A DNA stretch of 64,000 nt from Candidatus Saccharimonadota bacterium. GTDB lineage: Bacteria; Patescibacteriota; Saccharimonadia; Saccharimonadales; JACOTW01. The notes under the pieces were generated by a model. The model was given only the letters and a program-made list of their open reading frames with translations, searched no databases and was not told the DNA's origin. Positions 1 through 64,000 of this stretch are shown here, piece by piece. The stretch spans positions 472 to 64,471 of the forward strand of contig JACOTW010000003.1 of assembly GCA_016178135.1 (NCBI GenBank), in the 5' to 3' direction. The position numbers were made by a program, and so were the translations under genes. Numbering within the stretch: the stretch's first letter is position 1; every line of letters starts with the position of its first letter.

Positions 1-13
1 GTCAAAGTTTCAA

Positions 14-571
14 GTGGCCGAAGAACTGGCCGCATTGATGGTGTTTTGTTGGCAGCTCGCCCCATCAACAGGCGACCTGAAAATTAATAATCAAAGTGAA
101 CGTGAAATTGCTCAATTAGTCGTAAAGAGCCTGCATGAACAAGCATCAAATGACAGCGACACGGCGCAAATACAATATTCTTGGGCTACGAAGAATGTTA
201 TGCGGACATTAGGTATGGCGATTGTAGCACTTCAAGACAAGGATTATGCGACTAGGGATTTTACGGTCAATTTCAATTCTTTGCTTCACGCGAGCGGTTC
301 AGCCAAGCCAGGAGGCAAGGGGATGATAAGGGGCTCTAATGACGACGAGCACCTACGTAAAATTAACCAATTAGCAGCATGCAAGGGTTGTAGTCCGGAG
401 ATGTTTCAACCGGAAACCGAAGCCTCGCCTATAATAGAAGAAGCAAAAAAAGTATGTAGTGGGTGTGGCGTAAGAGATGATTGCCTGGATTATGCAATTT
501 CACATAATGCAACGGGTATTTGGGGTGGTACAACCGATCAGGAAAGAAAAAACTTGGCAAAAAAACACTAA
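14..571 (+). CDS. WhiB-like (Wbl) Fe-S transcription factor with ~110-aa N-terminal extension; possibly 5'-partial at window edge
   Basis: C-terminus CKGC..(n)..CSGCGVRDDCLDYA...GIWGGTTDQER matches the 4-Cys + G[VI]WGG signature of WhiB family. Confidence 0.65.
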   Translation: MAEELAALMVFCWQLAPSTGDLKINNQSEREIAQLVVKSLHEQASNDSDTAQIQYSWATKNVMRTLGMAIVALQDKDYATRDFTVNFNSLLHASGSAKPGGKGMIRGSNDDEHLRKINQLAACKGCSPEMFQPETEASPIIEEAKKVCSGCGVRDDCLDYAISHNATGIWGGTTDQERKNLAKKH

Positions 572-572
572 A

Positions 573-700
573 TAGGACTTACGCACTTTCTTACCACACC
601 AGACTTAACCTATGTGGCTACAAACGGCCCATGTTCTCTCGGTGTAGCTATGGCTACCCCTCCAGAACCTGAACCGTTTTCGCTCACCCAGCTACACTTT
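573..700. repeat. Degenerate copy of the window-wide MITE-like palindromic repeat (variant subfamily, same as 11376-11520)
   Basis: taggacttacgcac...ggctacaaac...tctcggtgtagctatggctacc...gttttcgctc; aligns by eye with canonical copies and with 11376-11520. Confidence 0.6.
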
Positions 701-704
701 GGCA

Positions 705-733
705 TTGGCAACAAAGTGCGAAAGTCCTATAAA
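705..733 (+). promoter_or_regulatory. Recurring promoter-like box TTGGCA-17nt-TATAAA (core AAAGTGCGAAAGTCCTATA) upstream of leuS
   Basis: Same AAAGTGCGAAAGT(C/T)CTATA(T/A)AA box recurs at ~10897, ~36270(-), ~36411, ~45558; sigma70-like spacing here. Confidence 0.5.
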
Positions 734-771
734 AATAAGTTTACCATGTGATAAGGTGTTATTTGTAAACT

Positions 772-3708
772 ATGAAACGTTATAATCCTAAAGAAATCGA
801 GCCAAAGTGGCAAAAAGTTTGGGAAGATCGAAAGATCTATCAAGCCTCTGAAGATCCAGCTAAGCCTAAACGCTATGTGTTGGAATATTTTCCGTACCCC
901 AGTGGTGCGGCCATGCACGTTGGGCATGTACGCAATTACACCATAGGTGACGTTGTGGCACGTTTTTACCGGATGCGTGGCTACAATGTTATGCATCCGA
1001 TGGGTTGGGATGCATTTGGACTGCCCGCCGAAAATTACGCCATTAAAAACAACATTAGCCCCCAGCAAGCGATAGCCGAGAACACTACCAGGTTTAAGCA
1101 ACAGCTTATGCGGATGGGTTTTAGCTATGATTGGTCGCGCGAAATCAATAGCTCTGACCCCAGTTATTATAAGTGGACGCAGTGGTTTTTCAAGCTGTTG
1201 TTCGATCGCGGGCTGGCGTACCAAAAAGAATCTCCCCAGTGGTGGTGCGAAACGGACAAAACGGTATTGGCAAACGAGCAGGTAGAATCCGGCAAGTGCT
1301 GGCGTTGCGGCAATGAAGTGACCAAAAAATCTCTCAAACAATGGTTTTTCAAGATTACAGATTACGCCGATAGATTAGTAGAAGATTTGGAAGATTTGGA
1401 TTGGTCAGATGCGATCAAATCCATGCAACACAATTGGGTTGGACGGAGCAAGGGTGCCGAGATCACTTTTGCAGTAGAAACTAGCAAGCAGAAAACAGCA
1501 AAGGAAGAAAAAATCATCGTCTTTACGACTCGGGCCGATACTTTGTTTGGGGCAACCTTCATGGTACTAGCCCCCGAGCACCCATTGGTGATGAAAATTG
1601 CGAAAGATTCGCAAAAATCAGAGGTGGAAAAGTACGTTAAACAGGCCCAGGTAAAGAGCGACATTGAACGGCAAGACACTGACCGCGAGAAAACAGGTGT
1701 ATTTACCGGTGCTTATGCAATTAACCCCGCCAACAACGAGAAGATTCCAATCTGGATAGCAGACTATGTATTGTACGGTTACGGTACAGGGGCCATCATG
1801 GCTGTGCCGGCTCATGATGAACGTGACTTTGAGTTCGCCGTGAAGTTTGATCTTCCGATCCGACAGGTATTTATGGAGTCGGGAGATGACCCGGTCAATC
1901 CACCGCAAGAAAAATTCAAGATGATCAAACGCAAAACAGTTGTTGTCCACCTGAGAGATCGTTCATCCGGCAAGTATGCGTTGCTTAATTGGCACGGGAC
2001 ATTAGAGGGTATCACAACGGCGATAATGGGAGGTATTGATGAGGGCGAGACGGCAGAAAATGCCGCGCTGAGGGAGATATCAGAAGAAGCAGGGATACAT
2101 AATGCCAAGATTGTAAAAACTGCCAGATGGATAAGCGCAGCCACCTACTGTGCATCGCACAAACAAGTAAATAGAAAATCAATTTCTACGGCTGTCTTAG
2201 CAGAAGTCGATAACTTGTCAAAACAGACCGAGGTAGCTGATTATGAAAAAAAGACCCATACCCTCATCTGGGTTACAGGTGATGCCGTAGAAGAATCGCT
2301 AATACCGATTAACCAAAAGCAAATCTGGAGTTATTTACAAAACGAGACCGCACTAACAGGTGAAGGTGAAGTCATTAACTCAGGAGAGTATGATGGTCTA
2401 TTGACATCAGATATGCGGGAAAAGATCGTGGCTGATTTGGCCAAGAAAAAAGTCGGCAAGGAAGTCGTCAATTACAAAATGCGCGATTGGCTCATTAGTC
2501 GGCAACGGTATTGGGGGGCACCAATTCCTATCATTCATTGCCCTAAAGATGGTGCCGTGGCGGTGCCAGACGATCAGTTACCGGTGGAACTGCCAGAGGT
2601 CAAGAGCTATCAGCCGACTGGCGAGGGGGCTAGCGTGCTGGCTGGCGTGGAGGAATGGGTCAATACAACTTGTCCTAAATGTGGCGAACCAGCCAAAAGA
2701 GAAACAGACACCATGGACGGTTTTGCTTGCTCCAGCTGGTATTTCCTGCGTTTTGCCGATCCGCATAATGATGTAGAGCCATTTAGCCCCCAAAAAGCCA
2801 AGTTTTGGTTGCCGGTAGATGATTACATCGGTGGAGCCGAACACGCCGTGATGCATTTGCTGTATGCTCGTATGTGGACCAAGGTTATGTATGATGCTGG
2901 ACTTGTAGAATTCAAAGAACCGTTTACGGCACTCCGCAACCAAGGTATGATTTTAGCTCCTGATGGTCAAAAGATGAGCAAGTCCAAGGGTAATACTATT
3001 GAGCCAGATGAGTTATTAGATCAAGGTTATGGTGCGGATTCGGTGCGTCTCATGGAACTTTTTATAGGCCCATGGGATCAATCAGCAGCCTGGAGCGTTA
3101 AAGGTTTGGGCGGTACGTATCGTTTTTTGAATCGTGTGTGGACTATCTGTCAAGAGCATATGACAGAAGTTACTAAGCTAGAAACTGAAGATCAAACTCA
3201 AAAAGTAGAAAATCAGGATATTAGCAAAGAATTGCGACGGGCTGTTCATCAGGCAATTAAGCGGGTTAGTGTAGACTTGCACGATATGGGCTTCAATACG
3301 TCTATAGCTACGCTTATGGAATTGACTAACGAGCTATATAAACTTAAAAGAAGCTATCCGGTAGGTTCGGCTGAATGGCACGATGCTTTAAGTATTTTGT
3401 TGCAATTGTTGGCACCGTTCGCACCCCACATTACCGAGGAATTATGGCAACAGTTAGGTGGACAAACATCGATACATACCAGCTCGTGGCCATTATGGGA
3501 CGATGCCCTGTTGGTGAATAACATCATGAAAATTATTGTGCAGATCAATGGTAAGTTACGGGCTGAAATCCATATTGCCACTGGTGCAAGTGAGATACAA
3601 GTTCTAGATACCGCTAAGGCTAACGAACGAGTAGCAAGCTATCTTCAGGATCACAAAATCAAGAAATCTATATATGTACCAAATAGACTAGTGAATTTTG
3701 TAGTCTAG
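772..3708 (+). CDS. leuS: Leucyl-tRNA synthetase, 978 aa, carrying an extra Nudix-fold insertion
   Basis: N-terminal HMGH class-I motif region (PYPSGAAMHVGHVRNYTIGDV), KMSKS (QKMSKSKGN), overall LeuRS architecture. Confidence 0.95.
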   Translation: MKRYNPKEIEPKWQKVWEDRKIYQASEDPAKPKRYVLEYFPYPSGAAMHVGHVRNYTIGDVVARFYRMRGYNVMHPMGWDAFGLPAENYAIKNNISPQQAIAENTTRFKQQLMRMGFSYDWSREINSSDPSYYKWTQWFFKLLFDRGLAYQKESPQWWCETDKTVLANEQVESGKCWRCGNEVTKKSLKQWFFKITDYADRLVEDLEDLDWSDAIKSMQHNWVGRSKGAEITFAVETSKQKTAKEEKIIVFTTRADTLFGATFMVLAPEHPLVMKIAKDSQKSEVEKYVKQAQVKSDIERQDTDREKTGVFTGAYAINPANNEKIPIWIADYVLYGYGTGAIMAVPAHDERDFEFAVKFDLPIRQVFMESGDDPVNPPQEKFKMIKRKTVVVHLRDRSSGKYALLNWHGTLEGITTAIMGGIDEGETAENAALREISEEAGIHNAKIVKTARWISAATYCASHKQVNRKSISTAVLAEVDNLSKQTEVADYEKKTHTLIWVTGDAVEESLIPINQKQIWSYLQNETALTGEGEVINSGEYDGLLTSDMREKIVADLAKKKVGKEVVNYKMRDWLISRQRYWGAPIPIIHCPKDGAVAVPDDQLPVELPEVKSYQPTGEGASVLAGVEEWVNTTCPKCGEPAKRETDTMDGFACSSWYFLRFADPHNDVEPFSPQKAKFWLPVDDYIGGAEHAVMHLLYARMWTKVMYDAGLVEFKEPFTALRNQGMILAPDGQKMSKSKGNTIEPDELLDQGYGADSVRLMELFIGPWDQSAAWSVKGLGGTYRFLNRVWTICQEHMTEVTKLETEDQTQKVENQDISKELRRAVHQAIKRVSVDLHDMGFNTSIATLMELTNELYKLKRSYPVGSAEWHDALSILLQLLAPFAPHITEELWQQLGGQTSIHTSSWPLWDDALLVNNIMKIIVQINGKLRAEIHIATGASEIQVLDTAKANERVASYLQDHKIKKSIYVPNRLVNFVV
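1867..2400 (+). other. Nudix hydrolase domain inserted in-frame inside leuS (after the CP1/editing region AHDERDFEFAVKFDLPIRQV)
   Basis: Perfect Nudix box GGIDEGETAENAALREISEEAGI (GX5EX7REUXEEXGU); segment ~130 aa longer than the equivalent E. coli LeuRS linker. Confidence 0.7.
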
Positions 3709-3796
3709 TTCAGTAATTTTGTCGTTCTGGAGTTCTGGTTGAGTTTTTGGTCAAAATCAGCTAAACTTATCCTAAGTATATAGGAGTATTGTTTTC

Positions 3797-3940
3797 ATGG
3801 GTAAACCAAAAAAACGCACTAGCCCCCGCCGAACAGGTATGCGCCGTAGTCATTTAGTACTGGAATTGGCTCGTGCGGTTAATGCCAAATCACCAGTAAA
3901 AGTTCGCACCACTAAACGCGAAACAGGCAAAAATATATAG
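3797..3940 (+). CDS. rpmF: 50S ribosomal protein L32 (47 aa), missed by ORF track
   Basis: MGKPKKRTSPRRTGMRRSHLVL: RRxxMRRSH motif typical of L32; AGGAG RBS at 3783-3787. Confidence 0.7.
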   Translation: MGKPKKRTSPRRTGMRRSHLVLELARAVNAKSPVKVRTTKRETGKNI

Positions 3941-3999
3941 TTTCTAAGTTTGAAAATACTATATACTGGTAGTAGTTACTAAAAGAAAGACTTAACAAC

Positions 4000-4473
4000 G
4001 TGGCATCTAATCGTCATCTTGGCCGTATAATTGCACTTCAGACGCTCTATGAACAGGATTTTCGCAGTGAATGCGAAGATAAGGGCTTTAATCTGGTCGC
4101 GGTGCTTGAACGCAATATTGGCAGGTATCGTGATATGCTTGACGGTGGTGATTTTACTGAAAGTCTGGTTAATGGTGTCAACGCGAAAGAAGTCGAATTA
4201 AATAAGTTGCTTAAGCCCATAGCCCCAGAAAGACCAATTGATCAGATTGCTCGCATGGACCTTATAGTATTGCACATTGGCGTTTACGAACTTCTATACG
4301 AACAAGGTACACCGCCAAAAGTGGTTATTAATGAGGCAGTTGAGCTGGCAAAATCTTTTGGCGGAGATAATTCTTCAAAATTTATCAACGGCGTATTAGG
4401 TACGCTGCTAAAACAAATAGAAGCCACTAAATCTACACCCAAATCAGTTAAAATTAAGAAAGACAATAAATGA
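4000..4473 (+). CDS. nusB: Transcription antitermination factor NusB
   Basis: IALQTLYE..., C-terminal [13 protein letters not shown] motif typical of NusB. Confidence 0.85.
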
Positions 4474-4486
4474 ACACTAATACTCT

Positions 4487-4646
4487 ACTGGACTTACGCA
4501 AAGCTCCCTCATCCCCAGACCAACTAACCTCGGCTACAAACAGTTTTTCCTCTCTCGATGTACCTTCAGGTACCTCTCCTTCAGATAAAACTGTTTTCGC
4601 TCGAGCTGATTCGCCCTGGGAACGGGGGATTTTGCATAAGTCCAGT
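4487..4646. repeat. MITE-like palindromic repeat, canonical copy (orientation B)
   Basis: ctggacttacgcaaagctccc..ccccagaccaac...ctctcgatgtaccttcaggtacctctccttcag...gctcgagctga..cctgggaacggg..ttttgcataagtccagt; terminal inverted repeats and central hairpin. Confidence 0.9.
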
Positions 4647-4735
4647 TTAGAATCATATAAACTGGATCAGATTCGACACACTATTCATAATACATATTAC
4701 GCAAGACACTCTAGGCAAGCGCTCGAGGTACAATC

Positions 4736-5233
4736 ATGAAACGACCAAAGCCAATCCAAGGTTTTAAAAAATTTGTTACTGACCGTAAACCAGTAATTAA
4801 CGAGGTAGTTCGTGAACCAACCGCCGGTGGAGTGATTTTTAGACATAATGATAAAAATGAAATCGAAATTCTACTTATTCAAGATGCCAGAAATCGCTGG
4901 ACCATTCCAAAAGGTCATATTGAAGAAGGCGAATCAGCGAAGCAGACTGCTGAAAGGGAAATTCGCGAAGAGACAGGCTTGGAGGAAGTGAAGATTTTGA
5001 GCTGGCTTGGTAAAATTAATTTTCGCTACCGTCGTCAACAAAGCCTGGTGCTTATGACAACCGAAATTTTTCTAGTAAAGGCTCTTAACAGGACCGATAA
5101 AATAAAGCCTGAAGATTGGATGAACGATATTAAATGGTTCACGGCAACCGAGGCGCTTGATAAAATTGAATATGATGATATAGGCAAGTTGATGTTGTTA
5201 GGACTAAAAAAGATTAGACAGGACAAGTTTTAA
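4736..5233 (+). CDS. Nudix hydrolase (MutT family)
   Basis: Nudix box GHIEEGESAKQTAEREIREETGL. Confidence 0.85.
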   Translation: MKRPKPIQGFKKFVTDRKPVINEVVREPTAGGVIFRHNDKNEIEILLIQDARNRWTIPKGHIEEGESAKQTAEREIREETGLEEVKILSWLGKINFRYRRQQSLVLMTTEIFLVKALNRTDKIKPEDWMNDIKWFTATEALDKIEYDDIGKLMLLGLKKIRQDKF

Positions 5234-5234
5234 G

Positions 5235-5930
5235 ATGCAAGAAGCTTCCGTGTACTTAGCCTTTGCCAGAGACAAACTGGGAGTTACTTTTAATAATATT
5301 GAACTTTTGATTACGGCTTTTACGCACCGATCTTATGTCAATGAGCATCGTAAAACGGTTAAAGAGCATAATGAACGTTTGGAGTTTTTGGGTGATGCCG
5401 TACTCGAGCTGGTGGTTACGGAATATCTTTTTAATAATTTTATTGATCCAGAAGGTACACTTACGAATTGGCGCAGTGCGCTTGTTCGTACGGAGAGTAT
5501 TAGTGCTGCCGCTACTCGTCATGAGTTCGAGCCATTACTGCGCCTAAGTCGTGGTGAAAAAAGGGGTACATCACGTGCTCGAGCACAAATCCTAGCCAAT
5601 TGTTACGAATCCGTTATTGGAGCCATTTATATTGATCAGGGTTATGAGGCGGCGAAACGGTTTATAAAAGATAGTCTGTTGACGACATTCAAAGACATAC
5701 TAGAGACTGGTTCATGGATGGATCCAAAGTCTCATTTGCAAGAATTAGCTCAAAGCCAAGAAAATGCCACGCCAGTTTATAAGGTGCTTGAAGAAGAGGG
5801 GCCTGATCACGAGAAATTGTTTTCAGTTGGTGTATATGTTGATGGTAAGCTAAAGGGCGAGGGCCAAGGCCCCAGTAAACAAGCGGGGCAGGTTGCCGCC
5901 GCCGAAGCCGCCCTATTGACTTATAAATAA
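5235..5930 (+). CDS. rnc: Ribonuclease III
   Basis: RNase III signature ERLEFLGDAVLELVV plus C-terminal dsRBD-like region. Confidence 0.9.
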   Translation: MQEASVYLAFARDKLGVTFNNIELLITAFTHRSYVNEHRKTVKEHNERLEFLGDAVLELVVTEYLFNNFIDPEGTLTNWRSALVRTESISAAATRHEFEPLLRLSRGEKRGTSRARAQILANCYESVIGAIYIDQGYEAAKRFIKDSLLTTFKDILETGSWMDPKSHLQELAQSQENATPVYKVLEEEGPDHEKLFSVGVYVDGKLKGEGQGPSKQAGQVAAAEAALLTYK

Positions 5931-5961
5931 ACATTTTGATGCACGCCTCCGGCTCGCTTGA

Positions 5962-5991
5962 GACCTACTTTTACCAGCAGCAGTAAAAGTA
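5962..5991 (+). terminator. Stem-loop (cctacttttac/gtaaaagtagg) just after rnc; weak T-run, so terminator role uncertain
   Basis: 10-11 bp inverted repeat with 9-nt loop 30 nt downstream of rnc stop. Confidence 0.3.
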
Positions 5992-6206
5992 GGCAAAAAT
6001 GCCGCAGCTGCCGTCAGTTCTTGATGACTTCACAGTCAAAGCGCACAATGCTCGGAGAACTCACCATTTCTTTTATTACTTTAAGATGAGAAATAGCTTA
6101 ACAACTCCTCGCATCTAATTGTGCTTTTGACATTCAGGCTTCAGGAACTTACGGATGCTGGGGGAGGCCATGGAATGCGCTCCTGCTGAGCGCGCATTAG
6201 TAATTA

Positions 6207-6365
6207 ACTCGACTTACGCAAAACTCCTCCATCCCCAGATCGAATTCTATCGGCTGCAAACAGTTTTTCTGTCCTCGATGTAGCCACAGCTACCTCTCCG
6301 CCAGATAAAACTGTTTTCGCTCGAGATAATTCACTCTGAGAACGGACGATTTTGCGTAAGTCGAG
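6207..6365. repeat. MITE-like palindromic repeat (orientation B, 'ctcgac/gatcgaattctatcggctgcaaacag' subfamily)
   Basis: actcgacttacgcaaaactcctccatccccagatcgaa...gatgtagccacagctacctc...ctgagaacggacgattttgcgtaagtcgagt. Confidence 0.9.
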
Positions 6366-6372
6366 TTAATAC

Positions 6373-7218
6373 TTATTTCATTAATAACAGCCCAATCAGG
6401 GCAATGAGACAACCAAGTATTTTGCGCTTTATGTGGTCTCGCTCGTTTAACCAGAGGGCTGCGGCCCCAAAAATAACCACAATCTTGAAAGTTGTAACTG
6501 CCGAAACAATACTCAAGTTGCCCACAATATTTAATAGCGTTACCCAGGAGATGGCTTGTAAAAACTTTAATCCGCCAGTCACCAGGGTATCTTTTCGGTT
6601 GTAAGTGGAATGGCTGCGAGTCAACAAGGTTATAAATCCCAACCCCAAGCATTGTGACCACCAGCTCAACAAGGTTCCTGCAGTAAAACCGGTTGTTTTC
6701 ATAAGTGCGCGCTCAGCGCTCAAAAGTATTCCAAGCAGAACTCCACTTGCCAACATCATTAAAAAGTATTTATCAAACTTGAAACGGCCAAGCTGGTGGT
6801 TTTTGGATACAATAATAACAGATGCAAGTAGTAGAGTCGTTCCAATGACTTGCAAAGGCGTTAGACCTTCACCTAGGAATAGCGTAGCAATGATAATGGT
6901 AACTGGCGTGTAGATATTGACAATTATGTTGGTCACAGTGGCATCTACGTGTCGCTGAGCAGTGTAGTTGGTAATAAAGTACGCTGAACCAGCACCCGCG
7001 CAAGTCAAAGCTAATAAAACCAAATGGGCCGTGTTGCCATGAATCCGAAAAGGCGAGAATAATGGCAACATCAAGCCGAGAACGGCAATTATAAGAGTGG
7101 TATGAAATGCAAAGGAAATTTGGTTGTCCTGTTCGCGTTTGGTTGCCAGCCAGCGCCTTTGCAACGGAGAAGCCGAAGCGGCAACAAAATAAAAAAGGTA
7201 GGCGAACAGAGTCATCAT
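6373..7218 (-). CDS. EamA/DMT-superfamily membrane transporter (10-TM)
   Basis: Two-repeat hydrophobic architecture; LFLGEGLTPLQVIGTTLLLASVII-type EamA helix motifs. Confidence 0.55.
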   Translation of the reverse strand: MMTLFAYLFYFVAASASPLQRRWLATKREQDNQISFAFHTTLIIAVLGLMLPLFSPFRIHGNTAHLVLLALTCAGAGSAYFITNYTAQRHVDATVTNIIVNIYTPVTIIIATLFLGEGLTPLQVIGTTLLLASVIIVSKNHQLGRFKFDKYFLMMLASGVLLGILLSAERALMKTTGFTAGTLLSWWSQCLGLGFITLLTRSHSTYNRKDTLVTGGLKFLQAISWVTLLNIVGNLSIVSAVTTFKIVVIFGAAALWLNERDHIKRKILGCLIALIGLLLMK

Positions 7219-7231
7219 ATGAGCTTAGTAT

Positions 7232-7391
7232 ACTGGACCTGTCGCAAAATCGCCCGTTCCCAGGCTAAATCAGCTCGAGCTGGGAGTAGTTTGACCGAAG
7301 GAGAGGTAGCCATAGCTACATCGAGAGAAGACAGACCACTATCAGTCGATACCAGTTGGTCTGGGGATGGGGGAGCTTTGCATAAGTCCAG
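7232..7391. repeat. MITE-like palindromic repeat (orientation A), abutting the start of the 6373-7218 gene
   Basis: actggacctgtcgcaaaatcgcccgttcccaggc...ctgaaggagaggtagccatagctacatcgagagaag...ctggggatgggggagctttgcataagtccag. Confidence 0.9.
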
Positions 7392-7434
7392 CTGACATTG
7401 CGGGATAACTTGTGGGCTTTTTTGGGATTTTTTG

Positions 7435-7463
7435 TTGACAACAGGGGTGATTATCTGTAGAAT
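7435..7463 (+). promoter_or_regulatory. Sigma70-like promoter for rpsP: TTGACA-17-TAGAAT
   Basis: ttgaca acaggggtgattatctg tagaat ~40 nt upstream of rpsP ATG; RBS gggaaggaaa. Confidence 0.55.
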
Positions 7464-7504
7464 TACTTGGTTATCAATTAATTTTTAACAGGGAAGGAAA
7501 TTGA

Positions 7505-7942
7505 ATGTTAGTCATTCGTATGCAGCGTACTGGCCGTAAGGGTTACGCTCAATTCCGCGTTGTAGTCCAAGACTCGCGCCGGACCCCTACTAGTGGGCGG
7601 GTTGTAGCTTTGCTCGGAAGTCTTAATCCGCACACTAAACAGGCAATTATCAATAAAGAAAAAGCCGTTTTTTATATGGAACATGGTGCTCAGCCTTCAG
7701 ATAGAGTTGTTCAGCTTTTTCAGGCAGAGGGCATAAAATTGCCCGAATGGGTTAAGGCTGCAACTATCAAAAAACGTGAAATTCGTAACTCTGAAAAATT
7801 ACGCAAAAATCGTCCAGCCGAACCGGAAAAAGAGACCTCTAGTGATCAGTCAGCTAATAAATCGGAAGAAGTTAAATCAGACGCTGTTGAGATTGAAGCC
7901 GAAGATCAATCTACCGATACACCAGCTTCCAAACCCGAATAG
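7505..7942 (+). CDS. rpsP: 30S ribosomal protein S16 with acidic/Lys-rich C-terminal extension
   Basis: MLVIRMQRTGRKGYAQFRVVVQDSRRTPTSGRVVALLGSLNP matches S16 N-terminus. Confidence 0.9.
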   Translation: MLVIRMQRTGRKGYAQFRVVVQDSRRTPTSGRVVALLGSLNPHTKQAIINKEKAVFYMEHGAQPSDRVVQLFQAEGIKLPEWVKAATIKKREIRNSEKLRKNRPAEPEKETSSDQSANKSEEVKSDAVEIEAEDQSTDTPASKPE

Positions 7943-7972
7943 CCCACAATCATCATTCCACCATTCCAGCAT

Positions 7973-7997
7973 CATTCCAGGGGTACCCCCTGGAATG
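7973..7997. other. Perfect 11-bp-stem hairpin CATTCCAGGGG-TAC-CCCCTGGAATG immediately after rpsP
   Basis: Exact inverted repeat read directly; no downstream T-run. Confidence 0.5.
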
Positions 7998-8024
7998 ATG
8001 TAATGGTTGTGGTATGAAGTCTTA

Positions 8025-8065
8025 CTGGACCTGTCGCAAAACTCCCTCGTTCCCAGAGTGATTTT
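8025..8065. repeat. Solo terminal fragment of the MITE family
   Basis: tactggacctgtcgcaaaactccctcgttcccagag then breaks off. Confidence 0.6.
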
Positions 8066-8069
8066 ATAT

Positions 8070-8404
8070 TGACTGGACCTGTCGCAAAGCTCCCCCATCC
8101 CCAGACCAACTAATCTCGGCTGGTAGCGGTCTGTCTTCTCTCGATGTAGCAAAGAGCTAATTAACATCTATCTATCGGCTAAAATCTTCAGGTCTGCCAC
8201 TTTTATTCTGTTTTTTGTTTTCGGTTCGTACCGATAGGTACGACCAAAAGCCAAGAAAACAGAATAAAAATCATGCCAGCTGCTAAAGATTCGCTATCAA
8301 CGGATAGATGTTAATTAGCTCTAAGGCTACCTCTCCTTCAGGCAAACCATTCCCAAATCGAGCTGATTTAGCCTGGGAACGGGCGATTTTGCGACAGGTC
8401 CAGT
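8070..8404. repeat. MITE-like repeat (orientation B) interrupted by a nested ~170-bp palindromic insertion in its central loop
   Basis: Left part 8070-8150 and right part 8321-8404 together reconstitute a canonical copy (…gatgtagc | … | aaggctacctctccttcag…). Confidence 0.85.
8151..8320. repeat. Nested palindromic element with perfect 18-bp terminal inverted repeats (agctaattaacatctatc / gatagatgttaattagct) and imperfect long internal hairpin
   Basis: Terminal IRs exact; internal ttttattctgtttt...aaaacagaataaaa arms. Confidence 0.75.
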
Positions 8405-8447
8405 TGAGGCCAATAAATTAAAGAGACAATTTTGCATTATAACGTAC

Positions 8448-8479
8448 TTGACCAAAACCCTCGGGGGGGGGGGTAAACT
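8448..8479 (+). promoter_or_regulatory. Putative promoter with 11-G homopolymeric tract (8463-8473) between -35-like TTGACC and -10-like TAAACT: candidate slipped-strand phase-variation switch
   Basis: ttgacc aaaaccctc G11 t aaactc; spacer 20 nt as written, would be optimal (17) with G8; ~45 nt upstream of ATG 8519. Confidence 0.4.
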
Positions 8480-8518
8480 CACATATAAAGGATAAGCATA
8501 AAAAGGAATACATAGCTC

Positions 8519-10135
8519 ATGGCACGACTTCCCACTCCTGGTTCAGATAATGGTACATGGGGAGACATCCTTAATGGCTACCTCAGATCCTCCCATAATG
8601 AAGATGGTACTCTCAAGTCTGGGGTAGTTGGCGTAGGCCAACTACAAGACAACTCAGTTACCATCGCGAAACTAGACACCAGTACCAAAGCCTCACTAAT
8701 AAAGGCCGACAATGCCCTAAGTACCACAACAGCTGACGCGGATTACCTTAAGAAAATGGATGCTAGTACGACCTATGTTCCGCGGAACATCGACGGTGAG
8801 CTTGAGCTGATTTTGACCGGCAAGAACCGCACGACGTCAGCGGGTGACGAGGCGGTGCTACGCGGCAGTGATGTCGCCTCTGCGGTGCTGGACCTGTCGT
8901 CCAAGACCGGCACGGACGAAGCTCTCGGTTCGGCCTATGAGGCGGTTTCGTTCACCGTCCCTGCCGGTATCACTACGTTTGGTAGCGTGCGGCTGCGGAT
9001 CAAAAAGACCGGCACTATCGCCGACACTGGGACCTACGTGCAGGCAGCACTACACGCGGACAACGCTGGCAAGCCCGGCGCTGCGGTCGGTCTGAACAAC
9101 GCCGTGCAGCGGATCTATGGCGGACAGATCGAGACGACTTACACCGACTGCGAGTTCCTGCTAAGACTGACTGTTGCGACTCCCGGTACCCGTATGTGGG
9201 TTGTGTTGACCGTGGTGGTCAGTGGCGGCGGCACCCTCAGCATGGACAGCACTGTCGGAGTGGCATCGAGTGGCAATCTCGCCGAGAGTGCCGACGCGGT
9301 GACATGGACAAACAAAGACGTAGACGCCTACGTGCAGGTGTACGGGCAGAACGTTGCCGGAATCCAAGGTAACTCGACCAACTATGTAGCAATTCGTGGC
9401 GACTCAACCAACTACTTCGGCGGCTACTTCACTAGCAAACGCGGGACCGGCGTTTACGGCTTCTCGAACAACCACCGGGGTGTCGAGGGCAGTAGCGACC
9501 ATGGCCCGGCTGGGTATTTCGATAGCCGTGGCGGCTACGGTGTCGAGGCGGTTAGCACCAATAGCATCGCCGTCTACGGCAAGGCCGCTGGCGGCGGCGT
9601 GAAGGGTGAGAGTCCGTCGGCCTTCCCGGCGGTTCTGGGTGACAACATACTGAGCGGTCCGGGCGTGCAGGGCAAGACCGTCACGGGCATTGCCGGGCTG
9701 TTCGAGCAGTCGGGGTCTACGACCGCCGCCGTGTTGGTGTCAAAGCTCGGCACGGGCGCGACTGGCAACATGTGGGAGGGTCGCAACAGTGGCAGCACCC
9801 GTCGCGTGTCGTTCGACGTGAACGGGAATCTAAGCTTCGTTAGCAACGGCACGATCACCGCCGAGACTGGCTATCTACTACTCCAATGCTCGCAGACAAC
9901 TCAGGACATCTACTTCGGAGCAACGGGCGACACCGGCACGGTGCAGGCTCGCCGGTCAATAACGATGAGCGACGCGAAGAACCTTATTCTCGGCACTGGG
10001 ACCGGCACGAAAATCGGCACTGCGACGACGCAGAAGCTCGGCTTCTACAACGCGACGCCCATCGTGCAGCAGCCTAGGCCGACGGATGCGGCCAGTATCA
10101 TCACGCTTCTAACTACGCTCGGATTGTGCGCGTGA
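8519..10135 (+). CDS. Glycine-rich beta-repeat surface / phage-tail-fibre-like protein; chimeric base composition (low-GC 5' ~280 nt, GC-rich remainder)
   Basis: Repeated G-x-Y-G / YGxSxxxxGVEG units, no TM helices; abrupt rise in G+C from ~8800 through 10260 visible by eye. Confidence 0.45.
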   Translation: MARLPTPGSDNGTWGDILNGYLRSSHNEDGTLKSGVVGVGQLQDNSVTIAKLDTSTKASLIKADNALSTTTADADYLKKMDASTTYVPRNIDGELELILTGKNRTTSAGDEAVLRGSDVASAVLDLSSKTGTDEALGSAYEAVSFTVPAGITTFGSVRLRIKKTGTIADTGTYVQAALHADNAGKPGAAVGLNNAVQRIYGGQIETTYTDCEFLLRLTVATPGTRMWVVLTVVVSGGGTLSMDSTVGVASSGNLAESADAVTWTNKDVDAYVQVYGQNVAGIQGNSTNYVAIRGDSTNYFGGYFTSKRGTGVYGFSNNHRGVEGSSDHGPAGYFDSRGGYGVEAVSTNSIAVYGKAAGGGVKGESPSAFPAVLGDNILSGPGVQGKTVTGIAGLFEQSGSTTAAVLVSKLGTGATGNMWEGRNSGSTRRVSFDVNGNLSFVSNGTITAETGYLLLQCSQTTQDIYFGATGDTGTVQARRSITMSDAKNLILGTGTGTKIGTATTQKLGFYNATPIVQQPRPTDAASIITLLTTLGLCA

Positions 10136-10372
10136 ACACCGCTGCCCTCCTAGCGCTGATCGCCGAGCTGTACGACCGACTCATGGCATCAGAGGCTCGC
10201 GTCCGCGAGCTGGAAGAAAAACTCGTCGTTCGCTCCCAGGATGCCGACCAAACTAGCAACTAGTCGGCACCTATCCTCACTGTACGTTGCCGGAAAATTC
10301 CCACTAACAATGCGACAAAGCTGACACAAAAGTAGCGACACCCGTATACTTTCGTTTAGGTTACTAAACTAA

Positions 10373-10699
10373 ATGAAAGGAGTGTCGCTAATGCGTACAC
10401 TAACACAGTACGAAGTAGCTTGGAATATGCACCAGGCTGGCTCAACTATTGAGCAAATAACTAAGGTGGTAAGCAAGCACCGGGCCACTGTTTACCGTTG
10501 GTTAAAACAAATCAATCTGGCCGGCATCCGTAAGTTCCTTCGTCGTAAAGAAACCTGCAAGATCCGACGACCCAAAGCCCAAACTCCCGAGACAACCATC
10601 CAGAAGATCGTTGACATCCGTAATGAGTTCGGTTGGTGCGGAGCCAAGATACGCAAAGAACTAAAAGAAAACCACGGCATTAGTCTCGCCCTAAATTAA
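10373..10699 (+). mobile_element. Truncated IS481/IS3-type transposase N-terminal (HTH) fragment; IS remnant
   Basis: HRATVYRWLKQ...RRPKAQTPETTIQKIVDIRNEFGWCGAKIRKELKENHGISL resembles the HTH + 'RRPxxSPxxTP...I..LR....G...I...L' leader of IS481-family transposases; catalytic DDE part absent. Confidence 0.5.
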
Positions 10700-10888
10700 A
10701 AGGGTCTCACCCTTAACATCACCCTTAACAGGGAAGAATTTTGGTGATTAGTGCCAAATCAGTTAGAAGACAGTCTTCTACAGGAGTCTTTTAGTGTCAT
10801 ATATCAGCTAACTGATACTTTATTGTTTCTGTCTAGGAAACATTATTCATGAGCTAACGAATACTATTTGGGAAAGATTTTATATGAG

Positions 10889-10921
10889 CTAAGTCGTGTT
10901 GCTGTGAAAAAGTGCGAAAGT
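10889..10921 (+). promoter_or_regulatory. Recurring AAAAGTGCGAAAGTCCTATATAAT promoter-like box upstream of KH-protein gene
   Basis: Identical core to boxes at 705-733, 36399-36433, 45548-45583. Confidence 0.5.
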
Positions 10922-10966
10922 CCTATATAATAGTTTCTACAGCCAGTAATTGAGGAGTATCAAATC

Positions 10967-11374
10967 ATGAATAGTACCATAGACCAACAGTTCATAGAAT
11001 TTATTGTTAAATCACTTGTCAACAAGCCAGATGCTGTAAGTGTTGAGCGTCGTATTGACGAGAAGGGTGTATTGCTTGAACTTACCGTTGATCCTGAAGA
11101 CCTTGGCCGAGTAATCGGAAAGCGCGGGGCGACTGCTCAAAGTCTGCGAACTCTGCTCCGAGCTCTTGGCACCAAGAATGACGCACGTTACAACCTAAAA
11201 ATTGTTGATAATGGTGAACAACCCGTAGCAACATTACCATCTGATCAAGGTACGCCATCCCCCGTGAGCAATAATGATGAAGACGTGGATGTTGCTGAAG
11301 ATGATACAGATCAAAACAGTGTTGTAAGTAAAACCCGAAAAGAACTTGATGATCTGGACGACTTAGATATATAA
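10967..11374 (+). CDS. KH-domain RNA-binding protein (YlqC/UPF0109-like) of the rpsP-trmD operon, with acidic C-terminal tail
   Basis: VERRIDEKGVLLELTVDPEDLGRVIGKRGATAQSLRTLL KH-fold GxxG motif; conserved position between rpsP and trmD. Confidence 0.75.
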   Translation: MNSTIDQQFIEFIVKSLVNKPDAVSVERRIDEKGVLLELTVDPEDLGRVIGKRGATAQSLRTLLRALGTKNDARYNLKIVDNGEQPVATLPSDQGTPSPVSNNDEDVDVAEDDTDQNSVVSKTRKELDDLDDLDI

Positions 11375-11375
11375 T

Positions 11376-11520
11376 AGGACTTACGCACTTTTTCACACCA
11401 CCCCAGACCAATCCTACAGGGCTGTAAACTGTTTATCTACTGTCAGTGTAGCTATGGTTGCCACTCCAGAAGCTCAACAGTTTTCGCTCCAAGTAGGATT
11501 ACTCTGGAATTGGCGACAAA
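11376..11520. repeat. Degenerate MITE copy (variant subfamily, cf. 573-700) ending in a diverged promoter-box-like terminus
   Basis: taggacttacgcactttttcacaccaccccagaccaa...gtgtagctatggttgccactcc...cagttttcgctccaag...ctggaattggcgacaaagt. Confidence 0.6.
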
Positions 11521-11623
11521 GTACAAATAGTTACTACATTATCAGCCGCAACCTTCGGTTAAAAAACAAAAATAGTATGGGCTCATGCGAGCGATTCGTA
11601 AGAATCGGAGCCTTATGTGACAC

Positions 11624-11657
11624 AAAAACCCTGGTAACTCCAGGGTTTTTGTGTTTT
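11624..11657. terminator. Rho-independent terminator-like hairpin, palindromic with T-runs on both strands
   Basis: aaaaaccctgg-taact-ccagggttttt gtgtttt. Confidence 0.65.
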
Positions 11658-11668
11658 AATAGACCCTT

Positions 11669-12313
11669 ATGAAGATTCAGATCATCTCTTTGTTTCCAGA
11701 GATATTTAAACCAATTTTGAGTACTAGTATGCTTCGGAAAGCTCAGCAAAAGGGTCTAGTTGAGTTTTCTTATATTGATTTGCGGGATTACGGGATCGGA
11801 CCACGAAAAACCGTTGATGATACGCCTTACGGTGGTGGCGATGGCATGTTACTAATGATAGAACCCCTTGTCGGTGCGATTGAGGCGGCTAGGGTCAACG
11901 ACCCTGACGCTATGGTCATCTTACCTACTCCACGTGGCAAATTGTATAAGCAGTCTGATGCCAAGCGACTTGCTGCTAATGAAAAAGGCTTAATACTGGT
12001 TTGTCCCCGTTACGAAGGCTACGACGAGCGAGTTACTAATTGGGTTGACCAGCAATATTGCATAGGCAATTACATTCTAACTGGTGGTGAATTGCCGGCC
12101 ATGATAATCATTGATAGCGTGGTTCGTTTAATTCCTGGTGTACTGGGGGGAGAGTTTTCGGCTGAAGTTGAGTCTTTCCAGCAAGACGATAAAAGTATTG
12201 AATTTCCACAGTACACCCGCCCAGAGGATTTCAAGGGCATGAAGGTACCGAAAATCTTACTAAGCGGAAATCATACAAATATTCAGCAATGGCGGGACAA
12301 GCACGGAGTTTAA
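11669..12313 (+). CDS. trmD: tRNA (guanine37-N1)-methyltransferase
   Basis: MKIQIISLFPEIF..., GYDERV, SPOUT-fold TrmD motifs. Confidence 0.9.
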   Translation: MKIQIISLFPEIFKPILSTSMLRKAQQKGLVEFSYIDLRDYGIGPRKTVDDTPYGGGDGMLLMIEPLVGAIEAARVNDPDAMVILPTPRGKLYKQSDAKRLAANEKGLILVCPRYEGYDERVTNWVDQQYCIGNYILTGGELPAMIIIDSVVRLIPGVLGGEFSAEVESFQQDDKSIEFPQYTRPEDFKGMKVPKILLSGNHTNIQQWRDKHGV

Positions 12314-12314
12314 C

Positions 12315-12941
12315 ATGGGAGAAGTTATACAATTGCCACAACGACATGCGACCACCAAAGAATGGGGGGCTATCCAAGATGGTGCGAACATGGTTACTGA
12401 TTATCTCGAAGAACCCCGGATACAGTTAGTCTTGCCAAGTTCGGGGTATTCTATGCGACGTGTCAATGATATTGACGATCAACTTTATGCGCCAGGGCGT
12501 GAGGGAGTCAAGGATTTCGCCACGGGCTTTAGGGAGGTTATACGATTAGATCGTGATATATCTGTACGATCAGGAGTTGCATACGGCGCGTATTATGCGG
12601 GGAAATTGGTCCTGCCGAATGTTCTTATGCCTTTTGATCAGCCAAATGAGGAATTTGAAAATTTAGTGAAGGTTGTTTCACGGCAATGTCCAGAACCTGA
12701 CTTTCCGGTAATCGCCGAGGCTATAACAACAAGAGCGGCAGCAACACTTACCTTGCTGGCATTGTGGAGTAAGTTTAAATTCTCACAAGACGAACGCTCC
12801 TCATTAACGGGTCGTATATTGGCAGGCAAATTTCCTCCGGCAGAGCCAAACATAGCATCTGCTTTTAAGAATCGCCTGCCCGAAACAAAACTATTGCCTT
12901 TATTGAAAAAACCAATTCCTACTCGTCTCAATAGAGTATAA
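12315..12941 (+). CDS. Hypothetical protein (208 aa), translationally coupled to trmD
   Basis: Long ORF, 1-nt gap from trmD stop; no recognisable motif. Confidence 0.4.
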   Translation: MGEVIQLPQRHATTKEWGAIQDGANMVTDYLEEPRIQLVLPSSGYSMRRVNDIDDQLYAPGREGVKDFATGFREVIRLDRDISVRSGVAYGAYYAGKLVLPNVLMPFDQPNEEFENLVKVVSRQCPEPDFPVIAEAITTRAAATLTLLALWSKFKFSQDERSSLTGRILAGKFPPAEPNIASAFKNRLPETKLLPLLKKPIPTRLNRV

Positions 12942-12950
12942 TGATACTGT

Positions 12951-13111
12951 ACTGGACCTGTCGCAAAATCGCCCGTTCCCAGGGCAAATCAGCTCTAGTT
13001 TATAGTGGTTTGACTGAAGGAGAGGTAGCTTTAGCTACATCGAGAGAAGACAGACCGCTACCAGCCGAGATTAATTGGTCTGGGGATGGGGGAGCTTTGG
13101 GTAAGTCCAGT
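12951..13111. repeat. MITE-like palindromic repeat (orientation A)
   Basis: actggacctgtcgcaaaatcgcccgttcccagggcaaatcagctc...gtagctttagctac...ctggggatgggggagctttgggtaagtccagt. Confidence 0.9.
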
Positions 13112-13187
13112 GTAAGCTTAACAATTTTCGCTTCAAGCAGAATTACTCTGGAATTGGCGACAAAGTGTGAAGATAAAAGGGGGTAGC

Positions 13188-13577
13188 ATGTTTAGAATCA
13201 AACCGGTTTACGCGCATTGTGATTTGCCGTGCGGTGTTTATGATCCGGCGCAGGCTCGAATTGAGGCGCAGAGTGTATTGGCAATTCAGGAAAAATACGA
13301 AGGGTTGGATGCAGATAATAAAACGCGCGCTATAATTATCAAAGAACAGCGTGCCGAACTTGTCAAACATCATTTGTGGGTTTTATGGACTGATTATTTC
13401 AAGCCGGAGCATTTGGGTAAATATCCAGATCTACACGATAAATTTTGGAAAGCTACTAAGCAAGCCGGGGAATGTAAGCATCACAATGAACCGGTCGAGG
13501 GTAAAAAACTTTTGGAGATGATTGATGAAATTGCCGAAATTTTTTGGGCAACCAAAAAAACCGTTAATCATACGTAG
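13188..13577 (+). CDS. sodN: Nickel-containing superoxide dismutase precursor (NiSOD) with short N-terminal leader
   Basis: Leader MFRIKPVYA then HCDLPCGVYDPAQARIEAQ nickel-hook motif; rest closely resembles Streptomyces NiSOD (IKEQRAEL.KHH..VLW.DYFKP). Confidence 0.9.
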   Translation: MFRIKPVYAHCDLPCGVYDPAQARIEAQSVLAIQEKYEGLDADNKTRAIIIKEQRAELVKHHLWVLWTDYFKPEHLGKYPDLHDKFWKATKQAGECKHHNEPVEGKKLLEMIDEIAEIFWATKKTVNHT

Positions 13578-13851
13578 AGTGCATGGTCACAGTATGATTC
13601 CCGTCCTGCCTCCAGATACTCTGGTATGGGGGTGGATGTGGTTTAGGAGCCTAAAAACTGGCGATGTTGTGATGTTTGAACACGCCAATAAAGAAAAAAT
13701 TAAACGTATAGATCACTTTGAGGACGATAAACTGTACTTACTTGGCGATCACTTAGAAACTAGTACTGATAGCCGGCATTTTGGCTTGCTTGACAGAAGC
13801 GCGGTAAAAGCTAAAATATTTTGGCCACGTGTGGGACCGATCAACCGTTAG
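13522..13851 (+). CDS. sodX: NiSOD maturation peptidase SodX (S26 signal-peptidase family); start codon uncertain (overlaps sodN 3' end)
   Basis: GHSMIPVL catalytic-Ser motif, GDVVMF, small S26-like size, immediately downstream of sodN. Confidence 0.7.
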   Translation: MMKLPKFFGQPKKPLIIRRVHGHSMIPVLPPDTLVWGWMWFRSLKTGDVVMFEHANKEKIKRIDHFEDDKLYLLGDHLETSTDSRHFGLLDRSAVKAKIFWPRVGPINR

Positions 13852-13858
13852 TTTTGTT

Positions 13859-14015
13859 CGACTTACCCAAAGCTCCCCCATCCCCAGACCAACTAATCTC
13901 AAGCGGTAGCGGTCTGCCTTCTCTCGATGTAGCTATGGCTACCTCTCCTTCAGTCAAACCACTATCAGCTCGAGCTGATTTGCCTTGGGAGCGGATGATT
14001 TTGTGTTAGTCCAGT
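13859..14015. repeat. MITE-like palindromic repeat (orientation B; inverted relative to 12951-13111)
   Basis: cgacttacccaaagctcccccatccccagaccaactaatctc...gatgtagctatggctacctc...ccttgggagcggatgattttgtgttagtccagt. Confidence 0.9.
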
Positions 14016-15229
14016 TTAGTGTCTAGAAATACAGAATTTGCTAGATTATCAGCACATTGAGGACAACTTTCTTCCTCGTCATCTTCCGATAGCCAACGCT
14101 TAGTGGCGATAAGCCAGGGTTGAAAGTCATGATAAGCGATGAGATCAGCCAACCGCCGTAAAATCCAGCCAATTTTTCCATAAAGTCTAATATTTCCCCA
14201 GAGAACAGCGGCCCAATACTTGCCTACCGGAGTTATATAAATAGGTTTTTTGGCCACATAAGGCAGGGGTAATTTTTTGTCGGCTAGTCGTATTAAATTG
14301 TTGGTAACTGTTACGGCATCGTGCAGGGCGGTTTGTGCCATACCGGAATATGGAGTGTCGGCGCTATCACCTATCACATAGATACCTGGCTCGGCTTGCA
14401 AATATTGGTCAACACGAACCTTTTTATTGCTCGCTAGCTGAAACTGATTTTCGGTAAAGAATGGATTGTTGGCTACGCCAGCGGTCCAAATGACCGTGTG
14501 GCTACGGATGGGTTTACTATTGATTATTAACGAATCTATGGTTTGGGCTTGAGCAGGTGTTTTGAGGTATAGTTTGATGCCGAGTTTGCGGAGTCGCCGC
14601 GTAACCTTGGCAGACAAATCCTTTGGCAGGTTTGGCAATAGTCTTGGCGCGGCCTCGACAAGGTCAATATGAAATTCTCGAGGCTTCAGGCCATGCCTTA
14701 TGCATATTTGCTTTAAATAGGCTGGTAAAGCGCCGGCTAGTTCTACACCAGTTGGTCCGCCGCCAATAATTACGTAACTAAGATCTGGTCGGTGGTCATC
14801 GAACAATTGTTTGTGTAGATGATTTTTTATCTCCTCTGCCTCCTCTAACGATTTCATACTATAGGATAGTTCGCTAAGTCCATTGATTCCGAAATAATTT
14901 GTTACCAATCCGATGCTTAAAATCAAAGCATCATATGAAAAGATTTGTCCGTTTTTTGTTTTCAGGCTATGGATTTTTCGGTCAATCAATACGACTTTAT
15001 CGCGAACAATAGTGATGCGTTTTTCATTGAATACTTCCGCAAGCGGAATACTAGAAATTTTGCGCTTACCACCAGTAGCTGTGCGATAAAGAGCTGGATG
15101 GAAGTCAAAACTATCGCTATCGCTGATTAGGGTTATGTGAAAGCGACCATCTTCCGCAAGGCGCAGAGCGGATTTTACTCCGCCAAAACCTCCCCCAACT
15201 ATTACTATTTGATGTTTTTTACTGTTCAT
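14006..15229 (-). CDS. ndh: Type II NADH:quinone oxidoreductase (NDH-2); the longer ORF-track extension to 15469 reads through an upstream repeat
   Basis: MNSKKHQIVIVGGGFGG first dinucleotide-binding motif at the proposed start, second GGGPTGVE motif, NDH-2 length ~407 aa. Confidence 0.75.
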   Translation of the reverse strand: MNSKKHQIVIVGGGFGGVKSALRLAEDGRFHITLISDSDSFDFHPALYRTATGGKRKISSIPLAEVFNEKRITIVRDKVVLIDRKIHSLKTKNGQIFSYDALILSIGLVTNYFGINGLSELSYSMKSLEEAEEIKNHLHKQLFDDHRPDLSYVIIGGGPTGVELAGALPAYLKQICIRHGLKPREFHIDLVEAAPRLLPNLPKDLSAKVTRRLRKLGIKLYLKTPAQAQTIDSLIINSKPIRSHTVIWTAGVANNPFFTENQFQLASNKKVRVDQYLQAEPGIYVIGDSADTPYSGMAQTALHDAVTVTNNLIRLADKKLPLPYVAKKPIYITPVGKYWAAVLWGNIRLYGKIGWILRRLADLIAYHDFQPWLIATKRWLSEDDEEESCPQCADNLANSVFLDTKLD

Positions 15230-15304
15230 GATGCTTGTGGTTGATATATGATAAGTGTACAGGTTTGGTCTATGTTTTGCCAGCTTCTGTATGTAATTGG
15301 CATA

Positions 15305-15453
15305 TAGTCCCCGCAAAACAAATTCGTGGGTTTTTGAAGCAATGATCTTTGAGCCAAAAACTGACTTTTCCGAGAGAGACATATCCTTAGATACGTTGAA
15401 CGAGGAAAGGCGGTTTTGGGCCAAAGAGGGTGATTCGAAAAGGCGATATAATA
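15305..15453 (+). repeat. Second repeat family (~150 bp), near-identical copy at 60059-60205; encodes a shared stop-free N-terminal leader MIFEPKTDFS(E/Q)RDISLDTLNEERRFWAKEGDSK
   Basis: tagtccccgcaaaacaaattcgtgggtttttgaagcaatgatctttgagccaaaaactgacttttcc.agagagacatatccttagatacgttgaacgaggaaaggcggttttgggccaaagagggtgattcgaaaag almost identical at both loci. Confidence 0.85.
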
Positions 15454-15470
15454 ACGCAAACGACTCCATT

Positions 15471-16196
15471 ATGCGCGTCAGAAGTGTTAATTATGATGAT
15501 GGCCAGCCAAATGGTTTTATAGTTGAAATAATGCTTGAAAAGCAAGGTCAATCGTCACCAAAGTCAGAGGTGATTATTAATACTGGACATAGCGGACATA
15601 TTTTATTCAATGATATGAATAATCTGTTCGCAGCTAGGGAAATAGCTCGAGACTTATGGCTTGGCAATGGTTCTGAAATTGACCCTGAAATTAGCGACAT
15701 GGCTAGTTATTTATTGGTAGGTATTAACGATATCTTAAACGATCCTAAGATGGCATATGCTACAGATAAAAAGATTGATAATTACGAATATTTGGCAGAT
15801 TGTGCTATGCAATTAATGAATAATGAAGATCGTCCATCGCTTACAATATTATCTATCGAATACGTAAAGAAATTGTCAAACGGCGACATAATCACAATTA
15901 ACAAAAGCGAGGTTCTAGAGGACTATATGGAGCCGGACGACACTAATGACACTAATGACCGACCTGCATACCAGATTAGTTTAATTAAACATCTACATAA
16001 AACAAGGTATGATTACATGAAAAATATGGCTGGTAAGCGCTTGTTGTATGTAACAGGTACTGAACCTGTGAATTGGGGGGAAGATTTGTTCGAAAGCGGT
16101 GTTGCTGACACGGTATTATCTGATTTATATGATCCTACCCCAAGAACTCATGACGTTATGATGTTGTTGGGTGCCCTAAATGAGGTGTCGCTGTAG
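15471..16196 (+). CDS. Hypothetical acidic protein; true start uncertain (ORF is open from 15297 through the family-2 repeat)
   Basis: ORF continuity; no motif recognised. Confidence 0.35.
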   Translation: MRVRSVNYDDGQPNGFIVEIMLEKQGQSSPKSEVIINTGHSGHILFNDMNNLFAAREIARDLWLGNGSEIDPEISDMASYLLVGINDILNDPKMAYATDKKIDNYEYLADCAMQLMNNEDRPSLTILSIEYVKKLSNGDIITINKSEVLEDYMEPDDTNDTNDRPAYQISLIKHLHKTRYDYMKNMAGKRLLYVTGTEPVNWGEDLFESGVADTVLSDLYDPTPRTHDVMMLLGALNEVSL

Positions 16197-16240
16197 ATAT
16201 TATCGTTAATCTTCTGCCACCATGTTAAAATATTCATAAC

Positions 16241-17893
16241 ATGTCAAATATAAAAATTAAGCTAACGAAAATTCTTGATGGAGATGTATATGAAAATCGT
16301 CGAATACGGGACGATTATAGTCATGATGCCAGTATGTTTGAGCTTTTGCCCGACCTAGTAATTGCCCCAAAAACCAGTCAAGATATTAAAAATCTGGTTA
16401 AGTTTGTGTCTACGCATAAACCAGAACTGCCCGAATTATCCATAACTGCACGAGGTGCCGGTACGGACATGAGCGGCGGCGCCATCAATAACTCGATAAT
16501 TATCGATATGAAAAAATATTTTAATAACATAGGTGAAGTTACATACGAAACAGCTCAAGTCCAGCCCGGCGTTTACTATCGTGATTTTGAATCCGAAACG
16601 CTCAAATACGGCGCACTTTTGCCACCATTTCCAGCTAGCCGTGATTTGTGTACCGTTGGTGGCATGGTTGCTAATAATTCTGGTGGTGAAAAATCTTTGC
16701 AATATGGTAAAACCGAAAAATTCGTACTTGAACTAAAAGTAATTTTTGCTGACGGCAATGAATATATAGTAAAGCCTATTTCCGAGCCCGAACTACGTAA
16801 AAAAATGCTTCAACAGGATTTTGAAGGCAAGATTTATCGTGATATTTTTCAAATAGTGGATGACAATTATGACGCGATAAAAGCCGCTAGACCAAAAGTT
16901 AGCAAAGACTCCACAGGTTATCATTTATGGAATGTATGGGATAGAAAAACGGGTGTTTTTGACTTGAATCAATTAATAATCGGTTCGCAAGGTACATTGG
17001 GTATAGTGACGGATATAAAATTCCGGCTAGTGCCAGCACCTAAAAACTCTGGTACTTTAGTAGTTTTTTTAAGGGATATTGATCAGCTAGGCGATATTAT
17101 TAATCGGGTCATGAAGTATCAGCCGGCAGCTTTCGAGGGTTTTGATAATTACACCTTAATGCTTAGCTTCGTGCTGTTTTACTATTTCAATAAAACATTA
17201 GGCTGGTGGGGCACTATTAAGCTTGGCATTCAATTGATACCTGATGCATTGAAGCTGTTTAGGGGCATTCCAAAAATGGTTTTACTTATTGAATTTAATG
17301 GCGATACTCGGGAAGAGGTTGCGGCCAAAGTTCGAGCCTGCCATAAGGGGCTTGGTAAATATGGTAAAAAAGCCATGTTTGAAGAAGATAATACTGCTGC
17401 CAAGGCTCGAAAATTCTGGATAATGCGCCGCGAGAGTTTTAATTTGCTGCGCCAAAAAGTCAAAGACAAGCACACGGCACCGTTCATAGATGATCTGGTG
17501 GTTAATCCTGAACATTTACCGCGTTTTTTGCCTGAATTGCGAGCAATTTTAAAGCGTTATAAATTATTAGCTACGATTGCCGGGCATATGGGCGACGGTA
17601 ATTTTCATGTTATTCCACTAATGAAAATTGAAGATACAATGGAGCGCATTAAGATAGTACCAGCCATGCGTGAAGTTAATGAACTGGTCCTAAAATATGG
17701 CGGTAGTTTAAGCGGTGAACACAATGATGGCATGACTAGGGGGCCATGGCTAAATCAGATGTATGGACCTACGGTAATGGGCTATTTCGTTGCCGTCAAA
17801 CAAATTTTTGATCCACAAAATATTTTTAATCCACACAAAAAAACTGATGCTGATTGGGATTACAGTGCATCTAAAATCCGAAGTCATTTTTAA
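16241..17893 (+). CDS. FAD-linked oxidase (GlcD/D-lactate dehydrogenase-like; FAD_binding_4 + C-terminal oxidase domain)
   Basis: LSITARGAGTDMSGGAINNSIIIDM FAD-binding PCMH-type motif. Confidence 0.7.
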   Translation: MSNIKIKLTKILDGDVYENRRIRDDYSHDASMFELLPDLVIAPKTSQDIKNLVKFVSTHKPELPELSITARGAGTDMSGGAINNSIIIDMKKYFNNIGEVTYETAQVQPGVYYRDFESETLKYGALLPPFPASRDLCTVGGMVANNSGGEKSLQYGKTEKFVLELKVIFADGNEYIVKPISEPELRKKMLQQDFEGKIYRDIFQIVDDNYDAIKAARPKVSKDSTGYHLWNVWDRKTGVFDLNQLIIGSQGTLGIVTDIKFRLVPAPKNSGTLVVFLRDIDQLGDIINRVMKYQPAAFEGFDNYTLMLSFVLFYYFNKTLGWWGTIKLGIQLIPDALKLFRGIPKMVLLIEFNGDTREEVAAKVRACHKGLGKYGKKAMFEEDNTAAKARKFWIMRRESFNLLRQKVKDKHTAPFIDDLVVNPEHLPRFLPELRAILKRYKLLATIAGHMGDGNFHVIPLMKIEDTMERIKIVPAMREVNELVLKYGGSLSGEHNDGMTRGPWLNQMYGPTVMGYFVAVKQIFDPQNIFNPHKKTDADWDYSASKIRSHF

Positions 17894-17904
17894 TTATTTA
17901 CGTA

Positions 17905-18816
17905 CTAGGGCAACCATTTATCAAGCGAAATCAAGATAGAAAACAATACATTGACTATTAAGGATAGGTTAAACATACGACGAGCCCAGGCGATATTATC
18001 AGTAGCCTTGAATCCAGCCAGCGCAAAACGTAGCCAAAAAGTACTTACTAGGGTCATAATTATTAGATAAGTATAGCCAGCGTAGCCGAATATCGTTAAT
18101 CCACTTGAAGCTACGAAAAATGCCAGAATATAATAAAATATTTGTTTTTTGGCCTCTAAAATACCATTTTTTACGGTTAAGATTGGCAATTTGGCTGCGA
18201 CATAATCCTCTCTGCGGTAGATACCAATAGAGTAAAAGTGCGGCATTTGCCAGCAAACTAAAATGACGAACAGTAAAAAAGCCCCCCCGTCGAAGCGGTT
18301 AGTAACGGCTACGTATCCGGCGACTAAAGGTGCAGCGCCTGCCAGGCTGCCTATAACTGTACTGTGTATGGAGCGTCGCTTACTAATACCATAAGCAATC
18401 AAATATACTACAACCCCAAAAATACCCATGACGACGGTTCGCCAATTAGTAAATGAAGCCAAAATAATAAACCCCGATAAGCCCAAAAAGGTAGCAAATA
18501 TTAGAGCATTAACCGCGGGAATTGCGCCTGTTACTAGTGGTCGTTTTTTTGTTCTGGACATTTTTTTGTCTACGTCGCGATCTATGTAATTGTTAAAGAC
18601 GCAGCTTGACGCTATAACCAACGCAGTACCGGACAGGACTGCGGCCAGTAGCCCCCAATTAACATTGCCGCGAGCGGCTAGTAAAAAGCCGGCCGTGGCG
18701 GTAATTAGGTTGCCCCGAACAATACCTGGTTTGGTTAATTCATAATAGGACTTAAAATCCATTTTCTTAATGACGGTATATTCCTTCCTCTTTTTGTATA
18801 AATTTTTCAGTTTCAT
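17905..18816 (-). CDS. ctaB: Protoheme IX farnesyltransferase (heme O synthase, UbiA family)
   Basis: NNYIDRDVDKKMSRTKKRPLVTG prenyltransferase motif; position downstream of cyoABCD. Confidence 0.85.
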   Translation of the reverse strand: MKLKNLYKKRKEYTVIKKMDFKSYYELTKPGIVRGNLITATAGFLLAARGNVNWGLLAAVLSGTALVIASSCVFNNYIDRDVDKKMSRTKKRPLVTGAIPAVNALIFATFLGLSGFIILASFTNWRTVVMGIFGVVVYLIAYGISKRRSIHSTVIGSLAGAAPLVAGYVAVTNRFDGGAFLLFVILVCWQMPHFYSIGIYRREDYVAAKLPILTVKNGILEAKKQIFYYILAFFVASSGLTIFGYAGYTYLIIMTLVSTFWLRFALAGFKATDNIAWARRMFNLSLIVNVLFSILISLDKWLP

Positions 18817-19129
18817 CCGGGGACATTTGTCTATAATTTAGGTTATTCATAATCCACAACGAACCAAATACTAGGACGATAACAACTAGCCCGGCGAATA
18901 AAAAGGCCATCAAATTCCAGCGTGGCTTGGATTCTTGACCAAGATTCAGGAAGAATATTAATTGTACGAATAATTGAATGATTGCTAGGAAGATTATAGC
19001 TGCCTTAATAACTCCATGGGTGCCAAAAGTGTGTGCCGATAGGACGTGGTGATTAACCAGCCAATAGGCCAATGAAGTTAGAACGATAGAAGCTATATAT
19101 CCGATTAAACTCGACTTACCCAAAATCAT
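18767..19129 (-). CDS. cyoD: Quinol oxidase subunit IV (CyoD/QoxD-like); proposed ATG lies inside a MITE copy, longer ORF to 19297 is MITE read-through
   Basis: ~110-aa 3-TM protein following cyoC; ATGATTTTGGGTAAGTCGAG start is the MITE terminus. Confidence 0.6.
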   Translation of the reverse strand: MILGKSSLIGYIASIVLTSLAYWLVNHHVLSAHTFGTHGVIKAAIIFLAIIQLFVQLIFFLNLGQESKPRWNLMAFLFAGLVVIVLVFGSLWIMNNLNYRQMSPDETEKFIQKEEGIYRH

Positions 19130-19263
19130 CCGCTCCCAGAGTGAATTATCTCGAGCGAAAACTGTTTTGTCTGAAGGAGAGGTAGCCCTAGTTGCATCGA
19201 CAGAAGAAAAACTGTTTGCAGCCGATAGAATTCGATCTGGGGATGAAGGAGTTTTGGGTAAGT
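19110..19263. repeat. MITE-like palindromic repeat (orientation A) overlapping the 5' end of cyoD
   Basis: actcgacttacccaaaatcatccgctcccagagtgaattatctcgagcgaaaactgtttt...gtagccctagttgc...gatctggggatgaaggagttttgggtaagtt. Confidence 0.85.
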
Positions 19264-19298
19264 TGATTTTGTAGGGCTTGGATGAACGGCTAGACATA

Positions 19299-19868
19299 CT
19301 AGAGAACTCCCATTAGATAAACCATTGTAAATATAAAAATCCAGACAATATCCAAAAAGTGCCAGAACATACTAAAGGCAGTTAAGCGTCTGTTGGTTGA
19401 TGATATTATGCCGCGTTGATAAATTTGTGCCATCAAAACAGTGGCCCAAATCAAGCCGATTGTAATGTGTAAGCCGTGTGTTCCTACCAGAGTAAAGAAG
19501 GCCGACAAAAAGCCACTACGCTGCCAGCCATATCCTTCGCTAATAAGTTTTGAAAATTCACTTATTTCTAACCCCAAAAAGGTTAAACCGAGTAAAGAGG
19601 TAGTCATCAGCCAAAGGAGTACTCTAGCACTATTACCACGTCGCGCCGCCAATATCATGAGGCTACTAGTGAAACTGCTGGTTAATAAGATTATTGTCTC
19701 GCTCAATACAAACGGCAATTTGAAAATATCATTTCCAGACGGCCCACCGTAAGTGTTATTTCTAAGGACTGCAAAAGTAGCGAACAGGCTGGCGAACAAC
19801 ACACAGTCAGTCATTAAGTAAATCCAAAATCCAAAAGTTGATCTATCATCTGACTTGTGCTGAATCAT
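19299..19868 (-). CDS. cyoC: Cytochrome bo3-type quinol oxidase subunit III
   Basis: 5-TM heme-copper oxidase subunit III pattern ([21 protein letters not shown]...). Confidence 0.85.
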
Positions 19869-21895
19869 GCGTGTTCCTTACTTTCGTTTATCATGATCTC
19901 AGCGACTGTTATGGTTAGCTCTGTATCGTCATCAGACAGGCGCTGGATCAGGCATATCAACCCGCCAATAAAGCCAACAGCCGCCAACCACCAGATATGC
20001 CAAATAATACTAAAACCAGCCACCAGACTAAAACCAGCCACAAACAAACCCGCACCGGTATTTTTAGGCAATTTAATATCTTTATATTGTGGTTTTTGAT
20101 CGTTGTCGGCAGTTTTTTTCATCGCCCAAAAGGCATCGCGTTCATTAACTTTGGGTATAACGGCAAAATTGTAGAATGGTGGTGGTGAAGTAGTTGACCA
20201 TTCCAGGGTACGACCATCCCACGGGTCGCCTGTTTTATCAAATTCACGTTTTCCAACCAGAGAATCCAGTTTGATTAAAATTGTTCGTCCAACTGAACGT
20301 AACAGTGGTTTATTCCAGGTGGTTTGCAAATCAAAGACACTGACAATAATTTGCAATATTTGCAGCCCTACGCCAATTATTATACACAGCCCGCCAATGG
20401 CCGACACGATAAATAAAGATTGCCAACCTAACGTTGCGTCATAATGATCAAGGCGCCTGGTGGCTCCCATTAAACCAAGAACGTAGAGTGGCATAAAGGC
20501 TAGTAGGAAGCCAATAATCCAAAACCAAAAAGCTAATCGTCCAACGCGTTCATTTAGAATAATTCCAGTAAACTTTGGAAACCAATAAGCCAGACCAGCA
20601 AAAAAACCAAACAAAACACCGCCGATAATCATATTATGAAAATGAGCTACCAGAAATAGACTATTATGAACCTGGAAATCAATGGCTGGCACGGACATCA
20701 AGACGCCAGTTGCGCCACCAATAGTAAAAGTCATCACGAAGCCTAAAAACCATAACATAGGCGTAGTAAATCGAATCCGACCACGGAACATAGTAAACAA
20801 CCAGTTAAATATCTTGACGCCAGTTGGAATGGCTATAATCATTGTCATAATGCCAAAGAACGCATTGACATCAGCTCCGGCACCCATGGTAAAGAAATGG
20901 TGAACCCAGACAATAAACGACAAAAAAGTAATCCCGCCTAGTGCTCCGACCATTGACTTATAACCAAATAATCTTTTACTGGAAAAAGTAGCCACAACCT
21001 CTGAAAATATACCAAACGCTGGCAAGACCAGAATATAAACTTCCGGATGTCCCCAGGCCCATATCAAATTAATATACATCATGGCATTACCGCCCCCGCC
21101 AGACGTGAAAAAATGCATGCCCAATAAGCGATCTAGTGATAGCATGGCAAGCGTGGCTGTTAAGATTGGAAAAGCAAATAGGACCAGCATCATACTGCCT
21201 AGGACGCTCCATATAAAGATGGGCATTTTCATTAGTGTCATGCCTGGCGCGCGTAGTTTGATGATCGTGACTAAGAAATTAATGCCAGACATCAAGCTAC
21301 CTATACCGGCAATTTGCAGGCTCCATATCCAATAATCCACACCTACACCTGGACTGAAGTCTATACCAGATAAAGGTGGGTAGGCCAGCCAGCCAGCGGC
21401 TGAAAATTCACCAACAACTAACGAAGAGTTTATTAGTAATATACCAGCAATGTATAACCAAAAACTAAGTGAATTGAGGAATGGAAAAGCTACATCACGA
21501 GAGCCAATTTGCAAGGGTACGATCAGGTTAAGTAGCCCAAACATAAAACCCATGGCAACAAAGAAGATCATTATTGTTCCGTGTGCCGAGAAAACTTGCT
21601 GAAAAGTATCAGTACTAATTATGCCATGCGATCCGCCCACCGATGTTGCTTGCTGAATTCGCATCATGGCCGCGTCAGCCGCACCACGGAGTAGCATGAG
21701 TGTAGCGGCAATGATATACATTACACCAATACGTTTCGGATCTAGTGATGTTAGCCATTCTCTCCAAAGCCATTTCCACTTTTTGAAATATGTTAGTAGT
21801 ACAATAATGGCCAAAATTGATAATAAGCCGCCGATTATACCGCCAGTTGTGATTGGATCATGTTTGAAGGCCTCTAAAGTTAATCTTCCAAACAT
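19865..21895 (-). CDS. cyoB: Cytochrome bo3-type quinol oxidase subunit I (heme-copper oxidase catalytic subunit)
   Basis: [30 protein letters not shown] and His ligand motifs of HCO subunit I. Confidence 0.95.
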
Positions 21896-21898
21896 TGC

Positions 21899-22792
21899 CT
21901 ACATACTCCCGTCATTTGATGAGTTTAATTTATGGGTATGTGGTCCAAATTTGTTTATAACTGATTGATATAGGTTGTCATTAAGTAACGAATATGACGT
22001 AACTGGGTTGTTTAGACTTGGTGTGGCCAAGTGGGCGTAGGCATTCATGTCTAAACGCTGCCTTGTTTGTTGGCTATCCGCTACCCACCTTTCAAAATCA
22101 TCCAATGAAGATGCTTGAGCGGTAAAATTCATGCTGGCGTGACCCATACCGCTTAAATTTGCTGAAACGCCTCGAAAAGTACCGATTTGAGTAGCCAAAA
22201 GATGCAATCTTGTTGACATCCCACTCATTGCGTATATTTGCCCACCTAATTCTGGAATCCAAAAAGAATTCATCGGAGCATCGGCAGTTAGTTCAAAATT
22301 TAGTGGTGTGTCTACCGGAAATCGGACTTGGTTGATAGTTGCTATGCCCTGTTCAGGATAAATAAATAGCCATTTCCACTGCAGGGCAACAACCTGAATA
22401 GTTAAAGGTTTTTTGTTAACCGATATGGCTCGCATTGGATCCAGGTCATGGGAGCTACGCCACGTTACAACTGATAGGATCAAAATAACAATCAGCGGAA
22501 TGCCCCACCAAGCCACCTCCAGATACCTGTTATTATCCCACTCCGGAGAATATTTGGCATTTTTGTTAGAAGCCCTGTAATGCCATGTAATGCCTATGGT
22601 GAGCAAGAAAACTGGCGCAATCACGAACAAGCTTAACAGAACAGCAAACATTATTAATTGGCGTTGTTCAAATGCGATAAAGCCTTTTGGGGATAGCACA
22701 GATATATTGTTGCCACCAAGCATAAAAACGCCACCAATGATAACGGTCATGGCTAATAATATAAAAACGGGCAGTTTATGACCCTGGCGCAT
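21899..22792 (-). CDS. cyoA: Cytochrome bo3-type quinol oxidase subunit II
   Basis: N-terminal 2-TM + cupredoxin-like domain, operon position upstream of cyoB. Confidence 0.85.
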   Translation of the reverse strand: MRQGHKLPVFILLAMTVIIGGVFMLGGNNISVLSPKGFIAFEQRQLIMFAVLLSLFVIAPVFLLTIGITWHYRASNKNAKYSPEWDNNRYLEVAWWGIPLIVILILSVVTWRSSHDLDPMRAISVNKKPLTIQVVALQWKWLFIYPEQGIATINQVRFPVDTPLNFELTADAPMNSFWIPELGGQIYAMSGMSTRLHLLATQIGTFRGVSANLSGMGHASMNFTAQASSLDDFERWVADSQQTRQRLDMNAYAHLATPSLNNPVTSYSLLNDNLYQSVINKFGPHTHKLNSSNDGSM

Positions 22793-22894
22793 CCCTCACC
22801 CCAATCTATGGTTATTCCTACACAAGCTTATATGATTGATAACGAGTTGGCAATCAGCAGGTTCGGGGTTTAAAGCACAGGGATTGGTCGGCGA

Positions 22895-24346
22895 ATGGAT
22901 TTTATTCGTGTAAGTCCGGTAAACTATCAATACATGAAAGTTACGATCGTTACATGCTACAAAGATCCTGATTATGTACGGGCTCGTACTTTGCGTGCGG
23001 GCTTGGCTGCCAATGCGGGAGTTGAGATGACTATCGTAAAAAACAAACATAAAAATATCTTGCGCTATCCAGAGACTATTATCCGACTAGTCATTGACCG
23101 CATTAACAATAGACCAGATGCTTATATCTTGACGTTTCGCGGTTACGAAATATTGCCTTTTTTACAGCTAATCGCTTGGTCAAAACCAATTATATTTGAT
23201 GAATTTATCAATCCGTTGGAATGGTTGGCGGAGCCACGGCACGAAAAATGGGTAGGGCTGATTCCTAAAAAGGCCCTGAAGAAGTTTTACGTCGCTTTGC
23301 TTGGGCGTTGTCGTTTTATCCTGGCTGATACTCAAGCGCACGCCGATTACAGCGTCAAATTAAGCGGTCAGCAAACAAATGTACTGGACTCACCCAAAAC
23401 CCCTCGTTCCCAGGGCGAATCAGCTCGAGCGAAAACAGTTTTATCTGAAGGAGAGGTAGCCTTAGCTACATCGAGAGAAGAAAAACCGTTTGTAGCCGAT
23501 AGAATTCGATCTGGGGATGAGGGAGTTTTCGACAGGTCCAGTAAATACTGGGCAATACCTGTCGGTACTGACGAGACGGTTTTTGATTATAAACTGGACT
23601 TACGCAAAATCGCCCGTTCCCAGGGCAAATCAGTTCGAGTTGGAAGTGGTTTTACCGAAGGAGAGGTAGCCATATCTACATTGAAAGAAGGCAGACCACT
23701 ACCAGCCGAGATTAGTTGGTCTGGGGATGGGGGAGTTTTGCGTAAGTCCAGTAAAGTTCGGGTTTTAGAAAAATACTTCCAAGTATTTTATTACGGCAAC
23801 ATGTTACCCCTTCATGGACTGGAATATGTTTTGGAAGCGGCTGTTTTATTGAAAAATAATCAAAACATAAAGTTTTTGATCGTTGGGGGCAACAGTAGAA
23901 CAGTTAAAATGATAAAAAACGCGCAACAACAAGGAGCAAAAATTAAGTATCAGAACTGGATTCCATTTGAAGAATTACCAAAAGTTATTGCCACTTCTAG
24001 TTTATGTTTAGGCGGGCCATTTGGTAAAACAAATCAAGCACAAAAAGTAATTACAGGTAAAACTTACCAGTTTTTAGCCAGCGGTGCGGCTACGTTGATT
24101 GGCAATACAGAAGCCAGTGCTTTGTTTATTGATAAGAAAAATAGCTTAGTTGTGCCGCTAGCCGATCCGCTAGCTCTAGCTACGACCATTGATTGGGCTT
24201 ATCAGCACCGGCAACAACTTCCGGCAATTGGTCAAGCCGGCAACAGGCTTTATCAGGAAAACTTTTCGGTGCGTATTATTACTGGCGAATTGTCAGCTAT
24301 TTTGACCAAACTTGCTTCTGGCATGAGTAATAATCGCCATCACTAA
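22895..24346 (+). CDS. GT-B glycosyltransferase (GT4-like) whose inter-domain region carries two in-frame MITE insertions
   Basis: C-terminal GT1/GT4-type domain (…FLASGAATLIGNTEAS…VPLADP…); ORF stays open across 23383-23752. Confidence 0.55.
   Translation: MDFIRVSPVNYQYMKVTIVTCYKDPDYVRARTLRAGLAANAGVEMTIVKNKHKNILRYPETIIRLVIDRINNRPDAYILTFRGYEILPFLQLIAWSKPIIFDEFINPLEWLAEPRHEKWVGLIPKKALKKFYVALLGRCRFILADTQAHADYSVKLSGQQTNVLDSPKTPRSQGESARAKTVLSEGEVALATSREEKPFVADRIRSGDEGVFDRSSKYWAIPVGTDETVFDYKLDLRKIARSQGKSVRVGSGFTEGEVAISTLKEGRPLPAEISWSGDGGVLRKSSKVRVLEKYFQVFYYGNMLPLHGLEYVLEAAVLLKNNQNIKFLIVGGNSRTVKMIKNAQQQGAKIKYQNWIPFEELPKVIATSSLCLGGPFGKTNQAQKVITGKTYQFLASGAATLIGNTEASALFIDKKNSLVVPLADPLALATTIDWAYQHRQQLPAIGQAGNRLYQENFSVRIITGELSAILTKLASGMSNNRHH
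23383..23542. repeat. MITE-like repeat (orientation A) inserted in-frame in the glycosyltransferase ORF
   Basis: actggactcacccaaaacccctcgttcccagggcgaatcagctcgagcgaaaacagtttt...gtagccttagctac...ctggggatgagggagttttcgacaggtccagt. Confidence 0.9.
23593..23752. repeat. MITE-like repeat (orientation A), second tandem in-frame copy in the same ORF
   Basis: actggacttacgcaaaatcgcccgttcccagggcaaatcagttcgag...gtagccatatctac...ctggggatgggggagttttgcgtaagtccagt. Confidence 0.9.
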
Positions 24347-25486
24347 CAGTAGTCCTAGTAATATTAAGTAGATTCCGCGGTCGAGTATATTGGCGGCGAC
24401 TATGGTGTCGCTGTTGATGTGGTGCGAGCGTTGCGAGAAAAATAAAAATGATTCGCGAAACCCTAGAGCTCCTGGGGTTAACGAAACGAACAAAGCAAAG
24501 TTAGCAGCTCCTGTATATGTCAAAACTTGGGAAAAAGAAACCGACACATTAGTAGCACGAATCTCAAAAAAATAGATAGTTGCCACAAGACTTATTTGTA
24601 ATAGTGTGAAAAGTGCTAATTTACTTGCCAGAATACCTTTTTTAGAAATTGTCATTGTTTTACTCGACCCACCCAAAACCTCCCCACCCCCAGATGGAAT
24701 TCTGTCGGTTGCGAACAGTTTTTCTTCTCTAGATGTAGCTAAGGCTACCTCTCTTTCAGACAAAACAGTTTTCGCTCGAACTGATTCACTCTGGGAATGG
24801 ACGATTTTGTGTGAGTCGAGGTTGTTTTTCTTAAAATAAAACAAAACTCCAAAGATGCCTGCCCCAAATATTAACAAAAATAGTACACTGTGCCATGAAG
24901 ATTGACTACCAAAAAATAGAAATGAGGCACTAATAAAGGCAAAAAAAGCGTAATAAAGTAAAGTTGCTCCAGAGTAGGCTTTTAGACTAACGCCATGTTG
25001 TTTTTTTAAATAAACCGCCCGAAACCCGGGCCCGCTCTGTAGTGGTCCAAAAAAATTGACTATCGATGAGTAAATAGTCAGCAACGAGTTTTCTTTTAGA
25101 GACAACTTAACTCCACAAAGCCTAAGAATCGTATCGTAGACAAGAATTAGCGATGCAATTGTTAATACATACAAACCGAGTATTAATATCAGGGTACCTA
25201 CGTTTATTTGTCGTAATTGATCAATAACGCCTGAATGAGTTTTGAGATAGTAAAAAAAAGTTCCCAAAGTTAGAGCTAGGACACTAATACCAAGAAAACG
25301 TTTTAACCATCCTATACTCGACTTACTCAAAATCCCTCCATCCCCAGATCGAGTTCTATCGGCTGCAAACAGTTTTTTCTTTCTAGATGTACCTTCAGGT
25401 ACCTCCCCTTCAGATGAGACAGTTTTCGCTCGAGCTAATTCACTCTGGGAACGGACGATTTTGCGTAAGTTGAGTATAACCACCAA
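24293..25486 (-). CDS. Polytopic membrane protein (lysyl-PG-synthase-TM/flippase-like, UPF0104-type) with two in-frame MITE insertions; start uncertain
   Basis: Multiple TM helices, ...SLTPGALGFRE... motif; ORF continuous through repeats 24662-24820 and 25316-25475. Confidence 0.4.
   Translation of the reverse strand: MVVILNLRKIVRSQSELARAKTVSSEGEVPEGTSRKKKLFAADRTRSGDGGILSKSSIGWLKRFLGISVLALTLGTFFYYLKTHSGVIDQLRQINVGTLILILGLYVLTIASLILVYDTILRLCGVKLSLKENSLLTIYSSIVNFFGPLQSGPGFRAVYLKKQHGVSLKAYSGATLLYYAFFAFISASFLFFGSQSSWHSVLFLLIFGAGIFGVLFYFKKNNLDSHKIVHSQSESVRAKTVLSEREVALATSREEKLFATDRIPSGGGEVLGGSSKTMTISKKGILASKLALFTLLQISLVATIYFFEIRATNVSVSFSQVLTYTGAANFALFVSLTPGALGFRESFLFFSQRSHHINSDTIVAANILDRGIYLILLGLLLVMAIITHARSKFGQNS
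24662..24820. repeat. MITE-like repeat (orientation B) in-frame inside membrane-protein ORF
   Basis: actcgacccacccaaaacctccccacccccagatggaattctgtcggttgcgaacag...gatgtagctaaggctacctc...ctgggaatggacgattttgtgtgagtcgag. Confidence 0.85.
25316..25475. repeat. MITE-like repeat (orientation B) at the 5' end of the 24293-25486 ORF
   Basis: actcgacttactcaaaatccctccatccccagatcgagttctatcggctgcaaacag...gatgtaccttcaggtacctc...ctgggaacggacgattttgcgtaagttgagt. Confidence 0.9.
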
Positions 25487-25537
25487 CCTACATTAACATA
25501 ATTTACATGCTCCAGTGTGTTAGTGTGATTTAATAAG

Positions 25538-27367
25538 ATGATGTTGAAGCAGCAGGAGAAAAAACGTGAAATTATTGATGTTGTCGCACGACTGTTGAGC
25601 TCGCGAAAATTTTTCTATATAACGATTGTTTTTTTTGTTTTTCAGGCAGCCTGGATAGCTTTGTCCGGACTTTATCCTATGGCTTTTGATGAGAATACTC
25701 ATCTTGGAATTATCAGGATATATGCTAATCATCTTTCACCTTTTTGGTCGAGACAGCCGGAAGGTACTGTTGTGTTAGGGGCTATTACTCGCGATCCCTC
25801 GTATTTTTACCATTACATTATGAGTTTTCCGTATAGGCTGATTGATGATGTTTTTCGCACGGAAATGTCCCAAGTGTTGGTACTTAGATTTATTAGTATA
25901 GTCTTTTTTGTTTGTGGCCTATTGCTTTATCGTCGGGTTCTCAAATACAGCAAAGCATCAGATCTAACTGTCAATGTCGTAATGGCGCTTTTGGTATTAA
26001 CGCCGGTTGTGCCATTTTTGGCTGCTCAAATCAATTACGACAATTTGATATTTGCACTTTGCGGACTGATTATCTTGCTAACATTGCAAATATCGGAAAG
26101 ACTTAACTGGACTTACGCGAAATCGCTCGTTCCTGGGGATAATCAGCTCGAGCGAGAACAGTCTCATCTGAAAGAGAAGCGCGTAAAGGTGCATCGAAAG
26201 AGAGAAAACTGTTTGCAGCCGAGGTTAGTCGGTCTGGGGATGAGGGAGCTTGCGACAGATCCAGTTGAACAGGGTCAAATTGACGCCAAACGAATCCTAT
26301 TGGTAATTATAGTTGGCTTGTTTGCCAGTATTGTGAAATATGCGTTTTTGCCAATTTTTATTGCAGTTTTAGTATGGTTAAGTTTTGATTTGAAGAAATA
26401 TGGTGGTGGTGCGATATTTAGACTGTTTGTGAATTCTTTTCGGAAGATTGTATGGCCAGTCAAAACCATACTTGTCATATTATTGATTATTGGAGCCGGA
26501 TTATTTACGGAACGCTACGGCATAAATACGCTACGCTACCATACGCCCACACCGGAATGCGACCAAGTTCTAAGTATTGAACAGTGCTTAGAATACGGAC
26601 CGTGGAGACGAAATTATCTCACCCATCAAGACAAAATCAACGGAAAACTTACTGTCAATAATGCTAGTGACCCTATTTCTTATACACTCAAAACATGGGC
26701 TGAAACAATGGTTTATAAATTGTTTTTTGTGAGTAATGGGCCGGCGAGTCAGTTTTGGATTGGTAATCCACTACCTGTACCGCTTGCTTTAGCCACGGGG
26801 TTTGGGATTGTTGGGGTTCTCTTGGCTTTGTGCTGGCAGAGAGAGTTACGCAAAAAATATAAACTGGGTCTTTTTGGTTTATTGACGGGTGTTTATGTAA
26901 TGGTTTTATGGGGTCAGAATTACATGGATTTTTTGCATATTGGTTATCCGTTTGCTATACAAGGACGATATTTGCTACCTATTTTGCCATTCGTATATCT
27001 TATATTAGTTCTAGCTATGAAGGCTCAACGACACACGAGTTTCGCACTTAGCCATTGCCCCAGATCACACCTGAACGGCTACAAACTTCCATCCCTCACT
27101 CAGCATAACTACAGTTATGCCTCCCTCGGATTAAAAGTTTTCGCTTGTTCAGTTGCAACCTGGCATCAACGGCTAAGTGCGAAACTCGTGCGACAGCTAA
27201 AAATAGGATTGGCGGTTACGATTTTGTTTATTTTGTTTATTCAGGGCGGTGGTCTGGTAACTTATATTGTTCGGAGTGACCAAACATGGTATTGGCCCAA
27301 TCAAACGATCGTGAATATCAATGATACCGCCCGCAAAATTCTTAAAACGTTTATTATTGGTTCTTGA
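25538..27367 (+). CDS. Large polytopic membrane protein, possible GT-C-fold glycosyltransferase (Pmt/ArnT-like); carries in-frame repeat insertions
   Basis: >12 predicted TM helices; first-loop AFDENTH (DE-type motif); adjacency to GT2 Ppm-like gene. Confidence 0.35.
   Translation: MMLKQQEKKREIIDVVARLLSSRKFFYITIVFFVFQAAWIALSGLYPMAFDENTHLGIIRIYANHLSPFWSRQPEGTVVLGAITRDPSYFYHYIMSFPYRLIDDVFRTEMSQVLVLRFISIVFFVCGLLLYRRVLKYSKASDLTVNVVMALLVLTPVVPFLAAQINYDNLIFALCGLIILLTLQISERLNWTYAKSLVPGDNQLEREQSHLKEKRVKVHRKRENCLQPRLVGLGMRELATDPVEQGQIDAKRILLVIIVGLFASIVKYAFLPIFIAVLVWLSFDLKKYGGGAIFRLFVNSFRKIVWPVKTILVILLIIGAGLFTERYGINTLRYHTPTPECDQVLSIEQCLEYGPWRRNYLTHQDKINGKLTVNNASDPISYTLKTWAETMVYKLFFVSNGPASQFWIGNPLPVPLALATGFGIVGVLLALCWQRELRKKYKLGLFGLLTGVYVMVLWGQNYMDFLHIGYPFAIQGRYLLPILPFVYLILVLAMKAQRHTSFALSHCPRSHLNGYKLPSLTQHNYSYASLGLKVFACSVATWHQRLSAKLVRQLKIGLAVTILFILFIQGGGLVTYIVRSDQTWYWPNQTIVNINDTARKILKTFIIGS
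26105..26265. repeat. MITE-like repeat (orientation A, diverged) in-frame inside membrane-protein ORF (read in a third frame)
   Basis: actggacttacgcgaaatcgctcgttcctggggataatcagctcgagcgagaacagtctc...ggtctggggatgagggagcttgcgacagatccagt. Confidence 0.85.
27034..27190. repeat. Variant palindromic element with 24-bp perfect terminal IR (cacgagtttcgcacttagccattg / caatggctaagtgcgaaactcgtg) and MITE-like core; in-frame in the same ORF
   Basis: IR read directly; core ggctacaaac...aaaagttttcgct resembles MITE interior; the right arm recurs inside the mosaic copy at 45301-45452. Confidence 0.7.
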
Positions 27368-28298
27368 GGTATGATCGTTTGGCGAGTTCCAATTGGTCTT
27401 CGGCAAGAATTCGGTTGGTTCTGGTGAGATCTGCCAAGACTCCTAGTACAAATGCCAAAAAAGCCCCAATCAATAATATGGCACCAAGAACTAATGATTG
27501 CAGATGGCTACCTGGTCGACTATCAATCATAAACCATACGTAACGAATGAATGGAATAAGTCCCAGGGCTAACAGTGTGCCACCTAGACTAAGGAACACT
27601 GCATACGGCCTATACATTGTGTAGGCTCGAATGATTGCCATCGCGGACTGAAAGACGTGCTCCCGCGTAGACTTAAACAGACGTGATTCGCGAGTTTTCG
27701 GATTGGTCGTAATAGGTATGGAGGTGATTGCCAGCTGTTTATTGCCGGCTTGAATTATGGTCTCCATGCAGTAGCTGAATCTTGTTATGGTGTTGAGTTT
27801 TATAATTGCTTCGCGTGAATATGCTCTAAAGCCGCTGGCAGCATCGGGTATGTCAGTTCCGGCAGCAATGTTGACGATTCGACTCCCCAGTTTTTGTAAG
27901 ATTTTTTTAAAAGGCGAAAAATGTGCAATGCGATCTGTTTGGCGATTTGCTACGACGATATCTGCTCGTCCTTCGATAATTGGTTGTATAAGGTTTCCGA
28001 TTTCGCCACTTGGGTATTGGTTGTCCCCATCGGTGTTAACCACGATATCTGCGCCCATTTCCAAGGCTTTTAGAACGCCATCGTGAAATGATTGTCCAAG
28101 TCCCATATTGCGCGTGTGCCGTACAAAGTGGTTGATGCCTAGTTGCCGAGCAACCTTGATGGTGTCATCAGTTGAGCCGTCATCAATAATCAATATTTCA
28201 ATTGTATCAATTCCTGCGATTTTTTTAGGTATGTCGTGCAGAACAAGCGACAGTGTTTTTGCCTCATTAAGACAGGGAATTTGAATAACTAATTTCAT
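27354..28298 (-). CDS. GT2 glycosyltransferase, polyprenol-phosphate mannose/glucose synthase-like (DPM1/Ppm1-type) with C-terminal TM helices
   Basis: IPCLNEAKTL...IIDDGSTDDT...VNTDGDNQYP motifs (DxD, GT-A fold). Confidence 0.75.
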   Translation of the reverse strand: MKLVIQIPCLNEAKTLSLVLHDIPKKIAGIDTIEILIIDDGSTDDTIKVARQLGINHFVRHTRNMGLGQSFHDGVLKALEMGADIVVNTDGDNQYPSGEIGNLIQPIIEGRADIVVANRQTDRIAHFSPFKKILQKLGSRIVNIAAGTDIPDAASGFRAYSREAIIKLNTITRFSYCMETIIQAGNKQLAITSIPITTNPKTRESRLFKSTREHVFQSAMAIIRAYTMYRPYAVFLSLGGTLLALGLIPFIRYVWFMIDSRPGSHLQSLVLGAILLIGAFLAFVLGVLADLTRTNRILAEDQLELAKRSYLKNQ

Positions 28299-28336
28299 TT
28301 ATAACTTTCTTTGGAGTGATGTACTCGATCTGGTTT

Positions 28337-28410
28337 GGCTTCGGGACTAGGATTCGAACCTAGATTGCTGGGACCAGAACCCAGTGTCCTACCGTTAGAC
28401 GATCCCGAAT
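28337..28410 (-). tRNA. tRNA-Gln (anticodon CUG), CCA encoded
   Basis: Reverse complement folds as cloverleaf: acceptor ttcggga/tcccgaa, D gtct/ggac, anticodon stem ctggg/cccag with loop ttCTGgt, T-arm ctagg-ttcgaat-cctag, discriminator G, CCA. Confidence 0.85.
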
Positions 28411-28413
28411 GAT

Positions 28414-28624
28414 TCATTCGACCTAAAAACTCCTCCATACCTAGACCGAATCCCATCGGTTATACCGGACTGACGAAAAACTCCCCCATCCCCAGACCAA
28501 CTAATCTCGGCTGATAGCGGTCTGTCTTCTCTCGATGTAGCTAAGGCTACCTCTCCTTCAGTCAAACCACTCCCAACTCGAGCTGATTTGCCCTGGGAAC
28601 GGGCGATTTTGCGACAGGTCCAGT
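28414..28624. repeat. Partial MITE fragment (28414-28469) followed by full MITE-like copy (orientation B, 28470-28624)
   Basis: …aaaaactcccccatccccagaccaactaatctcggctgatagcggtctg…gatgtagctaaggctacctc…cctgggaacgggcgattttgcgacaggtccagt. Confidence 0.9.
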
Positions 28625-28686
28625 ATAAACAATTTATCTTACATGGAAACTATTATTCCCCATTGTCGAAGATTTTAACAGATTAG

Positions 28687-29865
28687 CTAAAACAAGTCTA
28701 AGCCGTTTATTTCTGGGGGTAAAAAACCTTCGGGGTGTTTGAAGCCGGCTTTCCATTTAGTACCTTTGCCATAGCCCAGATCTTTCATGAGTTGGGTAGG
28801 TGCGTTGCGGAGATGAATTGGTACAGGAAGGTTGGGGTAATTTTTGGCGGTCTCTATGGCTTTATACATGGCGTTAGCTACGGCTCGTGACTTTTCACAT
28901 TTAGCAAGTACGGTAGCGCAGTGAAACAGATTGAATTGACATTCCGGCAAGCCAGTGCGTTCGACTGCCAAAAAAGTTGAAACAGCCAGATTCAAGGCTG
29001 CCGGTGCGGCAATACCGATGTCTTCGCTGGCGAAAATTACCATGCGTCTAGCGATAAATTTTGGATCTTCACCAGCTTGTATCATTCGTGCCATGTAGTA
29101 AAGGGCGGCATTAGGGTCATTGCCACGCAATGATTTTATAAAGGCACTGATTATGTTGTAGTGATTTTCTCCTTGCTTGTCATAGTCTGGAGCGCGCTTC
29201 TGAGCGGCCATAACTACTACTTCTGGTGTAATTGTGCCGTTGGTTAAACTTAATGCTAGCTCCAGATTGCCTAGGGCAATGCGGGCATCGCCACCCGATA
29301 GCTCGGCTATTAGATCAATACTGCGAATGGGTAAGCGTTTGGCAGTGATTTTTTCTGTCTTGGTGGCTTGTTTGATGATTTTAATAATTTCGGTTTTATC
29401 CAGAGGGTTTAATACTAGTACGCGCGAGCGACTAAGTAATGGTGCGATAACCTCGAAGCTGGGATTTTCAGTTGTTGCACCGATTAGTATTATGGTACCA
29501 GTTTCTACATGGGGTAAAAAGGCATCTTGTTGGGTTTTGTTGAAGCGATGAATCTCATCTACGAATAAAATAGTGCGTATACCCAGCCGCTGATTTTGTT
29601 GAGCACGATCAATAACCTTTGTTATGTCAGCTTTGCCGGAGGTTACGGCACTAAGTTCGGTGAATTCGACATCCAGCTCATTGGCCAGTATGCGAGCCAG
29701 GGTGGTTTTGCCAGAGCCAGGCGGTCCCCAGAGAATCAGGCTTGCGGGCTTATTTTTGGTAATAATTTCATGAACTATAGCCCCAGGAGCCAATAAGTGC
29801 TCCTGGCCGACCATCTGCTTTAATTTATCCGGCCGCATTCGTTCGGCCAACGGTCTTCTGTCCAC
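28687..29865 (-). CDS. rarA: Replication-associated recombination protein A (AAA+ ATPase RarA/MgsA)
   Basis: Walker A GPPGSGKTT, Walker B ILFVDEIHRFNK, sensor/arginine-finger region, C-terminal MgsA helical domain. Confidence 0.9.
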   Translation of the reverse strand: MDRRPLAERMRPDKLKQMVGQEHLLAPGAIVHEIITKNKPASLILWGPPGSGKTTLARILANELDVEFTELSAVTSGKADITKVIDRAQQNQRLGIRTILFVDEIHRFNKTQQDAFLPHVETGTIILIGATTENPSFEVIAPLLSRSRVLVLNPLDKTEIIKIIKQATKTEKITAKRLPIRSIDLIAELSGGDARIALGNLELALSLTNGTITPEVVVMAAQKRAPDYDKQGENHYNIISAFIKSLRGNDPNAALYYMARMIQAGEDPKFIARRMVIFASEDIGIAAPAALNLAVSTFLAVERTGLPECQFNLFHCATVLAKCEKSRAVANAMYKAIETAKNYPNLPVPIHLRNAPTQLMKDLGYGKGTKWKAGFKHPEGFLPPEINGLDLF

Positions 29866-29908
29866 CCTAACAGTATACCGGTTTTACTTAATACAACTAA
29901 AGTCCTGT

Positions 29909-30121
29909 CTACTCACCACCTTTTTGGACATAACCCTTCACAAACTCTTCAGCATTTTCTTCTAGTACTTCATCAATCTCATCCAGTAAACCGTCAAGTT
30001 CTTCTTTAATACCGGCACCCTTTGTGGCTGTTTCACCAACGCTATGCACTTGGTCTTCATTGGTTTCCTCTTCTCTACGGCGCTCTGGTGTTGGTACTCG
30101 TTTTTGTATACGTTCTGCCAT
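29909..30121 (-). CDS. pup: Prokaryotic ubiquitin-like protein Pup homolog (70 aa) ending in GGE
   Basis: C-terminal LLDEIDEVLEENAEEFVKGYVQKGGE aligns almost residue-for-residue with mycobacterial Pup (LLDEIDDVLEENAEDFVRAYVQKGGQ); strong RBS GGGAGG. Confidence 0.8.
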   Translation of the reverse strand: MAERIQKRVPTPERRREEETNEDQVHSVGETATKGAGIKEELDGLLDEIDEVLEENAEEFVKGYVQKGGE

Positions 30122-30248
30122 AGTTTGAGCCTCCCTTATGTTTATGAATCCAAAACCAGTATAACACCAGTTTCACACTTTTTCATTTGCCCGCGATTGG
30201 CAACGCGCATGTATAATACATAATATATATAAAAAAAAGGGGGGACAT

Positions 30249-30881
30249 GTGGCTGACCTAAAAGTAACCAAAACAGGAGTTAATTCAAAAATGATACAAA
30301 TTGGTAGCAAGAAATTGATGCTGGCATCACTAGTATTAATCTTGACTATAGCGATTGGTGGTGGTGCCTACTGGTGGCGTGATAAACAGGCCAAAGACGA
30401 TCGAGCTAAAAATGATAATGAAATTGTACAATTGCGACAAAAAGTGGCCAACCTAGAAAAACAACTAATTGATTCTAAGGCTAAATTGGCTACGGAGAAG
30501 CCAGTCGTTACAAATACAGCCCTTAATCAGGCCATGATAGACAATGTCAAAGCCGTTTTTGCTACCGGTAACACGCAGCCACTGGAGGGTTACATGACCG
30601 CCAAAGTAACGGTTATTATTGCTGCTTCAGAGGGTTTGGGTGAGCGTACTGCAGCGCAAGCGACCGCCGACATCACGTCCTATGTAGGTGGTGCCACTGA
30701 TGCTTGGAATTTTTCATTGCCGACAGCTACTATTAACGCCTACAAGAGTGGTGATTACGGCCAGTATTTTCCAGATGGTGCGTTGGTAGGTAAGTCAAAC
30801 AACATGGTTATTTCGTTTACGTTTAACGATGTGGGTAAAATTAGTACGGTTTTTATGACTAATAGTGCGCAACTTCTTTAA
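30249..30881 (+). CDS. Hypothetical membrane-anchored protein (single N-terminal TM, coiled-coil, extracytoplasmic domain); likelier start ATG 30291
   Basis: Hydrophobic LMLASLVLILTIAIGGGAYWW segment; RBS caggag before 30291. Confidence 0.4.
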   Translation: MADLKVTKTGVNSKMIQIGSKKLMLASLVLILTIAIGGGAYWWRDKQAKDDRAKNDNEIVQLRQKVANLEKQLIDSKAKLATEKPVVTNTALNQAMIDNVKAVFATGNTQPLEGYMTAKVTVIIAASEGLGERTAAQATADITSYVGGATDAWNFSLPTATINAYKSGDYGQYFPDGALVGKSNNMVISFTFNDVGKISTVFMTNSAQLL

Positions 30882-31259
30882 ATGATAAATATTGATGACC
30901 GGCAGTTTGAAGAATTCATAAATCAGGCAATGGACGAGTTGCCACGACAGTATATAGAGAAGCTGGACAATGTTGCTATTATTTATGAAGATGAGCCCAC
31001 TACTGAACAGCGACAGAAATTGCGTTTACGTTGTGATCAGGATTTATACGGCTTGTATGAAGGTATCCCCCTGACCAGACGTGGCGTTGGCTATAATCTG
31101 GTACTGCCAGATAAGATCACAATCTTCAAAAAAGCCATCTTGATGAGTGCCCATGACTTGCATCAGGTCAAAGCCCAAGTTAAACATACGTTGTGGCATG
31201 AAATCGCCCATTATTATGGTCTGGATCATGCTAGAATTCATTATTTGGAGCAAAAGTGA
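30882..31259 (+). CDS. Small HExxH zinc-metalloprotease-like protein (minimal MMP-like/COG3824-type)
   Basis: HEIAHYYGLDH motif near C-terminus. Confidence 0.45.
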   Translation: MINIDDRQFEEFINQAMDELPRQYIEKLDNVAIIYEDEPTTEQRQKLRLRCDQDLYGLYEGIPLTRRGVGYNLVLPDKITIFKKAILMSAHDLHQVKAQVKHTLWHEIAHYYGLDHARIHYLEQK

Positions 31260-31345
31260 TGGAGCAAAAGTGACACAAATCCTTAATTTGCTCATATAGC
31301 CATTCATCATGGAAACTTTTGTACTTTATAATAATTAGCGAGTAA

Positions 31346-31457
31346 ACTGGATTTGTCGCAAAATCGCTTGTTCCCAGAGCGAAAGTTCTATTTTATCTGA
31401 AGGTACATCGACCTGTTTGTCAGTTTGGGGATGATGGAATTTTGCGACAGGTCCAGT
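31346..31457. repeat. Shortened (~112 bp) MITE derivative (orientation A)
   Basis: actggatttgtcgcaaaatcgcttgttcccagagcgaaagttc...gtttggggatgatggaattttgcgacaggtccagt. Confidence 0.8.
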
Positions 31458-32251
31458 ACAATGTTCACAGTAATAGAAAGGCCTTCAAATTGGCAGATTA
31501 CAGACATGTTATTTTCTTTTCACTAGTTGGCGGAGTTTTTTCGTTAATCGGTGGAATTATATTATTGAGCAAAGAAAAATACGCCCAAGCATTAGCAAAA
31601 TACGCTACGCCGTTTGCGGCGGGGGCGTTATTGGCAGCTGTATTTTTGGATCTTATCAAAGAAGGTTTACAGGAATCCAATGCCAATACGGTGCTGACTT
31701 CGGCGTTGATTGGAATAGTAGTATTCTTTTTTGCGGAGCGGTTTTTGCATTGGTTTCACCACCATCATCAGCACGATGGCGCACCCGATGCCAGCGTTTC
31801 TTTGATAATTATTGGCGATACACTTCATAATGCGCTAGATGGGATAGCTATCGCGGCGGCATTTTTGGTCAGTATCCCAACTGGAATTGTTACGACATTT
31901 GCGGTGGCGGCCCATGAAATACCGCAGGAAATTGGTGATTTTGGCTTGTTATTACACAAGGGGCTGTCCCGAAAACGAGTGCTACTTGTCAATGTCTTGA
32001 GTGCCTTAGCAACTACCATGGCTGCCGTGCTGACGTTTTGGCTGGGCAGTGCTGACAGATTGCCGATAGGTGTTCTATTGGGACTGAGCGCCGGTCTATT
32101 GCTATACATTGCCATGAGCGATATTATCCCTGAAATCCATGAGCGATCAGACAACCAAAGACTGTTCGAGTGGCAACCGATTTTGCTCATGATTGGGGCA
32201 CTGGTTGTGGCCGTTTGCATCAATTTGGCACAACGATTTATTTCTGGATAG
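31442..32251 (+). CDS. ZIP-family divalent metal transporter (ZupT-like); start uncertain (possible TTG at 31442 or 31484)
   Basis: His-rich loop HHHHQHDG, HNALDG and HEIPQEIGDF ZIP signature helices. Confidence 0.75.
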   Translation: MRQVQYNVHSNRKAFKLADYRHVIFFSLVGGVFSLIGGIILLSKEKYAQALAKYATPFAAGALLAAVFLDLIKEGLQESNANTVLTSALIGIVVFFFAERFLHWFHHHHQHDGAPDASVSLIIIGDTLHNALDGIAIAAAFLVSIPTGIVTTFAVAAHEIPQEIGDFGLLLHKGLSRKRVLLVNVLSALATTMAAVLTFWLGSADRLPIGVLLGLSAGLLLYIAMSDIIPEIHERSDNQRLFEWQPILLMIGALVVAVCINLAQRFISG

Positions 32252-32266
32252 AGTACAATATTGTAG

Positions 32267-33343
32267 ATGATTGTAGTGGTTATTATTTTGGGGGTTTTGA
32301 ATGTGGGGTTATTGCTGTTTTTGATTGCTAAAAAGTCAAATGCTTCTGAAAGTGGTTCGGCGCAAATGCTCAAGGCTGATCTGACAGAGCTCAATAAAGG
32401 AGTTTTGGAATTAAAGGATTCTCTGAACGATAAAATTAGCGACAAGTTGGATAAAAGCCAAAAGCACATTAGTGATAGTATCCAGCGCCAGTTCGAACAA
32501 TCGGCCAAAATTATCACCGATATATCCGGTCGTTTGACTAAACTGGACGAGACAAACAAGCGGGTTGTAGATGTGGCGGATGAGCTAAAGAGCCTCCAAA
32601 ATGTGCTTCAAAATCCCAAACAGCGAGGAGTTTTGGGGGAGTTTTATCTAAAGCAAATACTCGAAAATATGTTACCGCCGGGGACTTTCGAATTGCAATA
32701 TCGCTTGGCGGAAGGGCTGGTGGTGGATGCCGTGATCAAGCTAGATGATAAGTTTTTGCCGATAGACAGCAAGTTTTCATTGGAAAATTACAACCGTTTA
32801 GTAGAAGCTAAGCCCGCCGAGCGTCCAGCGCTGGAAAAATTATTCAAAGAAGATCTCAAAAAACGTATTGATGAAACCGCCAAATATATTTTGCCCAAAA
32901 AAGGCACGCTGGAACAGGCGTTGATGTTTATCCCTAGCGAGGCAATTTATTATGATTTGTTGGCCAATAAGGTTGGAGTAGGTGGCGTGAACGGCCGGGA
33001 TTTGATGCATTATGCCGCCGTAGACAAGCGCGTAACGGTGGTTGGCCCGAGTACGTTATCCGCCATGTTGCAGATTGTTTCCCAGGGATTAAATAGTCTG
33101 GAAATTCAAAAAGACACCGAGCTCATCCGCAATAACGTCGAGCAATTGGGCAAACACCTTAAAAATGTCGACGGCTATTTTATCAGACTAGGCAATTCAC
33201 TCGGCGCGACTGTCGGGCATTTCAATAGCGCCCATAAAGAACTAGGCAAAGTCGATAAAGACGTGATAAAGATCAGTGGTGGCACAACACAAGTCGAACC
33301 CATTTTACTTGACCGACCAACTGTCGGGGAGGACATAGACTGA
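32267..33343 (+). CDS. rmuC: DNA recombination protein RmuC
   Basis: N-terminal TM + coiled-coil, RmuC core (…QRGVLGEFYLKQILENMLPPGTFELQY…). Confidence 0.8.
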   Translation: MIVVVIILGVLNVGLLLFLIAKKSNASESGSAQMLKADLTELNKGVLELKDSLNDKISDKLDKSQKHISDSIQRQFEQSAKIITDISGRLTKLDETNKRVVDVADELKSLQNVLQNPKQRGVLGEFYLKQILENMLPPGTFELQYRLAEGLVVDAVIKLDDKFLPIDSKFSLENYNRLVEAKPAERPALEKLFKEDLKKRIDETAKYILPKKGTLEQALMFIPSEAIYYDLLANKVGVGGVNGRDLMHYAAVDKRVTVVGPSTLSAMLQIVSQGLNSLEIQKDTELIRNNVEQLGKHLKNVDGYFIRLGNSLGATVGHFNSAHKELGKVDKDVIKISGGTTQVEPILLDRPTVGEDID

Positions 33344-33933
33344 TGAAAAACTGGACTATTGAAAAAGCATATCCGTACGTATTGCTCGTCACTGGGTTTT
33401 TGGGGCTAGTTGCTTCATTCATCCTGACCTATGACAAAATCATGATCCTGAAAGACCCTAATTTCATCCCTGACTGCAATATTAATCCAATTTTCAGCTG
33501 TGGTTCGGTCATGAGCAAGCCACAAGCTGAAGTATTCGGCATGCCCAACACGCTATTTGGGATAATCGCATTTAGCGTAATTGTAACCATAGCGGTCGCA
33601 ATGTTGTTCGGCGCAAAGTTTAAGCCGCTATTTTGGAAACTGCTTTTCGCTGGAACTTTGGCGGGGCTTGCTGGCGTTATCTATCTATTTTTCCAGGGGA
33701 TATACCGTATAAATGCCATTTGTCCTTATTGCGCTATGACCTGGGTCGTGGTCGTGGCGTTAGTCGTTTATACGTTTGTCTGGAATATAAAGCAAAAATA
33801 CATGACAGTGCCAAAAACTTTTGAGCAGTCGGCCAAGTTTGTTGTCCAAAACCACATCGGTGTCCTTGTGGTTATATATCTAATAATTCTTGGTTTAGTA
33901 TTGCAGCATTTTTGGTGGTATTTTGGTAGCTAG
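33343..33933 (+). CDS. Vitamin K epoxide reductase (VKOR) family membrane protein
   Basis: Loop cysteine pair CNINPIFSC and active-site CPYC in TM helix; ~5 TM helices. Confidence 0.7.
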   Translation: MKNWTIEKAYPYVLLVTGFLGLVASFILTYDKIMILKDPNFIPDCNINPIFSCGSVMSKPQAEVFGMPNTLFGIIAFSVIVTIAVAMLFGAKFKPLFWKLLFAGTLAGLAGVIYLFFQGIYRINAICPYCAMTWVVVVALVVYTFVWNIKQKYMTVPKTFEQSAKFVVQNHIGVLVVIYLIILGLVLQHFWWYFGS

Positions 33934-35270
33934 CCTTTGGTGCGCAATAGGTCAATTGCCAGGGCGGCGGTCCAGGAGAAGTTTTGAACGCCATCAGCAG
34001 TACCGGTTAGAGGATCAAAGTATTCGCTAAAACCCGATTTGGCCACTAGCTCAATGGTAGATTCTTGTAAGGCGGCAGCGTGATCTTTGAACCCCATACG
34101 GTTTAAGCCATCAATAATAAGCCAGTTGGTATTAATCCATGTCGGTCCCTGCCAGTAGGCCCCAGAATTAAACCAGGTAGAATTTATGGGTACACTTGGC
34201 ACCGGAAAGGCGGGTCCAAACAGATGTTGATTTTCTAACATTTTAACAAGGGTGTTGGCGCGTTCCTGGCTGATAGTACCTGCATACAAAGGTATTAACG
34301 CAGCTATACTGGGCTCTTTTAGCATTGTGTGCGTAACAAAATTTCGTGAATAATACTGGCTACTGTACGGATCCCATAGCTGTTCCAGGGCGGCTTCTGT
34401 TTTTTGCATTGAATCTAATAATTCATGAGGTAAATCAAATCGTATAGTTTTAGCCATATGCACTAAATGCTGGTTGGCCCTAATGAAAATACAGTTGAAA
34501 GTTAGATCTTCTATAGCGAATAAAGAGTGAGTTAGGACACGGCTAATATCGTAACGTTTACGTCTAAGTCGTCGTTGTGTGCTGTATAGGGCTAGTGCGT
34601 CTATTGTGTCCAGTCGTTGTTCGGCTGGTACATAATGAGTATCGCGCCGGAACATAGTTATCAAGAATTCGAGATGTAATTTCTTTATCAGAGTAATCCA
34701 GCCCGCCATTTGATGGTCATGCAGTTCGCTCATCCATGGTGGTGTATTATCAAGACCGGTTTCCCATGGGTGGATTTGTAATGCCAGACCTTCATTATGC
34801 GGATCGCGCTCTTTATACAGCCACTGGTGATGCTTGATCAGTGCTGGTAACACAGTCCTATACCAAGTACGTCGTTCTGGTAGGCTTAGTTTTTTACCGA
34901 TTTGTACAGCTGCTTCTGCTAAAACTGGTGGCTGGGTGATACCACTAGTATTGACGTCATCTGGTGAATATGGACTTAGCCAGCCACGCCAGATATTTTT
35001 GTCTCGAGCATGAACTTGATCGCTCAAAATATTATGCGGGATCATTCCGTTGCTCCATTGGCCACGTAACAGGCTTAATAACTCGGTTTTTGCTCGTTCA
35101 ACATCTAAATGACGTAATCCTATAGCTACAAAACAACTATCCCATAACCATTGATGAGGATAAAGGCCTTTGGCAGGTACAGTATAAGAACCCTGATCGT
35201 TCATTTCCAGTACTGTTTTAGCGGCTTCCAAGATAGTAGTTGATTTGGTATCCGACGATTGGTTTTTCAT
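33930..35270 (-). CDS. (alpha/alpha)6-barrel glycoside hydrolase (GH63/mannosyl- or glucosylglycerate-hydrolase-like, debranching-type)
   Basis: YPHQWLWDSCF…, IHPWETGLDNTPPW, C-terminal GFSEYFDPLTG…WTAALAIDLL motifs typical of six-hairpin glycosidases. Confidence 0.5.
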   Translation of the reverse strand: MKNQSSDTKSTTILEAAKTVLEMNDQGSYTVPAKGLYPHQWLWDSCFVAIGLRHLDVERAKTELLSLLRGQWSNGMIPHNILSDQVHARDKNIWRGWLSPYSPDDVNTSGITQPPVLAEAAVQIGKKLSLPERRTWYRTVLPALIKHHQWLYKERDPHNEGLALQIHPWETGLDNTPPWMSELHDHQMAGWITLIKKLHLEFLITMFRRDTHYVPAEQRLDTIDALALYSTQRRLRRKRYDISRVLTHSLFAIEDLTFNCIFIRANQHLVHMAKTIRFDLPHELLDSMQKTEAALEQLWDPYSSQYYSRNFVTHTMLKEPSIAALIPLYAGTISQERANTLVKMLENQHLFGPAFPVPSVPINSTWFNSGAYWQGPTWINTNWLIIDGLNRMGFKDHAAALQESTIELVAKSGFSEYFDPLTGTADGVQNFSWTAALAIDLLRTKG

Positions 35271-35295
35271 ACTATACAGTATACCGGACTTATGT

Positions 35296-35793
35296 TTAGC
35301 GATAATTGGTAAAGCTTAATGGGAAATTAAAATCTTTGGATTTAATTAATTGCATGATGGCCTGAAGCTCATCTTTGCTGTTGCTGGTGACTCGAACAGT
35401 GTCGCCCTGAATCAAGGGTTTTGCTTTTGGAAAATTGTCGCGAAGCAAGACAGTCAGCTGTTTAGCCTTTTCCCGATCAAGTCCTTGAATAAACGGCACT
35501 TCTTTGGTAGTTTTTAGATTAGATTCGACAGATTCCTTGGATGTGTCCAAAACTTTTTGATTCTGTTCGCGAGCAGCTAGTTTCTTGCGAATAATGTCTA
35601 GGATAGCATCAATTTGCCACTCGCCGCTACCAGTTACTTTGAGTCCGCTTTTAGCATCATTAAGCCATTCAATTGCCGCAGGAGTACCCTTAAAATCATA
35701 ACGACTATCCATCTCTCGCTTAGTCTGGTCAAAGACGTTGTTCATCTCTGCTTTATCATATTCACTAACTATATCAAAAGAAAAATTCGTCAT
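35296..35793 (-). CDS. yajQ: YajQ-family nucleotide-binding protein (UPF0234)
   Basis: FSFDIVSEYDKAEMNNVFDQTKREMDSRYDFKG matches YajQ N-terminus. Confidence 0.85.
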   Translation of the reverse strand: MTNFSFDIVSEYDKAEMNNVFDQTKREMDSRYDFKGTPAAIEWLNDAKSGLKVTGSGEWQIDAILDIIRKKLAAREQNQKVLDTSKESVESNLKTTKEVPFIQGLDREKAKQLTVLLRDNFPKAKPLIQGDTVRVTSNSKDELQAIMQLIKSKDFNFPLSFTNYR

Positions 35794-35796
35794 AGT

Positions 35797-36258
35797 TTAG
35801 GATAATTTAAGGGGTATCCCTTCCTTCTTAGCGATTGCTTGCGCCCAATTGACAATCGCTTGAAGCTTGTTTTGCATTTCGCGGAGTTCTATTTCGGTAA
35901 TATTCGGCAGTCTTTTTTCAATTTCTAGCAATCGGTCTAAAATTTCTTTGATATCATTGGTTTGGGCTTTTTGTTCGTTAGCTATATGGTCTACGGTTAT
36001 CTTCAGTTTGGTATACTGCCTCTCCAATCCGGCAATACGATTTACTAAACTGCCAACATTACCCTCTATATTTCCCATTCTAGTTTCCAACCCATCCATC
36101 CGACCATCCAACCCATCCATCCGATCTTCAAGTTTGCCCATGCGATTATCTAAACGGATAAAACCATCACTGGTCATCTGCATACTTTCTTGCAGAAGCT
36201 CCAGAATGTCATCGTTTGTTACAGGTTTTTGAGGCATAGCAACTATATTATAAGTCAT
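35797..36258 (-). CDS. Hypothetical coiled-coil protein with RMDGLxGRMDGLETRMGNIEG repeats; start at MTYNIV
   Basis: ORF with promoter-box copy (36266-36290, minus strand) ~8 nt upstream of ATG. Confidence 0.4.
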   Translation of the reverse strand: MTYNIVAMPQKPVTNDDILELLQESMQMTSDGFIRLDNRMGKLEDRMDGLDGRMDGLETRMGNIEGNVGSLVNRIAGLERQYTKLKITVDHIANEQKAQTNDIKEILDRLLEIEKRLPNITEIELREMQNKLQAIVNWAQAIAKKEGIPLKLS

Positions 36259-36295
36259 TCGGTTGCTATATAGAACTTTCGCACTTTTACGTCGC

Positions 36296-36376
36296 AACAG
36301 ACCACAGCTGACTGACTGCAAACTGTCTGTATTCTCTCGATGTACCTACGGGTACCCTTCAAGAATCCAAACAGTT
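36296..36376. repeat. Degenerate central fragment of the MITE family
   Basis: gctgcaaactgtctgtattctctcgatgtacctacgggtacccttcaagaatccaaacagttttcgt. Confidence 0.6.
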
Positions 36377-36398
36377 TTCGTACCAATCATCTGTACTC

Positions 36399-36433
36399 TG
36401 TTATCAATGCAAAAGTGCGAAAGTCCTATATAA
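36399..36433 (+). promoter_or_regulatory. Recurring CTGTTATCaATGcAAAAGTGCGAAAGTCCTATATAAT promoter-like box upstream of pheS (very short leader)
   Basis: Same box as 45548-45583 over ~35 nt; TATAAT ends 11 nt before pheS ATG. Confidence 0.5.
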
Positions 36434-36443
36434 TACATACCAA

Positions 36444-37481
36444 ATGAGTTATCAGAATAATAAAATTACGGAAGTTGCCGAGGCACTAAAAAAACGCTTT
36501 GAGGAGCTTCAGATAAAATCTGACATCTTAAAAGCTATTGAGCTCAAAGCTCTGTACGCAGAAATACCTAGTCTGGCCGCAGAAGAACGGGCGATGTTTG
36601 GTAAAGAGATCAATGACCTAAAAGCAGAGCTAGAGGACATGGTGGCAGCTCATAAAAATCAAGCAGAAGAGCTACCGTCAATTGATGTCACGGCACCATT
36701 TGACACTAATCTATCCCCAGAGAAGCGGCCAGCATTACTTGGTCCAGAGCTGGGTAGCAAACACCCCTTGATGACTGAAATGGAACTGGTTTTGGACATC
36801 TTCTATCGCATGGGCTTCAATGCTATAGAATCACGCCAGTTAGATGATGATTTTCACATGTTTGGTAGTCTAAATTTCCCAGAAGGTCATCCAGCACGCG
36901 ATGACTACGATACATTTATGACAACCGAAGGCCTGATTGCCCCCGCTCATACAAGCACTATGCAGAACCGTGTGCTCAAAAAATACATTGGAAATCTAGA
37001 AAAGGACGGCCCGATTGCTGTTATTATTCCTGGTCGAGTATTTAGGAACGAAGATCTTGATGCTCGCCACGAGCATACCTTTTATCAGCTCGAAGGTGTT
37101 TATGTAGGCAAAGGTATCCATGCCGGGAACCTAATCGCGACTCTCAAAACATTTCTGCAAGAGTATTACCAGAAAGAACTAGATGTAAAAACCCAACCGT
37201 TTTACTTTCCATTTACAGAGCCAAGTTTTGAATTTGCGCTTAGTTGTCCATTTTGTGACAAAAAAGGCTGCCATGTATGTAGCTACAGCGGCTGGATTGA
37301 GCTACTCGGCTGCGGCATGATTCACCCGAACGTGCTGAAGATGGCCGGCATCGACCCTAACACCTACACCGGATTTGCCTGGGGTTGTGGTATCGACCGA
37401 TTGGTGATGATGAAATATGACATCGAAGATATCCGGCACTTTGAGTCCGGCAAGTTAGAATTCCTGAGGCAATTCTCATGA
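36444..37481 (+). CDS. pheS: Phenylalanyl-tRNA synthetase alpha subunit
   Basis: Class II motifs (FRNEDLDARHEHTFYQLEG, FTEPSFEF, GFAWGCGIDRLVM). Confidence 0.95.
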   Translation: MSYQNNKITEVAEALKKRFEELQIKSDILKAIELKALYAEIPSLAAEERAMFGKEINDLKAELEDMVAAHKNQAEELPSIDVTAPFDTNLSPEKRPALLGPELGSKHPLMTEMELVLDIFYRMGFNAIESRQLDDDFHMFGSLNFPEGHPARDDYDTFMTTEGLIAPAHTSTMQNRVLKKYIGNLEKDGPIAVIIPGRVFRNEDLDARHEHTFYQLEGVYVGKGIHAGNLIATLKTFLQEYYQKELDVKTQPFYFPFTEPSFEFALSCPFCDKKGCHVCSYSGWIELLGCGMIHPNVLKMAGIDPNTYTGFAWGCGIDRLVMMKYDIEDIRHFESGKLEFLRQFS

Positions 37482-37819
37482 AAATTGTTGATAAAATTTC
37501 AGTAACTGAGCTTAAGGAAATGGCTAAGAAGATGGATGGCAATATAGTAAAAGCCGACATAGACATAGTCAGGAAAATAGTGATTGTTGATATGCCTATG
37601 CACTTTGAAGGTGAGCAAGAGTTGCTGGAGCAGGGCTCAAAGCAAAAAGATATTTGGGGCATTAACCTGGTACCGGCACAGTATGGATCGGACGGGTTTA
37701 TTCTGTTTGACTCCATGATAAACATCAAAGTTCATCATAATAACCCTTCGATGGATATTAAATCAGCAGAAATCCGGTCGCAAATAAAAGCTATTATTGA
37801 CGAGGTGACCCATGAGTAA
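37478..37819 (+). CDS. Hypothetical protein (113 aa) inserted between pheS and pheT
   Basis: ATGA overlap with pheS stop. Confidence 0.4.
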   Translation: MKIVDKISVTELKEMAKKMDGNIVKADIDIVRKIVIVDMPMHFEGEQELLEQGSKQKDIWGINLVPAQYGSDGFILFDSMINIKVHHNNPSMDIKSAEIRSQIKAIIDEVTHE

Positions 37820-38126
37820 TTACCATACGCAGGCGTTAGCCAACGCCGATATCTTCACTATTATGGGCTCTATTTATGCAGAAGTAGCACGCTATGATTC
37901 GGCAATTGCCGCTAACCGGCCCCAGCAAGCTGTGCAAGCTATCGAGAGGGCACGGGAAATTATTGACTTTTCTCAATCTTTGGGGCAAATAACTAGCGCA
38001 CAAAAACAAGAGGTCAAGACTTTTAGCAATGTTTTGGCAAAGCGGACAGCCAAGAGCTATAAAACAAATCTTGACGATTATTTACTACCTTTTGCCGTAG
38101 CAGCAAGAATGAGGCAATTCAAATGA
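37812..38126 (+). CDS. Hypothetical helical protein (104 aa)
   Basis: Overlapping start/stop with neighbours. Confidence 0.4.
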   Translation: MSNYHTQALANADIFTIMGSIYAEVARYDSAIAANRPQQAVQAIERAREIIDFSQSLGQITSAQKQEVKTFSNVLAKRTAKSYKTNLDDYLLPFAVAARMRQFK

Positions 38127-38560
38127 ACAGGTATGACTATATGATTGCCGGTAGATGGCGAAATCATGAGAACATACGCCCACTTCTGGAGGGATTGCGC
38201 AAAGCCGGCAAGAAAGTCTACTGCTTTTTAGACAATGCTTACGACGGTAATGGGGTCTTTATAGACAAAACTGGTAATGGCGTTGAGGATTTTATGACAA
38301 AGCTTGAGACCACAGAAGATTGGCAGACTAACTCTACTTTTCGTAAGATTTATGAGAATGATATGAACGGGCTACAAGAATCCAAAGAATTTATTTTAGT
38401 TTTTCCGGCTGGGTTGGCGGCACATATGGAGCTTGGTGTAGCATTTGGCGGGGGCAAAAAATGTTACGGGATTGGAGAGCCCGAGAAGTACGAAACTTTA
38501 TATCTAATGTTTGACAAGATTTTCCCTGATTCAAAATCATTCTTGGAGTATGCCAAATGA
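38123..38560 (+). CDS. Hypothetical Rossmann-like protein, possibly nucleoside 2-deoxyribosyltransferase-like
   Basis: YDYMIAGRWRNHEN…VFPAG…ELGVAFGGGKK pattern; weak. Confidence 0.3.
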   Translation: MNRYDYMIAGRWRNHENIRPLLEGLRKAGKKVYCFLDNAYDGNGVFIDKTGNGVEDFMTKLETTEDWQTNSTFRKIYENDMNGLQESKEFILVFPAGLAAHMELGVAFGGGKKCYGIGEPEKYETLYLMFDKIFPDSKSFLEYAK

Positions 38561-41073
38561 AAATATCTTTGAATTGGGTTAAGGAATACACCAGGGTTGA
38601 TTTGTCAGTCGATGAGCTGGTGAAGAAAATTGGGGCACAGCTGGGTGCGGTTGAGGAAGTCATAGACCTCGGTAAAAAATACCAGGGAATTGTTATAGCC
38701 AAAGTCATCACGTGTGAAAAGCATCCCAATGCTGACAAACTGAGCGTCTGTACTATTGACGACGGGGGTATTACACCCAATGTCAAGAGGGATGAAAACG
38801 GCCATGTGGAAGTAGTTTGTGGAGCGCCAAATGTGGCCGCGGGGCAGACCGTTGCGTGGCTGCCGCCTGGCACAACCGTACCGAGTACGCACGACAAAGA
38901 ACCGTTTGTGCTGGAGGCCCGTGAGCTACGCGGCGTGATCAGTAATGGCATGATCGCCAGCGCCCACGAACTGGCGATTAGTGATGACCATAACGGTATT
39001 GTAGTTTTGAATGACGAGCTGAAGCCTGGCAGTAGTTTTGTGGAAGCATTCAAGCTGAACGATTACATCATCGACATAGAAAACAAGATGTTCACTCACC
39101 GGCCTGACTTGTTTGGTCAGCTTGGAGTAGCTCGAGAAATTGCTGGAATTACCCACCAACAATTCAAATCCCCTAACTGGTATGTCAATGTTTTACAAAA
39201 TGTTTTGAATCAAGACGGCCAGATTATTCCGTTAGAGGTCAAAAACACCTTACCAGAATTAGTCTCACGTTTTATGGCGGTGGCTGTAAGCAATATAGAG
39301 GTAAAACCAAGCCCTATTTGGTTACAGAGCTACTTAAGCCGAGTCGGAATTCGGCCAATTAATAACGTCGTAGATATTACCAACTACATCATGATGGAAA
39401 CGGCTCAACCGCTTCATGCCTATGACGCCGACAAGCTGCGACAAGTAGCAAGTAGCAAGGATCAAGTGGCAAAACTGGAAACCAGAAAGTCGCGAAAGGG
39501 CGAAAAGTTACGCTTACTTGGTGGCAAAGAAATAGAATTCGAAGACGATTCGACTATTGTCATCACGTCTGGTGATGTGCCAGTTGGCATCGGCGGAGTG
39601 ATGGGCGGGGCAGACACCGAGGTGGATGAAAATAGCAAGAATATTGTGCTGGAATGTGCCAATTTCGACATGTACTCTATACGGCGCACAGCTATGAGAT
39701 ACGGTTTGTTTACCGATGCTGTCACTAGGTTCAACAAGGGCCAGTCACCCCTGCAAAATGATAGAGTATTGGCCAAGACTGTTAGCATGCTTTGTGAACT
39801 AGCTGGTGGCAAGATTGCCAGTACCGTTCAAGATGTAAACAATGGCCTACCATCACCTAAATCCGTAGCGGTTGACGCGCAGTTTATTAACTCTCGTCTT
39901 GGCCTTAACCTAGATGGCAATGAAATGGCTAGTTTGCTGCGAAACGTTGAGTTTGAAGTAGAGATACGCAATACAACTGCCGGAGCCGGACTTGATGTTA
40001 TTGCACCTTTCTGGCGCACTGATATTGAGATTCCTGAGGATATTGTTGAAGAAATTGGCCGGCTGTATGGCTACGACCATTTGCCGGTAGTCTTGCCAGT
40101 AAGGAGTATCACGCCCCCTAAGCGCGACGAGCTGCTAGACCTCAAAGCCAAAATCCGCGATGTCCTAAGTACGGCTGGCGCGAACGAAGTGCTCACCTAT
40201 AACTTTGTCCATGGGGACTTGATGAGTAAAGTGGGGCAGGACCGATCGCATGCTTTTGAGCTTAGTAATGCGCTTAGTCCGGATTTACAGTATTTTCGTA
40301 CAGGCTTGACATCAAGTTTGCTTGATAAGGTTCATCCAAACATCAAAGCTGGTTTCGATAAACTTGCAATCTTTGAGCTAAATAAAGTTCATTACAAAGA
40401 TGAATGGGAGCCTGATGAGCCAGATATACCGCTGGAGGATAATCACCTAGCTTTAGTTGTCGCATATGATGTTAAGAGTCAGCCAAGTGGCGCTCCGTAT
40501 TATCACGCCCGTAAATACCTGGACCAAGTAGCGCGGGGGTTTGTTAATAGCCTGGTGCCACTTGAGAAATTTGACTTAAGCAAAGACGAATGGGGTCGAC
40601 AGCTGACGGCGCCCTACGAGCCAAAACGCTCAGCGGTTATTGTTAAAGATGACCAGATATGGGGTGTTGTTGGTGAATTTAAGTCGTCTGTGCGTAGAGC
40701 CCTGAAACTACCAGCTTATATTGCTGGTCTAGAGATAAATCTCGGTGTTGCGGCGGTCTATAAGCCCAAATATCGTCCCTTATCGCGTTTCCCTAAAGTC
40801 GAACAAGACATCACGCTCAAAGTCCCAAGCGAAGTGGCACACGGTGAAGTCGCCACTTTGCTTGAGAGCGAACTCGTTACTCGGAAAAATCTAGTATATG
40901 AACTCGTGCCACTAGATATTTATCAGTCCGAGAAAGACCCGGGTCACAAAAACCTGACATTCCGCCTAATAATTGCTTCATACGAAAAAACTATGGTAGC
41001 CCCTGAAGTCAATGGTTTGCTAGATGAAATGGCAGGCTTAGCTAAAGATAAATTGGGTGCGGAGCGAATTTAA
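38557..41073 (+). CDS. pheT: Phenylalanyl-tRNA synthetase beta subunit
   Basis: tRNA-binding N-domain, B3/4, B5, class-II-like core, FDX-like C-terminal domain; 838 aa. Confidence 0.95.
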   Translation: MKISLNWVKEYTRVDLSVDELVKKIGAQLGAVEEVIDLGKKYQGIVIAKVITCEKHPNADKLSVCTIDDGGITPNVKRDENGHVEVVCGAPNVAAGQTVAWLPPGTTVPSTHDKEPFVLEARELRGVISNGMIASAHELAISDDHNGIVVLNDELKPGSSFVEAFKLNDYIIDIENKMFTHRPDLFGQLGVAREIAGITHQQFKSPNWYVNVLQNVLNQDGQIIPLEVKNTLPELVSRFMAVAVSNIEVKPSPIWLQSYLSRVGIRPINNVVDITNYIMMETAQPLHAYDADKLRQVASSKDQVAKLETRKSRKGEKLRLLGGKEIEFEDDSTIVITSGDVPVGIGGVMGGADTEVDENSKNIVLECANFDMYSIRRTAMRYGLFTDAVTRFNKGQSPLQNDRVLAKTVSMLCELAGGKIASTVQDVNNGLPSPKSVAVDAQFINSRLGLNLDGNEMASLLRNVEFEVEIRNTTAGAGLDVIAPFWRTDIEIPEDIVEEIGRLYGYDHLPVVLPVRSITPPKRDELLDLKAKIRDVLSTAGANEVLTYNFVHGDLMSKVGQDRSHAFELSNALSPDLQYFRTGLTSSLLDKVHPNIKAGFDKLAIFELNKVHYKDEWEPDEPDIPLEDNHLALVVAYDVKSQPSGAPYYHARKYLDQVARGFVNSLVPLEKFDLSKDEWGRQLTAPYEPKRSAVIVKDDQIWGVVGEFKSSVRRALKLPAYIAGLEINLGVAAVYKPKYRPLSRFPKVEQDITLKVPSEVAHGEVATLLESELVTRKNLVYELVPLDIYQSEKDPGHKNLTFRLIIASYEKTMVAPEVNGLLDEMAGLAKDKLGAERI

Positions 41074-41076
41074 TCC

Positions 41077-42912
41077 ATGAAGTTATTCAAGAAATTTATC
41101 AGCGCCTTGGCGCTGTGCTTGTTAGTTGGCCTTAGCTTGTCTTCGGTGGTATATGGCGATACCAACGCATTCATGATCACTAATTTTTCTGCTGATTACT
41201 ACCTGTCTAAAGATGATCCCCAGGGTAGCATGCGTGTGGTTGAGCAATTGGACGTTAATTTTACAGATAATAATCACGGCATACTTAGGGCTATACCAAA
41301 CAGCTACAAGGGTCAATATCTAAAACTACACATCAATAATGTATCCTCTAAAACTGGCGCACCCAGTGACTTTACGACCTACGGGCAGAATGGCAACACG
41401 GTTTTAAAAATAGGCGACCCCGACAGAACTGTTACTGGGGTCCAGCAGTACACCATAGATTACACTGTCCAGAATGTAATTACTTTTTACAATGACCATG
41501 ATGAGCTGTACTGGGATATAAATGGCGATCAGTGGGGGCAATCTTTTCTGGGTGTTACCGCCAATTTTCATTTGCCAAGTGGCTTGGAGGTAAAAGGTCA
41601 AAAATGCTTTGCTCCTGATTTAGATGGGACAGACAATGCTTGCTCCATAACAAATAGTTCCGACAAGGTAACAACAAGAACATACGGTAGTTTGGGACCC
41701 AGAAAGACACTGACTGTAGTTTTGGCCTTCCCTAGAGGTTATTTCGTCGCTCCGACCTTCAAAGATAAATTAGTTGATTTTCTAAATGGTTTCTGGAAAA
41801 TTGGCGCGCTACCGCTATTTACCCTGATTGTTGGTCTTGTTCTCTGGTTAAAGTTTGGGCGAGATGCTAAAGGCAGGGGCGTAATAATTGCAGAATATGA
41901 TGCTCCAGACGGTCTAAGCCCGCTTGAAGTTGGGGCTATTGCAGATTTTAAGGTAGATAATCGCGATATTTCTGCCACCGTGATAGATCTAGCCATCAGA
42001 AAGTATATTCGAATTATCGAAGAAGACAAAAAAAGTATATTCAAGAAAAATAAAAAATATTCGTTCGAGTTGATGGAGGATATACCGGACTCGCATAAAA
42101 TTGACAACCTAAAACCTCACGAATTAACTTTGCTACAAGGCATTTTTATTGACTTTGATACTATTGCACTAGCCGGCAAAAATGGTTACATGGCAAAAGG
42201 TCTGGCGGTTGGCCTAGATAGCTTAAAAACGAAGTTTTATATCACAGTCAAGAACATTCGTGATGATGTAGGCAAAAACCTAAAAACCAACGGATATTTT
42301 GCCTGGAATTCCGTCAAGTATGCCTCCATTATAGGAGGCTATTCTATATTTTCATATATTATGGCTGGGATAATTTTGTCGCAGTTATTTTCAAATTTCG
42401 AAAGCCTGGGCTTAGTTGTCGGACCGGGGTTGATCCTTAGTGTCACTATGATGATCGTTATAATAATTATATTCGTAAAAATAATGCCCAGCAGAACGTC
42501 CAAGGGCGTCCAGGTCAAAGAACATGCCGAAGGTCTTAAGCTGTATTTAGAGACTGCCGAAAAAGACCGTTTAGCCATGTTACAGTCTCCAGATGCACCC
42601 TATGCTGCAAAATCTTCCGATCCAAAACGAACTGTAGAACTTTTTGAAAAACTTTTACCATACGCCATAGTATTGGGGGTGGAAAAGCAGTGGGCCAAAC
42701 AATTCGAATCTATCTACACGACACCACCGGATTGGTATAGCGGTAACTGGACTACATTTAATGCCGTTTATCTGACTTCTAGTTTAAGTACTAGTATATC
42801 GGCAATGGGCGCCAATTTTAGCTCTCCCAGCAGTTCGGGAAGTAGTGGTTTTTCGGGCGGTGGCGGTTTTTCGGGTGGCGGAGGTGGTGGCGGTGGCGGT
42901 GGCGGTTGGTAG
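41077..42912 (+). CDS. DUF2207-type membrane protein with signal peptide, extracytoplasmic domain, TM helices and C-terminal Gly-rich tail ending GGW
   Basis: C-terminal SSGSSGFSGGGGFSGGGGGGGGGGGW tail characteristic of DUF2207 family. Confidence 0.6.
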   Translation: MKLFKKFISALALCLLVGLSLSSVVYGDTNAFMITNFSADYYLSKDDPQGSMRVVEQLDVNFTDNNHGILRAIPNSYKGQYLKLHINNVSSKTGAPSDFTTYGQNGNTVLKIGDPDRTVTGVQQYTIDYTVQNVITFYNDHDELYWDINGDQWGQSFLGVTANFHLPSGLEVKGQKCFAPDLDGTDNACSITNSSDKVTTRTYGSLGPRKTLTVVLAFPRGYFVAPTFKDKLVDFLNGFWKIGALPLFTLIVGLVLWLKFGRDAKGRGVIIAEYDAPDGLSPLEVGAIADFKVDNRDISATVIDLAIRKYIRIIEEDKKSIFKKNKKYSFELMEDIPDSHKIDNLKPHELTLLQGIFIDFDTIALAGKNGYMAKGLAVGLDSLKTKFYITVKNIRDDVGKNLKTNGYFAWNSVKYASIIGGYSIFSYIMAGIILSQLFSNFESLGLVVGPGLILSVTMMIVIIIIFVKIMPSRTSKGVQVKEHAEGLKLYLETAEKDRLAMLQSPDAPYAAKSSDPKRTVELFEKLLPYAIVLGVEKQWAKQFESIYTTPPDWYSGNWTTFNAVYLTSSLSTSISAMGANFSSPSSSGSSGFSGGGGFSGGGGGGGGGGGW

Positions 42913-42946
42913 CGCAAATTATCGATAGCGTGGTAATCTTTTACTG

Positions 42947-44722
42947 ATGAAGTATCTTTGGAGGATAATTAAATTTACCAGTTCGCTGAAGCGATACTAT
43001 TTGGCTATTTCCGTTATGACTATTTTGCTGGCGATTATGAGTCAACTCGTGCCGCTATTTACCAAGGCTGCTATTGATCAAGTAACTAAAAACGGTGGTC
43101 AAACAAACGTAGGCTTGGTTGCCCTCTACGCTTTTTTAATATTCTTAACAGATATTGGTCAATCGTTGTTCTCTAATATTAGTGGCTATTGGGGTGATAT
43201 TTTATCAGTCAAACTAAGGCAGTTTATGAGTAATAAATATTATGAACATTTGCTAAGTTTGCCACAGCGTTATTTTGACACTGAACTGACAGGTACGATT
43301 ATTAATCGTATGAATCGAGGCATTCAGGATATCAGTGACTTTATCCAGGTGTTTAGTAATAATTTTTTGCAGTTTATATTTAGTACTATTTTTACATTGG
43401 CGATCGTAGCTTACTATGCTTGGCCCGTAGCTCTTATGCTGGCGATGCTTTACCCTATATTTATTTGGATGACTGCCAAAACCAGCCATAAATGGCAGTT
43501 TTATCAAAGAAAAATCAACCAAGATATTGATATAGCTAGTGGTCGGTTCGCGGAAAGTATCGGACAGGTCAGGGTCGTAAAGAGTTTTATCCAAGAAGCC
43601 AGGGAGCTGAAGTTTTTTGATCAACAATTTCGTAAGGCTACGAAAACCGTTACTCCGCAGAGTCGTTACTGGCATGAGCGTGATAATCTACGCCGTACCA
43701 TATTGTCAGTAATCTTTTTCTTTGTATTTGTGTTTATTTTTGTGGAAACGGCTCGCGGTCGGTATAGCGTCGGTACCATGGTTTTGCTTATACAGTATTC
43801 TATGCTCATACGCATACCAATCTTTAGTATTAGCTTTTTAGTTGATCGTACCCAGCGAGCAGTAGCTAATAGTAAGGAGTATTTCGAGGTCATGGAACAG
43901 CAGCCGGATTTCACTGACAAACCAGGTGCAATGAAGCTGAAAGTTAAAGAAGGCCGGATTGATTTTGATAACGTTTCATTCAGCTATGACCTTAAACAGC
44001 CAGTCCTTAAAAATATAAATCTTGCTATTGCGCCGGATACAAAAGTTGCGTTAGTTGGTGAAAGCGGTGAAGGTAAAACAACCTTGACGAACCTATTATT
44101 GCGTTTTTACGAGCCAGAAAAAGGTCAGATACTTATAGATGATCAAAATATTAATGATGTTACTCAAGCCAGTTTACGTCAGCAAATCGGTGTTGTTTTT
44201 CAGGATTCAGCATTATTCAGCGGTACTATAAAGGAAAATATTTGTTATGCTAAGCCGAGCGTAACGGATGATCAGCTTCTTGCTGCTGCTAAAGCGGCTA
44301 ATGCTCATGAGTTTATTGAAAAATTACCGAACGGTTATGACACAGAGATTGGTGAACGCGGACTTAAACTGTCAGGTGGTCAAAAACAACGCATAGCTAT
44401 TGCACGTGCAATACTGAAAGACGCGCCAATATTAGTGCTGGATGAAGCAACCAGTAGTCTTGATAGTAAAAGCGAAAATATGGTTCAGCAGGCATTGGAA
44501 CGTCTCATGCGTGGACGCACCACTATCATTATTGCGCATCGGTTGAGCACTATTCAGAACGTAGATCAAATTATTACTATTAGAAATGGATGTATTGATG
44601 AAGTTGGTACGCCTAGTAAGCTTGCCCATAGCGGCGGAATCTACGATCAATTATTAAAATTACAACATGGGCAAACAGAGACAACCAAGAAGAAGCTTAA
44701 AGAGTTTGAAATTGCTGCCTAA
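42947..44722 (+). CDS. ABC exporter, fused permease/ATPase (MsbA-like)
   Basis: 6-TM N-domain; Walker A GESGEGKTT, signature LSGGQKQRIAIARA, Walker B ILVLDEATS. Confidence 0.9.
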   Translation: MKYLWRIIKFTSSLKRYYLAISVMTILLAIMSQLVPLFTKAAIDQVTKNGGQTNVGLVALYAFLIFLTDIGQSLFSNISGYWGDILSVKLRQFMSNKYYEHLLSLPQRYFDTELTGTIINRMNRGIQDISDFIQVFSNNFLQFIFSTIFTLAIVAYYAWPVALMLAMLYPIFIWMTAKTSHKWQFYQRKINQDIDIASGRFAESIGQVRVVKSFIQEARELKFFDQQFRKATKTVTPQSRYWHERDNLRRTILSVIFFFVFVFIFVETARGRYSVGTMVLLIQYSMLIRIPIFSISFLVDRTQRAVANSKEYFEVMEQQPDFTDKPGAMKLKVKEGRIDFDNVSFSYDLKQPVLKNINLAIAPDTKVALVGESGEGKTTLTNLLLRFYEPEKGQILIDDQNINDVTQASLRQQIGVVFQDSALFSGTIKENICYAKPSVTDDQLLAAAKAANAHEFIEKLPNGYDTEIGERGLKLSGGQKQRIAIARAILKDAPILVLDEATSSLDSKSENMVQQALERLMRGRTTIIIAHRLSTIQNVDQIITIRNGCIDEVGTPSKLAHSGGIYDQLLKLQHGQTETTKKKLKEFEIAA

Positions 44723-44756
44723 ATCCAGTACACTGGGACTATCTAGAAAGGGTTAG

Positions 44757-45293
44757 ATGGCAAAAACAAAACCATATGAACGTATTTTTGCGTTGACCGC
44801 TGCCTTAGTTTTTTTGACTACCACAGTCGCGATTAGTTTAGTGGTGGTGTGGCAGGCAAGACAAGATAACAAAGACAGCCAAACGGCTATTTCACAACAA
44901 GGGTCATTAAAGGAGGCTAAATTGGAAGGCACTAAATTAGCAGGCTTCACGCCGATAGACAAGGTAGAACAATTACAAATTTCTGATTTGCAGGTAGGCA
45001 CTGGAGCAGAAGTCAAAGAGGGTGCCACGGTAACGGCGCACTACACCGGAGCGTTAGCCAAAAACGGTACTATTTTTCAAAGCTCGCACGATGGCGCTAA
45101 TCAGCCAGTAGAATTTCCTTTGAATGGCGTAATTGCTGGCTGGACAAAGGGAGTGCCCGGCATGAAAGTAGGTGGCACGCGACGCTTAATTATTCCGGCC
45201 AGTTTAGCTTACGGAGAAAGTTCACCATCGGCAAATATCCCCCCAAACTCCGACCTAGTTTTTGATATAGAATTAACTGCGATCAAAAATTAA
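44757..45293 (+). CDS. FKBP-type peptidyl-prolyl cis-trans isomerase with N-terminal membrane anchor
   Basis: VTAHYTGALAKNGTIFQSSHD…GWTKGVPGMKVGGTRRLIIPASLAYGE FKBP motifs. Confidence 0.85.
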   Translation: MAKTKPYERIFALTAALVFLTTTVAISLVVVWQARQDNKDSQTAISQQGSLKEAKLEGTKLAGFTPIDKVEQLQISDLQVGTGAEVKEGATVTAHYTGALAKNGTIFQSSHDGANQPVEFPLNGVIAGWTKGVPGMKVGGTRRLIIPASLAYGESSPSANIPPNSDLVFDIELTAIKN

Positions 45294-45300
45294 AATTACG

Positions 45301-45452
45301 GAGATTCTATACTCGACTTACCCAAAATTGTCCGTTTCCAGAGTGAATTATCTCGAGCGAAAACTGTTTTCGCTCATCCAGCTGGAACCAAGGCATCAAT
45401 GGCTAAGTGCGAAACTCGTGTCCGGGAACGGGCGATTTTGCGTAAGTCCAGT
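45301..45452. repeat. Mosaic MITE copy: A-type left arm, B-type right arm, core replaced by the 27034-type IR segment
   Basis: actcgacttacccaaaattgtccgtttccagagtgaattatctcgagcgaaaactgttttcgctc…caatggctaagtgcgaaactcgtg…ccgggaacgggcgattttgcgtaagtccagt. Confidence 0.8.
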
Positions 45453-45547
45453 AAATACAAAAACACAACATGTAGCGTATTGCATAAGTATCAAAACGCT
45501 ATACAATAAGTCTTGCAAGCTTTTTTATAGGGCTTACGCATTACCCT

Positions 45548-45583
45548 GTTATCTATGTAAAAGTGCGAAAGTTCTATATAAAA
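45548..45583 (+). promoter_or_regulatory. Recurring CTGTTATCtATGtAAAAGTGCGAAAGTTCTATATAAA promoter-like box upstream of glutaredoxin-like gene
   Basis: Near-identical to 36399-36433 box. Confidence 0.5.
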
Positions 45584-45627
45584 AATTAACAAACAACGTA
45601 AAAGTATCAAAAGAAAGGGTAAATATC

Positions 45628-45876
45628 ATGGTTAAAAATATCACAGTTTTCACTACTAACACTTGCGCCTACTGTGGCATGGTTAAGAAGTGGCTTGGTG
45701 CCAAAGGCTTTACTTATGAGGAAGTTAATCTAGATCAAAACCCCGATCGACAACAAGAAGCGTTTGAAATGAGTGGTGCTTTGTCTGTACCAGTAACCAT
45801 AATAACAAAACATGACGATAGCCGTGAAGTAGTCATAGGTTACAATTTGGCCAAACTAGCTCCCGCAATAGCCTAA
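45628..45876 (+). CDS. Glutaredoxin-like protein (NrdH/Grx family, CxxC = CAYC)
   Basis: ITVFTTNTCAYCGMVKKWL thioredoxin-fold N-terminus; RBS aaagggtaa; the ORF-track start 45328 is upstream read-through. Confidence 0.75.
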   Translation: MVKNITVFTTNTCAYCGMVKKWLGAKGFTYEEVNLDQNPDRQQEAFEMSGALSVPVTIITKHDDSREVVIGYNLAKLAPAIA

Positions 45877-45881
45877 GATTT

Positions 45882-46829
45882 ATGAATGAAACTGAAATAC
45901 ACGATGTAGTTATAGTTGGGGCTGGTCCAGCGGCTTTATCGGCGGCGATTTACACGACACGTGAGGATATAGATACGGTATTGTTTGAAAAAGGTGTTAT
46001 TGGCGGTTTGGCCGCAGTTACCGATTGGATTGATAATTATCCTGGCTTTCCAAAAGGTATTGCCGGACTAGAATTGGCGGATGGTCTACGCGAACAAGCC
46101 GAGAGATTCGGTGCGGATATTCGCCTTGGAGAGGTTACAAAAATTATTAACAAGGGGGAGTATAAACAGCTAAATACAACCGAGGGCGAAATTAAAGCCA
46201 GGGCGGTTCTCATAGCTACAGGTAGTGACTACAAGAAGCTAGGCATTCCTGGAGAGCAAGAATATTATGCCCGTGGCGTTCACTATTGCGCAACTTGTGA
46301 CGGCGCTTTTTATCGCGATAAAAAATTAGTTGTAGTGGGCGGTGGTAACTCGGCCGTTCAAGAAGCAATGTTTTTGACTAAATTTGCCAGCCACATTGAT
46401 TTATTAGTTCGTGGTCCAGAGATGCGCGCCAGCGAGATTTTGCAGCATGAACTGAAAAAACAAAAAGATAAAATAACCGTACACTTAAATATTACGACTG
46501 ATCAAATAATTGGAGTTGACGGCAAGGTAGTTAAGGTTATTGGTACAAATATTAAAAGCAATCAACAAATAGAATTTTCAACGGACGGTGTTTTTGTATT
46601 TATTGGTCTTTTGCCGAATACGGCATTCTTGAAAGATTCCAAAATTGAGCTTGATCAAATAGGTATGGTCAAAACCAATTCCGATCTAGAAACTGCCGTG
46701 CCTGGTGTTTTTGCCGCTGGCGATGTGCGTTCTGGTGCAACTATGCAAATAGCAAGCGCCACTGGTGAGGGCGCCACAGCGGCTCTGATAATCCGCAAAT
46801 ACCTAGAAGGTAAAACAGTCGAGCAATAA
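45882..46829 (+). CDS. trxB: Thioredoxin-disulfide reductase
   Basis: GAGPAALSAAIY FAD motif, redox-active CATCDG, NADPH GGGNSAVQEA motif. Confidence 0.9.
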   Translation: MNETEIHDVVIVGAGPAALSAAIYTTREDIDTVLFEKGVIGGLAAVTDWIDNYPGFPKGIAGLELADGLREQAERFGADIRLGEVTKIINKGEYKQLNTTEGEIKARAVLIATGSDYKKLGIPGEQEYYARGVHYCATCDGAFYRDKKLVVVGGGNSAVQEAMFLTKFASHIDLLVRGPEMRASEILQHELKKQKDKITVHLNITTDQIIGVDGKVVKVIGTNIKSNQQIEFSTDGVFVFIGLLPNTAFLKDSKIELDQIGMVKTNSDLETAVPGVFAAGDVRSGATMQIASATGEGATAALIIRKYLEGKTVEQ

Positions 46830-46835
46830 ACGCTC

Positions 46836-46946
46836 GTACCTAGACTCTCAAGGGCGCTCTTTCACCTATGAAATTACTTGCTTATGGCAGGTAATTTCAA
46901 GGGAAGCGCTTGCCGACCCTTTCGAGTTCTAGGTACTCACCTTATT
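46836..46946. other. Nested long-range hairpins between convergent trxB and FNR-like genes (possible bidirectional terminator / structured RNA)
   Basis: Outer arms gtacctagactctcaagggcgct / agcgcttgccgaccctttcgagttctaggtac; inner gaaattacttgc-ttat-ggcaggtaatttc. Confidence 0.45.
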
Positions 46947-46949
46947 CGA

Positions 46950-47663
46950 TTATATGGATGGGTAGCCGGGGAAGTAGTCGGTGACGAGCCGACTGTTTGA
47001 GACGCCCTTTTCCTGAAGTTCGTCCACAAAAGTTTCGGTCATTGGTTCCGGGCCAGAGATAAATATTAGGCAGCCAGGCAGCTTTTTGGCATAGCTCAGA
47101 ATATTCTGAGTTGTAAGTCGCCTACCCACCACAGGAGTGAATTCTAACCCATATTTTACAAATAAATCCTGAAAGGCAAGTTCCTCAGGTTCATTGACAG
47201 CGTAAACAAGATGAATTTTGCGTTTTTCACTTGTGTCGGACAGCCATTTTACTATGCTGTGAAATGGCGTGATGCCAATACCACCAGCAATAAAAAGTAA
47301 GGGTATGGTTTTGTCTTTTGGTAGCACGAAATCGCCCATTGGGTCAGCCAGATTTAGCGTGGCGCCAGGCTTCAGCGAAGAGAGAGCCTTTTTGAAGCTG
47401 CTACCGTTTTCACTGGCAAATTTTGTGGTGATGCTTACCATGTCATCGGTTGGCGAAGAAGAGATGGTGAACCACCGTTTGTCACCGCGCTGGTCTACTT
47501 TTTCGTGCGACAAATGTATCTGAGTATATTGACCAGCTATATGCTTAGGGTGACGATCCTCTGGCTTGAACCAAAACGTCTTGATATTTTTTGCAGTTGA
47601 TTCTGCGTGGTCGAACATCACTCTCATCAGGAGTATAGTGTACAACACATAATGGCTAACCAA
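46950..47663 (-). CDS. Ferredoxin/flavodoxin-NAD(P)+ reductase-like oxidoreductase (FAD-binding + NAD-binding domains)
   Basis: RWFTISSSP (RxYS FAD motif), GGIGITPFHSIV NAD(P)-binding motif. Confidence 0.65.
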   Translation of the reverse strand: MVSHYVLYTILLMRVMFDHAESTAKNIKTFWFKPEDRHPKHIAGQYTQIHLSHEKVDQRGDKRWFTISSSPTDDMVSITTKFASENGSSFKKALSSLKPGATLNLADPMGDFVLPKDKTIPLLFIAGGIGITPFHSIVKWLSDTSEKRKIHLVYAVNEPEELAFQDLFVKYGLEFTPVVGRRLTTQNILSYAKKLPGCLIFISGPEPMTETFVDELQEKGVSNSRLVTDYFPGYPSI

Positions 47664-47755
47664 GCTGGATTGGCATAATGCCGCCAGTTATCGCTCGCTT
47701 AAGCTCGTAAAAGCAGCCAGGAAAGACCTAGACTGGATTTTATTAGAAAAATATG

Positions 47756-47783
47756 TTGACGTATAGTAAAAATCATGTATAAT
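47756..47783 (+). promoter_or_regulatory. Sigma70-like promoter TTGACG-16-TATAAT upstream of 47853 gene
   Basis: ttgacg tatagtaaaaatcatg tataat; RBS aaaggag before ATG 47853. Confidence 0.55.
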
Positions 47784-47852
47784 ATATTTTGATAAACCTG
47801 GGAAGCAAATATAACTAGGTTTTGGGCGGTTCGTAATAAAGGAGTTTCTTAG

Positions 47853-48656
47853 ATGACAATTAGCGGCTTACTAAATAAACCACAAACACCCGAAGGTCAA
47901 CTATACTTGGCCGGTACTCCTGATATTGCCGAAGCAATAGGCGTCACACTAGACGCCTACCGTGAACTTGGCTATACACCAAATGTAGATGACGCAACCC
48001 GAACCATGACTGAGGATTTTAACAGTAATGTCAAACTTGGCTACAATGGCCGATTGTTTGTGCCAGCACCCCAGGAAGTTAGCTTTGATCAATTGCTTGC
48101 CGCAGCTGAAGGCAAGCGTCCAAAAAACGTCCAGCCTATCTACAGGTACGCGAATCTTTGGACACCTGGCACTGAGCCCATGAGCTACACCGATGAAGAC
48201 CTAAACCAAGCTCCCATTGAAACAGTTGGTCGCATAGCATTGTTTAATGCAGACACTAACACCGGCCTAGACCCAATTTTGCACCACCCAGACACTCCAT
48301 ATGACTATAAACATGCCAAACTAGGCGAAGCAACCCAACTACAAAAAATCACCAAAGATATAGCGGAGTTCGAAGCAAAGCATACTGGCTATAATCTTTT
48401 GAGCCTAGACCACCGCGACTTTGCGTTGCTGGCCTTGATGGACCGCATTAGAGGTGTCAAGAAAGTTAAACTTGAGGATCAGATTCTTAGTAAAGGCATT
48501 ATGCGAACTGATAAACTAGGCCGAAGGTCTGTGGACGGCGGCTCGGTTGTCGGCGACGTGTACTCGTACGTCGGTCGGCTGGACTTGCGCGAGTCGAGTG
48601 GCGGCGCGTATCCGTACACTGGCGTCGGTCTCTCGGCGGAGCCAACTAAAGTTTAG
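47853..48656 (+). CDS. Hypothetical protein (267 aa) whose last ~45 codons are sharply GC-rich
   Basis: Intact ORF with good promoter/RBS; compositional jump at ~48520-48650 (gccgaaggtctgtggacggcggctcggttgtcggcgacg…). Confidence 0.45.
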   Translation: MTISGLLNKPQTPEGQLYLAGTPDIAEAIGVTLDAYRELGYTPNVDDATRTMTEDFNSNVKLGYNGRLFVPAPQEVSFDQLLAAAEGKRPKNVQPIYRYANLWTPGTEPMSYTDEDLNQAPIETVGRIALFNADTNTGLDPILHHPDTPYDYKHAKLGEATQLQKITKDIAEFEAKHTGYNLLSLDHRDFALLALMDRIRGVKKVKLEDQILSKGIMRTDKLGRRSVDGGSVVGDVYSYVGRLDLRESSGGAYPYTGVGLSAEPTKV

Positions 48657-48836
48657 GCTTTAGCTTTTGTAATTCTTTTTCTCTTTTCTTTTTTTATGTA
48701 GCGTAGTATAAGGTTTGTCCTTTGTATTGCCGCATACGGCGGTAGTTGGTGGGTCAGTTCTGTTGATAACCGGTAATTCATGCATGGTACAATTATGGCA
48801 TACCACTGGAAAATGTATAATGCAGGAGGAGAAAAT

Positions 48837-49370
48837 ATGACAGATTTTAATAAGGTTTTAGATGCGGGCGATGTGGTGAACGGGGTTATAAATACTGTTA
48901 TTGAGATCCCCAAATGGTCAACACTGAAAATTGAATGGAATCGTGAACTGGCTATTTTTGAGCTAGACAGGGTGGAACCGAGTATTTTTGCTAAGCCTAC
49001 TAATTATGGTTTTATCCCGCAAACGTTGGACGAAGATGGTGATGAACTGGATACGTTGGTACTCACTAACGATCCTATACCCACAGGTGTTTACTTGAAA
49101 GCCAAAGTTATTGGCGTTTTGAAGTTTGAAGATGATAGCGAAATGGATCACAAGATTGTATGTGTGCCAGCCGATGATCGAAACACCGACGATGCTATAA
49201 AAACATTTGATGATCTACATGATCGCTGGAAGCAAAAAATCGAACATCACTTTACTCATTACAAAGACCTCAAAAAACCCGATAGTACCAAAGTCCTAGG
49301 ATGGGGTGATGCCAATGATGCCACAAAAATCATCAATGAATGCATCGAGCGTTACAAACAAGGAGTCTAG
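48837..49370 (+). CDS. ppa: Inorganic pyrophosphatase (family I)
   Basis: IEIPKWS…KIEW…DGDELDTLVL…DHKIV family-I PPase motifs; RBS aggagga. Confidence 0.85.
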   Translation: MTDFNKVLDAGDVVNGVINTVIEIPKWSTLKIEWNRELAIFELDRVEPSIFAKPTNYGFIPQTLDEDGDELDTLVLTNDPIPTGVYLKAKVIGVLKFEDDSEMDHKIVCVPADDRNTDDAIKTFDDLHDRWKQKIEHHFTHYKDLKKPDSTKVLGWGDANDATKIINECIERYKQGV

Positions 49371-49374
49371 TACC

Positions 49375-49794
49375 GTGAAGGGTGCCCATGTAGTCGTCAA
49401 GATGCTACTACGAAACACTGGAGGCAACATTCTGCTTTTGCGTCGCAGTGCTACTGATACGCGTCGGTCCTTGGAGTGGGATTTACCTGGCGGGATGGTA
49501 GAAGAAGGTGAAGATTTCGTAACTGGGGTTGTACGAGAAACCAAGGAGGAGACCGGGTTAACAGTCCAAGCGAATACTGTACGCCTGGTGTATACGCATA
49601 CAGCTATGCGGGATTCTGGCAATGTTTGCTGGTTATTTTTTGTATGTTCGGGTAACACAACAGATGTAACAATTAGCTATGAGCATGATCAAGCAAAATG
49701 GGTTACCCTTCTGGAAGGCATAGAAATGATCAAGTATGATCTGCAAAGAAACTTTCTAATATATTTGAAGGATAATAAGTTGTTGGTCGAATAG
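49375..49794 (+). CDS. Nudix hydrolase (GTG start proposed)
   Basis: Nudix box GGMVEEGEDFVTGVVRETKEETGL. Confidence 0.75.
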   Translation: MKGAHVVVKMLLRNTGGNILLLRRSATDTRRSLEWDLPGGMVEEGEDFVTGVVRETKEETGLTVQANTVRLVYTHTAMRDSGNVCWLFFVCSGNTTDVTISYEHDQAKWVTLLEGIEMIKYDLQRNFLIYLKDNKLLVE

Positions 49795-49869
49795 TTGTTG
49801 CACTAAGGTAATTAACCCCGTACAATAATATTTGATTATGCTAATACTTAAACAGGGTGGGCAGAACAG

Positions 49870-50901
49870 ATGAAAACAAGAATTGCAATAAATGGGTTTG
49901 GTCGTATCGGCCGTATGGCTTTTAGGATAGGTTTTGAGCGCACAGACCTGGATATAGTGGGCATAAATGATTTAACGGATACAAAAACCCTTGTTCATCT
50001 CTTAAAACATGACACTAACTATGGTGAATATGATCACAAACTAGATTTTGACGATAAAAATATCATTGTTGATGGTAAAAAAATTCCAGTTTTTGCCGAA
50101 AAAGATCCCAGCATGTTGCCCTGGAAGGATCTAAAAGTAGACGTGGTTATTGAATCTACGGGGCGTTTTACGACTGGCGAAGCTGCCAGCGCGCACATAA
50201 AAGCGGGGGCCAAAAAAGTGGTCATTTCCGCGCCAGCTAAGGGCGAAGACGTTCAAACGCTAGTTATTGGCGCGAATGAAGACAAGCTAAGCGAAGCTGG
50301 CGATATCATTAGTAATGCCAGCTGCACAACCAATAGCGTGGCTGCGGTCATGGATATTATGGACCAGGAATTTGGAGTTGAAAAAGCTATGTTAACTACC
50401 GTGCATAGCTATACGGCTAGTCAGTCGTTGCAGGACGGTCCGGGTAAGGATTTAAGGGAAGCTCGTGCTGCGGCACAGAACATAGTTCCGACAACTACTG
50501 GTGCAGCCATTGCCGTTGCCCTAACAGTCCCTTCTCTTAAGAATAAGTTTGATGGTATGAGCGTACGTGTTCCAACTTCAGTAGTTAGTCTTAGTGATGT
50601 TACTATGTTGCTTAAGCGTAATACGACCAAGGAAGAAATCAACCAGTTATTTAAGAAGTTAGTCAAAGAGCCTTTTTATATGGGCATATTAAATGTTACT
50701 GAAGAGCCGTTGGTGAGTAGTGATTTTGTCGGCAGTAGCTACTCTGGTATAGTCGATTTGCTTTTAACGAACGTTGTGGCTGGCAATTTAGCCAAGGTCG
50801 TGGTCTGGTATGACAATGAGTGGGGTTATAGTAATCGACTAGTAGAACAAGTGGCTGACGTAGGTAAATATTTGCATGGGCAAGAACAAGCAAAAGAATA
50901 A
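49870..50901 (+). CDS. gap: Glyceraldehyde-3-phosphate dehydrogenase
   Basis: INGFGRIGR NAD motif, ASCTTN catalytic Cys region. Confidence 0.95.
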   Translation: MKTRIAINGFGRIGRMAFRIGFERTDLDIVGINDLTDTKTLVHLLKHDTNYGEYDHKLDFDDKNIIVDGKKIPVFAEKDPSMLPWKDLKVDVVIESTGRFTTGEAASAHIKAGAKKVVISAPAKGEDVQTLVIGANEDKLSEAGDIISNASCTTNSVAAVMDIMDQEFGVEKAMLTTVHSYTASQSLQDGPGKDLREARAAAQNIVPTTTGAAIAVALTVPSLKNKFDGMSVRVPTSVVSLSDVTMLLKRNTTKEEINQLFKKLVKEPFYMGILNVTEEPLVSSDFVGSSYSGIVDLLLTNVVAGNLAKVVVWYDNEWGYSNRLVEQVADVGKYLHGQEQAKE

Positions 50902-50949
50902 TTACCATACAAAACACGCTGTTAATTATCTATTTTCAGGGATTTATTC

Positions 50950-51393
50950 ATGAAAATCTTTATTGGTACCGATCATAATGGCTATAATTTGCGGGATGAC
51001 TTGGTAAGGCATCTTAAGCAAGCTGGTCATGAAGTAATAGATGATGGTGATAGCAACATAGACTCTAATGATGATTTTCCGATTTTTGCTGGCAAAGTTG
51101 CGGCTAACTTACTAGCTAGCGATGATCCTGACGCACGAGGTATTCTAATTTGCGGCAGTGGACAGGGTATGTGTATGGCCGCCAATCGTTTCAAGGGAAT
51201 TCGTGCGGCTTTGTTGTATGATCGTGAATCGGCTAAATCATCCAGGAATGATGATGATAGCAATGTAGCTTGCCTGCCATCGCGAGCACTTGAAAATAAG
51301 AAAGCATTGGAAATTATTGATATTTGGCTTAGTACACCATTTGCGGCTGCTAGTCGTTTTATGCGACGCATAAAAGAAATGGACGAGCTATAG
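50950..51393 (+). CDS. rpiB: Ribose-5-phosphate isomerase B (RpiB/LacAB family)
   Basis: MKIFIGTDHNGYNLRDDL…ILICGSGQGMCMAANRFKGIRAAL. Confidence 0.85.
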   Translation: MKIFIGTDHNGYNLRDDLVRHLKQAGHEVIDDGDSNIDSNDDFPIFAGKVAANLLASDDPDARGILICGSGQGMCMAANRFKGIRAALLYDRESAKSSRNDDDSNVACLPSRALENKKALEIIDIWLSTPFAAASRFMRRIKEMDEL

Positions 51394-51405
51394 TATGATT
51401 GGTGT

Positions 51406-52896
51406 ATGACGGTTATATGTTCAACAGTTCTAGCCAAAGAGCCGGATGATTTTAGAGAGCAAATGGAGCGAATTGCTACATTTGCCGAGCGTATTCAGAT
51501 TGATTTAACTGATGGTTTGTTTGCTGGTCCCAAATCAATTGATATAGATAAGGTTTGGTGGCCACATGGCGTAAAGGCCGATCTTCATCTGATGTATCAT
51601 AGGCCGGACTTGTTCATGGATAAAATAATAAAGCTTAGACCACACATGGTAATCGTTCATTCTGAAGCCGAGGGTGATTTGATTAAAATGGCTCAAAAAT
51701 TACAATCTCAAGATATTAAGTTTGGTCTGGCCTTGCTAAAAGATACGGAACCGGAAACCATTAAACCAATATTAGATAACATAGATCATGTTTTAATTTT
51801 TTCTGGCAATCTGGGTCATTTTGGAGGACACACGGATTTTAGTTTATTGAAAAAAGTCAAACGGCTTAAGAACTGGAAGCCGGAACTAGAAATTGGCTGG
51901 GACGGTGGTATTACAGATAAGAATGCTCAAAAACTTATTGATGGTGGCATTGACGTACTGAATGTTGGTGGATTTATTCAAAACAATTCCAGTCCAGAGA
52001 ATGCTTATGCTACACTAAAGACGATAGTTGGAACAGATATGAAACAAAAACTAACCATTGAAGAGCTTGAACTAAAAGCCAACGCAATCCGCGAAGACAT
52101 CATTAAGATGTTAGAAGCGGCAGGCAGTGGCCATAGTGCTGGACCTTTGGGCTTGGCTGATATTTTTACGGCTTTATATTTTGATGTCATGAAATATGAT
52201 CCAAAAAGACCTGATTGGAATGACCGAGATATTTTATTATTAAGCAATGGCCACTGCGTGCCAGTGCAGTACGCAACTATGGCGCATGCTGGTTACTTTG
52301 ATCGCAAGGAGCTGATGACACTGCGGAAGTTCGGGTCAAGATTGCAGGGTCATCCCGAACGAGAGAAATTGCCTGGACTAGAAAATACCAGCGGGCCGCT
52401 GGGTTGCGGATTGAGCCAAGCTGCTGGAATGGCATTGGCAATGCGTATGAATAAGGATCATCACCGCTGGATTTATGTGGTAATGGGTGATGGCGAGCAG
52501 GATGAGGGCAATGTTTGGGAAGCTGCCATGTTGGCCGCCAAATACAAACTGAACAACATTATTGCTATTACTGACAGAAACAACATTCAAATTGATGGAC
52601 CGACCGAAACAGTGATGCCGTTAGAAGATTTGAAAGCAAAATGGGAAGCCTTTGGTTGGCACGTTATAGAGATAGATGGTAACAATATAGATGCCGTGAT
52701 TGATGCCTGCGCTATGGGCCGGGCAATCGTAGAGAAGCCAGTGATGATTATTGCCCATACTATTCCTGGCAAAGGCGTGGATTTTATGGAATATGATTTT
52801 CATTGGCATGGCTCTCCGCCAAATCACGAACAAGCCGTGAAGGCTTTGCATGAAATTCGAACATTACAAGGCAAGATAAGGAGCGAGCATGAATAG
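51406..52896 (+). CDS. Fusion: ribulose-phosphate 3-epimerase-like TIM barrel (N-terminal ~200 aa) + transketolase N-terminal (TPP/PP-binding) half
   Basis: N-part: IQIDLTDGLFAGP…HLMYHRP…VIVHSEA…GWDGGI (Rpe-like); C-part: GSGHSAGPLGLADIFTAL…GHPE…GPLGCGLSQAAGMALA…GDGEQDEGNVWEA (TK N-half). Confidence 0.7.
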   Translation: MTVICSTVLAKEPDDFREQMERIATFAERIQIDLTDGLFAGPKSIDIDKVWWPHGVKADLHLMYHRPDLFMDKIIKLRPHMVIVHSEAEGDLIKMAQKLQSQDIKFGLALLKDTEPETIKPILDNIDHVLIFSGNLGHFGGHTDFSLLKKVKRLKNWKPELEIGWDGGITDKNAQKLIDGGIDVLNVGGFIQNNSSPENAYATLKTIVGTDMKQKLTIEELELKANAIREDIIKMLEAAGSGHSAGPLGLADIFTALYFDVMKYDPKRPDWNDRDILLLSNGHCVPVQYATMAHAGYFDRKELMTLRKFGSRLQGHPEREKLPGLENTSGPLGCGLSQAAGMALAMRMNKDHHRWIYVVMGDGEQDEGNVWEAAMLAAKYKLNNIIAITDRNNIQIDGPTETVMPLEDLKAKWEAFGWHVIEIDGNNIDAVIDACAMGRAIVEKPVMIIAHTIPGKGVDFMEYDFHWHGSPPNHEQAVKALHEIRTLQGKIRSEHE

Positions 52897-53884
52897 CGTC
52901 GTACATTTAATACCAGATACTCTTGCTAATGATATAATTTCTGAGCCAATTAGGAAGGGTTTTGGACGCGGATTATTAGCAGCTGGCAAATTAGATGAAA
53001 ATGTCGTGGCAGCTTGTGCTGACTTGGTTGAATCTACCCAAATTAGTTTGTTTGCCAATGAATTTCCTGAACGTTTTGTAGAAATTGGTGTGGCTGAACA
53101 AAACCTGGTGACGGTTGGTTCCGGTTTGGCAGCCATGGGTAAGATACCGTTTGTAAGTAGCTATGCTGCATTTAGTCCTGGTAGAAATTGGGAACAAATT
53201 AGAACAACAATTTGTCTTAATAATCGACCTGTTAAAATTGTTGGTTCACATGCCGGCATATCCGTTGGACCAGATGGTGCAACTCACCAAATGCTGGAAG
53301 ATATTGCCTTGATGCGTAGTTTGCCTAATATGGTGGTGATTGCTCCTGGCGATAGTGTGGAGTCCGAAAAAGCCACCCTAGCCATGGCTAAAGATAAGCG
53401 GCCTAATTATTTGCGCTTAGCTCGCGAAGCTTCACCTGTATTTACTACTAAAGATACGCCGTTTGAAATTGGTCGGGCATACGTTTTTGAGCCAGGTAAT
53501 GACGTAACAATAATCGCCACGGGCGTAATGACTTACCATGCGTTAGTGGCTGCCCAAAAAATATTTAAAGATGGTATAGACGTGGAAGTAATCCATTGCC
53601 CAACCATCAAGCCACTAGATACAGAGACAATTTTAAAAAGTGTTCGTAAAACTGGTGCAGTTGTAACTTGTGAAGAAGCGCAAATAAATGGCGGACTTGG
53701 TGGTGCCGTGGCTGAACTATTAGGCGAAGAATATCCGGTGCCACTGAAACGGATTGGCATAAAAGATCATTTTGGCGAATCAGGTAACGCGGCAGAACTG
53801 ATGGAGCATTTTGGTTTGACCGCTACTCATATAGCATTGGCAGCGCATGAAATTATTGAGAAAAAAGGAGCAAAACATGGATAA
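52889..53884 (+). CDS. Transketolase C-terminal half (pyrimidine-binding + C-terminal domains); split transketolase
   Basis: …VGSHAGISVGPDGATHQMLEDIALMRSLPNMVVIAPGD… Pyr-domain motifs; overlaps upstream gene by 8 nt. Confidence 0.85.
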   Translation: MNSVVHLIPDTLANDIISEPIRKGFGRGLLAAGKLDENVVAACADLVESTQISLFANEFPERFVEIGVAEQNLVTVGSGLAAMGKIPFVSSYAAFSPGRNWEQIRTTICLNNRPVKIVGSHAGISVGPDGATHQMLEDIALMRSLPNMVVIAPGDSVESEKATLAMAKDKRPNYLRLAREASPVFTTKDTPFEIGRAYVFEPGNDVTIIATGVMTYHALVAAQKIFKDGIDVEVIHCPTIKPLDTETILKSVRKTGAVVTCEEAQINGGLGGAVAELLGEEYPVPLKRIGIKDHFGESGNAAELMEHFGLTATHIALAAHEIIEKKGAKHG

Positions 53885-54908
53885 ACATAAGCTTGGAGAA
53901 ACGGCTAAATATTTAGCAAGTAAGGGTATACTGGCTGCTGATGAAAGTAACGCTAGCTGCCAAAAGCGTTTTGATGCTGTTGGAATAGAGTGTACAGAAG
54001 AGAATCGACGACTGTATCGACAGATATTGATAACTTCACCCCAGGCCAAAGAATCTTTAAGCGGTATAATTTTTTTTGACGAAACTTTTTGGCAAAAAAC
54101 CAACGAAGGTAAACCTTTTAGGGAATTCGTAGAAGAACAAGGGATTTTGCCTGGAATTAAAGTTGATGAAGGGCTTGTAGATTTGCCAGGTTTTGATGGC
54201 GAGAAAATCAGCAAGGGGCTTGATACTCTACCAGAAAGAATTAGTAAATATGCTGAAGCTGGTGCCAAGTTTGCTAAATGGCGTTCGGTAATTACCATTA
54301 GCGAAGCAATACCGACGCAAGAGTGTATTGGCGCGAACGTTTATGTACTGGCAAGATACGCGCGAATTTGTCAGGACGCCGGTATAGTCCCCATGGTAGA
54401 GCCAGAAATATTGTTTGACGGAACGCATTCAATTGAGAATTGCCAAGAGGTTATGATACGTACATTAGATGCTCTGTTTTACACTATGCGGGCTTTTCGC
54501 GTACATTTACCCGGTGCGATACTAAAAACCAGCATGATCTTGCCCGGTAAAGATTCTGGTAAACCCATTGACTATGTTGATGTTGCCGAGCGAACCGTCA
54601 AAGTTTTGCATGAACATGTGCCTGATGAACTTGGCGGTGTAGTATTTCTAAGTGGCGGGCAAACGTCTGACGATGCTTTTGCTAATCTTAGCCAAATTGT
54701 CCAAAAAGGTCCACATCCTTGGGGTATTACTTTTTCCTATTCTCGAGCTTTGCAAGACCCAGTCCTGCAAGCCTGGGCGCAGCATAGTACTACTGATCCG
54801 TCAGAACTGTTTGCCGAGCAACTTAAAAAGGCTTCGGTAGCTCATGCGGGAAAATTTAAGGCAACTAAAAAAGATGAAAGTTTCGTAAGCCATAGTCAGG
54901 ATTTATAA
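53877..54908 (+). CDS. fba: Fructose-bisphosphate aldolase, class I (eukaryotic-type glycolytic family)
   Basis: GILAADESNASCQKRFDAVGIECTEENRRLYRQ matches class-I FBA N-terminus; Schiff-base Lys region present. Confidence 0.75.
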   Translation: MDKHKLGETAKYLASKGILAADESNASCQKRFDAVGIECTEENRRLYRQILITSPQAKESLSGIIFFDETFWQKTNEGKPFREFVEEQGILPGIKVDEGLVDLPGFDGEKISKGLDTLPERISKYAEAGAKFAKWRSVITISEAIPTQECIGANVYVLARYARICQDAGIVPMVEPEILFDGTHSIENCQEVMIRTLDALFYTMRAFRVHLPGAILKTSMILPGKDSGKPIDYVDVAERTVKVLHEHVPDELGGVVFLSGGQTSDDAFANLSQIVQKGPHPWGITFSYSRALQDPVLQAWAQHSTTDPSELFAEQLKKASVAHAGKFKATKKDESFVSHSQDL

Positions 54909-55876
54909 TGTCAGATTTTATGCCAAAAATTATCTGTATAGGTGCGGCAGTTCAGGATGTTTTTTTACGGGGCAAAATCTTCTTGCCCCAACATGAGGCA
55001 GATGGTGATGTTGAAGAATTCAAACTTGGCTCTAAAAACGAAGTGGAAGAAGTCATATTTAGTACCGGCGGCGGCGCCACTAATGCTGCGGTTACGTTTG
55101 CACGCCAAGGTTTCCGGTCTTATTACATGGGAAAGGTTGGCACCGATATCGCTGGTACGGCGGTGCTTGACGCTCTTAGCAAGGATCAGGTAGATACTTC
55201 TATGACATCTGTCGTACAGGATACCGGAACGGGCTATTCGGTATTATTGCTTGCTCCAAGTGGCGAGCGGACTATTTTAACTTATCGTGGTGCCTCAACC
55301 CATTATGGAATACAGACGCAAGATTTTCATAATATAGAACCTGACTGGATTTATTTGAGCTCTTTGGATGGCAATTTCGCTGCGATGGAAGTTATTTTTG
55401 AATATGCTAACCAGCACAATATTAAGATCGCCATGAATCCAGGCACAAAAGAGCTTGAACAAGCTGATAGGTTGCGCCAATTTTTACCACAATTAACGGT
55501 TTTGAGCGTTAACAAAGAAGAGGCCAAGACACTTTTTTCAGGCAACACACTGATTGATCTGGTCAAAGCGGCTAATGCGATTGTGCCATATGTAATCGTA
55601 ACTGACGGACCCAGTGGCGAGGCGGCTGGTGATGGGGTCAAGATTATAACAGGGGGCATATATGAAGATGTACCGGTTATCGACAGGACTGGCGCCGGCG
55701 ATGCTTTTAGTAGTGGATTCGTGGCTATGATAGCAAGTGGCGAGTCGCTCGAACAGGCCGTACGTTTTGCTTGTGCCAATTCCACAGGAGTAGTCAGTGC
55801 AATAGGTGCCAAGACAGGTATTTTGCATAAAGGCGTACAACTCCACGATATGCCACTACAATCGGAAAATATCTAG
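54908..55876 (+). CDS. PfkB-family carbohydrate kinase (ribokinase/phosphofructokinase-B type)
   Basis: C-terminal DRTGAGDAFSSGF anion-hole/ATP motif; N-terminal GAAVQDVF. Confidence 0.75.
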   Translation: MSDFMPKIICIGAAVQDVFLRGKIFLPQHEADGDVEEFKLGSKNEVEEVIFSTGGGATNAAVTFARQGFRSYYMGKVGTDIAGTAVLDALSKDQVDTSMTSVVQDTGTGYSVLLLAPSGERTILTYRGASTHYGIQTQDFHNIEPDWIYLSSLDGNFAAMEVIFEYANQHNIKIAMNPGTKELEQADRLRQFLPQLTVLSVNKEEAKTLFSGNTLIDLVKAANAIVPYVIVTDGPSGEAAGDGVKIITGGIYEDVPVIDRTGAGDAFSSGFVAMIASGESLEQAVRFACANSTGVVSAIGAKTGILHKGVQLHDMPLQSENI

Positions 55877-55925
55877 TCTTATAGGCATAAGCGTGATAAA
55901 TTAAGGGTGGGTATAAAAAGTAAAT

Positions 55926-57182
55926 ATGTCGAAACATTTGAGTGAATTACTGGGCGCAACGGAGCCAATGTTTACCATTGCCCTCAAACAACTTGAGCAG
56001 GCAAGTGGTAATTTTAGCGTGGATGTTCGTTTAACGGCTGAAATTATTGGCAAAGTACACCTAAAAACTCGTGAACTTGGGCTTGATCCAAAAGATACTA
56101 CCGGCAAAGAGCTGTACCAAGCCTTATTAAATCTTGTTGAAAAACACGATGAGTTTTTGGTAAAAAGAATTGGCGGTACAAATCCAAGGGATGTGCAAGA
56201 TCTTATACCAAGAATGAAGAAGGCTATAGAAGAACTTGACGTTCCCAAAAAAGCTTGGGTCATAAAGCATAGCGTAGCTAAGCAATTATTAAAAAATATG
56301 CCACCTAGAACAGTCATGAGACACCTCGGTTATCGTTCAGTAGACTCTATGTTAAAACGCGAGAATCTGGCCGAAATATATGGCAGCCTAAGGTTCGCTG
56401 AAAGTCCGGAATGGCTTAATAAATTTATCCAAACATATAAAAAACTTAAACCGAGTGATTTTGAAACTCGTGAAATCGAGTTTGTGCAACTTGGTTCCGA
56501 GCGGTGGGGCAAACTAACAGCTGCTTTTACTCACAAAAAACTACATAACATTACTCACCTAAAAGAATTAGGCGTTATCTTGCTTTTGCCGATGCCGATG
56601 GTCGAATTGCGGGGCTTGACTATCTTCGCCTTCCCACTACTCATCCATTACATTAATGAGATTCGTCTCTATAGTACATTTTTTAAGTTTAAACAGGTTA
56701 AATCAAATTTTTCAGAGATTTTGATAGATACTCTTATAGCCGATCCGGGTAACCATACCATAATGGCTGGTCAGCAAGTTCATTGGCGAGTTATTCAGCG
56801 TTATTTTGCCCGTCTGGAAAATGAATATCATCCAGAGATTTTTGAACCACACGTACAACCAGAAGATCTTCATTGGCGCAAAGCAGAGGAAGTGCTATTC
56901 AAAATGGAGCCAGCACTACACTTTTGGTATGACATGGATTATGTGGCTGTTATGCATGCCGGGCGTCCGTTGCCTATAAGTCTACTGGATATAGCCGCGG
57001 ACTTTATAAACGACAAGCCTTACGAACAAAGAGCAATCTATCATTTTCGTGATTCGTTATGGAATGAAATATTCGTTCGCTATATGGGTCAAAAAACGCT
57101 GGAAAATCAAATTCTTAGACAGTTAGATAATGAAATGATTGCTCCAGAATCCATTGCTACCAGCTTGAGGTTTCAAAAATGA
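55926..57182 (+). CDS. Hypothetical protein (418 aa), operonic with downstream LOG-family gene
   Basis: ORF with ATGA overlap to 57179 gene; no motif recognised. Confidence 0.4.
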   Translation: MSKHLSELLGATEPMFTIALKQLEQASGNFSVDVRLTAEIIGKVHLKTRELGLDPKDTTGKELYQALLNLVEKHDEFLVKRIGGTNPRDVQDLIPRMKKAIEELDVPKKAWVIKHSVAKQLLKNMPPRTVMRHLGYRSVDSMLKRENLAEIYGSLRFAESPEWLNKFIQTYKKLKPSDFETREIEFVQLGSERWGKLTAAFTHKKLHNITHLKELGVILLLPMPMVELRGLTIFAFPLLIHYINEIRLYSTFFKFKQVKSNFSEILIDTLIADPGNHTIMAGQQVHWRVIQRYFARLENEYHPEIFEPHVQPEDLHWRKAEEVLFKMEPALHFWYDMDYVAVMHAGRPLPISLLDIAADFINDKPYEQRAIYHFRDSLWNEIFVRYMGQKTLENQILRQLDNEMIAPESIATSLRFQK

Positions 57183-57823
57183 GCCCGGAAATGCCCGGTC
57201 GCAAACACGTTATGCAATATTCCATTTGTGTTTCTGGGGCGCACAACGGGGAGACAGTCGAGAAATCAGCACTGTTAGCGGAGCGACTAGGAGAGGCAAT
57301 TGCTAAGAGAGGGCATATTTTGACAACAGGGGCAACCGTCGGGTTGCCGTATCACGCGGCTACAGGCGCCAAAAAAGCCAATGGCATAAGTATAGGTTTC
57401 TCGCCAGCTGGAAGTTTGCGGGAGCACTTGCGCAAATACCGTCTACCATATCATTGTTTTGATTTTATAAATTTTACCGGACTGAAATATGTTGGACGCG
57501 ACCTGTATCTAGTCCAATCCAGTGACGCCGTAATAACAGTCGGCGGTGGATTCGGTAGTTTGCACGAATTTACATCGGCCCTGGAATCAGGTAAGCCCTG
57601 CGGAATATTAATGGGTAGTGGCGGTACGGCCGACCTGATACCGCAGTTAATGGAAATACTGGAACCTCCGCAAAAAAACCTGGTTATTTATTCTGACAAC
57701 CCAGAAGATCTAGTCAATAAAATAATAACCATATTGAATAAAAATTACACAGACATAAGAGATCAGATTGCCCATGACGAGCACTGGTTCTTAGACACAA
57801 ACGCCAAGCAAACCAAGGGCTAA
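57179..57823 (+). CDS. LOG/TIGR00725-family Rossmann-fold nucleotide-binding protein
   Basis: VGGGFGSLHEFTSAL (PGGxGTxxE-like LOG motif), GATVGLPY. Confidence 0.55.
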   Translation: MSPEMPGRKHVMQYSICVSGAHNGETVEKSALLAERLGEAIAKRGHILTTGATVGLPYHAATGAKKANGISIGFSPAGSLREHLRKYRLPYHCFDFINFTGLKYVGRDLYLVQSSDAVITVGGGFGSLHEFTSALESGKPCGILMGSGGTADLIPQLMEILEPPQKNLVIYSDNPEDLVNKIITILNKNYTDIRDQIAHDEHWFLDTNAKQTKG

Positions 57824-57956
57824 CTTTTAGTACTTACTTCAGCTTAGGCACTCCCGCCGAACTATAGACTGCCATTGGGTGCGACCCAATAGTATCAATA
57901 TCAGTAATATGGGGTAATTTTTGTTGGGGGAGGTGAAACGAGTGTATGATTAGTAA

Positions 57957-59921
57957 ATGAGTCGATTTAGTCTTGAGTCAGATTATCAGCCTACCGGTGA
58001 TCAACCGGTAGCTATTGCTAAATTGACAAAAAATCTTGAGAAAGACGTTAAAGAGCAGGTTTTGTTAGGGGTTACGGGTTCGGGGAAAACATTTTCTATG
58101 GCCAATGTGATTCAGAACGTACAAAAACCAACACTTGTACTTAGTCATAATAAAACCTTAGCAGCGCAGTTGTATGGTGAATTTAAACGTTTCTTTCCAA
58201 ACAATGCGGTGCATTATTTTGTGAGCTATTTTGACTACTATCAGCCTGAAGCCTACATTGCCCGCTCTGATACTTTCATAGAAAAGGATTCTCAAATTAA
58301 CGAAGAAATAGATCGCTTACGGCACGCGGCAACCGATGCCCTATTAAGCCGAAAGGATGTAATAATTGTTGCTAGTGTGAGCTGTATTTATGGTATTGGC
58401 TCGGTTGAGGATTATGATAATCTTGCGGTTAATTTGAAACGAGGAGAGAGGCGCATTCGAGATAAGCTTCTTAGGCAACTTACAGACATACAGTATCGAC
58501 GCAACGATGTAGATTTTCATCGAGGCGTGTTTAGGGTACGAGGAGATGTAGTTGATGTTTTTCCGGCAGGCGAGGAAGTGGCGTATAGAATTGAATTCTT
58601 TGGTGAAGAAATTGATAAAATTACCAAAATCGATCCACTAACCGGTGAAATTATAGCCAACATTGACACGTTCAAAATATTTCCAAGTTCGCACTACGTT
58701 ACACCCCAAGAAAAATTAAAAATGGCTTTAGGTAAAATTGAACGCGAGCTTGACGAAAGGTTAAATTTGTTTAAGCAGACCGGTAAGTTGCTTGAAGCTC
58801 AACGGCTGGAACAACGTACTCGTTTTGACTTGGAAATGATGGAAGAAACTGGTTTTGTGAAAGGAATTGAAAATTATAGTCGCTATCTGACAAATCGTGA
58901 GCCTGGCGAGCAACCAGCCACTTTGTTGGACTATTTTCCGGATGATTTCTTGATGTTTGTTGACGAATCACACATGACCATTCCACAGATTCGTGGAATG
59001 TACAACGGCGATCGGGCACGCAAGGAAGTGTTAGTGGAGCATGGTTTTCGCCTCCCCAGCGCGCTGGATAATCGCCCGTTAACATTTACAGAATTCGAAA
59101 AGCACATAAATCAAGTCGTGTATGTGAGCGCAACGCCCGCACAGTATGAAATATCCCGTAGTCCAGAACCAGTTCAGCAGGTTATTAGACCGACTTGGTT
59201 GGTCGATCCGAAGATTGAAGTCCGGGCAATTGATGGGCAAATTGATGATTTAATTGGTGAAATTAGGGCAACGGTCGCCAAGCATCAACGTGTTTTGGTT
59301 ACGACTCTGACCAAAAGAATGTCCGAGGACTTGACCGAATATCTCAAGGAATTAAACATCAAAGTTACTTATTTGCACAGTGATGTGGATACGCTGGACC
59401 GGACTGACATTTTGCGTGATTTACGATTGGGGGTCTATGACGTGGTGGTTGGTATCAATTTGTTACGCGAAGGTTTGGACTTGCCAGAAGTTAGCTTGGT
59501 GGCGATTTTGGATGCTGACAAAGAAGGCTTTTTGCGAAGCGAGCAGGCACTTATACAAACAGTAGGCAGGGCGGCTAGACATCTTGATGGCAGAGTAATT
59601 ATGTACGCCGACCATATAACTGGCAGTATGCAGCGGACCCTGGATGAGACAGATCGTCGTCGTGCAATACAGCTTGCCTACAATAAGACTCACAATATTA
59701 CACCCACTGGCATATCTAAAACTGTAGAAAAAGGTATGCGACCAGATCTGCCAGAAGAAGCCAAAACAGCAAAACTTAACCTCAATAAAATTCCAAAAGA
59801 CGAGTACAAACATTTGATCAAAGACCTAACCGCCCAAATGGAACTGGCCTCCGCCAACCTAGAATTCGAAAAAGCCGCCGAACTCCGCGACATCATTGAG
59901 GATATCAAAAACAAATCTTAA
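57957..59921 (+). CDS. uvrB: Excinuclease ABC subunit B
   Basis: Walker [10 protein letters not shown], helicase motifs, beta-hairpin region, C-terminal UvrC-interaction coiled coil (…[12 protein letters not shown]…). Confidence 0.95.
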
Positions 59922-60058
59922 AACCGTGGATTTTCTAATGCCAGATTCACTCTTACGATATCAATGCCCGAATGTACTTAGTTAGACCTTGATGATTGTA
60001 ACCCAACAGGTTTTTCTGGACGACGTCTATATTGGACGTACCGTAAAAAGAAGGTATA

Positions 60059-60205
60059 GTCCCCGCAAAACAAATTCGTGGGTTTTTGAAGCAATGATCT
60101 TTGAGCCAAAAACTGACTTTTCCCAGAGAGACATATCCTTAGATACGTTGAACGAGGAAAGGCGGTTTTGGGCCAAAGAGGGTGATTCGAAAAGTGCGGT
60201 TTTTC
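60059..60205 (+). repeat. Second copy of repeat family 2 (see 15305-15453), forming the 5' region/N-terminal leader of hicB
   Basis: ~97% identity by eye to 15305-15453. Confidence 0.85.
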
Positions 60206-60408
60206 AGGAAGAAATCGCAGGAGGATTTTCGGTATGGGTGCCTGATTTGCCTGGTTGTGCATCTCAAGGCGAAACTTTAGAAGAAGCACTCAAAAATATT
60301 AAGGAAGCCATAGAGCTTTACCTGGAAGATAGCCCAGCCACCGAAGACGCGACCGACTATAACTATAGACGTCAGTTCGTGGTGCCCGTCAGACTAGCAC
60401 ATGCCTAA
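60094..60408 (+). CDS. hicB: HicB-family antitoxin (type II TA); start uncertain, ATG 60094 lies within repeat family 2
   Basis: …GGFSVWVPDLPGCASQGETLEEALKNIKEAIELYLED… HicB/UPF0150 core. Confidence 0.7.
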   Translation: MIFEPKTDFSQRDISLDTLNEERRFWAKEGDSKSAVFQEEIAGGFSVWVPDLPGCASQGETLEEALKNIKEAIELYLEDSPATEDATDYNYRRQFVVPVRLAHA

Positions 60409-60625
60409 ACTACCTCAAGTATCCGCAGCCGACTTAACGCATGCGTTTCGTAAGATGGGTTTTGTGAAAATCGGACAAAAAGGTAGCCACATTAAAATGC
60501 GTGACACACATGGACGAACAGCGATTATCCCCAACCATAAGAGTATTAAGCCCGGTACACTGAAGAAGGGTATATTAAACCCACTTGGCATTACTGTAGA
60601 GGAACTTATAAAACATTTAAAGTAA
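60401..60625 (+). CDS. hicA: HicA-family mRNA interferase toxin
   Basis: …LTHAFRKMGFVKIGQKGSHIKMRDTHGRTAIIPNHKSIKPGTLKKGILNPLGITVEELIKHLK matches HicA (YcfA-like dsRBD fold); overlaps hicB by 8 nt. Confidence 0.8.
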   Translation: MPKLPQVSAADLTHAFRKMGFVKIGQKGSHIKMRDTHGRTAIIPNHKSIKPGTLKKGILNPLGITVEELIKHLK

Positions 60626-60815
60626 TACCGTGGTGTAATCCTATTCGCAACCTATAGCAATCCCAAAACAAAACACACATTTTGAGACGTGCCTTGACGG
60701 CCCAAAATTGTCATTCCTCATTCACAGTATCTACCGATATGCTTTGTCGCAAAACAGTCATTTTTAGTCTACCTAGGGCTCATCTAAATTTCGTCATTTC
60801 GTTATGGGATGGCTA

Positions 60816-60882
60816 TAACCGCCCAAATGGAACTAGCCTCCGCCAACCTAGAATTCGAAAAAGCCGCCGAACTCCGCGACAT
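60816..60882 (+). repeat. 67-bp direct repeat duplicating the uvrB 3' end (59827-59893; 1 mismatch), bounding the hicBA cassette; continues as a diverged alternative UvrB C-terminus (…RDIVTDIKSKL*)
   Basis: taaccgcccaaatggaact(g/a)gcctccgccaacctagaattcgaaaaagccgccgaactccgcgacat present at both positions. Confidence 0.85.
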
Positions 60883-60942
60883 TGTGACAGACATAAAATC
60901 CAAACTCTAAAAGGTATCTTGGTAGACACTTATTATATAGGC

Positions 60943-61102
60943 TGGACCTGTCGCAAAACTCCTCCATCCCCAGATCGAATTATATCGGCTGCAAACAGTT
61001 TTTCTTCTCTCAATGTAGCTACGGCTACCTCTCCGCCAGATAAAACTGTTTTCGCTCGAGATAATTCACTCTGGGAACGGACGATTTTGCGACAGGTCCA
61101 GT
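60943..61102. repeat. MITE-like palindromic repeat (orientation B)
   Basis: ctggacctgtcgcaaaactcctccatccccagatcgaattatatcggctgcaaacag…caatgtagctacggctacctc…ctgggaacggacgattttgcgacaggtccagt. Confidence 0.9.
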
Positions 61103-61185
61103 AGACATATCAGATCGAATTATATATCGGGTATACTTACGGAATTTCGGAAGTCCTGTACAGCTCTGTTATACTAGGAGAACGT

Positions 61186-61479
61186 ATGGCGAAATTGTCT
61201 AAAGATGATGTATTAAAATTGGCTCGATTGGCTCGCTTGCAGTTAAGTGATGGCGAGGTTGATCAGTTTAGACAAGAAATTGAGGCGATATTAGGCTATG
61301 TTGAACAGCTTGGGGAGGTAGATTTGACTGACTTTGAGCCGACCAATCAAGTAACGGGGCTGACAAATGTTATGAGACCGGATGTAATTAAAAACTATGG
61401 GGTGACTCCCAGAGAGTTGCTGAAGAATGCTCCAGCTACTCAGGAGGGTCATATCAAAGTCAGAAGGATGCTGACTTGA
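61186..61479 (+). CDS. gatC: Asp-tRNA(Asn)/Glu-tRNA(Gln) amidotransferase subunit C
   Basis: LSKDDVLKLARLARLQLSDGEVDQF…LGYVEQL GatC pattern; ATGA overlap with gatA. Confidence 0.85.
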   Translation: MAKLSKDDVLKLARLARLQLSDGEVDQFRQEIEAILGYVEQLGEVDLTDFEPTNQVTGLTNVMRPDVIKNYGVTPRELLKNAPATQEGHIKVRRMLT

Positions 61480-62906
61480 GCCAGTGGCAATCGATTACTA
61501 AGCTAGCAAATGACGTTCAATCTGGCAGGACCAGCGCGAGTGCCTTGGTTGATCAGGCGCTTCAGACAATTGAAGACAAAAAAGAGTTTAACGCCGTAAT
61601 TGTGTCGATTACCGAGCGCGCAAGAGAGCGCGCCAAAAATATTGATAATCGGGTAACCAATGGTGAAACAATTGGCAGACTAGCTGGCGTTCCGTTTATT
61701 GCCAAAGATAATTTTTTGACATTTGGTTCAGACACTACCGCTGCCAGTAATATACTAAAAGGTTTCAAGGCTCCTTATCAGTCGACCGCCATTGAAAGAT
61801 TGGAAGCGGAAGGGGCGATTTGCGTTGCCAAGGCTAATCTGGACGCTTTCGCGCATGGCTCATCAACCGAAAATAGTGATTTTATGACGACCAAAAATCC
61901 TCATGATCCTACCCGTGTGCCCGGCGGCTCTTCTGGTGGATCGGCGGCGGCGGTTATTTTAGATATGGCGCCATTCGCCCTCGGCACGGACACCGGTGGC
62001 TCTATCCGTTTGCCAGCGTCCTTTTGTGGTGCCGTTGGCTATAAGCCAACTTACGGTTTGGTTTCACGTAGCGGTGTTGTGGCTATGGCGAGTAGCACGG
62101 ACGTGATTGGGCCATTGACTCGGACGGTAGAGGATGCGGCTCTGGTTTTGGATGTCATGGCCGGTAAAGATGCCTTAGATTCAACCACGATTGATCGTGA
62201 TCCGACCAGTTACCAAACATCTACTACCAACTACAAATTGGCTAATGCCAAAATCGGTGTTATTCGTGAATATATGGCCGAGGGGCTTGATCCTGGCGTA
62301 AAAAAACAAATTGAAAACGCTATTGAAAAACTGAAAGTTGCCGGAGCTACAGTTAGTGAAATCAGTCTGCCATCACTTCCACTGGCGTTAGCTTGTTATT
62401 ACATAATCATGCCGGCAGAAGTTAGTAGTAACTTGTCGCGCTATGATGGTCAGCGTTATGGATTTTCACACCCCAAAGCAACGTCTTTAGACGATAGTTA
62501 TAATTGGTCTAGAACAGAGGGGTTTGGCAGAGAAGCCAAGCGACGGATTATGATCGGTACTTATGTTTTAAGTAGTGGCTATTACGATGCTTACTATAAA
62601 AAAGCTCAACAACTACGCACTAAGCTGATTGACGAGTTTAGCCAGGCTTTTCGTACGGTTGATTTTATGATTGGCCCAACAGCGCCTACACCTGCGTTTG
62701 AGATCGGGCAAAATATTAGCGATCCGCTCAAAATGTACCTAACGGATATTATGACGGTCGCCGCTAATTTAGTAGGTCTACCAGCAATCAGTATTCCGAT
62801 TGGCCAGATTGATGGTTTACCGATTGGGTTGCAACTTATGGCTGCCCAAAATAAAGATCGGCATTTACTTGGACTAGCTAAAGCAACTGAAGGGATTTTG
62901 AGTTGA
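61476..62906 (+). CDS. gatA: Asp-tRNA(Asn)/Glu-tRNA(Gln) amidotransferase subunit A (amidase signature family)
   Basis: GGSSGGSAAAV amidase signature, Ser-cisSer-Lys triad region. Confidence 0.9.
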   Translation: MSQWQSITKLANDVQSGRTSASALVDQALQTIEDKKEFNAVIVSITERARERAKNIDNRVTNGETIGRLAGVPFIAKDNFLTFGSDTTAASNILKGFKAPYQSTAIERLEAEGAICVAKANLDAFAHGSSTENSDFMTTKNPHDPTRVPGGSSGGSAAAVILDMAPFALGTDTGGSIRLPASFCGAVGYKPTYGLVSRSGVVAMASSTDVIGPLTRTVEDAALVLDVMAGKDALDSTTIDRDPTSYQTSTTNYKLANAKIGVIREYMAEGLDPGVKKQIENAIEKLKVAGATVSEISLPSLPLALACYYIIMPAEVSSNLSRYDGQRYGFSHPKATSLDDSYNWSRTEGFGREAKRRIMIGTYVLSSGYYDAYYKKAQQLRTKLIDEFSQAFRTVDFMIGPTAPTPAFEIGQNISDPLKMYLTDIMTVAANLVGLPAISIPIGQIDGLPIGLQLMAAQNKDRHLLGLAKATEGILS

Positions 62907-63343
62907 ATACAGGAGTTTTAATTATGATTGCTACAGGAGGCGTTTTATTGTTTATTGGCGGATTGTTGATATTGCGACGTATGCCCAAAAAACTGAAACC
63001 GGAATATTTTACTGCAAACTGGCGAGAGCTTCAATCACTATGCGGTGATAGAGCTACTTGGCCACTGGCGCTCTTAGATGCTGATAAGTTACTCGATACA
63101 GCACTAAAGCGTCGACGATTTAAAGGTAAAAGTATGGGTGAGCGTATGGTTTCCGCGCAACGAGTTTTGACGGAAAACGACAGTGCTTGGTATGCCCACA
63201 ATCTAGTAAAAAAAATTGTCGCACGGCCCAATGCTAAATTATTGAAAAGAGATGTAAAACTTGCACTTATGGGTTTCAGACGAGCCTTAAGAGATTTGGG
63301 AGCACTACCAAATGAACACGAGGTAAAAAATGAAAAGTTCTAA
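62903..63343 (+). CDS. Hypothetical N-terminally membrane-anchored protein inserted between gatA and gatB
   Basis: ATGA overlap with gatA; TM segment GVLIMIATGGVLLFIGGLLIL. Confidence 0.4.
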   Translation: MNTGVLIMIATGGVLLFIGGLLILRRMPKKLKPEYFTANWRELQSLCGDRATWPLALLDADKLLDTALKRRRFKGKSMGERMVSAQRVLTENDSAWYAHNLVKKIVARPNAKLLKRDVKLALMGFRRALRDLGALPNEHEVKNEKF

Positions 63344-63361
63344 TGGGACCTGGAGAACTAA

Positions 63362-64000
63362 ATGATTTCAGACAAAGTGCAAAAACAATACACTCCAACC
63401 ATTGGGATTGAGTGCCATGTTCAACTTAAAACTAAAACTAAACTGTTTTCGGCGGCCGGCAATGACGCGCGAGAAGCGCTACCTAATACTTTGATAAGTC
63501 ATATTGATCTTGGTATGCCGGGTGCATTACCGGTTTTAAATGAAAAAGCCGTTGAACTGGGGATGAGGGCTGCTTTTGCACTAAATACAAAACCGCAGAA
63601 ATTAAGCACTTTTGATCGTAAACATTATTTTTATCCTGATTTGCCTACGGGTTATCAGATAACTCAATTTTATAATCCGATAATCAAAGGCGGTCATGTC
63701 ATAGTCAATGTAGATGGCAAGGAAATTAAGGTTAATATACACGAGGCCCATTTGGAGGCAGATGCTGGTAAAAGCATTCATCCGACCGGAAAAGACTATA
63801 GTTTAATAGACCTTAATCGTGTTGGTACGCCACTACTTGAGATTGTCTCCGAGCCTGACATGCATAGTGCCTTAGAGGCCAAGGCTTATGCCAAAGAACT
63901 TTATCTGCTTATGCGTTATGCCGAGGTGTCTGATGCTAATTTGTTTTATGGCAACATGCGTTTTGATGTAAACGTATCTATTAGTACTGATACCAATAAA
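63362..64000 (+). CDS. gatB: Asp-tRNA(Asn)/Glu-tRNA(Gln) amidotransferase subunit B, 3'-truncated by window end
   Basis: MISDKVQKQYTPTIGIECHVQLKTKTKLFS… GatB N-terminus; frame open to 64000 (not in ORF track because no stop). Confidence 0.85.
   Translation, partial: MISDKVQKQYTPTIGIECHVQLKTKTKLFSAAGNDAREALPNTLISHIDLGMPGALPVLNEKAVELGMRAAFALNTKPQKLSTFDRKHYFYPDLPTGYQITQFYNPIIKGGHVIVNVDGKEIKVNIHEAHLEADAGKSIHPTGKDYSLIDLNRVGTPLLEIVSEPDMHSALEAKAYAKELYLLMRYAEVSDANLFYGNMRFDVNVSISTDTNK

Follow-up and report, generated by a model that had tools for sequence, protein, structure and literature searches.

Actinobacterial-type genes in an environmental Saccharibacterium probably represent three layers of different age

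The window, a stretch of 64,000 nt on contig JACOTW010000003.1, belongs to a genome with 43% GC (GCA_016178135.1) that carries the NCBI label Candidatus Saccharibacteria. The same species was also assembled as GCA_016196105.1 and GCA_040960765.1. The labels and the CPR-style carbon metabolism showed the organism to be Saccharibacteria-like, as an earlier note on this DNA had considered it might be. The gene families named there were present at or near the positions it gave: a WhiB-like gene, NiSOD/SodX, Pup, VKOR, a GT2 and GT-C pair and a GC-rich tail-fibre-like gene. It had described them as a cluster, but the genes were dispersed over 34 kb amid approximately 30 housekeeping genes and formed no island. 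The features were as follows.

14-571, forward strand: WhiB-like (Wbl) regulator (Pfam PF02467), the last 185 aa of a protein with 230 aa
8024-8404, no strand assigned: composite copy of a dispersed palindromic element, arms split by 175 nt, with 18-nt perfect inverted-repeat termini
8447-8518, forward strand: conserved cassette, the part with promoter and 5'UTR, including a poly-G tract (G11) at 8463-8473
8519-10135, forward strand: chimeric tail-fibre-like gene, 538 aa, low-GC N-terminal module and GC-rich body
10135-10263, forward strand: small 42-aa ORF in the tail of the GC-rich segment (sequence reading, GC profile)
10287-10898, forward strand: strain-specific 612-nt insertion with an IS630-type HTH ORF at 10373-10699
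13188-13577, forward strand: Ni superoxide dismutase, sodN (Pfam, TIGR02753, nickel hook, propeptide)
13522-13851, forward strand: SodX-like maturation peptidase (S24/S26), in overlap with the sodN 3' end (best NCBIfam match TIGR02754)
17905-22792, reverse strand: cyoE-cyoDCBA quinol oxidase operon, context, part of an oxygen-tolerance kit
25538-27367, forward strand: GT-C-type membrane protein (Pfam, DUF2142) with a 159-nt palindromic element inside
27354-28298, reverse strand: GT2 polyprenyl-phosphate sugar synthase-like glycosyltransferase (Pfam PF00535)
29909-30121, reverse strand: Pup, 70 aa, C-terminal GGE (Pfam, TIGR03687)
30249-30881, forward strand: membrane-anchored coiled-coil protein, 210 aa, divergent from pup
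33343-33933, forward strand: VKOR-family thiol oxidoreductase (Pfam), between rmuC and an MGH1-type glycoside hydrolase gene
48500-48650, forward strand: second "GC-rich patch", the C-terminus of a 267-aa hypothetical protein

The thresholds of curated models were passed by WhiB, NiSOD, Pup and VKOR, whereas SodX remained below its NCBIfam cutoff. The Ppm/Pmt identity of the glycosyltransferase pair was rejected, as neither protein matched a Ppm1 or PMT model, leaving an analogy only. NCBIfam matches of the GT2 protein were AglJ, PpgS and DPM-like, all sub-threshold. The GT-C ORF was broken in-frame by one palindromic element at 26107-26264. With the element, DUF2142 scored 27.5 bits and fell below the cutoff; after in silico removal it scored 37.2 bits, above the cutoff, over profile positions 123-395. 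VKOR and the pair had been counted as actinobacterial hallmarks. Neither family is specific to Actinobacteria; VKOR is widespread.

The palindromic element comprised 159 nt (53 codons) and formed an imperfect palindrome with a strong hairpin, present in approximately 17 copies per 64 kb. It appeared to lie in-frame in genes and to be read in one frame inside four ORFs, and its insertions varied between strains. Rickettsia palindromic elements (RPEs) are selfish palindromes that also occur in-frame in protein-coding genes. The element of the window resembled RPEs in its palindromic form, its in-frame position within ORFs and its strain variability. It differed from them in its Saccharibacterial host and in having no sequence relationship. 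The composite copy was part of an inserted island that separates rpsP from the KH-protein gene; the S16 and KH genes are adjacent in the related loci L010, L092 and L093. The ORF within the 612-nt insertion matched Pfam HTH_29 and HTH_Tnp_IS630, representing the N-terminal fragment of a transposase. This insertion was missing from the 99%-identical strain L132.

Base composition separated one gene from all others. ORF 8519-10135 was the only outlier among 66 genes, with z values of +5.2 for GC, +4.8 for GC3 and -3.0 for codon use. WhiB, NiSOD/SodX, Pup, VKOR and the GT2/GT-C pair were native in GC, GC3 and codon use, which leaves the proposed tie between the hallmark genes and GC-rich patches unsupported. 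The patch at 8800-10260 is real and represents recent foreign high-GC DNA. The other, given as 48520-48650, covered approximately 130 nt coding for a Gly/Arg/Ser-rich C-terminus. Its GC excess stems from amino-acid composition, and it is no evidence of transfer.

Within the tail-fibre-like gene, which has 59% GC overall, GC jumped from 0.49 to 0.64 near position 8800 and remained high until approximately 10260. The N-terminal module (aa 1 to approximately 76) was low in GC and the body (aa 77-518) had 59-66% GC. The module is common to Saccharimonadales proteins with varied C-termini and tail-fibre PHROG matches and to viral contigs, 59-68% GC. The body was 74% identical to protein P0272 on a phage-like contig with 69% GC (DNA identity 74% over 1267 nt), and P0272 adjoins a virion structural protein matching phrog_37549 (E 1e-26). 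Neither Pfam nor PHROG contained a family matching the 538-aa protein, and modelling of its structure reached a pLDDT of only 32. Like modular tail fibres and receptor-binding proteins of phages, the gene joins a conserved N-terminal module to a swappable C-terminal body, and tail-fibre PHROGs are matched by its relatives. Unlike phage tail fibres, the gene and its paralogue P0289 lie outside any prophage, each solitary among housekeeping genes, and the protein belongs to no matched family. By its composition, the fibre body is evidently one recent acquisition and the only piece still showing a foreign GC-rich origin. The donor appears to have been a phage from some high-GC organism. The 42-aa ORF downstream, which had no PHROG match, was by its position in the segment evidently co-transferred with the fibre body.

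A cassette shared with the paralogue spanned positions 8447-8584, including the first approximately 22 codons, with 92% identity over 138 nt. TTGACC and TAAACT flank the spacer that holds its poly-G tract, the only G/C run of at least 8 in the window. The spacer comprised 20 nt with G11 in the window and 18 nt with G9 in strain GCA_040960765.1, where a promoter scan called it, a consensus match that could arise by chance. Upstream of the paralogue the tract was also G9. In Neisseria and Haemophilus, homopolymer tracts within the promoter spacer control phase-variable surface-protein genes. The position of the tract between -35 and -10 and its strain-dependent length are alike here, with the difference that phase variation of the fibre gene is deduced from two strains only. 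The length difference suggests on/off expression by slipped-strand mispairing.

The WhiB-like gene extends past the window start, and the full protein (P0001) has 230 aa. It scored 59.3 bits against PF02467 (cutoff 23.6), and its best PDB match was Streptomyces WhiB (8dy7, E 7e-13). An unusual N-terminal extension of approximately 160 aa precedes the canonical 65-aa Wbl domain, which carries four cysteines as C-x(n)-C-x2-C-x5-C and a GIWGG motif. The four cysteines and GxWGG were unchanged in three aligned orthologues. The protein aligned across the whole domain with Streptomyces WhiB and M. tuberculosis WhiB1, sharing the motif of four cysteines, the turn at GxWGG and the basic C-terminus. 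Unlike the [4Fe-4S] Wbl transcription factors of Actinobacteria and actinophages, it is encoded by a Saccharibacterium, its extension is kept only in syntenic orthologues, and the aromatic "FF" patch is replaced by "MFQ" (FF or FY in the orthologues). In the literature the Wbl family is described as confined to Actinobacteria and actinophages (PMC6282962, PMC13013590), and all 936 phage records with Wbl-domain matches were actinophages.

Gene order placed the WhiB-like gene among old residents. Locus L010 showed the order Mur ligases, Ddl, Aminotran_4, WhiB, LeuRS, NusB, NUDIX, RNase III, S16 and KH. Its housekeeping proteins were 57-80% identical to those of the window, whereas its WhiB was only 31% identical but alike in architecture throughout, with the same domain layout. 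The position between Aminotran_4 and LeuRS was common to the window, L010 and L135, and composition was native in both genomes checked. WhiB was missing at the syntenic site in L092; a reading as ancestral gene with loss rests on two positive lineages.

NiSOD scored 150.4 bits with Pfam and 157.5 bits with TIGR02753 (cutoff 90). A 9-aa propeptide precedes the nickel hook HCDLPCGVY. The SodX-like protein reached 50.7 with TIGR02754 (cutoff 63.25). Streptomyces SodN/SodX has the identical nickel hook, a propeptide and an adjacent overlapping peptidase gene, and its mature SodN is 59% identical; nothing essential differed apart from SodX falling under the equivalog cutoff. Downstream of trmD, sodN was also found in L092, L093 and L132. 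The synteny from trmD to sodN-sodX was retained in L092 and L093, where NiSOD was 85-86% identical and SodX orthologues adjoined sodN (59% in L092, 44% in L093). The best 120 NiSOD relatives were 80-90% identical, and those carrying names were Saccharibacteria, Patescibacteria or Saccharimonadales except for one Gammaproteobacteria and one soil metagenome label. A grouping with CPR or other low-GC lineages, named beforehand as evidence against an actinobacterial origin, was thus partly found for NiSOD. Identity was 59% to Streptomyces, 64% to Nonomuraea and 39-40% to proteobacterial plasmid and viral copies. Since divergent Saccharibacteria keep the gene order around both WhiB and NiSOD/SodX, these genes appear to be old residents, by now vertically inherited within the clade.

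Pup and VKOR showed a different distribution. Pup scored 74.9 bits with Pfam and 66.1 bits with TIGR03687 (cutoff 41.45) and was located 43 nt upstream of mgsA/rarA. The divergently transcribed 210-aa protein, lineage-specific like pup, had no Pfam or NCBIfam match. Among the best 80 Pup loci from 185,579 species genomes, 78 were Actinomycetota, mostly Acidimicrobiia, with one Myxococcota and one Nitrospirae. The scan matched exact 8-residue words and is limited to the best loci, which biases the signal towards Acidimicrobiia and may have left Pup genes of Saccharibacteria undetected. Identities of 50-63% reached into the N-terminus. Pup thus resembled Acidimicrobiia Pup over its full length, including the C-terminal helix and GGE end. 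In contrast to the actinobacterial system, it is an orphan in a low-GC CPR genome: mpa, dop, prcBA and pafA were all absent within approximately 74 kb, and no flanking gene was co-transferred.

VKOR scored 131.3 bits with Pfam and showed a CPYC motif together with paired loop cysteines. It overlapped rmuC and the hydrolase gene by 1 nt and 4 nt. In L095 (RmuC 79% identical) these two genes overlap directly by 4 nt, and in L125 (RmuC 87%) they are approximately 250 nt apart, in both cases without VKOR. On 35 metagenomic contigs related through RmuC, none of Pup, the 210-aa protein and VKOR was detected. VKOR shares its fold signature, CxxC and loop cysteines with an actinobacterial subtype, often plasmid-borne, of bacterial VKOR, a functional DsbB replacement. 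Identity to that subtype was only 35-48%, and the thioredoxin domain fused to cyanobacterial VKOR was missing. The 94 plasmid matches, from a collection that is a skewed sample for VKOR, included 89 records from ten listed genera, all Actinobacteria. The closest were in Streptomyces, Rhodococcus and Gordonia, with a best identity of 44.7%. For both genes an actinobacterial affinity thus stood, almost wholly in the case of Pup and mostly or wholly among plasmids for VKOR, while a recent actinobacterial donor did not, at 45-63% identity to any actinobacterial sequence found. By their distribution, Pup and VKOR are evidently lineage-specific gains and younger insertions. They are apparently of actinobacterial type ultimately, yet native in composition, which implies either that the transfer was not recent or that it came via another low-GC genome.

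Altogether, the actinobacterial-type genes are real and probably form three layers of different age, neither one cluster nor one process. The oldest would comprise the WhiB-like gene with sodN and sodX. A younger layer would consist of single-gene, lineage-specific insertions, VKOR and, upstream of mgsA, Pup with the coiled-coil protein. The third would be one recent event, in which the fibre gene received its body, as a replacement or an acquisition, from a phage gene pool of high GC, while the promoter, 5'UTR and approximately 22 codons of the cassette were kept. The earlier note had instead suggested repeated gene flow from an actinobacterial host into an epibiotic or parasitic partner. As a rival reading, such flow would be fairly recent, would come from the host of this very organism and would have left the GC-rich patches as visible scars. 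In the collections searched, where most protein-database matches carried no taxonomy, the closest relatives of WhiB, Pup, VKOR and NiSOD outside Patescibacteria were indeed Actinobacteria or actinophages, one high-GC segment is recent, and cultivated Saccharibacteria grow on Actinobacteria (PMC10633639). Such host flow is nevertheless unlikely. The hallmark genes are native in composition, the conserved order of WhiB and NiSOD/SodX in divergent relatives speaks against a single process, identities to Actinobacteria were only 31-64% and neighbouring genes were not co-transferred. Nothing identifies the host as donor. According to published reconciliations, Saccharibacteria have received few transfers from beyond CPR, and none was seen within experimentally profiled pairs of host and epibiont (PMC8406219).

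Other low-GC Patescibacteria as immediate donors of Pup and VKOR, with Actinobacteria as the remote source only, are a tentative possibility. This would fit the native composition of both genes, which are recent insertions when set against lineages whose RmuC is 79-87% identical, and transfer within CPR dominates (PMC8406219). However, no Saccharibacterial Pup was among the best 80 loci from species-representative genomes, the syntenic site lacked Pup in the 35 related loci, and the 90% clusters of Pup and of VKOR contained this species alone. Purely vertical descent, without any transfer, from a Terrabacteria ancestor that CPR and Actinobacteria have in common would explain the stable positions and native composition of WhiB and NiSOD/SodX. 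It is very improbable, given the patchiness even in close relatives (WhiB missing in L092; Pup and VKOR in 35 of 35 related loci). Of 150 matches listed from a search of 1.84 billion proteins, only approximately three could be recognised as long Wbl orthologues, and reviews do not report the Wbl family outside Actinobacteria. Contamination, a chimeric assembly or a low-GC actinobacterium is suggested by the family names alone and hardly credible. The genes are native in composition, lie scattered between CPR-type housekeeping genes on a 144-kb and a 654-kb contig and were recovered in independent assemblies and sequencing runs. The chimeric gene differs by one residue between two strains, and housekeeping synteny agrees with 0.78-1.27 Mb contigs typical of Saccharibacteria.

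Under the three-layer reading, the window is probably ordinary chromosome of an oxygen-exposed environmental Saccharibacterium. The cyo operon was syntenic in L092, and over 50% of environmental Saccharibacteria are known to carry it (PMC8406219). Streptomyces-type SodN with SodX has been reported before from "T. rhizospherense", a soil Saccharibacterium (PMC6031116), and sodN near the cyo operon is a likeness of the window to soil Saccharibacteria. The GGE terminus of Pup would be ready for ligation without Dop deamidation, with no ligase nearby (approximately 74 kb). WhiB and sodN/sodX would stand beside NDH-2, an FAD-linked oxidase and the cyo quinol oxidase. The WhiB-like protein, encoded upstream of leuS, may hold a [4Fe-4S] cluster and act as a redox or NO sensor. 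By analogy with the Streptomyces enzyme, SodX would cleave the propeptide and expose His1 of the nickel hook for superoxide removal. VKOR would make disulfides in exported proteins using quinone, which would be re-oxidised by the quinol oxidase.

The mean GC content of the window was approximately 43%. Its proteins had exact matches in two NCBI assemblies labelled Candidatus Saccharibacteria bacterium, one with a 143,928-bp contig and HY003_ locus tags, the genome being GCA_016196105.1 by paralogue look-up, and one with a 654,487-bp contig (GCA_040960765.1). The same proteins were present on several independent read-set assemblies. DNA identity between the two strains was 98.6-100% in the compared regions. 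An exact-sequence look-up of S16 gave no match on record. The assignment to Saccharibacteria was based on the NCBI names of the exact-match proteins and on a gene order common to labelled genomes, and relatives were labelled Saccharimonadales or Patescibacteria. The right half of the window encoded a class I aldolase, a split transketolase fused to Rpe, RpiB and a DUF5674 protein, a carbon metabolism typical of CPR. Together with the NCBI labels and the shared gene order, this metabolism therefore confirmed the earlier view of the organism as Saccharibacteria-like. The fusion was a single ORF (51406-52896) joining ribulose-phosphate 3-epimerase to the N-terminal half of the split transketolase, the C-terminal half being the next gene.

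An earlier note on this DNA had described a cluster of Actinobacteria-hallmark genes, which was linked to GC-rich patches and read as repeated gene flow from an actinobacterial host. The features concerned were as follows.

14-571, plus strand, WhiB-like regulator
8519-10135, plus strand, GC-rich tail-fibre-like gene
13188-13577, plus strand, sodN (NiSOD)
13522-13851, plus strand, SodX-like peptidase gene
29909-30121, minus strand, Pup gene
33343-33933, plus strand, VKOR gene

The hallmark families were present according to Pfam and NCBIfam, but the genes were spread among housekeeping genes rather than clustered. They were spaced apart by leuS, nusB, rnc, rpsP, trmD, the cyo operon, mgsA, rmuC and others, and form no island. 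A glycosylation pair had also been labelled Ppm/Pmt-like. Its GT2 protein matched only generic polyprenyl-phosphate sugar synthase models of NCBIfam, below cutoff, and the membrane neighbour was a DUF2142 protein (GT-C-like), not PMT (PF02366). The label is an analogy only, because no Ppm1 or PMT model was matched by either protein.

GC, GC3, synonymous-codon likelihood and tetranucleotide distance were scored for 66 genes. The sole outlier in this codon-usage and tetranucleotide check was the 538-aa ORF at 8519-10135, with a GC of 0.59 (z +5.2), a GC3 of 0.69 (z +4.8) and a codon-use z of -3.0. WhiB, SodN, SodX, Pup, VKOR, GT2 and DUF2142 did not depart from the range of the housekeeping genes. 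For the second GC patch (48500-48650), a foreign origin was ruled out; it was the Gly/Arg/Ser-rich end of a hypothetical protein, an effect of amino acid composition. The hallmark genes are therefore not tied to the GC-rich patches as had been proposed.

SodN matched TIGR02753 with 157.5 bits (cutoff 90) and carried a nickel hook of the HCxxPCGxY type, read as MFRIKPVYA|HCDLPCGVY after a short propeptide. The gene for the SodX-like S24/S26-type peptidase adjoined and overlapped sodN. The peptidase gave Pfam S26/S24 matches above threshold, and its best NCBIfam match, TIGR02754, reached 50.7 bits, below the cutoff of 63.25. The order trmD...sodN-sodX recurred in two related loci, L092 (777-kb contig) and L093 (1.27-Mb contig), with 85-86% identical NiSOD in both. 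On L092, NDH-2, a FAD oxidase and cyo came next after sodN-sodX. The top 120 among 8000 scored NiSOD relatives were 80-90% identical, and those with names were Saccharibacteria, Patescibacteria or Saccharimonadales except one 'Gammaproteobacteria' and one 'soil metagenome'. NiSOD identity was 59% to Streptomyces, 64% to Nonomuraea and 39-40% to a Novosphingobium plasmid copy and two viral copies. A concatenated four-protein query, searched through six exact 8-residue words, returned two NiSOD-like viral loci only. The synteny and the identities and names of the relatives thus indicate a NiSOD of actinobacterial type but long resident in the Saccharibacterial clade. P0078, a NiSOD 81% identical to that of the window, came from a MAG labelled 'Gammaproteobacteria bacterium', a label that is probably due to a binning error or a further transfer. 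By analogy with characterised families, SodX would cut the SodN propeptide, leaving His1 and two Cys free to bind nickel, and the nickel-loaded SodN would then clear superoxide. Oxygen would be consumed by NDH-2, the cyo oxidase and haem O synthase with scavenged quinone and haem. Both a nickel SOD and the cyo operon are already on record for soil Saccharibacteria (PMC6031116, PMC8406219).

The WhiB-like protein matched PF02467 with 59.3 bits (cutoff 23.6); no NCBIfam model was matched. C168, C193, C196 and C202 as well as G213-W215-G216-G217 were invariant across three orthologues, giving the pattern C-x(n)-C-x2-C-x5-C and a G[VI]WGG turn, and the C-terminus was basic (RKNLAKKH). The Wbl family has been described as exclusive to Actinobacteria and actinophages (PMC6282962, PMC13013590), and the literature search found no mention of Wbl proteins in CPR bacteria. 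Against this statement, the whiB gene was chromosomal and syntenic in Saccharibacteria contigs. Family membership stands, because the restriction is a statement on distribution and not a structural criterion.

A word-index search with WhiB matched only the query itself. Among the listed HMMER matches from 1.84 billion representative proteins, only the query was below E 1e-30, and the remaining ones aligned with the 65-aa Wbl domain only, at 37-57% identity. One match, P0127 (229 aa), shared the long architecture of the protein. It was encoded on the metagenomic contig L010 (53.5% GC) in the order Mur ligase-hydrolase-Mur ligase-Ddl-Aminotran_4-WhiB-LeuRS-NusB-NUDIX-RNase III-S16-KH. This is the order of the window, and the upstream part agreed with a contig of the same species. 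Housekeeping proteins of L010 and the window were 57-80% identical, compared with 31% for WhiB; despite this low identity, the four Cys, GxWGG and several N-terminal WhiB positions were invariant. The gene had the composition of its own genome in both the window and L010. On L092, LeuRS directly followed Aminotran_4 with no WhiB between them. The simplest reading is that WhiB is an ancestral, fast-evolving gene that was lost in some lineages. Wbl-domain relatives in cultured phages comprised 936 records, all of them actinophages. As a member of its family, the protein may sense redox state or NO via a [4Fe-4S] cluster and alter transcription via region 4 of the primary sigma factor; rpoD was not in the window. 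A further locus, L009 (GCA_039738615.1, 40.7% GC), encoded at 10001-10534 a 177-aa protein with two tandem Wbl domains beside a type I restriction-modification system, possibly a further Wbl encoded outside the classical high-GC Actinobacteria. The LeuRS of the window (772-3708) had 978 aa with a NUDIX domain (about aa 374-530) inserted after the editing domain; its orthologues on L010 and L092 had 811-814 aa and no such insert. The insert was ruled out as a copy of the neighbouring NUDIX gene, with which it had only the Nudix box in common.

Pup matched PF05639 with 74.9 bits and TIGR03687 with 66.1 bits (cutoff 41.45), and ended in YVQKGGE. Its gene, 43 nt upstream of mgsA/rarA, was a single-gene orphan at its locus. 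A tblastn search of the window and the 10 kb before it, with the ORFs of five Pup loci from Actinobacteria as queries, found no homologue of mpa, dop, prcB, prcA or pafA. RmuC, encoded between pup and VKOR, served as anchor to retrieve 35 related loci from metagenomes, with flanking sequence of up to 10 kb. Neither Pup, the neighbouring 210-aa membrane protein nor VKOR was found in these loci, even at E < 1, and the 90%-identity clusters of Pup and of VKOR contained this species only. A scan of one genome per species (185,579 species) by exact 8-residue words returned at least 540 Pup relatives. Of the best 80, 78 belonged to Actinomycetota, chiefly to Acidimicrobiia (Microthrixaceae, Ilumatobacteraceae and others), and one each to Myxococcota and Nitrospirae; all were from loci with 56-74% GC. 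Identity was 50-63% and reached into the N-terminal MAER.QK..P.P.R stretch. Because the scan needs exact 8-residue words and lists the best rows only, the signal at class level is no more than a lead. Pup had no match in plasmids. Co-transfer with its neighbours was ruled out, as no neighbour gene of the window was present in the 80 actinobacterial Pup loci. If PafA is encoded elsewhere in the genome, Pup-GGE might be ligated to lysines.

VKOR matched PF07884 with 131.3 bits and had a CPYC active site and loop cysteines of the C45/C53 type; all NCBIfam equivalogs were below cutoff. On L095, a related locus with 79% identical RmuC, rmuC overlapped a convergent MGH1-type hydrolase gene by 4 nt, and on L125 (RmuC 87% identical) the two genes were about 250 nt apart. 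VKOR occupied exactly this junction in the window. A tblastn search against 72,556 plasmids gave 94 VKOR matches, the best being 44.7% identical over 96% of the protein. Ten genera, all Actinobacteria, were listed for 89 of the 94 records, among them Rhodococcus, Streptomyces, Corynebacterium, Paenarthrobacter, Arthrobacter and Gordonia, and many of the plasmids were conjugative or mobilizable. VKOR would oxidise cysteine pairs of exported proteins and pass the electrons on to quinone.

The relatives of Pup and VKOR and their absence from the 35 loci therefore indicate that both are of actinobacterial type and were gained after the split from the sampled relatives. Given their native composition and modest identity to any actinobacterial sequence found, passage through an intermediate low-GC genome or origin from an unsampled donor is a better fit than a fresh acquisition from a high-GC host. 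The actinobacterial affinity on which gene flow from a host had been proposed was thus upheld for the families; the timing, the mechanism and the host as donor were not.

Within the window, recent gene flow from a high-GC source is solid only for the fibre-like gene. On L010, L092 and L093, rpsP was directly followed by the gene for the KH protein; in the window, 3 kb were inserted between them. Within the insert, a composite palindromic element (8024-8404) was accompanied by the 538-aa gene, an ORF of 42 aa and an IS630-type HTH fragment, the last on a 612-nt stretch absent from the sister strain. GC jumped at about 8800, within the 538-aa ORF. Residues 77-518 were 74% identical to P0272, the only close relative of the fibre body among 5.8 billion proteins, and the DNA was 74% identical over 1267 nt. 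The gene for P0272, on a contig of 69% GC, came directly behind one that matched phrog_37549 ('virion structural protein', E 1e-26), whose nearest cultured relatives were structural proteins of Bacillus siphophages. The source of the GC-rich body looks like a phage of a high-GC organism. No match to cultured phage genomes was found for the gene or P0272, and a viral scan with the GC-rich body found nothing. To seek the host of the high-GC viral contigs, their capsid and large structural proteins were searched and gave no matches or uninformative ones to cyanophages and Vibrio phages.

The first 40-60 residues of the protein (MARLPTPGSDNGTWGDILNGYL..H..DGTLK) were common to 29 other proteins with unrelated C-termini. 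Several of these were from Saccharimonadales, and some carried pectate-lyase-3 or BppU_N domains in Pfam terms. The module also opened small ORFs in two viral contigs (IMG/VR) of 59% and 68% GC. The 538-aa protein itself had no Pfam, PHROG or phage-genome match, and its AlphaFold model, made with no alignment, had a pLDDT of 32. Three tested Saccharimonadales relatives matched tail-fibre PHROGs; with the viral contigs, these matches make the name 'tail-fibre-like' reasonable. At L130 6624-19995 (Saccharimonadales contig DASTWA010000002.1), a fibre-like relative, P0274, was encoded in a run of about 12 unannotated genes of the same direction, whose products included Kelch beta-propeller, Big_6 and Laminin_G_3 proteins. 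This run could be a surface-protein or tail-like module. Between rnc and rpsP, the window carried an EamA-family transporter gene (6373-7218, minus strand). The two flanking genes were adjacent or nearly so on L010 and L093, and L092 had a different small ORF there; the transporter gene is another lineage-specific insertion.

A paralogue of the fibre-like gene, P0289, was found in the same genome with 56% GC in a 44%-GC locus beside rpsB-tsf-mazEF, giving at least two paralogues per genome. Both genes were solitary and outside prophages. They had in common a 138-nt cassette, 92% identical, comprising the promoter, the 5'UTR and the first ~22 codons, with a poly-G tract between TTGACC and TAAACT. 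In the window this tract was G11 (8463-8473), which gave a 20-nt spacer that was not called by the promoter scan. In the sister strain it was G9 (L132 4394-4402) with an 18-nt spacer that was called. Upstream of P0289 it was also G9 (L129 9947-9955). From two strains and the match to a consensus promoter, the arrangement resembles known slipped-strand phase variation. Just outside the window, a further G11 (L135 9588-9598) lay about 400 nt upstream of WhiB, beside a divergent 133-aa ORF.

The fibre-like gene probably encodes a variable protein of the surface or for attachment. A wider reading, which we consider improbable, would make the solitary fibre-like genes phase-variable host-recognition adhesins of an epibiont, each a Saccharibacterial anchor onto which a receptor-binding body was grafted out of the pool of phages that infect high-GC and possibly actinobacterial hosts. 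It would also let the orphan Pup, whose GGE end is ready for a ligase, work on or via the pupylation machinery of the host. Were the adhesin part true, the cell would choose and switch hosts by borrowed phage specificity.

A 159-nt imperfect palindrome was present in about 17 copies in the 64-kb window (36 arms, iterative nhmmer), with a strong predicted hairpin of -66 kcal/mol (z -6.5). Copies were located at 4488-4645, 6208-6365, 7233-7391, 8073-8403, 12952-13110, 13857-14014, 19110-19265, 23384-23541, 23594-23751, 24663-24820, 25317-25472, 26107-26264, 28425-28623, 45315-45451 and 60942-61101, in addition to partial copies. The small 'hypothetical' ORFs 4470-4739, 7102-7395, 12941-13186, 13821-14009 and 60682-61104 consisted mostly of this element and are probably not genes. 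The element was also inside long ORFs, twice each in the GT1 and LPG-synthase-like genes, once in DUF2142 and in the N-terminus of CyoD. In GT1 and the LPG-synthase-like gene it was read in one frame as the same 53-aa peptide, and the CyoD copy read as a related peptide. Its removal in silico raised DUF2142 above the Pfam cutoff and extended the match from 72 to 273 profile positions; LPG_synthase_TM and GT1 scores did not gain, so in-frame insertion is only partly supported. Copies differed between the two 99%-identical strains. The element resembles Rickettsia palindromic elements, and the literature search found no report of such elements in Saccharibacteria. The only Rfam match was a tRNA gene (28339-28409, minus strand) between GT2 and mgsA, with copies of the element on both sides and 1.5 kb from the Pup insertion.

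In terms of method, the case shows that a hallmark family found together with a GC patch is not the same as a recent transfer from a host. For soil Saccharibacteria, the combination of NiSOD/SodX with VKOR and the quinol oxidase gives an account, already in the literature, of how these bacteria cope with oxygen. The oxidative-stress part (NiSOD, cyo) is thus known; follow-up is merited by three additions to kinds already known, namely the Wbl of Saccharibacteria, the orphan Pup and the chimeric fibre-like gene. Pup without nearby ligase or proteasome genes raises the question of whether pupylation is present or Pup is put to other use. The putatively phase-variable chimeric gene offers a concrete candidate for host attachment that can be put to the test. 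In Saccharibacteria, a Wbl that is inherited vertically and carries an N-terminal extension widens the view of a family held to be exclusive to Actinobacteria and actinophages, and from its sequence it is a candidate redox-sensing regulator in a group whose regulation is almost unknown.

Follow-up and report, generated by a model that had tools for sequence, protein, structure and literature searches.

Terminal repeats of a probable IS701-derived MITE adjoin host -10 hexamers at gene starts in a Saccharibacteria genome

Box copies and box-type elements in the window

The window, a stretch of 64,000 nucleotides from a Candidatus Saccharimonadota bacterium, contains five occurrences of the 23-mer AAAAGTGCGAAAGTyCTATAwAA (hereafter the box) when at most one mismatch is allowed, at 712-734(+), 10908-10930(+), 36411-36433(+), 45559-45581(+) and 36266-36288(-), and a weaker sixth copy at 11370-11392(-). 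As 100 dinucleotide-preserving shuffles gave an expectation of 0 matches, the recurrence in five places reported by the first-pass annotation stands, with slightly shifted coordinates. Each of the five points towards a gene start, namely that of leuS (772-3708, plus strand, with an inserted NUDIX domain according to Pfam), khpA (10967-11374, plus strand, a KH-domain protein, PF13083), a coiled-coil gene (35797-36258, minus strand), pheS (36444-37481, plus strand) and a glutaredoxin gene (45628-45876, plus strand, Pfam). The end of the TATA or TAAA that closes the box is separated from the ATG by 38 nt at leuS, 37 nt at khpA, 11 nt at pheS and 47 nt at the glutaredoxin gene; at the coiled-coil gene the distance is 8 or 29 nt, since the start may be ATG 36258 or ATG 36237, the latter having its own TATAAT 9 nt upstream (36252-36247).

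The box proves to be a terminal inverted repeat, intact and 17-18 nt long (TAGGACTTTCGCACTTT), of a 158-bp MITE; the 4-bp target-site duplication that comes after it is mostly TATA but also TAAA or TTTA. The likeness to a MITE terminus noticed earlier is therefore real, and nhmmer finds the bodies of box-type elements homologous to those of the abundant main MITE family. Box-type elements measure 157-159 bp and carry the box, inverted, at both termini. Two of them, previously described as degenerate bodies, are in fact complete, with both repeats and matching duplications. The first (573-729, plus strand, 157 bp) has a T-variant left repeat (TAGGACTTACGCACTTT, 573-589) and the box as its right repeat (713-729), and is flanked by TAAA at 569-572 and again at 730-733; the TAA stop (569-571) of a WhiB-like gene (14-571, Pfam hit) falls inside the left duplication. 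The other (36271-36428, plus strand, 158 bp) separates pheS from the divergent coiled-coil gene, bears boxes at both ends (36271-36287 on the minus strand and 36412-36428) with a matching TATA duplication whose left copy occupies 36267-36270, and is predicted to form a long hairpin (fold energy -55.5 kcal/mol, z = -8.3).

The remaining copies, all on the plus strand, are less complete. Upstream of khpA lies a truncated element (10887-10925; nhmmer and alignment) reduced to about 22 nt of arm and the right inverted repeat (10909-10925), while a further element (11375-11523) directly adjoins the khpA stop codon with its left repeat (11375-11391) and has a degenerate right end. At the glutaredoxin gene, an internally deleted mini element (45527-45576) keeps a degenerate left repeat (45527-45541) and the box (45560-45576). 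The left repeats of both latter elements, like that at 573-589, are inverted T-variants of the box (GCGTAAGTCCTA), and these copies point at gene 3' ends or at an upstream intergenic stretch. Identical flanking 4-mers were found in 12 of 21 elements, the non-TATA cases including TAAA (569/730 in the window) and TTTA twice; further matching pairs are TAAG, TACA and TAGT.

The main family is represented by a 158-bp element at 4488-4645 (plus strand, inverted repeat CTGGACTTACGCAAA...) and by copies at 6208-6365, 7233-7391, 8073-8403, 12952-13110, 13857-14014, 19110-19267, 23384-23541, 23594-23751, 24663-24820, 25317-25474, 26107-26264, 28465-28623, 31347-31456, 45312-45451 and 60942-61101. Its 4-bp duplications follow a TNNA pattern, and of 32 main-family ends in this window a single one (7233) coincides with a -10 hexamer close to a gene start. 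A copy of a third subfamily (27040-27190, plus strand, termini ...GGCTAAGTGCGAAACTCGTG) resides inside the ORF 25538-27367. An element together with its duplication amounts to 162 bp, exactly 54 codons, and one genome has three genes with such an insertion in frame. Rickettsia palindromic elements, about 150 bp long, likewise occur in frame in conserved protein genes, adding a peptide segment (PMC10969869); both are palindromic and of similar length, but they represent different element families in different host phyla.

Host origin of the -10 hexamer

The first-pass annotation took the box to provide a -10. This does not hold, since the TATA is the target duplication, the T at position 6 of the hexamer belongs to the host flank outside the element, and element-free relatives already possess the hexamer. 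The apparent -10 is made up of the duplicated target and two bases of host sequence. At start-proximal ends, the duplication and the two flanking bases read TATAAT (13), TATACT (7), TATAGT (3) or TACACT (3), and a T occupies position 6 at 30 of 31 such ends versus 6 of 36 ends facing gene 3' ends. The pheS relatives L154, L155 and L156, which lack the element and whose PheS is 79-84% identical, carry TATAAT 7-10 nt upstream of the ATG, and the empty pheS site reconstructs as TGcTATAAT. We therefore read the TATAAT that precedes the pheS ATG by 9 nt in the window (36429-36434, plus strand; TATA from the duplication, AT from the host) as the probable ancestral -10 of a leaderless-type promoter. 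Similarly, khpA without an element is preceded, about 35-40 nt before its ATG, by TGcTATAAT in L135 and TGgTACAAT in L107; in the window, TATAAT (10926-10931, plus strand, TATA target plus host AT) stands 35 nt before the ATG and is followed by a GAGGAG Shine-Dalgarno sequence.

The promoter split by the insertion still has its TG motif, now on the other side of the element, as TGn is present in 8 of 24 (33%) reconstructed pre-insertion sites, compared with 42 of 148 (28%) native leaderless-type promoters, 3 of 37 ends facing 3' ends and a background TG frequency of 6.6%. On the gene side, this native motif is replaced by the CTA of the inverted repeat, within which neither a -35 nor a TG motif was found. 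Native promoters of these genomes show tg.TATAAT alone, no -35 consensus being seen in them, which makes a promoter made of the hexamer only plausible. The best -35 match averages 2.9/6 in filled sites, 2.8 in native promoters and 2.5 in shuffled sequence.

The split also leaves a TGnTATATA (TGnTATA plus the TA of the repeat) at the left junction, aimed into the element. Transcription could in principle start upstream of the element, from this copy or by read-through from the upstream gene, and yield a hairpin leader acting on processing or stability in the manner of Correia elements and RNase III, for which there is precedent (PMC2649163). The stability of the predicted hairpin would suit such a role, and no terminator-like site was found between the WhiB-like gene and leuS. 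However, TATATA is devoid of a T at position 6, a perfect hexamer faces the gene at 30 of 31 start-proximal ends, and a structured 170-nt leader would allow only poor translation of genes that, like pheS, lack a Shine-Dalgarno sequence and have their ATG 9 nt after TATAAT. We consider this scenario very unlikely.

The leuS locus is peculiar. TTGGCA (705-710) and TATAAA (728-733) form, on the plus strand, a candidate promoter lying wholly within the element and its duplication, the TATAAA being made of the last TA of the repeat and the TAAA duplication. The -35 proposed earlier is thus correctly placed, 17 nt from the TATAAA, but a two-hexamer scan rejects the pair because the T at position 6 is missing. 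This T is equally absent from the TATAAA that precedes the glutaredoxin ATG by 45 nt (45577-45582, plus strand; TATA target followed by AA), and the only box accepted by the scan is that of khpA (GTGAAA-16-TATAAT). In leuS relatives, TGtTATACT or TGtTAAACT precedes the ATG by 9 nt; the window has TAAACT directly adjoining the ATG, and no good native -10 is left. For leuS alone, to judge from these motifs, the element may supply the whole promoter. Of the earlier proposal that repeat-borne promoters drive housekeeping genes, what remains is that a MITE end lies at such promoters; the hexamer is mostly host-derived and a complete candidate promoter occurs only at leuS.

Box ends across related genomes and the IS701 link

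Related genomes yielded 138 unique box ends. Among them, 22.5% lie 6-15 nt before an ATG, versus 7.1% of random non-coding TATA sites (p about 8e-9), so that the placement of the box relative to gene starts is non-random in these genomes. The stronger statement that the box is always upstream of a gene start, true of the five copies in the window, fails here, as 26% of the ends point at gene 3' ends or terminators, both ends doing so in the elements of L009, L096 and L142. The genes downstream of the box vary by species (prfB, pyk, def, pyrB, a tRNA gene in L012, and others), which indicates independent insertions. The roughly threefold excess at gene starts perhaps exceeds what target choice alone would produce, and selection for a useful inverted repeat may have contributed. 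Furthermore, an element is present at pheS in at least three lineages whose PheS proteins share only about 72% identity; the repeats are nearly perfect in all and the element is inverted in one, which points either to a hot spot or to selective retention. The repeat facing the gene start is better kept than the 3'-facing one in 10 elements versus 4, with 7 ties (p = 0.18), a weak hint at function.

These data bear on the possibility of a portable or hybrid promoter, the first-pass reading cast in a Correia-like form, in which the repeat and arm would add a substitute for the -35 or a favorably shaped spacer and insertions would be kept for driving or boosting the gene. The start-proximal excess, set beside the 1/32 of the main family, the occupancy of pheS in both orientations, the motif pairs at leuS (where the native -10 is gone) and khpA, and the tRNA gene of L012 all speak for it, and other MITEs carry sigma-70-like promoters (PMC10969869), the Correia case discussed below being the closest precedent. 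Yet the hexamer predates the insertion, the -35 match of filled sites is no better than that of native promoters and near that of shuffled sequence, the repeat swaps the TG motif for CTA, a quarter of intact ends point at 3' ends or terminators, the asymmetry between repeats is not significant, and the same inverted repeat is found in an archaeon, whose transcription machinery differs. We regard this possibility as unlikely.

The origin of the repeat is clarified by L011, another CPR bacterium, where an element of 1,147 bp has the same inverted repeats at its ends and a CCTA duplication flanking it. The ORF of 336 aa that it carries matches NCBIfam NF049921, an IS701-family transposase (E = 1.2e-97; 327 bits, the cut-off being 250), and homologous transposases adjoin the box in L144, L070 and L081; no transposase gene was found in the window or beside any Saccharibacteria copy examined. 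Short MITEs bounded by this inverted repeat also occur in other CPR phyla, in Adhaeribacter (Bacteroidota) and in Methanocaldococcus. Since one repeat bounds both an IS701-family element and MITEs across phyla, the conservation of the box fits recognition by a transposase. The short duplication of fixed length is a further likeness to the family; the inverted repeat CTCAGGAGTTGCACCT of ISDge5 has the AGGA...GCAC pattern in common with the box elements (PMC8533066), though ISDge5 makes 5-bp rather than 4-bp duplications. The box-type element, with AAAGTGCGAAAGTCCTA as its outward-reading terminal inverted repeat, is thus probably a non-autonomous MITE derived from the IS701 family; a 2024 review of prokaryotic MITEs mentions neither IS701-derived nor Patescibacteria MITEs.

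A conserved 17-nt sequence immediately 5' of the -10 in several translation-related genes of the window could also recall a transcription-factor operator co-regulating housekeeping genes, its likeness to a MITE end being secondary. Such an operator is most improbable, because the box always belongs to a pair of inverted copies spaced 158 bp apart and flanked by target duplications, or to a truncated derivative of one, bounds an IS701 transposase gene, is non-palindromic, and precedes unrelated genes across species when it does not, in a quarter of cases, point at 3' ends.

Known systems and insertion into host promoters

The closest parallel is the Correia element (CREE) of Neisseria. This MITE of roughly 105-157 bp has inverted repeats, duplicates an AT-type target and carries TATA at the end of its terminus; it is frequent just 5' of genes, occurs in either orientation or inverts, forms RNA hairpins and has a junction -10 completed by flanking host sequence (PMC2649163, PMC10969869). 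In its 'Black promoter', the -35 and part of the -10 reside in the element and the flank completes the -10 (PMC2649163). The box element differs by the lack of a visible -35, its promoter activity being only predicted, and by a duplication of 4 bp instead of TA only, which means that the whole hexamer pre-exists in the host, unlike with CREE. Moreover, CREE has no known transposase, whereas the box element has a matching IS701-family transposase element. Hybrid promoters are also formed by IS1, IS2, IS257, ISAba1 and similar elements, in which an outward -35 in the repeat combines with a host -10, the IS creating or strengthening the promoter through a good -35. Here too, a transposon end lies directly upstream of a host -10 and thereby becomes the upstream half of the promoter, but it brings no -35 and displaces the native TG motif.

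We consider it probable that an IS701-derived MITE lands in host -10 hexamers and preserves them. Its insertion target is a TATA-like tetramer, and intergenic space is scarce in these very compact Saccharibacteria genomes, so that insertions often coincide exactly with the four leading bases of a -10 that was already there. The promoters hit are typically of the TGnTATAAT type, often only 6-12 nt before the ATG, a spacing that fits leaderless or near-leaderless mRNAs. Target duplication would then rebuild the full hexamer on the gene side, allowing the host -10 and start point to survive, while the TG motif and all sequence further upstream would be shifted 162 bp away, with the inverted repeat in their place. 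Judging from sequence, the rebuilt hexamer alone would still drive transcription and the inverted repeat would be tolerated rather than needed. Because the element targets the TATA of promoters that are already there and duplicates it, the promoter signal at the box is mostly a property of the host gene and not of the repeat.

The box as the end of a MITE

The box, the 23-mer AAAAGTGCGAAAGTyCTATAwAA, is present with at most one mismatch at 712-734 (+), 10908-10930 (+), 36266-36288 (-), 36411-36433 (+) and 45559-45581 (+) of the window, with a sixth, weaker copy at 11370-11392 (-), and no match is expected in shuffled sequence. As the first-pass annotation had described for the window, the five listed copies all point at a gene start, namely that of leuS (start 772), khpA (10967), a coiled-coil gene on the minus strand (ATG 36258 or 36237), pheS (36444) and a glutaredoxin gene (45628). 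The PheS encoded here is 100% identical to an NCBI protein of Candidatus Saccharibacteria, which places the window in a MAG of that group. In every case, the box is the outer terminus of an element of about 158 bp whose opposite terminus is the same sequence inverted. These terminal inverted repeats (TAGGACTTTCGCACTTT, with its complement at the opposite end) bound more than 70 elements, and a variant with T for the central A, GCGTAAGTCCTA, lies inverted at 573-589 and 11375-11391 and, in degenerate form, at 45527-45541. The elements are 157-159 bp long, multicopy and without transposase, and their predicted fold is a long hairpin with imperfect pairing (-55.5 kcal/mol, z = -8.3). Five of these box-type elements are found in the window: two complete (573-729 and 36271-36428), one truncated (10887-10925), one internally deleted (45527-45576) and one with a decayed right end (11375-11523). 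The stop codons of the whiB-like (569-571) and khpA (11372-11374) genes are directly occupied by such elements, their TAA falling within the 4-bp target duplication (TAAA and ATAA, respectively).

The window also holds about 17 other MITE copies, those of the main family, with termini CTGGACTTACGCAAA / CTGGACCTGTCGCAAA. The box-type profile matches the interiors of main-family copies; the two bodies are thus homologous, and the first-pass annotation was right to link the box to a MITE. Its view of the box as a diverged MITE terminus needs amending, the box being the intact terminus of a sister subfamily rather than a diverged remnant. Inverted repeats, a duplication of fixed length, small size with many copies and no transposase, an autonomous relative and filled versus empty sites together identify the element as a MITE. 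Weak matches to the MITE profile, at 15351-15423 and 60103-60175, are also overlapped by a 140-nt direct repeat (15303-15442 and 60055-60194, 99% identical and 44.7 kb apart), one of these matches lying within an oxidoreductase ORF; a further repeat of 97 nt (86% identity) occupies 59827-59923 and 60816-60912.

The target duplication consists of the 4 bp outside TAGGAC...GTCCTA and is identical left and right in 12 of the 21 elements that are well defined, as TATA nine times, TTTA twice and TAAA once, the last being the window copy at 569-572 and 730-733. Additional matching pairs in a larger data set are TAAG, TACA, TAGT and CCTA, and main-family duplications are also of 4 bp, with the pattern TNNA. 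Since the matching 4-mers stand on both flanks, the TATA of the box is a copy of the host target and lies outside the element.

An exact 19-mer search of one genome per species and of metagenome contigs, a recruitment that favours young or conserved ends, returned loci that, like the other loci compared, are designated here by L numbers. One of them, from an Andersenbacteria MAG (L011, 3180-4326), is a complete insertion sequence of 1,147 bp bounded by the box inverted repeats, with CCTA duplicated on each side. The IS701 family-model test was run on this autonomous relative, outside the window: its 336-aa ORF matches the IS701-family transposase model NCBIfam NF049921 (E = 1.2e-97, 327 bits, cut-off 250) as well as Pfam DDE_Tnp_1 and DDE_5. 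Autonomous elements with the same termini also occur in L144 and L070, and homologous transposase genes adjoin the box in L144 (72% identity), L070 (34%) and L081. A tblastn search for a transposase homolog gave none in the window or in the Saccharibacteria loci, which are 8-kb pieces.

The same inverted repeat, TAGGACTT[TA]CGCA...GTGCGAAAGTCCTA, furthermore delimits short MITEs, 70-130 bp long and with TATA or TAAG duplications, whose interiors are unrelated; these occur in other Patescibacteria, a Berkelbacteria MAG, Adhaeribacter (Bacteroidota) and two Methanocaldococcus genomes (L019 ~4000-4101, L035 ~2810-2902, L023 ~2240-2362, and also L003, L032 and L034). The Methanocaldococcus ends lie 42-62 nt before ATGs, beside TATATA-rich sequence that could represent archaeal TATA boxes. 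The CGAAAGT of the box fits the archaeal BRE consensus; mimicry of a BRE/TATA was dropped as an explanation because the Methanocaldococcus matches are themselves short MITEs with the same inverted repeats. A structured RNA was also considered and rejected: the Rfam scan of the window returned tRNA-Gln only, eight box loci from outside Saccharibacteria gave no match, and the idea of an RNase-P-like 'GAAAGUCC' was dropped after these scans. The inverted repeat of ISDge5, a member of the IS701 family, is CTCAGGAGTTGCACCT and has the pattern AGGA...GCAC in common with the box (PMC8533066). Considering this likeness and the IS701 element with the same ends, the conservation of GTGCGAAAGTCC is most simply accounted for by transposase recognition.

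Position relative to genes and origin of the -10 hexamer

We classified 138 unique exact box ends from Saccharibacteria-like loci, duplicates removed, using heuristic gene calls (longest ORFs); some of the metagenome ends may nevertheless come from close relatives. The ATG of a long ORF lies 6-15 nt past the duplication in 31 of them, 40 face a gene start further away, 36 face a gene 3' end or a terminator, 28 are unclassifiable and 3 are too near a contig end. The 36 ends of the third class contradict the proposal that the box always lies upstream of a gene; L009, L096 and L142 even contain elements with both intact ends towards 3' ends. Start-facing ends make up 51% of the 138, and an ATG is found 6-15 nt away for 22.5% of box ends versus 7.1% of non-coding TATA sites treated with the same classifier (p ~8e-9), a preferential position just 5' of genes of the kind known from Correia elements, the MITEs of Neisseria. 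Among main-family ends in the window, 1 of 32 belongs to this start-proximal class. The genes downstream of the box vary by species (prfB, pyk, def, pyrB, a Mur ligase, a tRNA and others), and the insertions across species are therefore independent.

The hexamer formed at start-proximal ends by the duplication and two flank bases is TATAAT in 13 cases, TATACT in 7, TATAGT in 3 and TACACT in 3, the others being similar. Its position 6 is T in 30 of 31 start-proximal ends versus 6 of 36 ends towards 3' ends. The T that turns the hexamer into a -10 is therefore host sequence, occurring only where a gene follows, and does not belong to the element.

Comparison of filled and empty sites gives direct evidence on this question of ownership, the first-pass annotation having assigned the TATA of the -10 to the MITE. 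The region upstream of pheS is filled in the window, in its 98.8%-identical relative L153, in L069 and in L092, and it is without the element in L154, L155 and L156, whose PheS proteins have 84, 81 and 79% identity and whose intergenic regions span ~30-110 nt. These empty sites read ...TGtTATAAT-10-ATG, ...GGtTATAAT-7-ATG and ...TGtTATAAT-7-ATG, respectively. Upstream of khpA, L135 and L107 have TGcTATAAT and TGgTACAAT ~35-40 nt from the ATG, with a Shine-Dalgarno sequence after the hexamer, an arrangement identical to that in the window, and leuS in L107 and L135 is preceded by TGtTATACT and TGtTAAACT 9 nt before the ATG. According to these relatives, the TATA is the duplicated host target and is not borne by the MITE. 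The comparison covers pheS, khpA and leuS among the five genes behind a box.

As a second, independent test, the empty sites were reconstructed in silico by deleting the element with one copy of the duplication and reading the three bases before the hexamer. TGn appeared in 8 of 24 start-proximal sites (33%), including that of pheS in the window, which reconstructs to TGcTATAAT; the corresponding figures are 42 of 148 (28%) for native leaderless-type promoters of the same loci and 3 of 37 for ends towards 3' ends, with a background TG frequency of 6.6%. Box-type elements therefore split real extended -10 promoters between TGn and TATA.

Promoter function of the inverted repeat

A -10 hexamer whose second base is A and whose sixth is T is formed at pheS and khpA (TATAAT), and is missing at leuS and the glutaredoxin gene (TATAAA) and at the coiled-coil junction (TATAGC). 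The boxes do not display the sigma-70 combination of such a hexamer with a -35 spaced 16-18 nt away or with the TGn of an extended -10, and the inverted repeat places CTA at the former TGn position. A two-hexamer sigma-70 scan accepted one of the five window boxes (khpA, GTGAAA-16-TATAAT), no more than in shuffles. No -35 consensus was detected in native promoters (n = 141; mean best match 2.8/6 vs 2.5 shuffled), whose sole upstream signal is tg.TATAAT. The mean best -35 match is 2.9/6 in filled sites and 2.7/6 in reconstructed empty sites, where controls were no worse; since native promoters are devoid of a -35 consensus, this empty-site test is uninformative and the TG test is the informative one.

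The Correia element is the closest known case. Its 'Black promoter' carries the -35 and a partial -10 within the element, the flank completing the latter (PMC2649163), and other MITEs carrying sigma-70-like promoters have been listed (PMC10969869). In contrast, the duplication described here is of 4 bp, so that the full hexamer pre-exists, no conserved -35 was found in the element, and the parent IS family, IS701, is identified. A -35 with a partial -10 inside the element is absent, the leuS copy being possibly excepted. Neither IS701 nor Patescibacteria appears in a 2024 review of prokaryotic MITEs.

Within single elements, the start-facing repeat is better preserved than the 3'-facing one in 10 cases versus 4, with 7 ties (p = 0.18), and an asymmetry that looked promising in the first 42 loci is thus not significant with these 21 informative elements. 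As far as can be read from sequence, there is no sign that the inverted repeat contributes any promoter function. The simplest reading is that the repeat is tolerated, given how common hexamer-only promoters are in these genomes.

The exception is leuS, where a native-type hexamer, TAAACT, directly abuts the ATG and is consequently unusable as a -10. Transcription by read-through from the whiB-like gene is an alternative here, in line with our failure to find a terminator-like site between this gene and leuS. The best candidate for a promoter proper consists of TTGGCA (705-710), 17 nt and TATAAA (728-733), to which the element contributes its arm and the terminal TA of its repeat, and the duplication TAAA. 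In the encoded LeuS (978 aa, 772-3708), the editing domain is followed by an inserted NUDIX domain (aa 392-506, Pfam E = 1.8e-8).

A hexamer of the TATAAT/TATACT type lies 6-12 nt before the ATG of many genes of the window and the Saccharibacteria loci (148 cases, ~28% with TGn, -35 consensus absent), as at 28687-29865 (-), 33930-35270 (-), 32267, 51406 and 16241 of the window. This suggests that extended -10 promoters, and mRNAs with little or no leader, are widespread in Saccharibacteria, whose promoters were not treated in any of the papers listed by a literature search. A canonical TTGACA-17-TAGAAT promoter precedes the gene starting at 7505, and a run of ~11 G (ccctcgggggggggggtaaac) at ~8465-8480, intergenic and upstream of a gene starting at 8519, may be either a tract prone to slippage or an artefact of assembly.

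Sites occupied in several lineages, host proteins and implications

The same TATA upstream of pheS holds a box-type element in L069/L108 and in L092/L105/L120, whose PheS proteins are ~72% identical to that of the window. The inverted repeats of these occupied sites are near perfect and their flanks diverged, and the L092 element is inverted relative to those of the window and L069. Occupancy in two species was also seen for one other gene, whose product is 217 aa long. Possible reasons for such recurrent occupancy of pheS are a preferred target that was hit several times, in-place inversion of the kind reported for Correia elements (PMC10969869), or retention by selection. No polymorphism indicative of recent mobility was seen between the window and its close relative L153, in which all MITEs are at the same sites.

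We tentatively propose, as a possibility that we hold to be rather less probable than not, that this IS701-derived MITE is a '-10-box-seeking' element, which homes to the TATA of -10 boxes, including those of leaderless genes, rebuilds them by its 4-bp duplication and sometimes becomes a fixed or selected promoter part. Rebuilding of the hexamer would allow spread in ultra-compact CPR genomes without gene silencing, and insertion would cut promoters off from their TG motif and from the control DNA further upstream. The element may by now be fixed and under selection as a promoter component at some loci, as at pheS, which is occupied in three or more lineages, with the element in either orientation and its repeats near perfect. 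The Methanocaldococcus ends located 42-62 nt before genes hint that relatives may do likewise at archaeal TATA boxes.

Main-family MITEs are also located in frame inside three long ORFs of conserved genes, encoding a flippase-like/LPG-synthase-TM protein (24293-25486, -), a GT1 glycosyltransferase (22895-24346, +) and a DUF2142-like membrane protein (25538-27367, +). Every intragenic copy is 158 bp long and amounts, with its 4-bp duplication, to 162 bp or 54 codons, a multiple of three that preserves the reading frame. The flippase-like protein (396-397 aa) has two inserts of ~50 aa exactly at the MITE positions, which are missing from seven homologs of 285-297 aa. The Rickettsia palindromic elements (PMC10969869) offer a parallel to these in-frame inserts. 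A peptide search of a protein database with the main-family insert gave 8 short matches only, mostly from this genome, and the main family is thus lineage-restricted. A 70-aa ORF of the window (29909-30121, -) matches the Pup (prokaryotic ubiquitin-like protein) family (E = 1e-20) and is adjoined by an MgsA/RarA-like AAA gene.

The public call of the coiled-coil protein in L153 (160 aa, 9333-9815, equivalent to ~35797-36279 of the window) begins at a GTG within the MITE inverted repeat, which indicates that MITE ends mislead start-codon prediction; PheS homologs of 351 aa instead of 345 aa may have been extended likewise. Two kinds of annotation error are thereby flagged, this GTG start and the ~100 residues of the 396-aa flippase-like protein that come from two MITE copies. 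Furthermore, explaining a conserved 'promoter box' of Saccharibacteria as a transposon end guards against its being named a promoter or regulon motif. The insertions provide dozens of natural promoter 'swaps', with one fixed sequence taking the place of TGn and of the DNA further upstream, and these could be used to test what elements of a promoter the Saccharibacteria RNA polymerase needs. For mobile DNA in tiny, gene-dense genomes, insertion where its own duplication repairs the -10 TATA would constitute a route of survival.

What the first reader, a model, noticed from the sequence alone, without database searches (positions are those of the whole stretch)
1867..2400. Complete Nudix hydrolase domain inserted inside leucyl-tRNA synthetase
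LeuRS is 978 aa, with ~130 extra residues between the end of the editing region (AHDERDFEFAVKFDLPIRQV) and the conserved KMRDWLISRQRYWG block. The insert contains a textbook Nudix box GGIDEGETAENAALREISEEAGI. An aaRS with an embedded Nudix module is unusual. Candidate roles are hydrolysis of a (di)nucleotide such as Ap4A (made by aaRSs), or an editing-related activity. The window also encodes two stand-alone Nudix proteins (4736-5233 and 49375-49794).
Basis: partly seen in the sequence, partly recalled or inferred. Interest (0 to 1): 0.6.

Follow-up and report, generated by a model that had tools for sequence, protein, structure and literature searches.

The report
Nudix enzyme module embedded in LeuRS
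The leucyl-tRNA synthetase of this Saccharibacteria genome really does carry a complete, apparently active Nudix hydrolase domain inside its editing domain; this is common in the lineage, and the same Nudix subfamily also sits inside or next to other tRNA synthetase genes.

Summary
Observation confirmed. The ORF at 772-3708 is a 978-aa bacterial LeuRS with intact HIGH, KMSKS and editing motifs. About 148 residues (aa 381-528) are inserted in a surface hairpin inside the CP1 editing domain. The insert passes Pfam NUDIX, has a perfect Nudix box (aa 420-442) and folds confidently as a Nudix domain.

It is not a one-off. 86 of the 120 best-scoring LeuRS relatives (Saccharimonadales, CPR) carry it, while equally close relatives lack it.

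The insert belongs to a sharply defined Nudix subfamily: 123-194 bits on a family HMM against 52 or less for other Nudix proteins, with the signature [FY][FY]AxHKxxNR. Members occur:
- at up to four LeuRS sites, in up to three copies;
- inside a small ProRS clade;
- free-standing, directly next to leuS, proS or alaS in 5 of 10 contigs.

Other LeuRS variants carry HAD, Ham1/ITPase or alpha/beta-hydrolase inserts at some of the same sites.

The metal-binding glutamates are about 99-100% conserved although inserts are only about 29% identical, so the module is probably catalytic. It is also dispensable for aminoacylation.

The substrate is unknown. Dinucleoside polyphosphates (Ap4A-type) are my leading inference. 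An editing role is not supported. I found no published description.

The parts
772..3708 (+). leuS: 978-aa bacterial-type leucyl-tRNA synthetase that carries the insert
   Evidence: ORF list. TIGR00396 scores 1071 bits against a cut-off of 548. E = 5.5e-253 to T. thermophilus LeuRS 1h3n. The full-length AF2 model has pLDDT 88.8 and pTM 0.78.
916..927 (+). HIGH signature (HVGH, aa 49-52) of the synthetic site
   Evidence: Position. H49, V50, G51 and H52 are invariant in the 91-sequence alignment.
1429..1899 (+). N-terminal part of the CP1 editing domain (aa 220-376). It includes the Thr-rich motif TTRADT (nt 1525-1542) and AHDERDFEFA with the conserved Asp residues (nt 1810-1839).
   Evidence: PF13603 scores 218 bits, with model positions 1-148 of 185 matched. 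T252, T253, R254, D256, T257, D349 and D352 are invariant. Coordinates.
1912..2355 (+). Inserted segment (aa 381-528), absent from T. thermophilus LeuRS and from insert-less close relatives
   Evidence: There is a gap in the alignment to 1h3n between Tth 374 and 378. Insert-less relatives have only 9-18 residues in this position. pLDDT is 91-97 in the full-length model.
1945..2289 (+). Pfam NUDIX domain match (aa 392-506)
   Evidence: PF00293 scores 34.9 bits, or 38.2 bits alone, against a gathering score of 21.1. The domain model has pLDDT 90.2 and pTM 0.83. Foldseek returns 573 PDB matches at E<=1e-3; all 50 listed are Nudix proteins.
2029..2097 (+). Nudix box GGIDEGETAENAALREISEEAGI (aa 420-442). 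Key residues are G420, E426, R434, E435, E438, E439 and G441.
   Evidence: Read directly from the sequence. Family-wide conservation is G .99, E426 .82, R434 .85, E435 .99, E438 .99, E439 1.00 and G441 .95 (its labels are one lower than the true numbering).
2146..2175 (+). Subfamily signature YCASHKQVNR (aa 459-468; family consensus [FY][FY]AxHKxxNR). Y459 lies 17 residues after the end of the box.
   Evidence: Conservation in LeuRS site-B copies: aromatic .94, K .93, N .85, R .71. The same motif is seen in free-standing and site-A copies and in the ProRS copies.
2356..2475 (+). C-terminal remainder of CP1 (aa 529-568, GEGEVINSG...), which resumes after the insert, followed by KMRDWLISRQRYWG
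   Evidence: Aligns to Tth 378-417. G532 and S537 are invariant.
2971..2985 (+). KMSKS signature (aa 734-738). The leucine-specific domain that precedes it in T. thermophilus (about Tth 581-636) is missing.
   Evidence: In the alignment, query 730/734 pairs with Tth 580/637. Coordinates.

Best explanation
The segment is a complete, autonomously folding and probably catalytically active Nudix pyrophosphohydrolase domain. It is spliced into the tip of a surface hairpin of the LeuRS CP1 editing domain. LeuRS keeps its synthetic and editing sites, so the protein is a bifunctional enzyme and the Nudix module is an accessory that aminoacylation does not need.

The module belongs to a distinct Nudix subfamily of ultra-small-genome prokaryotes: CPR bacteria, and probably DPANN archaea. 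This subfamily is specifically associated with aminoacyl-tRNA synthetases:
- it is inserted in LeuRS at several sites and in several copies;
- it is inserted in ProRS;
- it is encoded immediately beside leuS, proS and alaS.

The most likely mechanism is inferred, not shown. The three conserved glutamates of the box would bind divalent metal and hydrolyse a pyrophosphate bond in an adenine-nucleotide derivative that every synthetase produces. The best candidates are the dinucleoside polyphosphates Ap4A, Ap3A and Ap4N, which form when enzyme-bound aminoacyl-adenylate reacts with ATP or another nucleotide. Hydrolysis at the source would return AMP and ATP, or ADP, to the pool in an organism that must salvage its nucleotides.

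Shown: domain identity, position, intact motifs, lineage-wide occurrence and the synthetase association. Inferred: catalytic activity (about 0.75) and Ap4A-type substrate (about 0.3-0.35).
For: Domain and fold:
- PF00293 is above its gathering score and the Nudix box is perfect.
- The AF2 domain model has pLDDT 90.2. The same residues score 91-97 in the full-length model.
- Foldseek places the model in the Nudix fold: 2azw TMt 0.80, E. coli RppH about 0.70 (including the Ap4A-bound entry 7sp3), and the Chlamydia Ap4A hydrolase CT771 0.69.

Host intact:
- HIGH, KMSKS, the Thr-rich motif and the Asp motifs are invariant.

Selection on catalysis:
- Inserts are only about 29% identical on average, against about 64% for the LeuRS core.
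- Even so, E435, E438 and E439 are 99-100% conserved in 181 site-B copies, and equally conserved in site-A and free-standing copies.
- Where E426 is replaced, R434 is replaced too (Fisher p = 2.5e-31), and 41 of those 45 copies keep the Glu triad.

Distinct subfamily:
- Members score 123-194 bits on the family HMM, against 52 or less for all other Nudix proteins in the same loci.

Synthetase association:
- 199 of 248 domain instances are in LeuRS.
- There are five ProRS+Nudix clusters.
- Free-standing members are directly adjacent to leuS (three contigs), proS (one) or alaS (one) in 5 of 10 informative contigs, and one gene away from proS in a sixth.

Dispensable:
- LeuRS relatives of 72-76% identity lack the insert.

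Substrate leads:
- The best single-sequence PDB match is lupin Ap4A hydrolase.
- Profile matches are AvrM14, lupin Ap4A hydrolase and RppH-type models.
- An aromatic residue lies 17 residues after the box. From my own knowledge (Dunn et al. 1999), this is the signature proposed for ApnA hydrolases.
Against: - No activity data exist, and no coordinates were available to measure how far the Nudix site lies from the LeuRS sites or from bound tRNA.
- Similarity to characterised Ap4A hydrolases and RppH is confined largely to the Nudix box and is far below family cut-offs (about 30 bits against 116 or more).
- The downstream-Tyr rule is a weak predictor and I recalled it from memory.
- To my knowledge LeuRS and ProRS are not the most prolific Ap4A producers.
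- Other LeuRS variants carry unrelated hydrolases (HAD, Ham1/ITPase, Ser_hydrolase) at some of the same insertion sites. This fits a generic 'permissive loop' model as well as a specific coupling.
- Four of ten free-standing members are not next to synthetase genes; two of these lie near nucleotide-salvage-type genes and one next to a Fapy-DNA glycosylase.
- In the window's own insert type, 8 of 12 members have the E426Q plus R434-lost variant box. Some relaxation of constraint cannot be excluded.
Confidence: 0.4

Rival explanations
1. Passenger housekeeping enzyme. The Nudix module is an ordinary nucleotide house-cleaning or salvage hydrolase with no mechanistic link to aminoacylation. It sits in LeuRS because CP1 and Zn-module surface loops tolerate insertions. 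Fusion to an essential, constitutively expressed gene guarantees expression in a tiny genome with few regulators.
For: - Unrelated small hydrolases occupy some of the same LeuRS insertion sites in other lineages: HAD at sites A and C, Ser_hydrolase/alpha-beta hydrolase at A and C, and Ham1/ITPase at 202 bits further C-terminal. An ASCH domain is on record for another variant.
- Nudix copies occur at four sites and in tandem.
- The insert is gained or lost without tracking the host: Spearman 0.006 between core and insert identity, and at least 10 presence/absence changes on a poorly resolved tree.
- Insert surfaces evolve fast.
- Two of the non-synthetase-adjacent free copies lie near phosphoribosyltransferase- or kinase-type genes, and genes of this kind also flank two of the synthetase-adjacent copies.
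Against: - The host preference is extreme. It repeats across three different synthetases of both classes, including gene adjacency without fusion. A purely permissive-loop model does not predict adjacency to alaS or proS, or insertion in ProRS.
- The other Nudix genes of the same genomes, such as the conserved nusB-Nudix-rnc gene, are never found inside synthetases in the loci examined.
Confidence: 0.3
2. RNA 5'-end enzyme. The module is an RppH- or AvrM14-like pyrophosphohydrolase or decapping enzyme that acts on RNA held by the synthetase. An example would be removing a 5'-triphosphate or a nucleotide cap (NAD, Np4A) from tRNA, whose 5' end lies beside the 3' end that enters CP1.
For: - The best profile match in the PDB over the whole domain is AvrM14 (E = 6e-12), described as an mRNA-decapping Nudix effector (bioRxiv 10.1101/2023.11.14.566975).
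- RppH models are the NCBIfam families hit by most members, 34 of 35.
- RppH structures are among the best fold matches.
- The only partner common to LeuRS, ProRS and AlaRS other than ATP chemistry is tRNA.
- From my own knowledge, some DPANN archaea make leaderless tRNAs that carry a 5'-triphosphate (Randau et al. 2008).
Against: - Scores are far below the RppH cut-offs (about 30 against 116-259 bits).
- No RNA-binding residues were tested.
- Free-standing copies would lack the tRNA tether.
- The insertion sites are scattered over LeuRS (CP1 start, CP1 end, Zn module) and over ProRS (after the anticodon-binding domain). That argues against one precise geometry relative to the tRNA 5' end.
Confidence: 0.15
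3. Non-catalytic module. The Nudix fold has been recruited as a nucleotide-sensing, regulatory or structural/tRNA-binding domain that has lost hydrolase activity.
For: - In the window's own insert type, 8 of 12 members have E426Q together with loss of R434, and 4 also have G441A.
- The closest genomic relative, L001/P0001, has all three changes.
- The lineage lacks the leucine-specific domain, so a compensating tRNA-contact module is conceivable.
Against: - The window's copy has a perfect box.
- The three metal-binding glutamates are 99-100% conserved at about 29% overall identity. They are kept in 41 of 45 variant-box copies.
- Insert-less relatives also lack the leucine-specific domain: they are about 810 aa against about 960 aa. 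The insert therefore does not compensate for that loss.
Confidence: 0.1
4. Editing-related activity. The Nudix domain would take part in proofreading, for example by hydrolysing misactivated aminoacyl-adenylate or mischarged tRNA.
For: The only support is its location inside CP1.
Against: - The canonical editing site is intact.
- Aminoacyl-adenylates and aminoacyl-tRNA esters have no pyrophosphate bond, which is the bond Nudix enzymes cleave (established knowledge of the superfamily).
- Close relatives do without the insert.
- The same subfamily is inserted in a ProRS type that has no editing domain on record, and at LeuRS sites outside CP1.
Confidence: 0.03

Closest known systems
E. coli RppH / NudH (RNA pyrophosphohydrolase; also an Ap4A/Ap5A and Np4A-cap hydrolase; PDB 4s2x, 6vck, 7sp3)
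   Same: Nudix fold with TM-score 0.58-0.63 (query-normalised) and about 0.65-0.71 (target-normalised). The box begins (Q/M)GGI-x-x-GE. RppH models are hit by 34 of 35 family members.
   Different: Scores are about 30 bits against cut-offs of 116-259, so it is not a member. It has its own downstream signature [FY][FY]AxHKxxNR. It is embedded in, or encoded beside, synthetases rather than free-standing in the RppH genomic context.
Lupinus angustifolius asymmetric Ap4A hydrolase (PDB 1f3y/1jkn) and the Chlamydia Ap4A hydrolase CT771 (4mpo)
   Same: 1f3y is the best single-sequence PDB match (E = 1.6e-4) and third by profile (3e-11). The core GGIDEGE is identical. There is an aromatic residue 17 residues after the box. 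CT771 has TMt 0.69.
   Different: The sequence match covers only the N-terminal half and the Nudix box. No activity data exist. It is a domain insert rather than a stand-alone enzyme.
AvrM14-A/B, flax-rust Nudix effector with mRNA-decapping activity (PDB 8dp8/8dp9)
   Same: Best profile match over the whole domain (E = 6e-12, profile positions 22-154). The alignment includes the K-x-x-x-R of the downstream motif.
   Different: It is a secreted eukaryotic effector. Identity is low, the biological context is unrelated, and the [FY][FY]A-x-H part of the motif is not shared.
Bacterial LeuRS of known structure (T. thermophilus 1h3n/2byt; E. coli 4aq7)
   Same: The host protein is a canonical bacterial LeuRS over its whole length (E = 5.5e-253). 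It has CP1, the Zn module, the anticodon-binding domain and the C-terminal domain.
   Different: It carries about 148 extra residues between Tth 374 and 378, and it lacks the leucine-specific domain (about Tth 581-636).
Other synthetases with an added catalytic domain, e.g. NCBIfam NF040702 'isoleucine--tRNA ligase, N-acetyltransferase domain-containing'
   Same: It is a precedent for a bacterial class I synthetase that carries a second enzyme domain. The model exists in NCBIfam and was weakly hit through the shared class I core.
   Different: The added domain is a GNAT rather than a Nudix and the host is IleRS. I did not examine how the GNAT domain is attached. No NCBIfam model describes a Nudix-bearing LeuRS, and NCBI names this protein simply 'leucine--tRNA ligase'.

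Membership tests
Bacterial-type leucyl-tRNA synthetase (TIGR00396 leuS_bact) | Whole-protein score above the curated equivalog cut-off | tested here: met
   1071.2 bits against a cut-off of 548.4. The match is split in two by the insert.
Bacterial-type leucyl-tRNA synthetase (TIGR00396 leuS_bact) | Class I signatures HIGH and KMSKS | tested here: met
   HVGH at aa 49-52 and KMSKS at aa 734-738. The HIGH residues are invariant in 91 relatives.
Bacterial-type leucyl-tRNA synthetase (TIGR00396 leuS_bact) | CP1 editing domain with the Thr-rich motif and the conserved Asp | tested here: met
   PF13603 scores 218 bits. TTRADT (aa 252-257) and AHDERDFEFA (aa 347-356) are present, and their key residues are invariant.
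Nudix hydrolase superfamily (Pfam PF00293) | Domain score above Pfam's gathering threshold | tested here: met
   34.9 bits in context and 38.2 bits alone, against 21.1.
Nudix hydrolase superfamily (Pfam PF00293) | Nudix box GX5EX7REUXEEXGU | tested here: met
   G420, E426, R434, E435, I436, E438, E439, G441 and I442 are all present. They are conserved across 248 family copies.
Nudix hydrolase superfamily (Pfam PF00293) | Alpha/beta/alpha sandwich Nudix fold | tested here: met
   The AF2 model has pLDDT 90.2. Foldseek finds 573 PDB matches at E<=1e-3, and all 50 listed are Nudix proteins.
Nudix hydrolase superfamily (Pfam PF00293) | Metal-dependent hydrolysis of a nucleoside diphosphate linked to X | not testable with these tools
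   This needs an enzyme assay. Conservation of the Glu triad is indirect support only.
Asymmetric (Nudix-type) Ap4A hydrolases | Aromatic residue (Tyr) 16-18 residues downstream of the Nudix box. The rule is recalled from Dunn et al. 1999, so it is a lead rather than a curated test. | tested here: met
   Y459 lies 17 residues after I442. F or Y occupies this column in 94% of site-B copies.
Asymmetric (Nudix-type) Ap4A hydrolases | Full-length sequence relationship to characterised members | tested here: inconclusive
   1f3y is matched at E = 3e-11 by profile, but only over profile positions 18-87. CT771 is a fold-level match only.
Asymmetric (Nudix-type) Ap4A hydrolases | Ap4A -> ATP + AMP activity | not testable with these tools
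   Requires biochemistry.
RppH RNA pyrophosphohydrolase (NCBIfam PRK00714 models) | Score above the curated cut-off | tested here: not met
   The best score is 30.3 bits against a cut-off of 116, and the match covers only the box region (aa 420-455).
Intein or other self-removing insertion | Hint/intein splicing domain or homing-endonuclease domain in the insert | tested here: not met
   The Pfam scan of the insert returns NUDIX as its only significant match; the other three are far below their cut-offs and none is a Hint or endonuclease domain. The whole insert folds as a Nudix domain. There are no flanking DNA repeats.
Synthetase-associated Nudix subfamily (grouping defined here, not a curated family) | At least about 120 bits on the family HMM, plus [FY][FY]AxHKxxNR 15-16 residues after the box | tested here: met
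   The window insert scores 160.6-166.9 bits and carries YCASHKQVNR. Other members score 123-194 bits, and non-members score 52 or less.

The most novel reading that the evidence does not exclude
CPR bacteria and DPANN-type archaea have evolved a dedicated, synthetase-tethered Nudix enzyme that forms a new functional layer of the aminoacylation machinery. In this reading it is physically coupled to LeuRS, ProRS and AlaRS. It acts either on the nucleotide by-products or alarmones made at the synthetase active site (Ap4A/Ap4N), or directly on the 5' end of the bound tRNA (triphosphate or cap removal). More broadly, LeuRS in these organisms would serve as a modular scaffold that repeatedly captures small hydrolases (Nudix, HAD, ITPase, alpha/beta-hydrolase) at defined loops, with insert cassettes exchanged between leuS alleles and free-standing genes.
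Probability: 0.2. Interest if true: 0.85.

Novelty: new variant of a known kind. Interest (0 to 1): 0.66.

Why it matters
Added catalytic domains in synthetases are well known in eukaryotes but rare and poorly studied in bacteria. Here a second enzyme sits inside the editing domain of an essential synthetase across a whole lineage of ultra-small episymbiotic bacteria.

The same Nudix subfamily is tied to at least three synthetases of both classes, by fusion and by gene adjacency. That gives a concrete, testable link between aminoacylation and nucleotide or alarmone (Ap4A) metabolism, or tRNA 5'-end processing, in organisms that cannot make their own nucleotides.

The result also exposes LeuRS surface loops as natural, repeatedly used sites for domain insertion. 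This is of interest for protein engineering and for understanding how reduced genomes pack functions together.

Practically, these proteins are annotated only as 'leucine--tRNA ligase', so the second activity is invisible in current annotation.

Tried and rejected
1. The word-indexed homologue search with the insert alone found only one 223-aa fragment. This wrongly suggested extreme rarity. The full-length search and the exhaustive HMMER search corrected it.

2. Complementary-distribution test. Two insert-less leuS loci (L015, L017) have no subfamily member within +/-6 kb, only the conserved nusB-Nudix-rnc gene at 46-49 bits. This is neither support nor refutation, because whole genomes were not available.

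3. Metagenome scans. The single-protein scan with P0146 returned 80 loci, none of which is a subfamily member (maximum 45 bits). It was a dead end, so the alaS adjacency still rests on one contig.

5. The NJ tree of the LeuRS core is star-like and unreliable. The count of 'at least 10 gains/losses' is only indicative.

6. In the sliding-identity comparison, the window's core looked more similar to insert-less relatives than to relatives with the same insert type. The top-120 list is selected by total score, which biases this comparison. I claim only 'not closer'.

7. No direct or inverted repeats of note flank the insert, and there is no composition anomaly.

8. The short CP1 remainder after the insert did not hit PF13603 on its own. 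Its CP1 assignment rests on the alignment to Tth 378-417.

9. Rejected readings:
- assembly or frameshift artefact, because an identical protein is in NCBI and dozens of homologues share the architecture;
- intein;
- paralogy with the window's two stand-alone Nudix genes;
- compensation for the missing leucine-specific domain, because insert-less relatives lack that domain too.

10. Seven literature searches aimed at finding a prior description of a Nudix-bearing LeuRS or ProRS found none.

Full report
**Observation**

The window holds an uninterrupted ORF at 772-3708 (+) of 978 aa. It is a bacterial-type LeuRS. TIGR00396 scores 1071 bits against a cut-off of 548, and the match to T. thermophilus LeuRS has E = 5.5e-253.

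Pfam finds a NUDIX domain at aa 392-506. It scores 34.9 bits in context and 38.2 bits on the excised segment, against a gathering score of 21.1. The box GGIDEGETAENAALREISEEAGI lies at aa 420-442 (nt 2029-2097) and satisfies every defined position of GX5EX7REUXEEXGU. Residue labels printed are one lower than the true numbering.

Against T. thermophilus LeuRS, query 1-380 aligns to Tth 1-374 and query 529-730 to Tth 378-580. About 148 residues (aa 381-528, nt 1912-2355) are therefore extra. The Pfam editing-domain model is matched only to position 148 of 185 before the insert, and about 40 residues that align to Tth 378-417 follow it. The insert thus lies inside CP1, in what the models show as a hairpin, not after the editing domain.

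The same alignment shows that the leucine-specific domain (about Tth 581-636) is absent. An identical protein is deposited at NCBI as 'leucine--tRNA ligase [Candidatus Saccharibacteria bacterium]'. GC content and repeats around the insert are unremarkable.

**Integrity of host and insert**

HIGH (HVGH, aa 49-52), KMSKS (aa 734-738), the Thr-rich editing motif (TTRADT, aa 252-257) and the Asp-containing AHDERDFEFA (aa 347-356) are all present. Their key residues are invariant in a 91-sequence alignment.

An AlphaFold2 model of aa 366-545, built with a 35-sequence alignment, has pLDDT 90.2 and pTM 0.83, with a beta-sheet-plus-helices secondary-structure pattern consistent with the Nudix fold. 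The full-length model has pLDDT 88.8 and pTM 0.78, with values of 91-97 across the insert.

Foldseek against the PDB returns 573 matches at E<=1e-3, and all 50 listed are Nudix proteins. The best are an uncharacterised E. faecalis MutT/nudix protein (2azw, TMt 0.80), E. coli RppH (about 0.70, including the Ap4A-bound entry 7sp3), the Chlamydia Ap4A hydrolase CT771, NUDT15, NudC and MutT1. I could not obtain coordinates, so the position of the Nudix active site relative to the LeuRS sites is unknown.

**How common it is**

A word-indexed search with the insert alone found a single fragment, which was misleading. A full-length search shows that 86 of the 120 best-scoring LeuRS relatives (about 952-1000 aa, with some up to 1452 aa) carry PF00293. 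The other 34 (about 803-857 aa) do not. The names given by sources are mostly Saccharimonadales.

A scan of species-representative genomes found the insert in eight LeuRS genes of Saccharibacteria-type MAGs. An exhaustive HMMER search with the insert found 188 cluster representatives at E<=1e-3.

Classification of 248 domain instances gave the following:
- 181 in LeuRS at the finding's site (site B, after aa ~370);
- 18 in LeuRS at a second site (site A, after aa ~212-245, the first variable loop of CP1);
- 42 in free-standing proteins of about 140-250 aa;
- 7 in other proteins.

A few LeuRS proteins carry copies at two further sites in the Zn-module region (after aa ~591 and ~633-641). Others have tandem copies at site B, or three copies in all.

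**A distinct subfamily under selection for catalysis**

On an HMM built from the inserts, members score 123-194 bits. The conserved nusB-adjacent Nudix of the same genomes scores 43-52 bits, and all other Nudix proteins score below 32. The window's two stand-alone Nudix proteins score 51 and 27 bits, against 167 for the insert. They are therefore not paralogues within this subfamily.

Members share a signature [FY][FY]AxHKxxNR located 15-16 residues after the box; in the window it is YCASHKQVNR (aa 459-468). In site-B copies the conservation is K .93, N .85 and R .71.

Inserts are on average only 29% identical, while the LeuRS cores that carry them are 64% identical. Even so, G420 (.99), E435 (.99), E438 (.99), E439 (1.00) and G441 (.95) are almost invariant, and E426 (.82) and R434 (.85) are largely so.

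E426 and R434 are lost together: there are 194 E/R copies and 37 with neither (Fisher p = 2.5e-31, not corrected for phylogeny). Of the 45 non-E426 copies, 41 keep the Glu triad. I read this as a coupled change of a structural pair rather than decay of the active site.

The variant box is frequent in the window's own insert type, in 8 of 12 members, although the window's copy is canonical.

**Relationship between insert and host**

The inserts fall into at least nine recurrent types. Within a type they are 41-61% identical; between types, about 25%. LeuRS cores within a type are only slightly more alike than cores between types (roughly 0.68-0.73 against 0.65-0.67 for the larger types). Core and insert identities are uncorrelated overall (Spearman 0.006).

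The window's core is about 72-76% identical to insert-less LeuRSs and about 73-74% to LeuRSs with the same or a different insert type. Because the comparison set was selected by total score, I conclude only that LeuRSs with the same insert type are not closer relatives.

Free-standing and embedded copies are interleaved. Of 50 free or 'other' copies, 29 are closer to a LeuRS insert than to any other free copy, and the free copy in L005 is 69% identical to the insert of an unrelated LeuRS.

Together with at least 10 presence/absence changes on a poorly resolved core tree, this indicates repeated loss and gain, or cassette exchange. It also shows that LeuRS functions without the insert.

**Association with synthetases in general**

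One hit of the exhaustive search, P0190, is a ProRS. It carries the subfamily Nudix (153 bits on the family HMM) between the anticodon-binding domain and the C-terminal ProRS domain. Five such clusters (641-674 aa) exist. They nest among ProRSs of about 485 aa whose names are Nanoarchaeota or Woesearchaeota, so the organism is probably DPANN, but this is not established.

I looked at the genomic context of ten free-standing members.
- **Directly beside a synthetase gene (five):**
  - L005, 46 bp upstream of a leuS that itself has the insert;
  - the P0195 contig, 2 bp upstream of a leuS with the insert;
  - L025, 10 bp upstream of a LeuRS N-terminus (E = 9e-17);
  - L023, 97 bp upstream of alaS;
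  - L022, 15 bp downstream of a ProRS C-terminus (61.7 bits).
- **One gene away (one):** L019, upstream of a proS with the insert.
- **Elsewhere (four):** two lie near phosphoribosyltransferase- or kinase-type genes, one next to a Fapy-DNA glycosylase, and one next to another Nudix gene.

If about 5% of genes have a synthetase gene as an immediate neighbour, five of ten has a binomial probability of about 6e-5 (my arithmetic). The three leuS cases may share ancestry, so there may be as few as three independent associations.

**Other inserts**

LeuRS variants with extra length not explained by Nudix carry other small hydrolases in the CP1 and Zn-module loops and, in one case, further C-terminal:
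- Ser_hydrolase/alpha-beta hydrolase (sites A and C);
- HAD phosphatase (sites A and C);
- Ham1/ITPase (202 bits, at a further C-terminal position);
- several segments with no Pfam match.

An ASCH domain is on record for another variant. LeuRS in these organisms is thus a recurrent host for inserted enzyme domains, with Nudix by far the commonest.

**Interpretation**

Shown:
- an intact Nudix domain inside CP1 of an intact LeuRS;
- lineage-wide but dispensable occurrence;
- a distinct subfamily with a conserved catalytic triad;
- association of that subfamily with LeuRS, ProRS and AlaRS.

Inferred:
- the module is catalytically active (about 0.75);
- its substrate is something common to synthetase chemistry.

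The most economical candidate is the Ap4A/Ap3A/Ap4N class. From my own knowledge, these compounds are made when aminoacyl-adenylate reacts with ATP or other nucleotides.

Supporting leads are weak: the best single-sequence PDB hit is lupin Ap4A hydrolase; profile hits are AvrM14, lupin Ap4A hydrolase and RppH-type models; and there is an aromatic residue 17 residues after the box. All family scores are far below the curated cut-offs, so this is its own subfamily and no substrate can be assigned by homology.

I weigh the rivals as follows:
- a passenger housekeeping or salvage enzyme in permissive loops (0.3), favoured by the diversity of inserted hydrolases;
- an RNA or tRNA 5'-end pyrophosphohydrolase or decapping enzyme (0.15), favoured by the AvrM14 and RppH similarity;
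- a non-catalytic module (0.1);
- an editing role (0.03).

**Novelty**

Seven literature searches aimed at finding a prior description of a Nudix-bearing LeuRS or ProRS found none. A paper on CPR/DPANN synthetases that I checked does not mention it.

The proteins are in public databases with the Pfam architecture precomputed, but they are named only 'leucine--tRNA ligase'. I class this as a new variant of a known kind: a synthetase with an added catalytic domain.

The unexpected elements are the internal position of the insert, its multiplicity, and an association that spans synthetases of both classes.

Noticed in passing
window 2959-2985 (LeuRS aa 730-738): This LeuRS lacks the leucine-specific domain. 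Query aa 730/734 align to T. thermophilus 580/637, so about 56 residues before KMSKS are missing. The insert-less relatives of about 810 aa appear to lack it too, judging by length.
   Followed up: partly
window 4000-5930; also L015, L017 and other Saccharibacteria loci: The cluster leuS - nusB - Nudix (about 164 aa) - rnc (RNase III) - rpsP - KH - trmD is conserved whether or not leuS carries the insert. This stand-alone Nudix (window 4736-5233) is a separate orthologous group, scoring 43-52 bits on the insert-family HMM. Its position beside RNase III suggests an RNA-processing role, which I did not test.
   Followed up: partly
proteins P0190, P0273-P0276; loci L018 (5593-7524) and L019 (2762-4693): A small clade of ProRS proteins (641-674 aa) carries the same Nudix subfamily between the anticodon-binding domain and the C-terminal ProRS domain. 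Their nearest insert-less relatives are named Nanoarchaeota or Woesearchaeota. Three of the five have a box one residue shorter, with D and K in place of E and R.
   Followed up: partly
L005 5950-6441; L025 4001-4573; L023 5001-5477; L022 357-896; L019 1533-2084: Free-standing members of the subfamily lie directly beside leuS, alaS or proS, with gaps of 2-97 bp. In L005 and on the P0195 contig, the adjacent leuS also carries an insert. In L005 that insert is of a different type from the free copy, whose N-terminus resembles the LeuRS hairpin flank. This hints that the free copy derives from a LeuRS insert.
   Followed up: partly
proteins P0028, P0123, P0125, P0135, P0178, P0071 (LeuRS variants of 1073-1330 aa): Other enzyme domains are inserted in LeuRS, at CP1 and Zn-module loops and at one further C-terminal position. 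They are Ser_hydrolase/alpha-beta hydrolase, HAD phosphatase and Ham1/ITPase (202 bits), and ASCH according to the precomputed Pfam record. Several 130-240-aa inserts have no Pfam match.
   Followed up: partly
proteins P0019, P0122, P0124, P0126, P0127, P0140, P0141, P0160: Some LeuRS proteins have two or three Nudix copies. These are tandem at one site or spread over up to four sites (after window aa ~212-245, ~370, ~591 and ~633-641).
   Followed up: partly
family alignment, window aa 426 and 434: The box residues E426 (of GX5E) and R434 (of REUXEE) are replaced together across the family (Fisher p = 2.5e-31, uncorrected for phylogeny), while the E435/E438/E439 triad is kept. This looks like a coupled structural pair.
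   Followed up: yes
window 14-571 (+): The ORF upstream of leuS has a C-terminal WhiB-type domain (PF02467, 59.3 bits, aa 120-181), preceded by about 120 residues with no Pfam match.
   Followed up: partly
window 4470-4739 (+): An 89-aa ORF between nusB and the stand-alone Nudix has no Pfam match. Related loci show nusB followed directly by the Nudix gene, so it may not be a real gene.
   Followed up: no
L001 (CAYSUN010000014.1); proteins P0008, P0039: Contigs or proteins with Saccharibacteria-type Nudix-bearing LeuRS are labelled 'uncultured Gammaproteobacteria', 'Actinomycetia' or 'Limnocylindria' in their source records. These are probably mis-binned MAG contigs.
   Followed up: no
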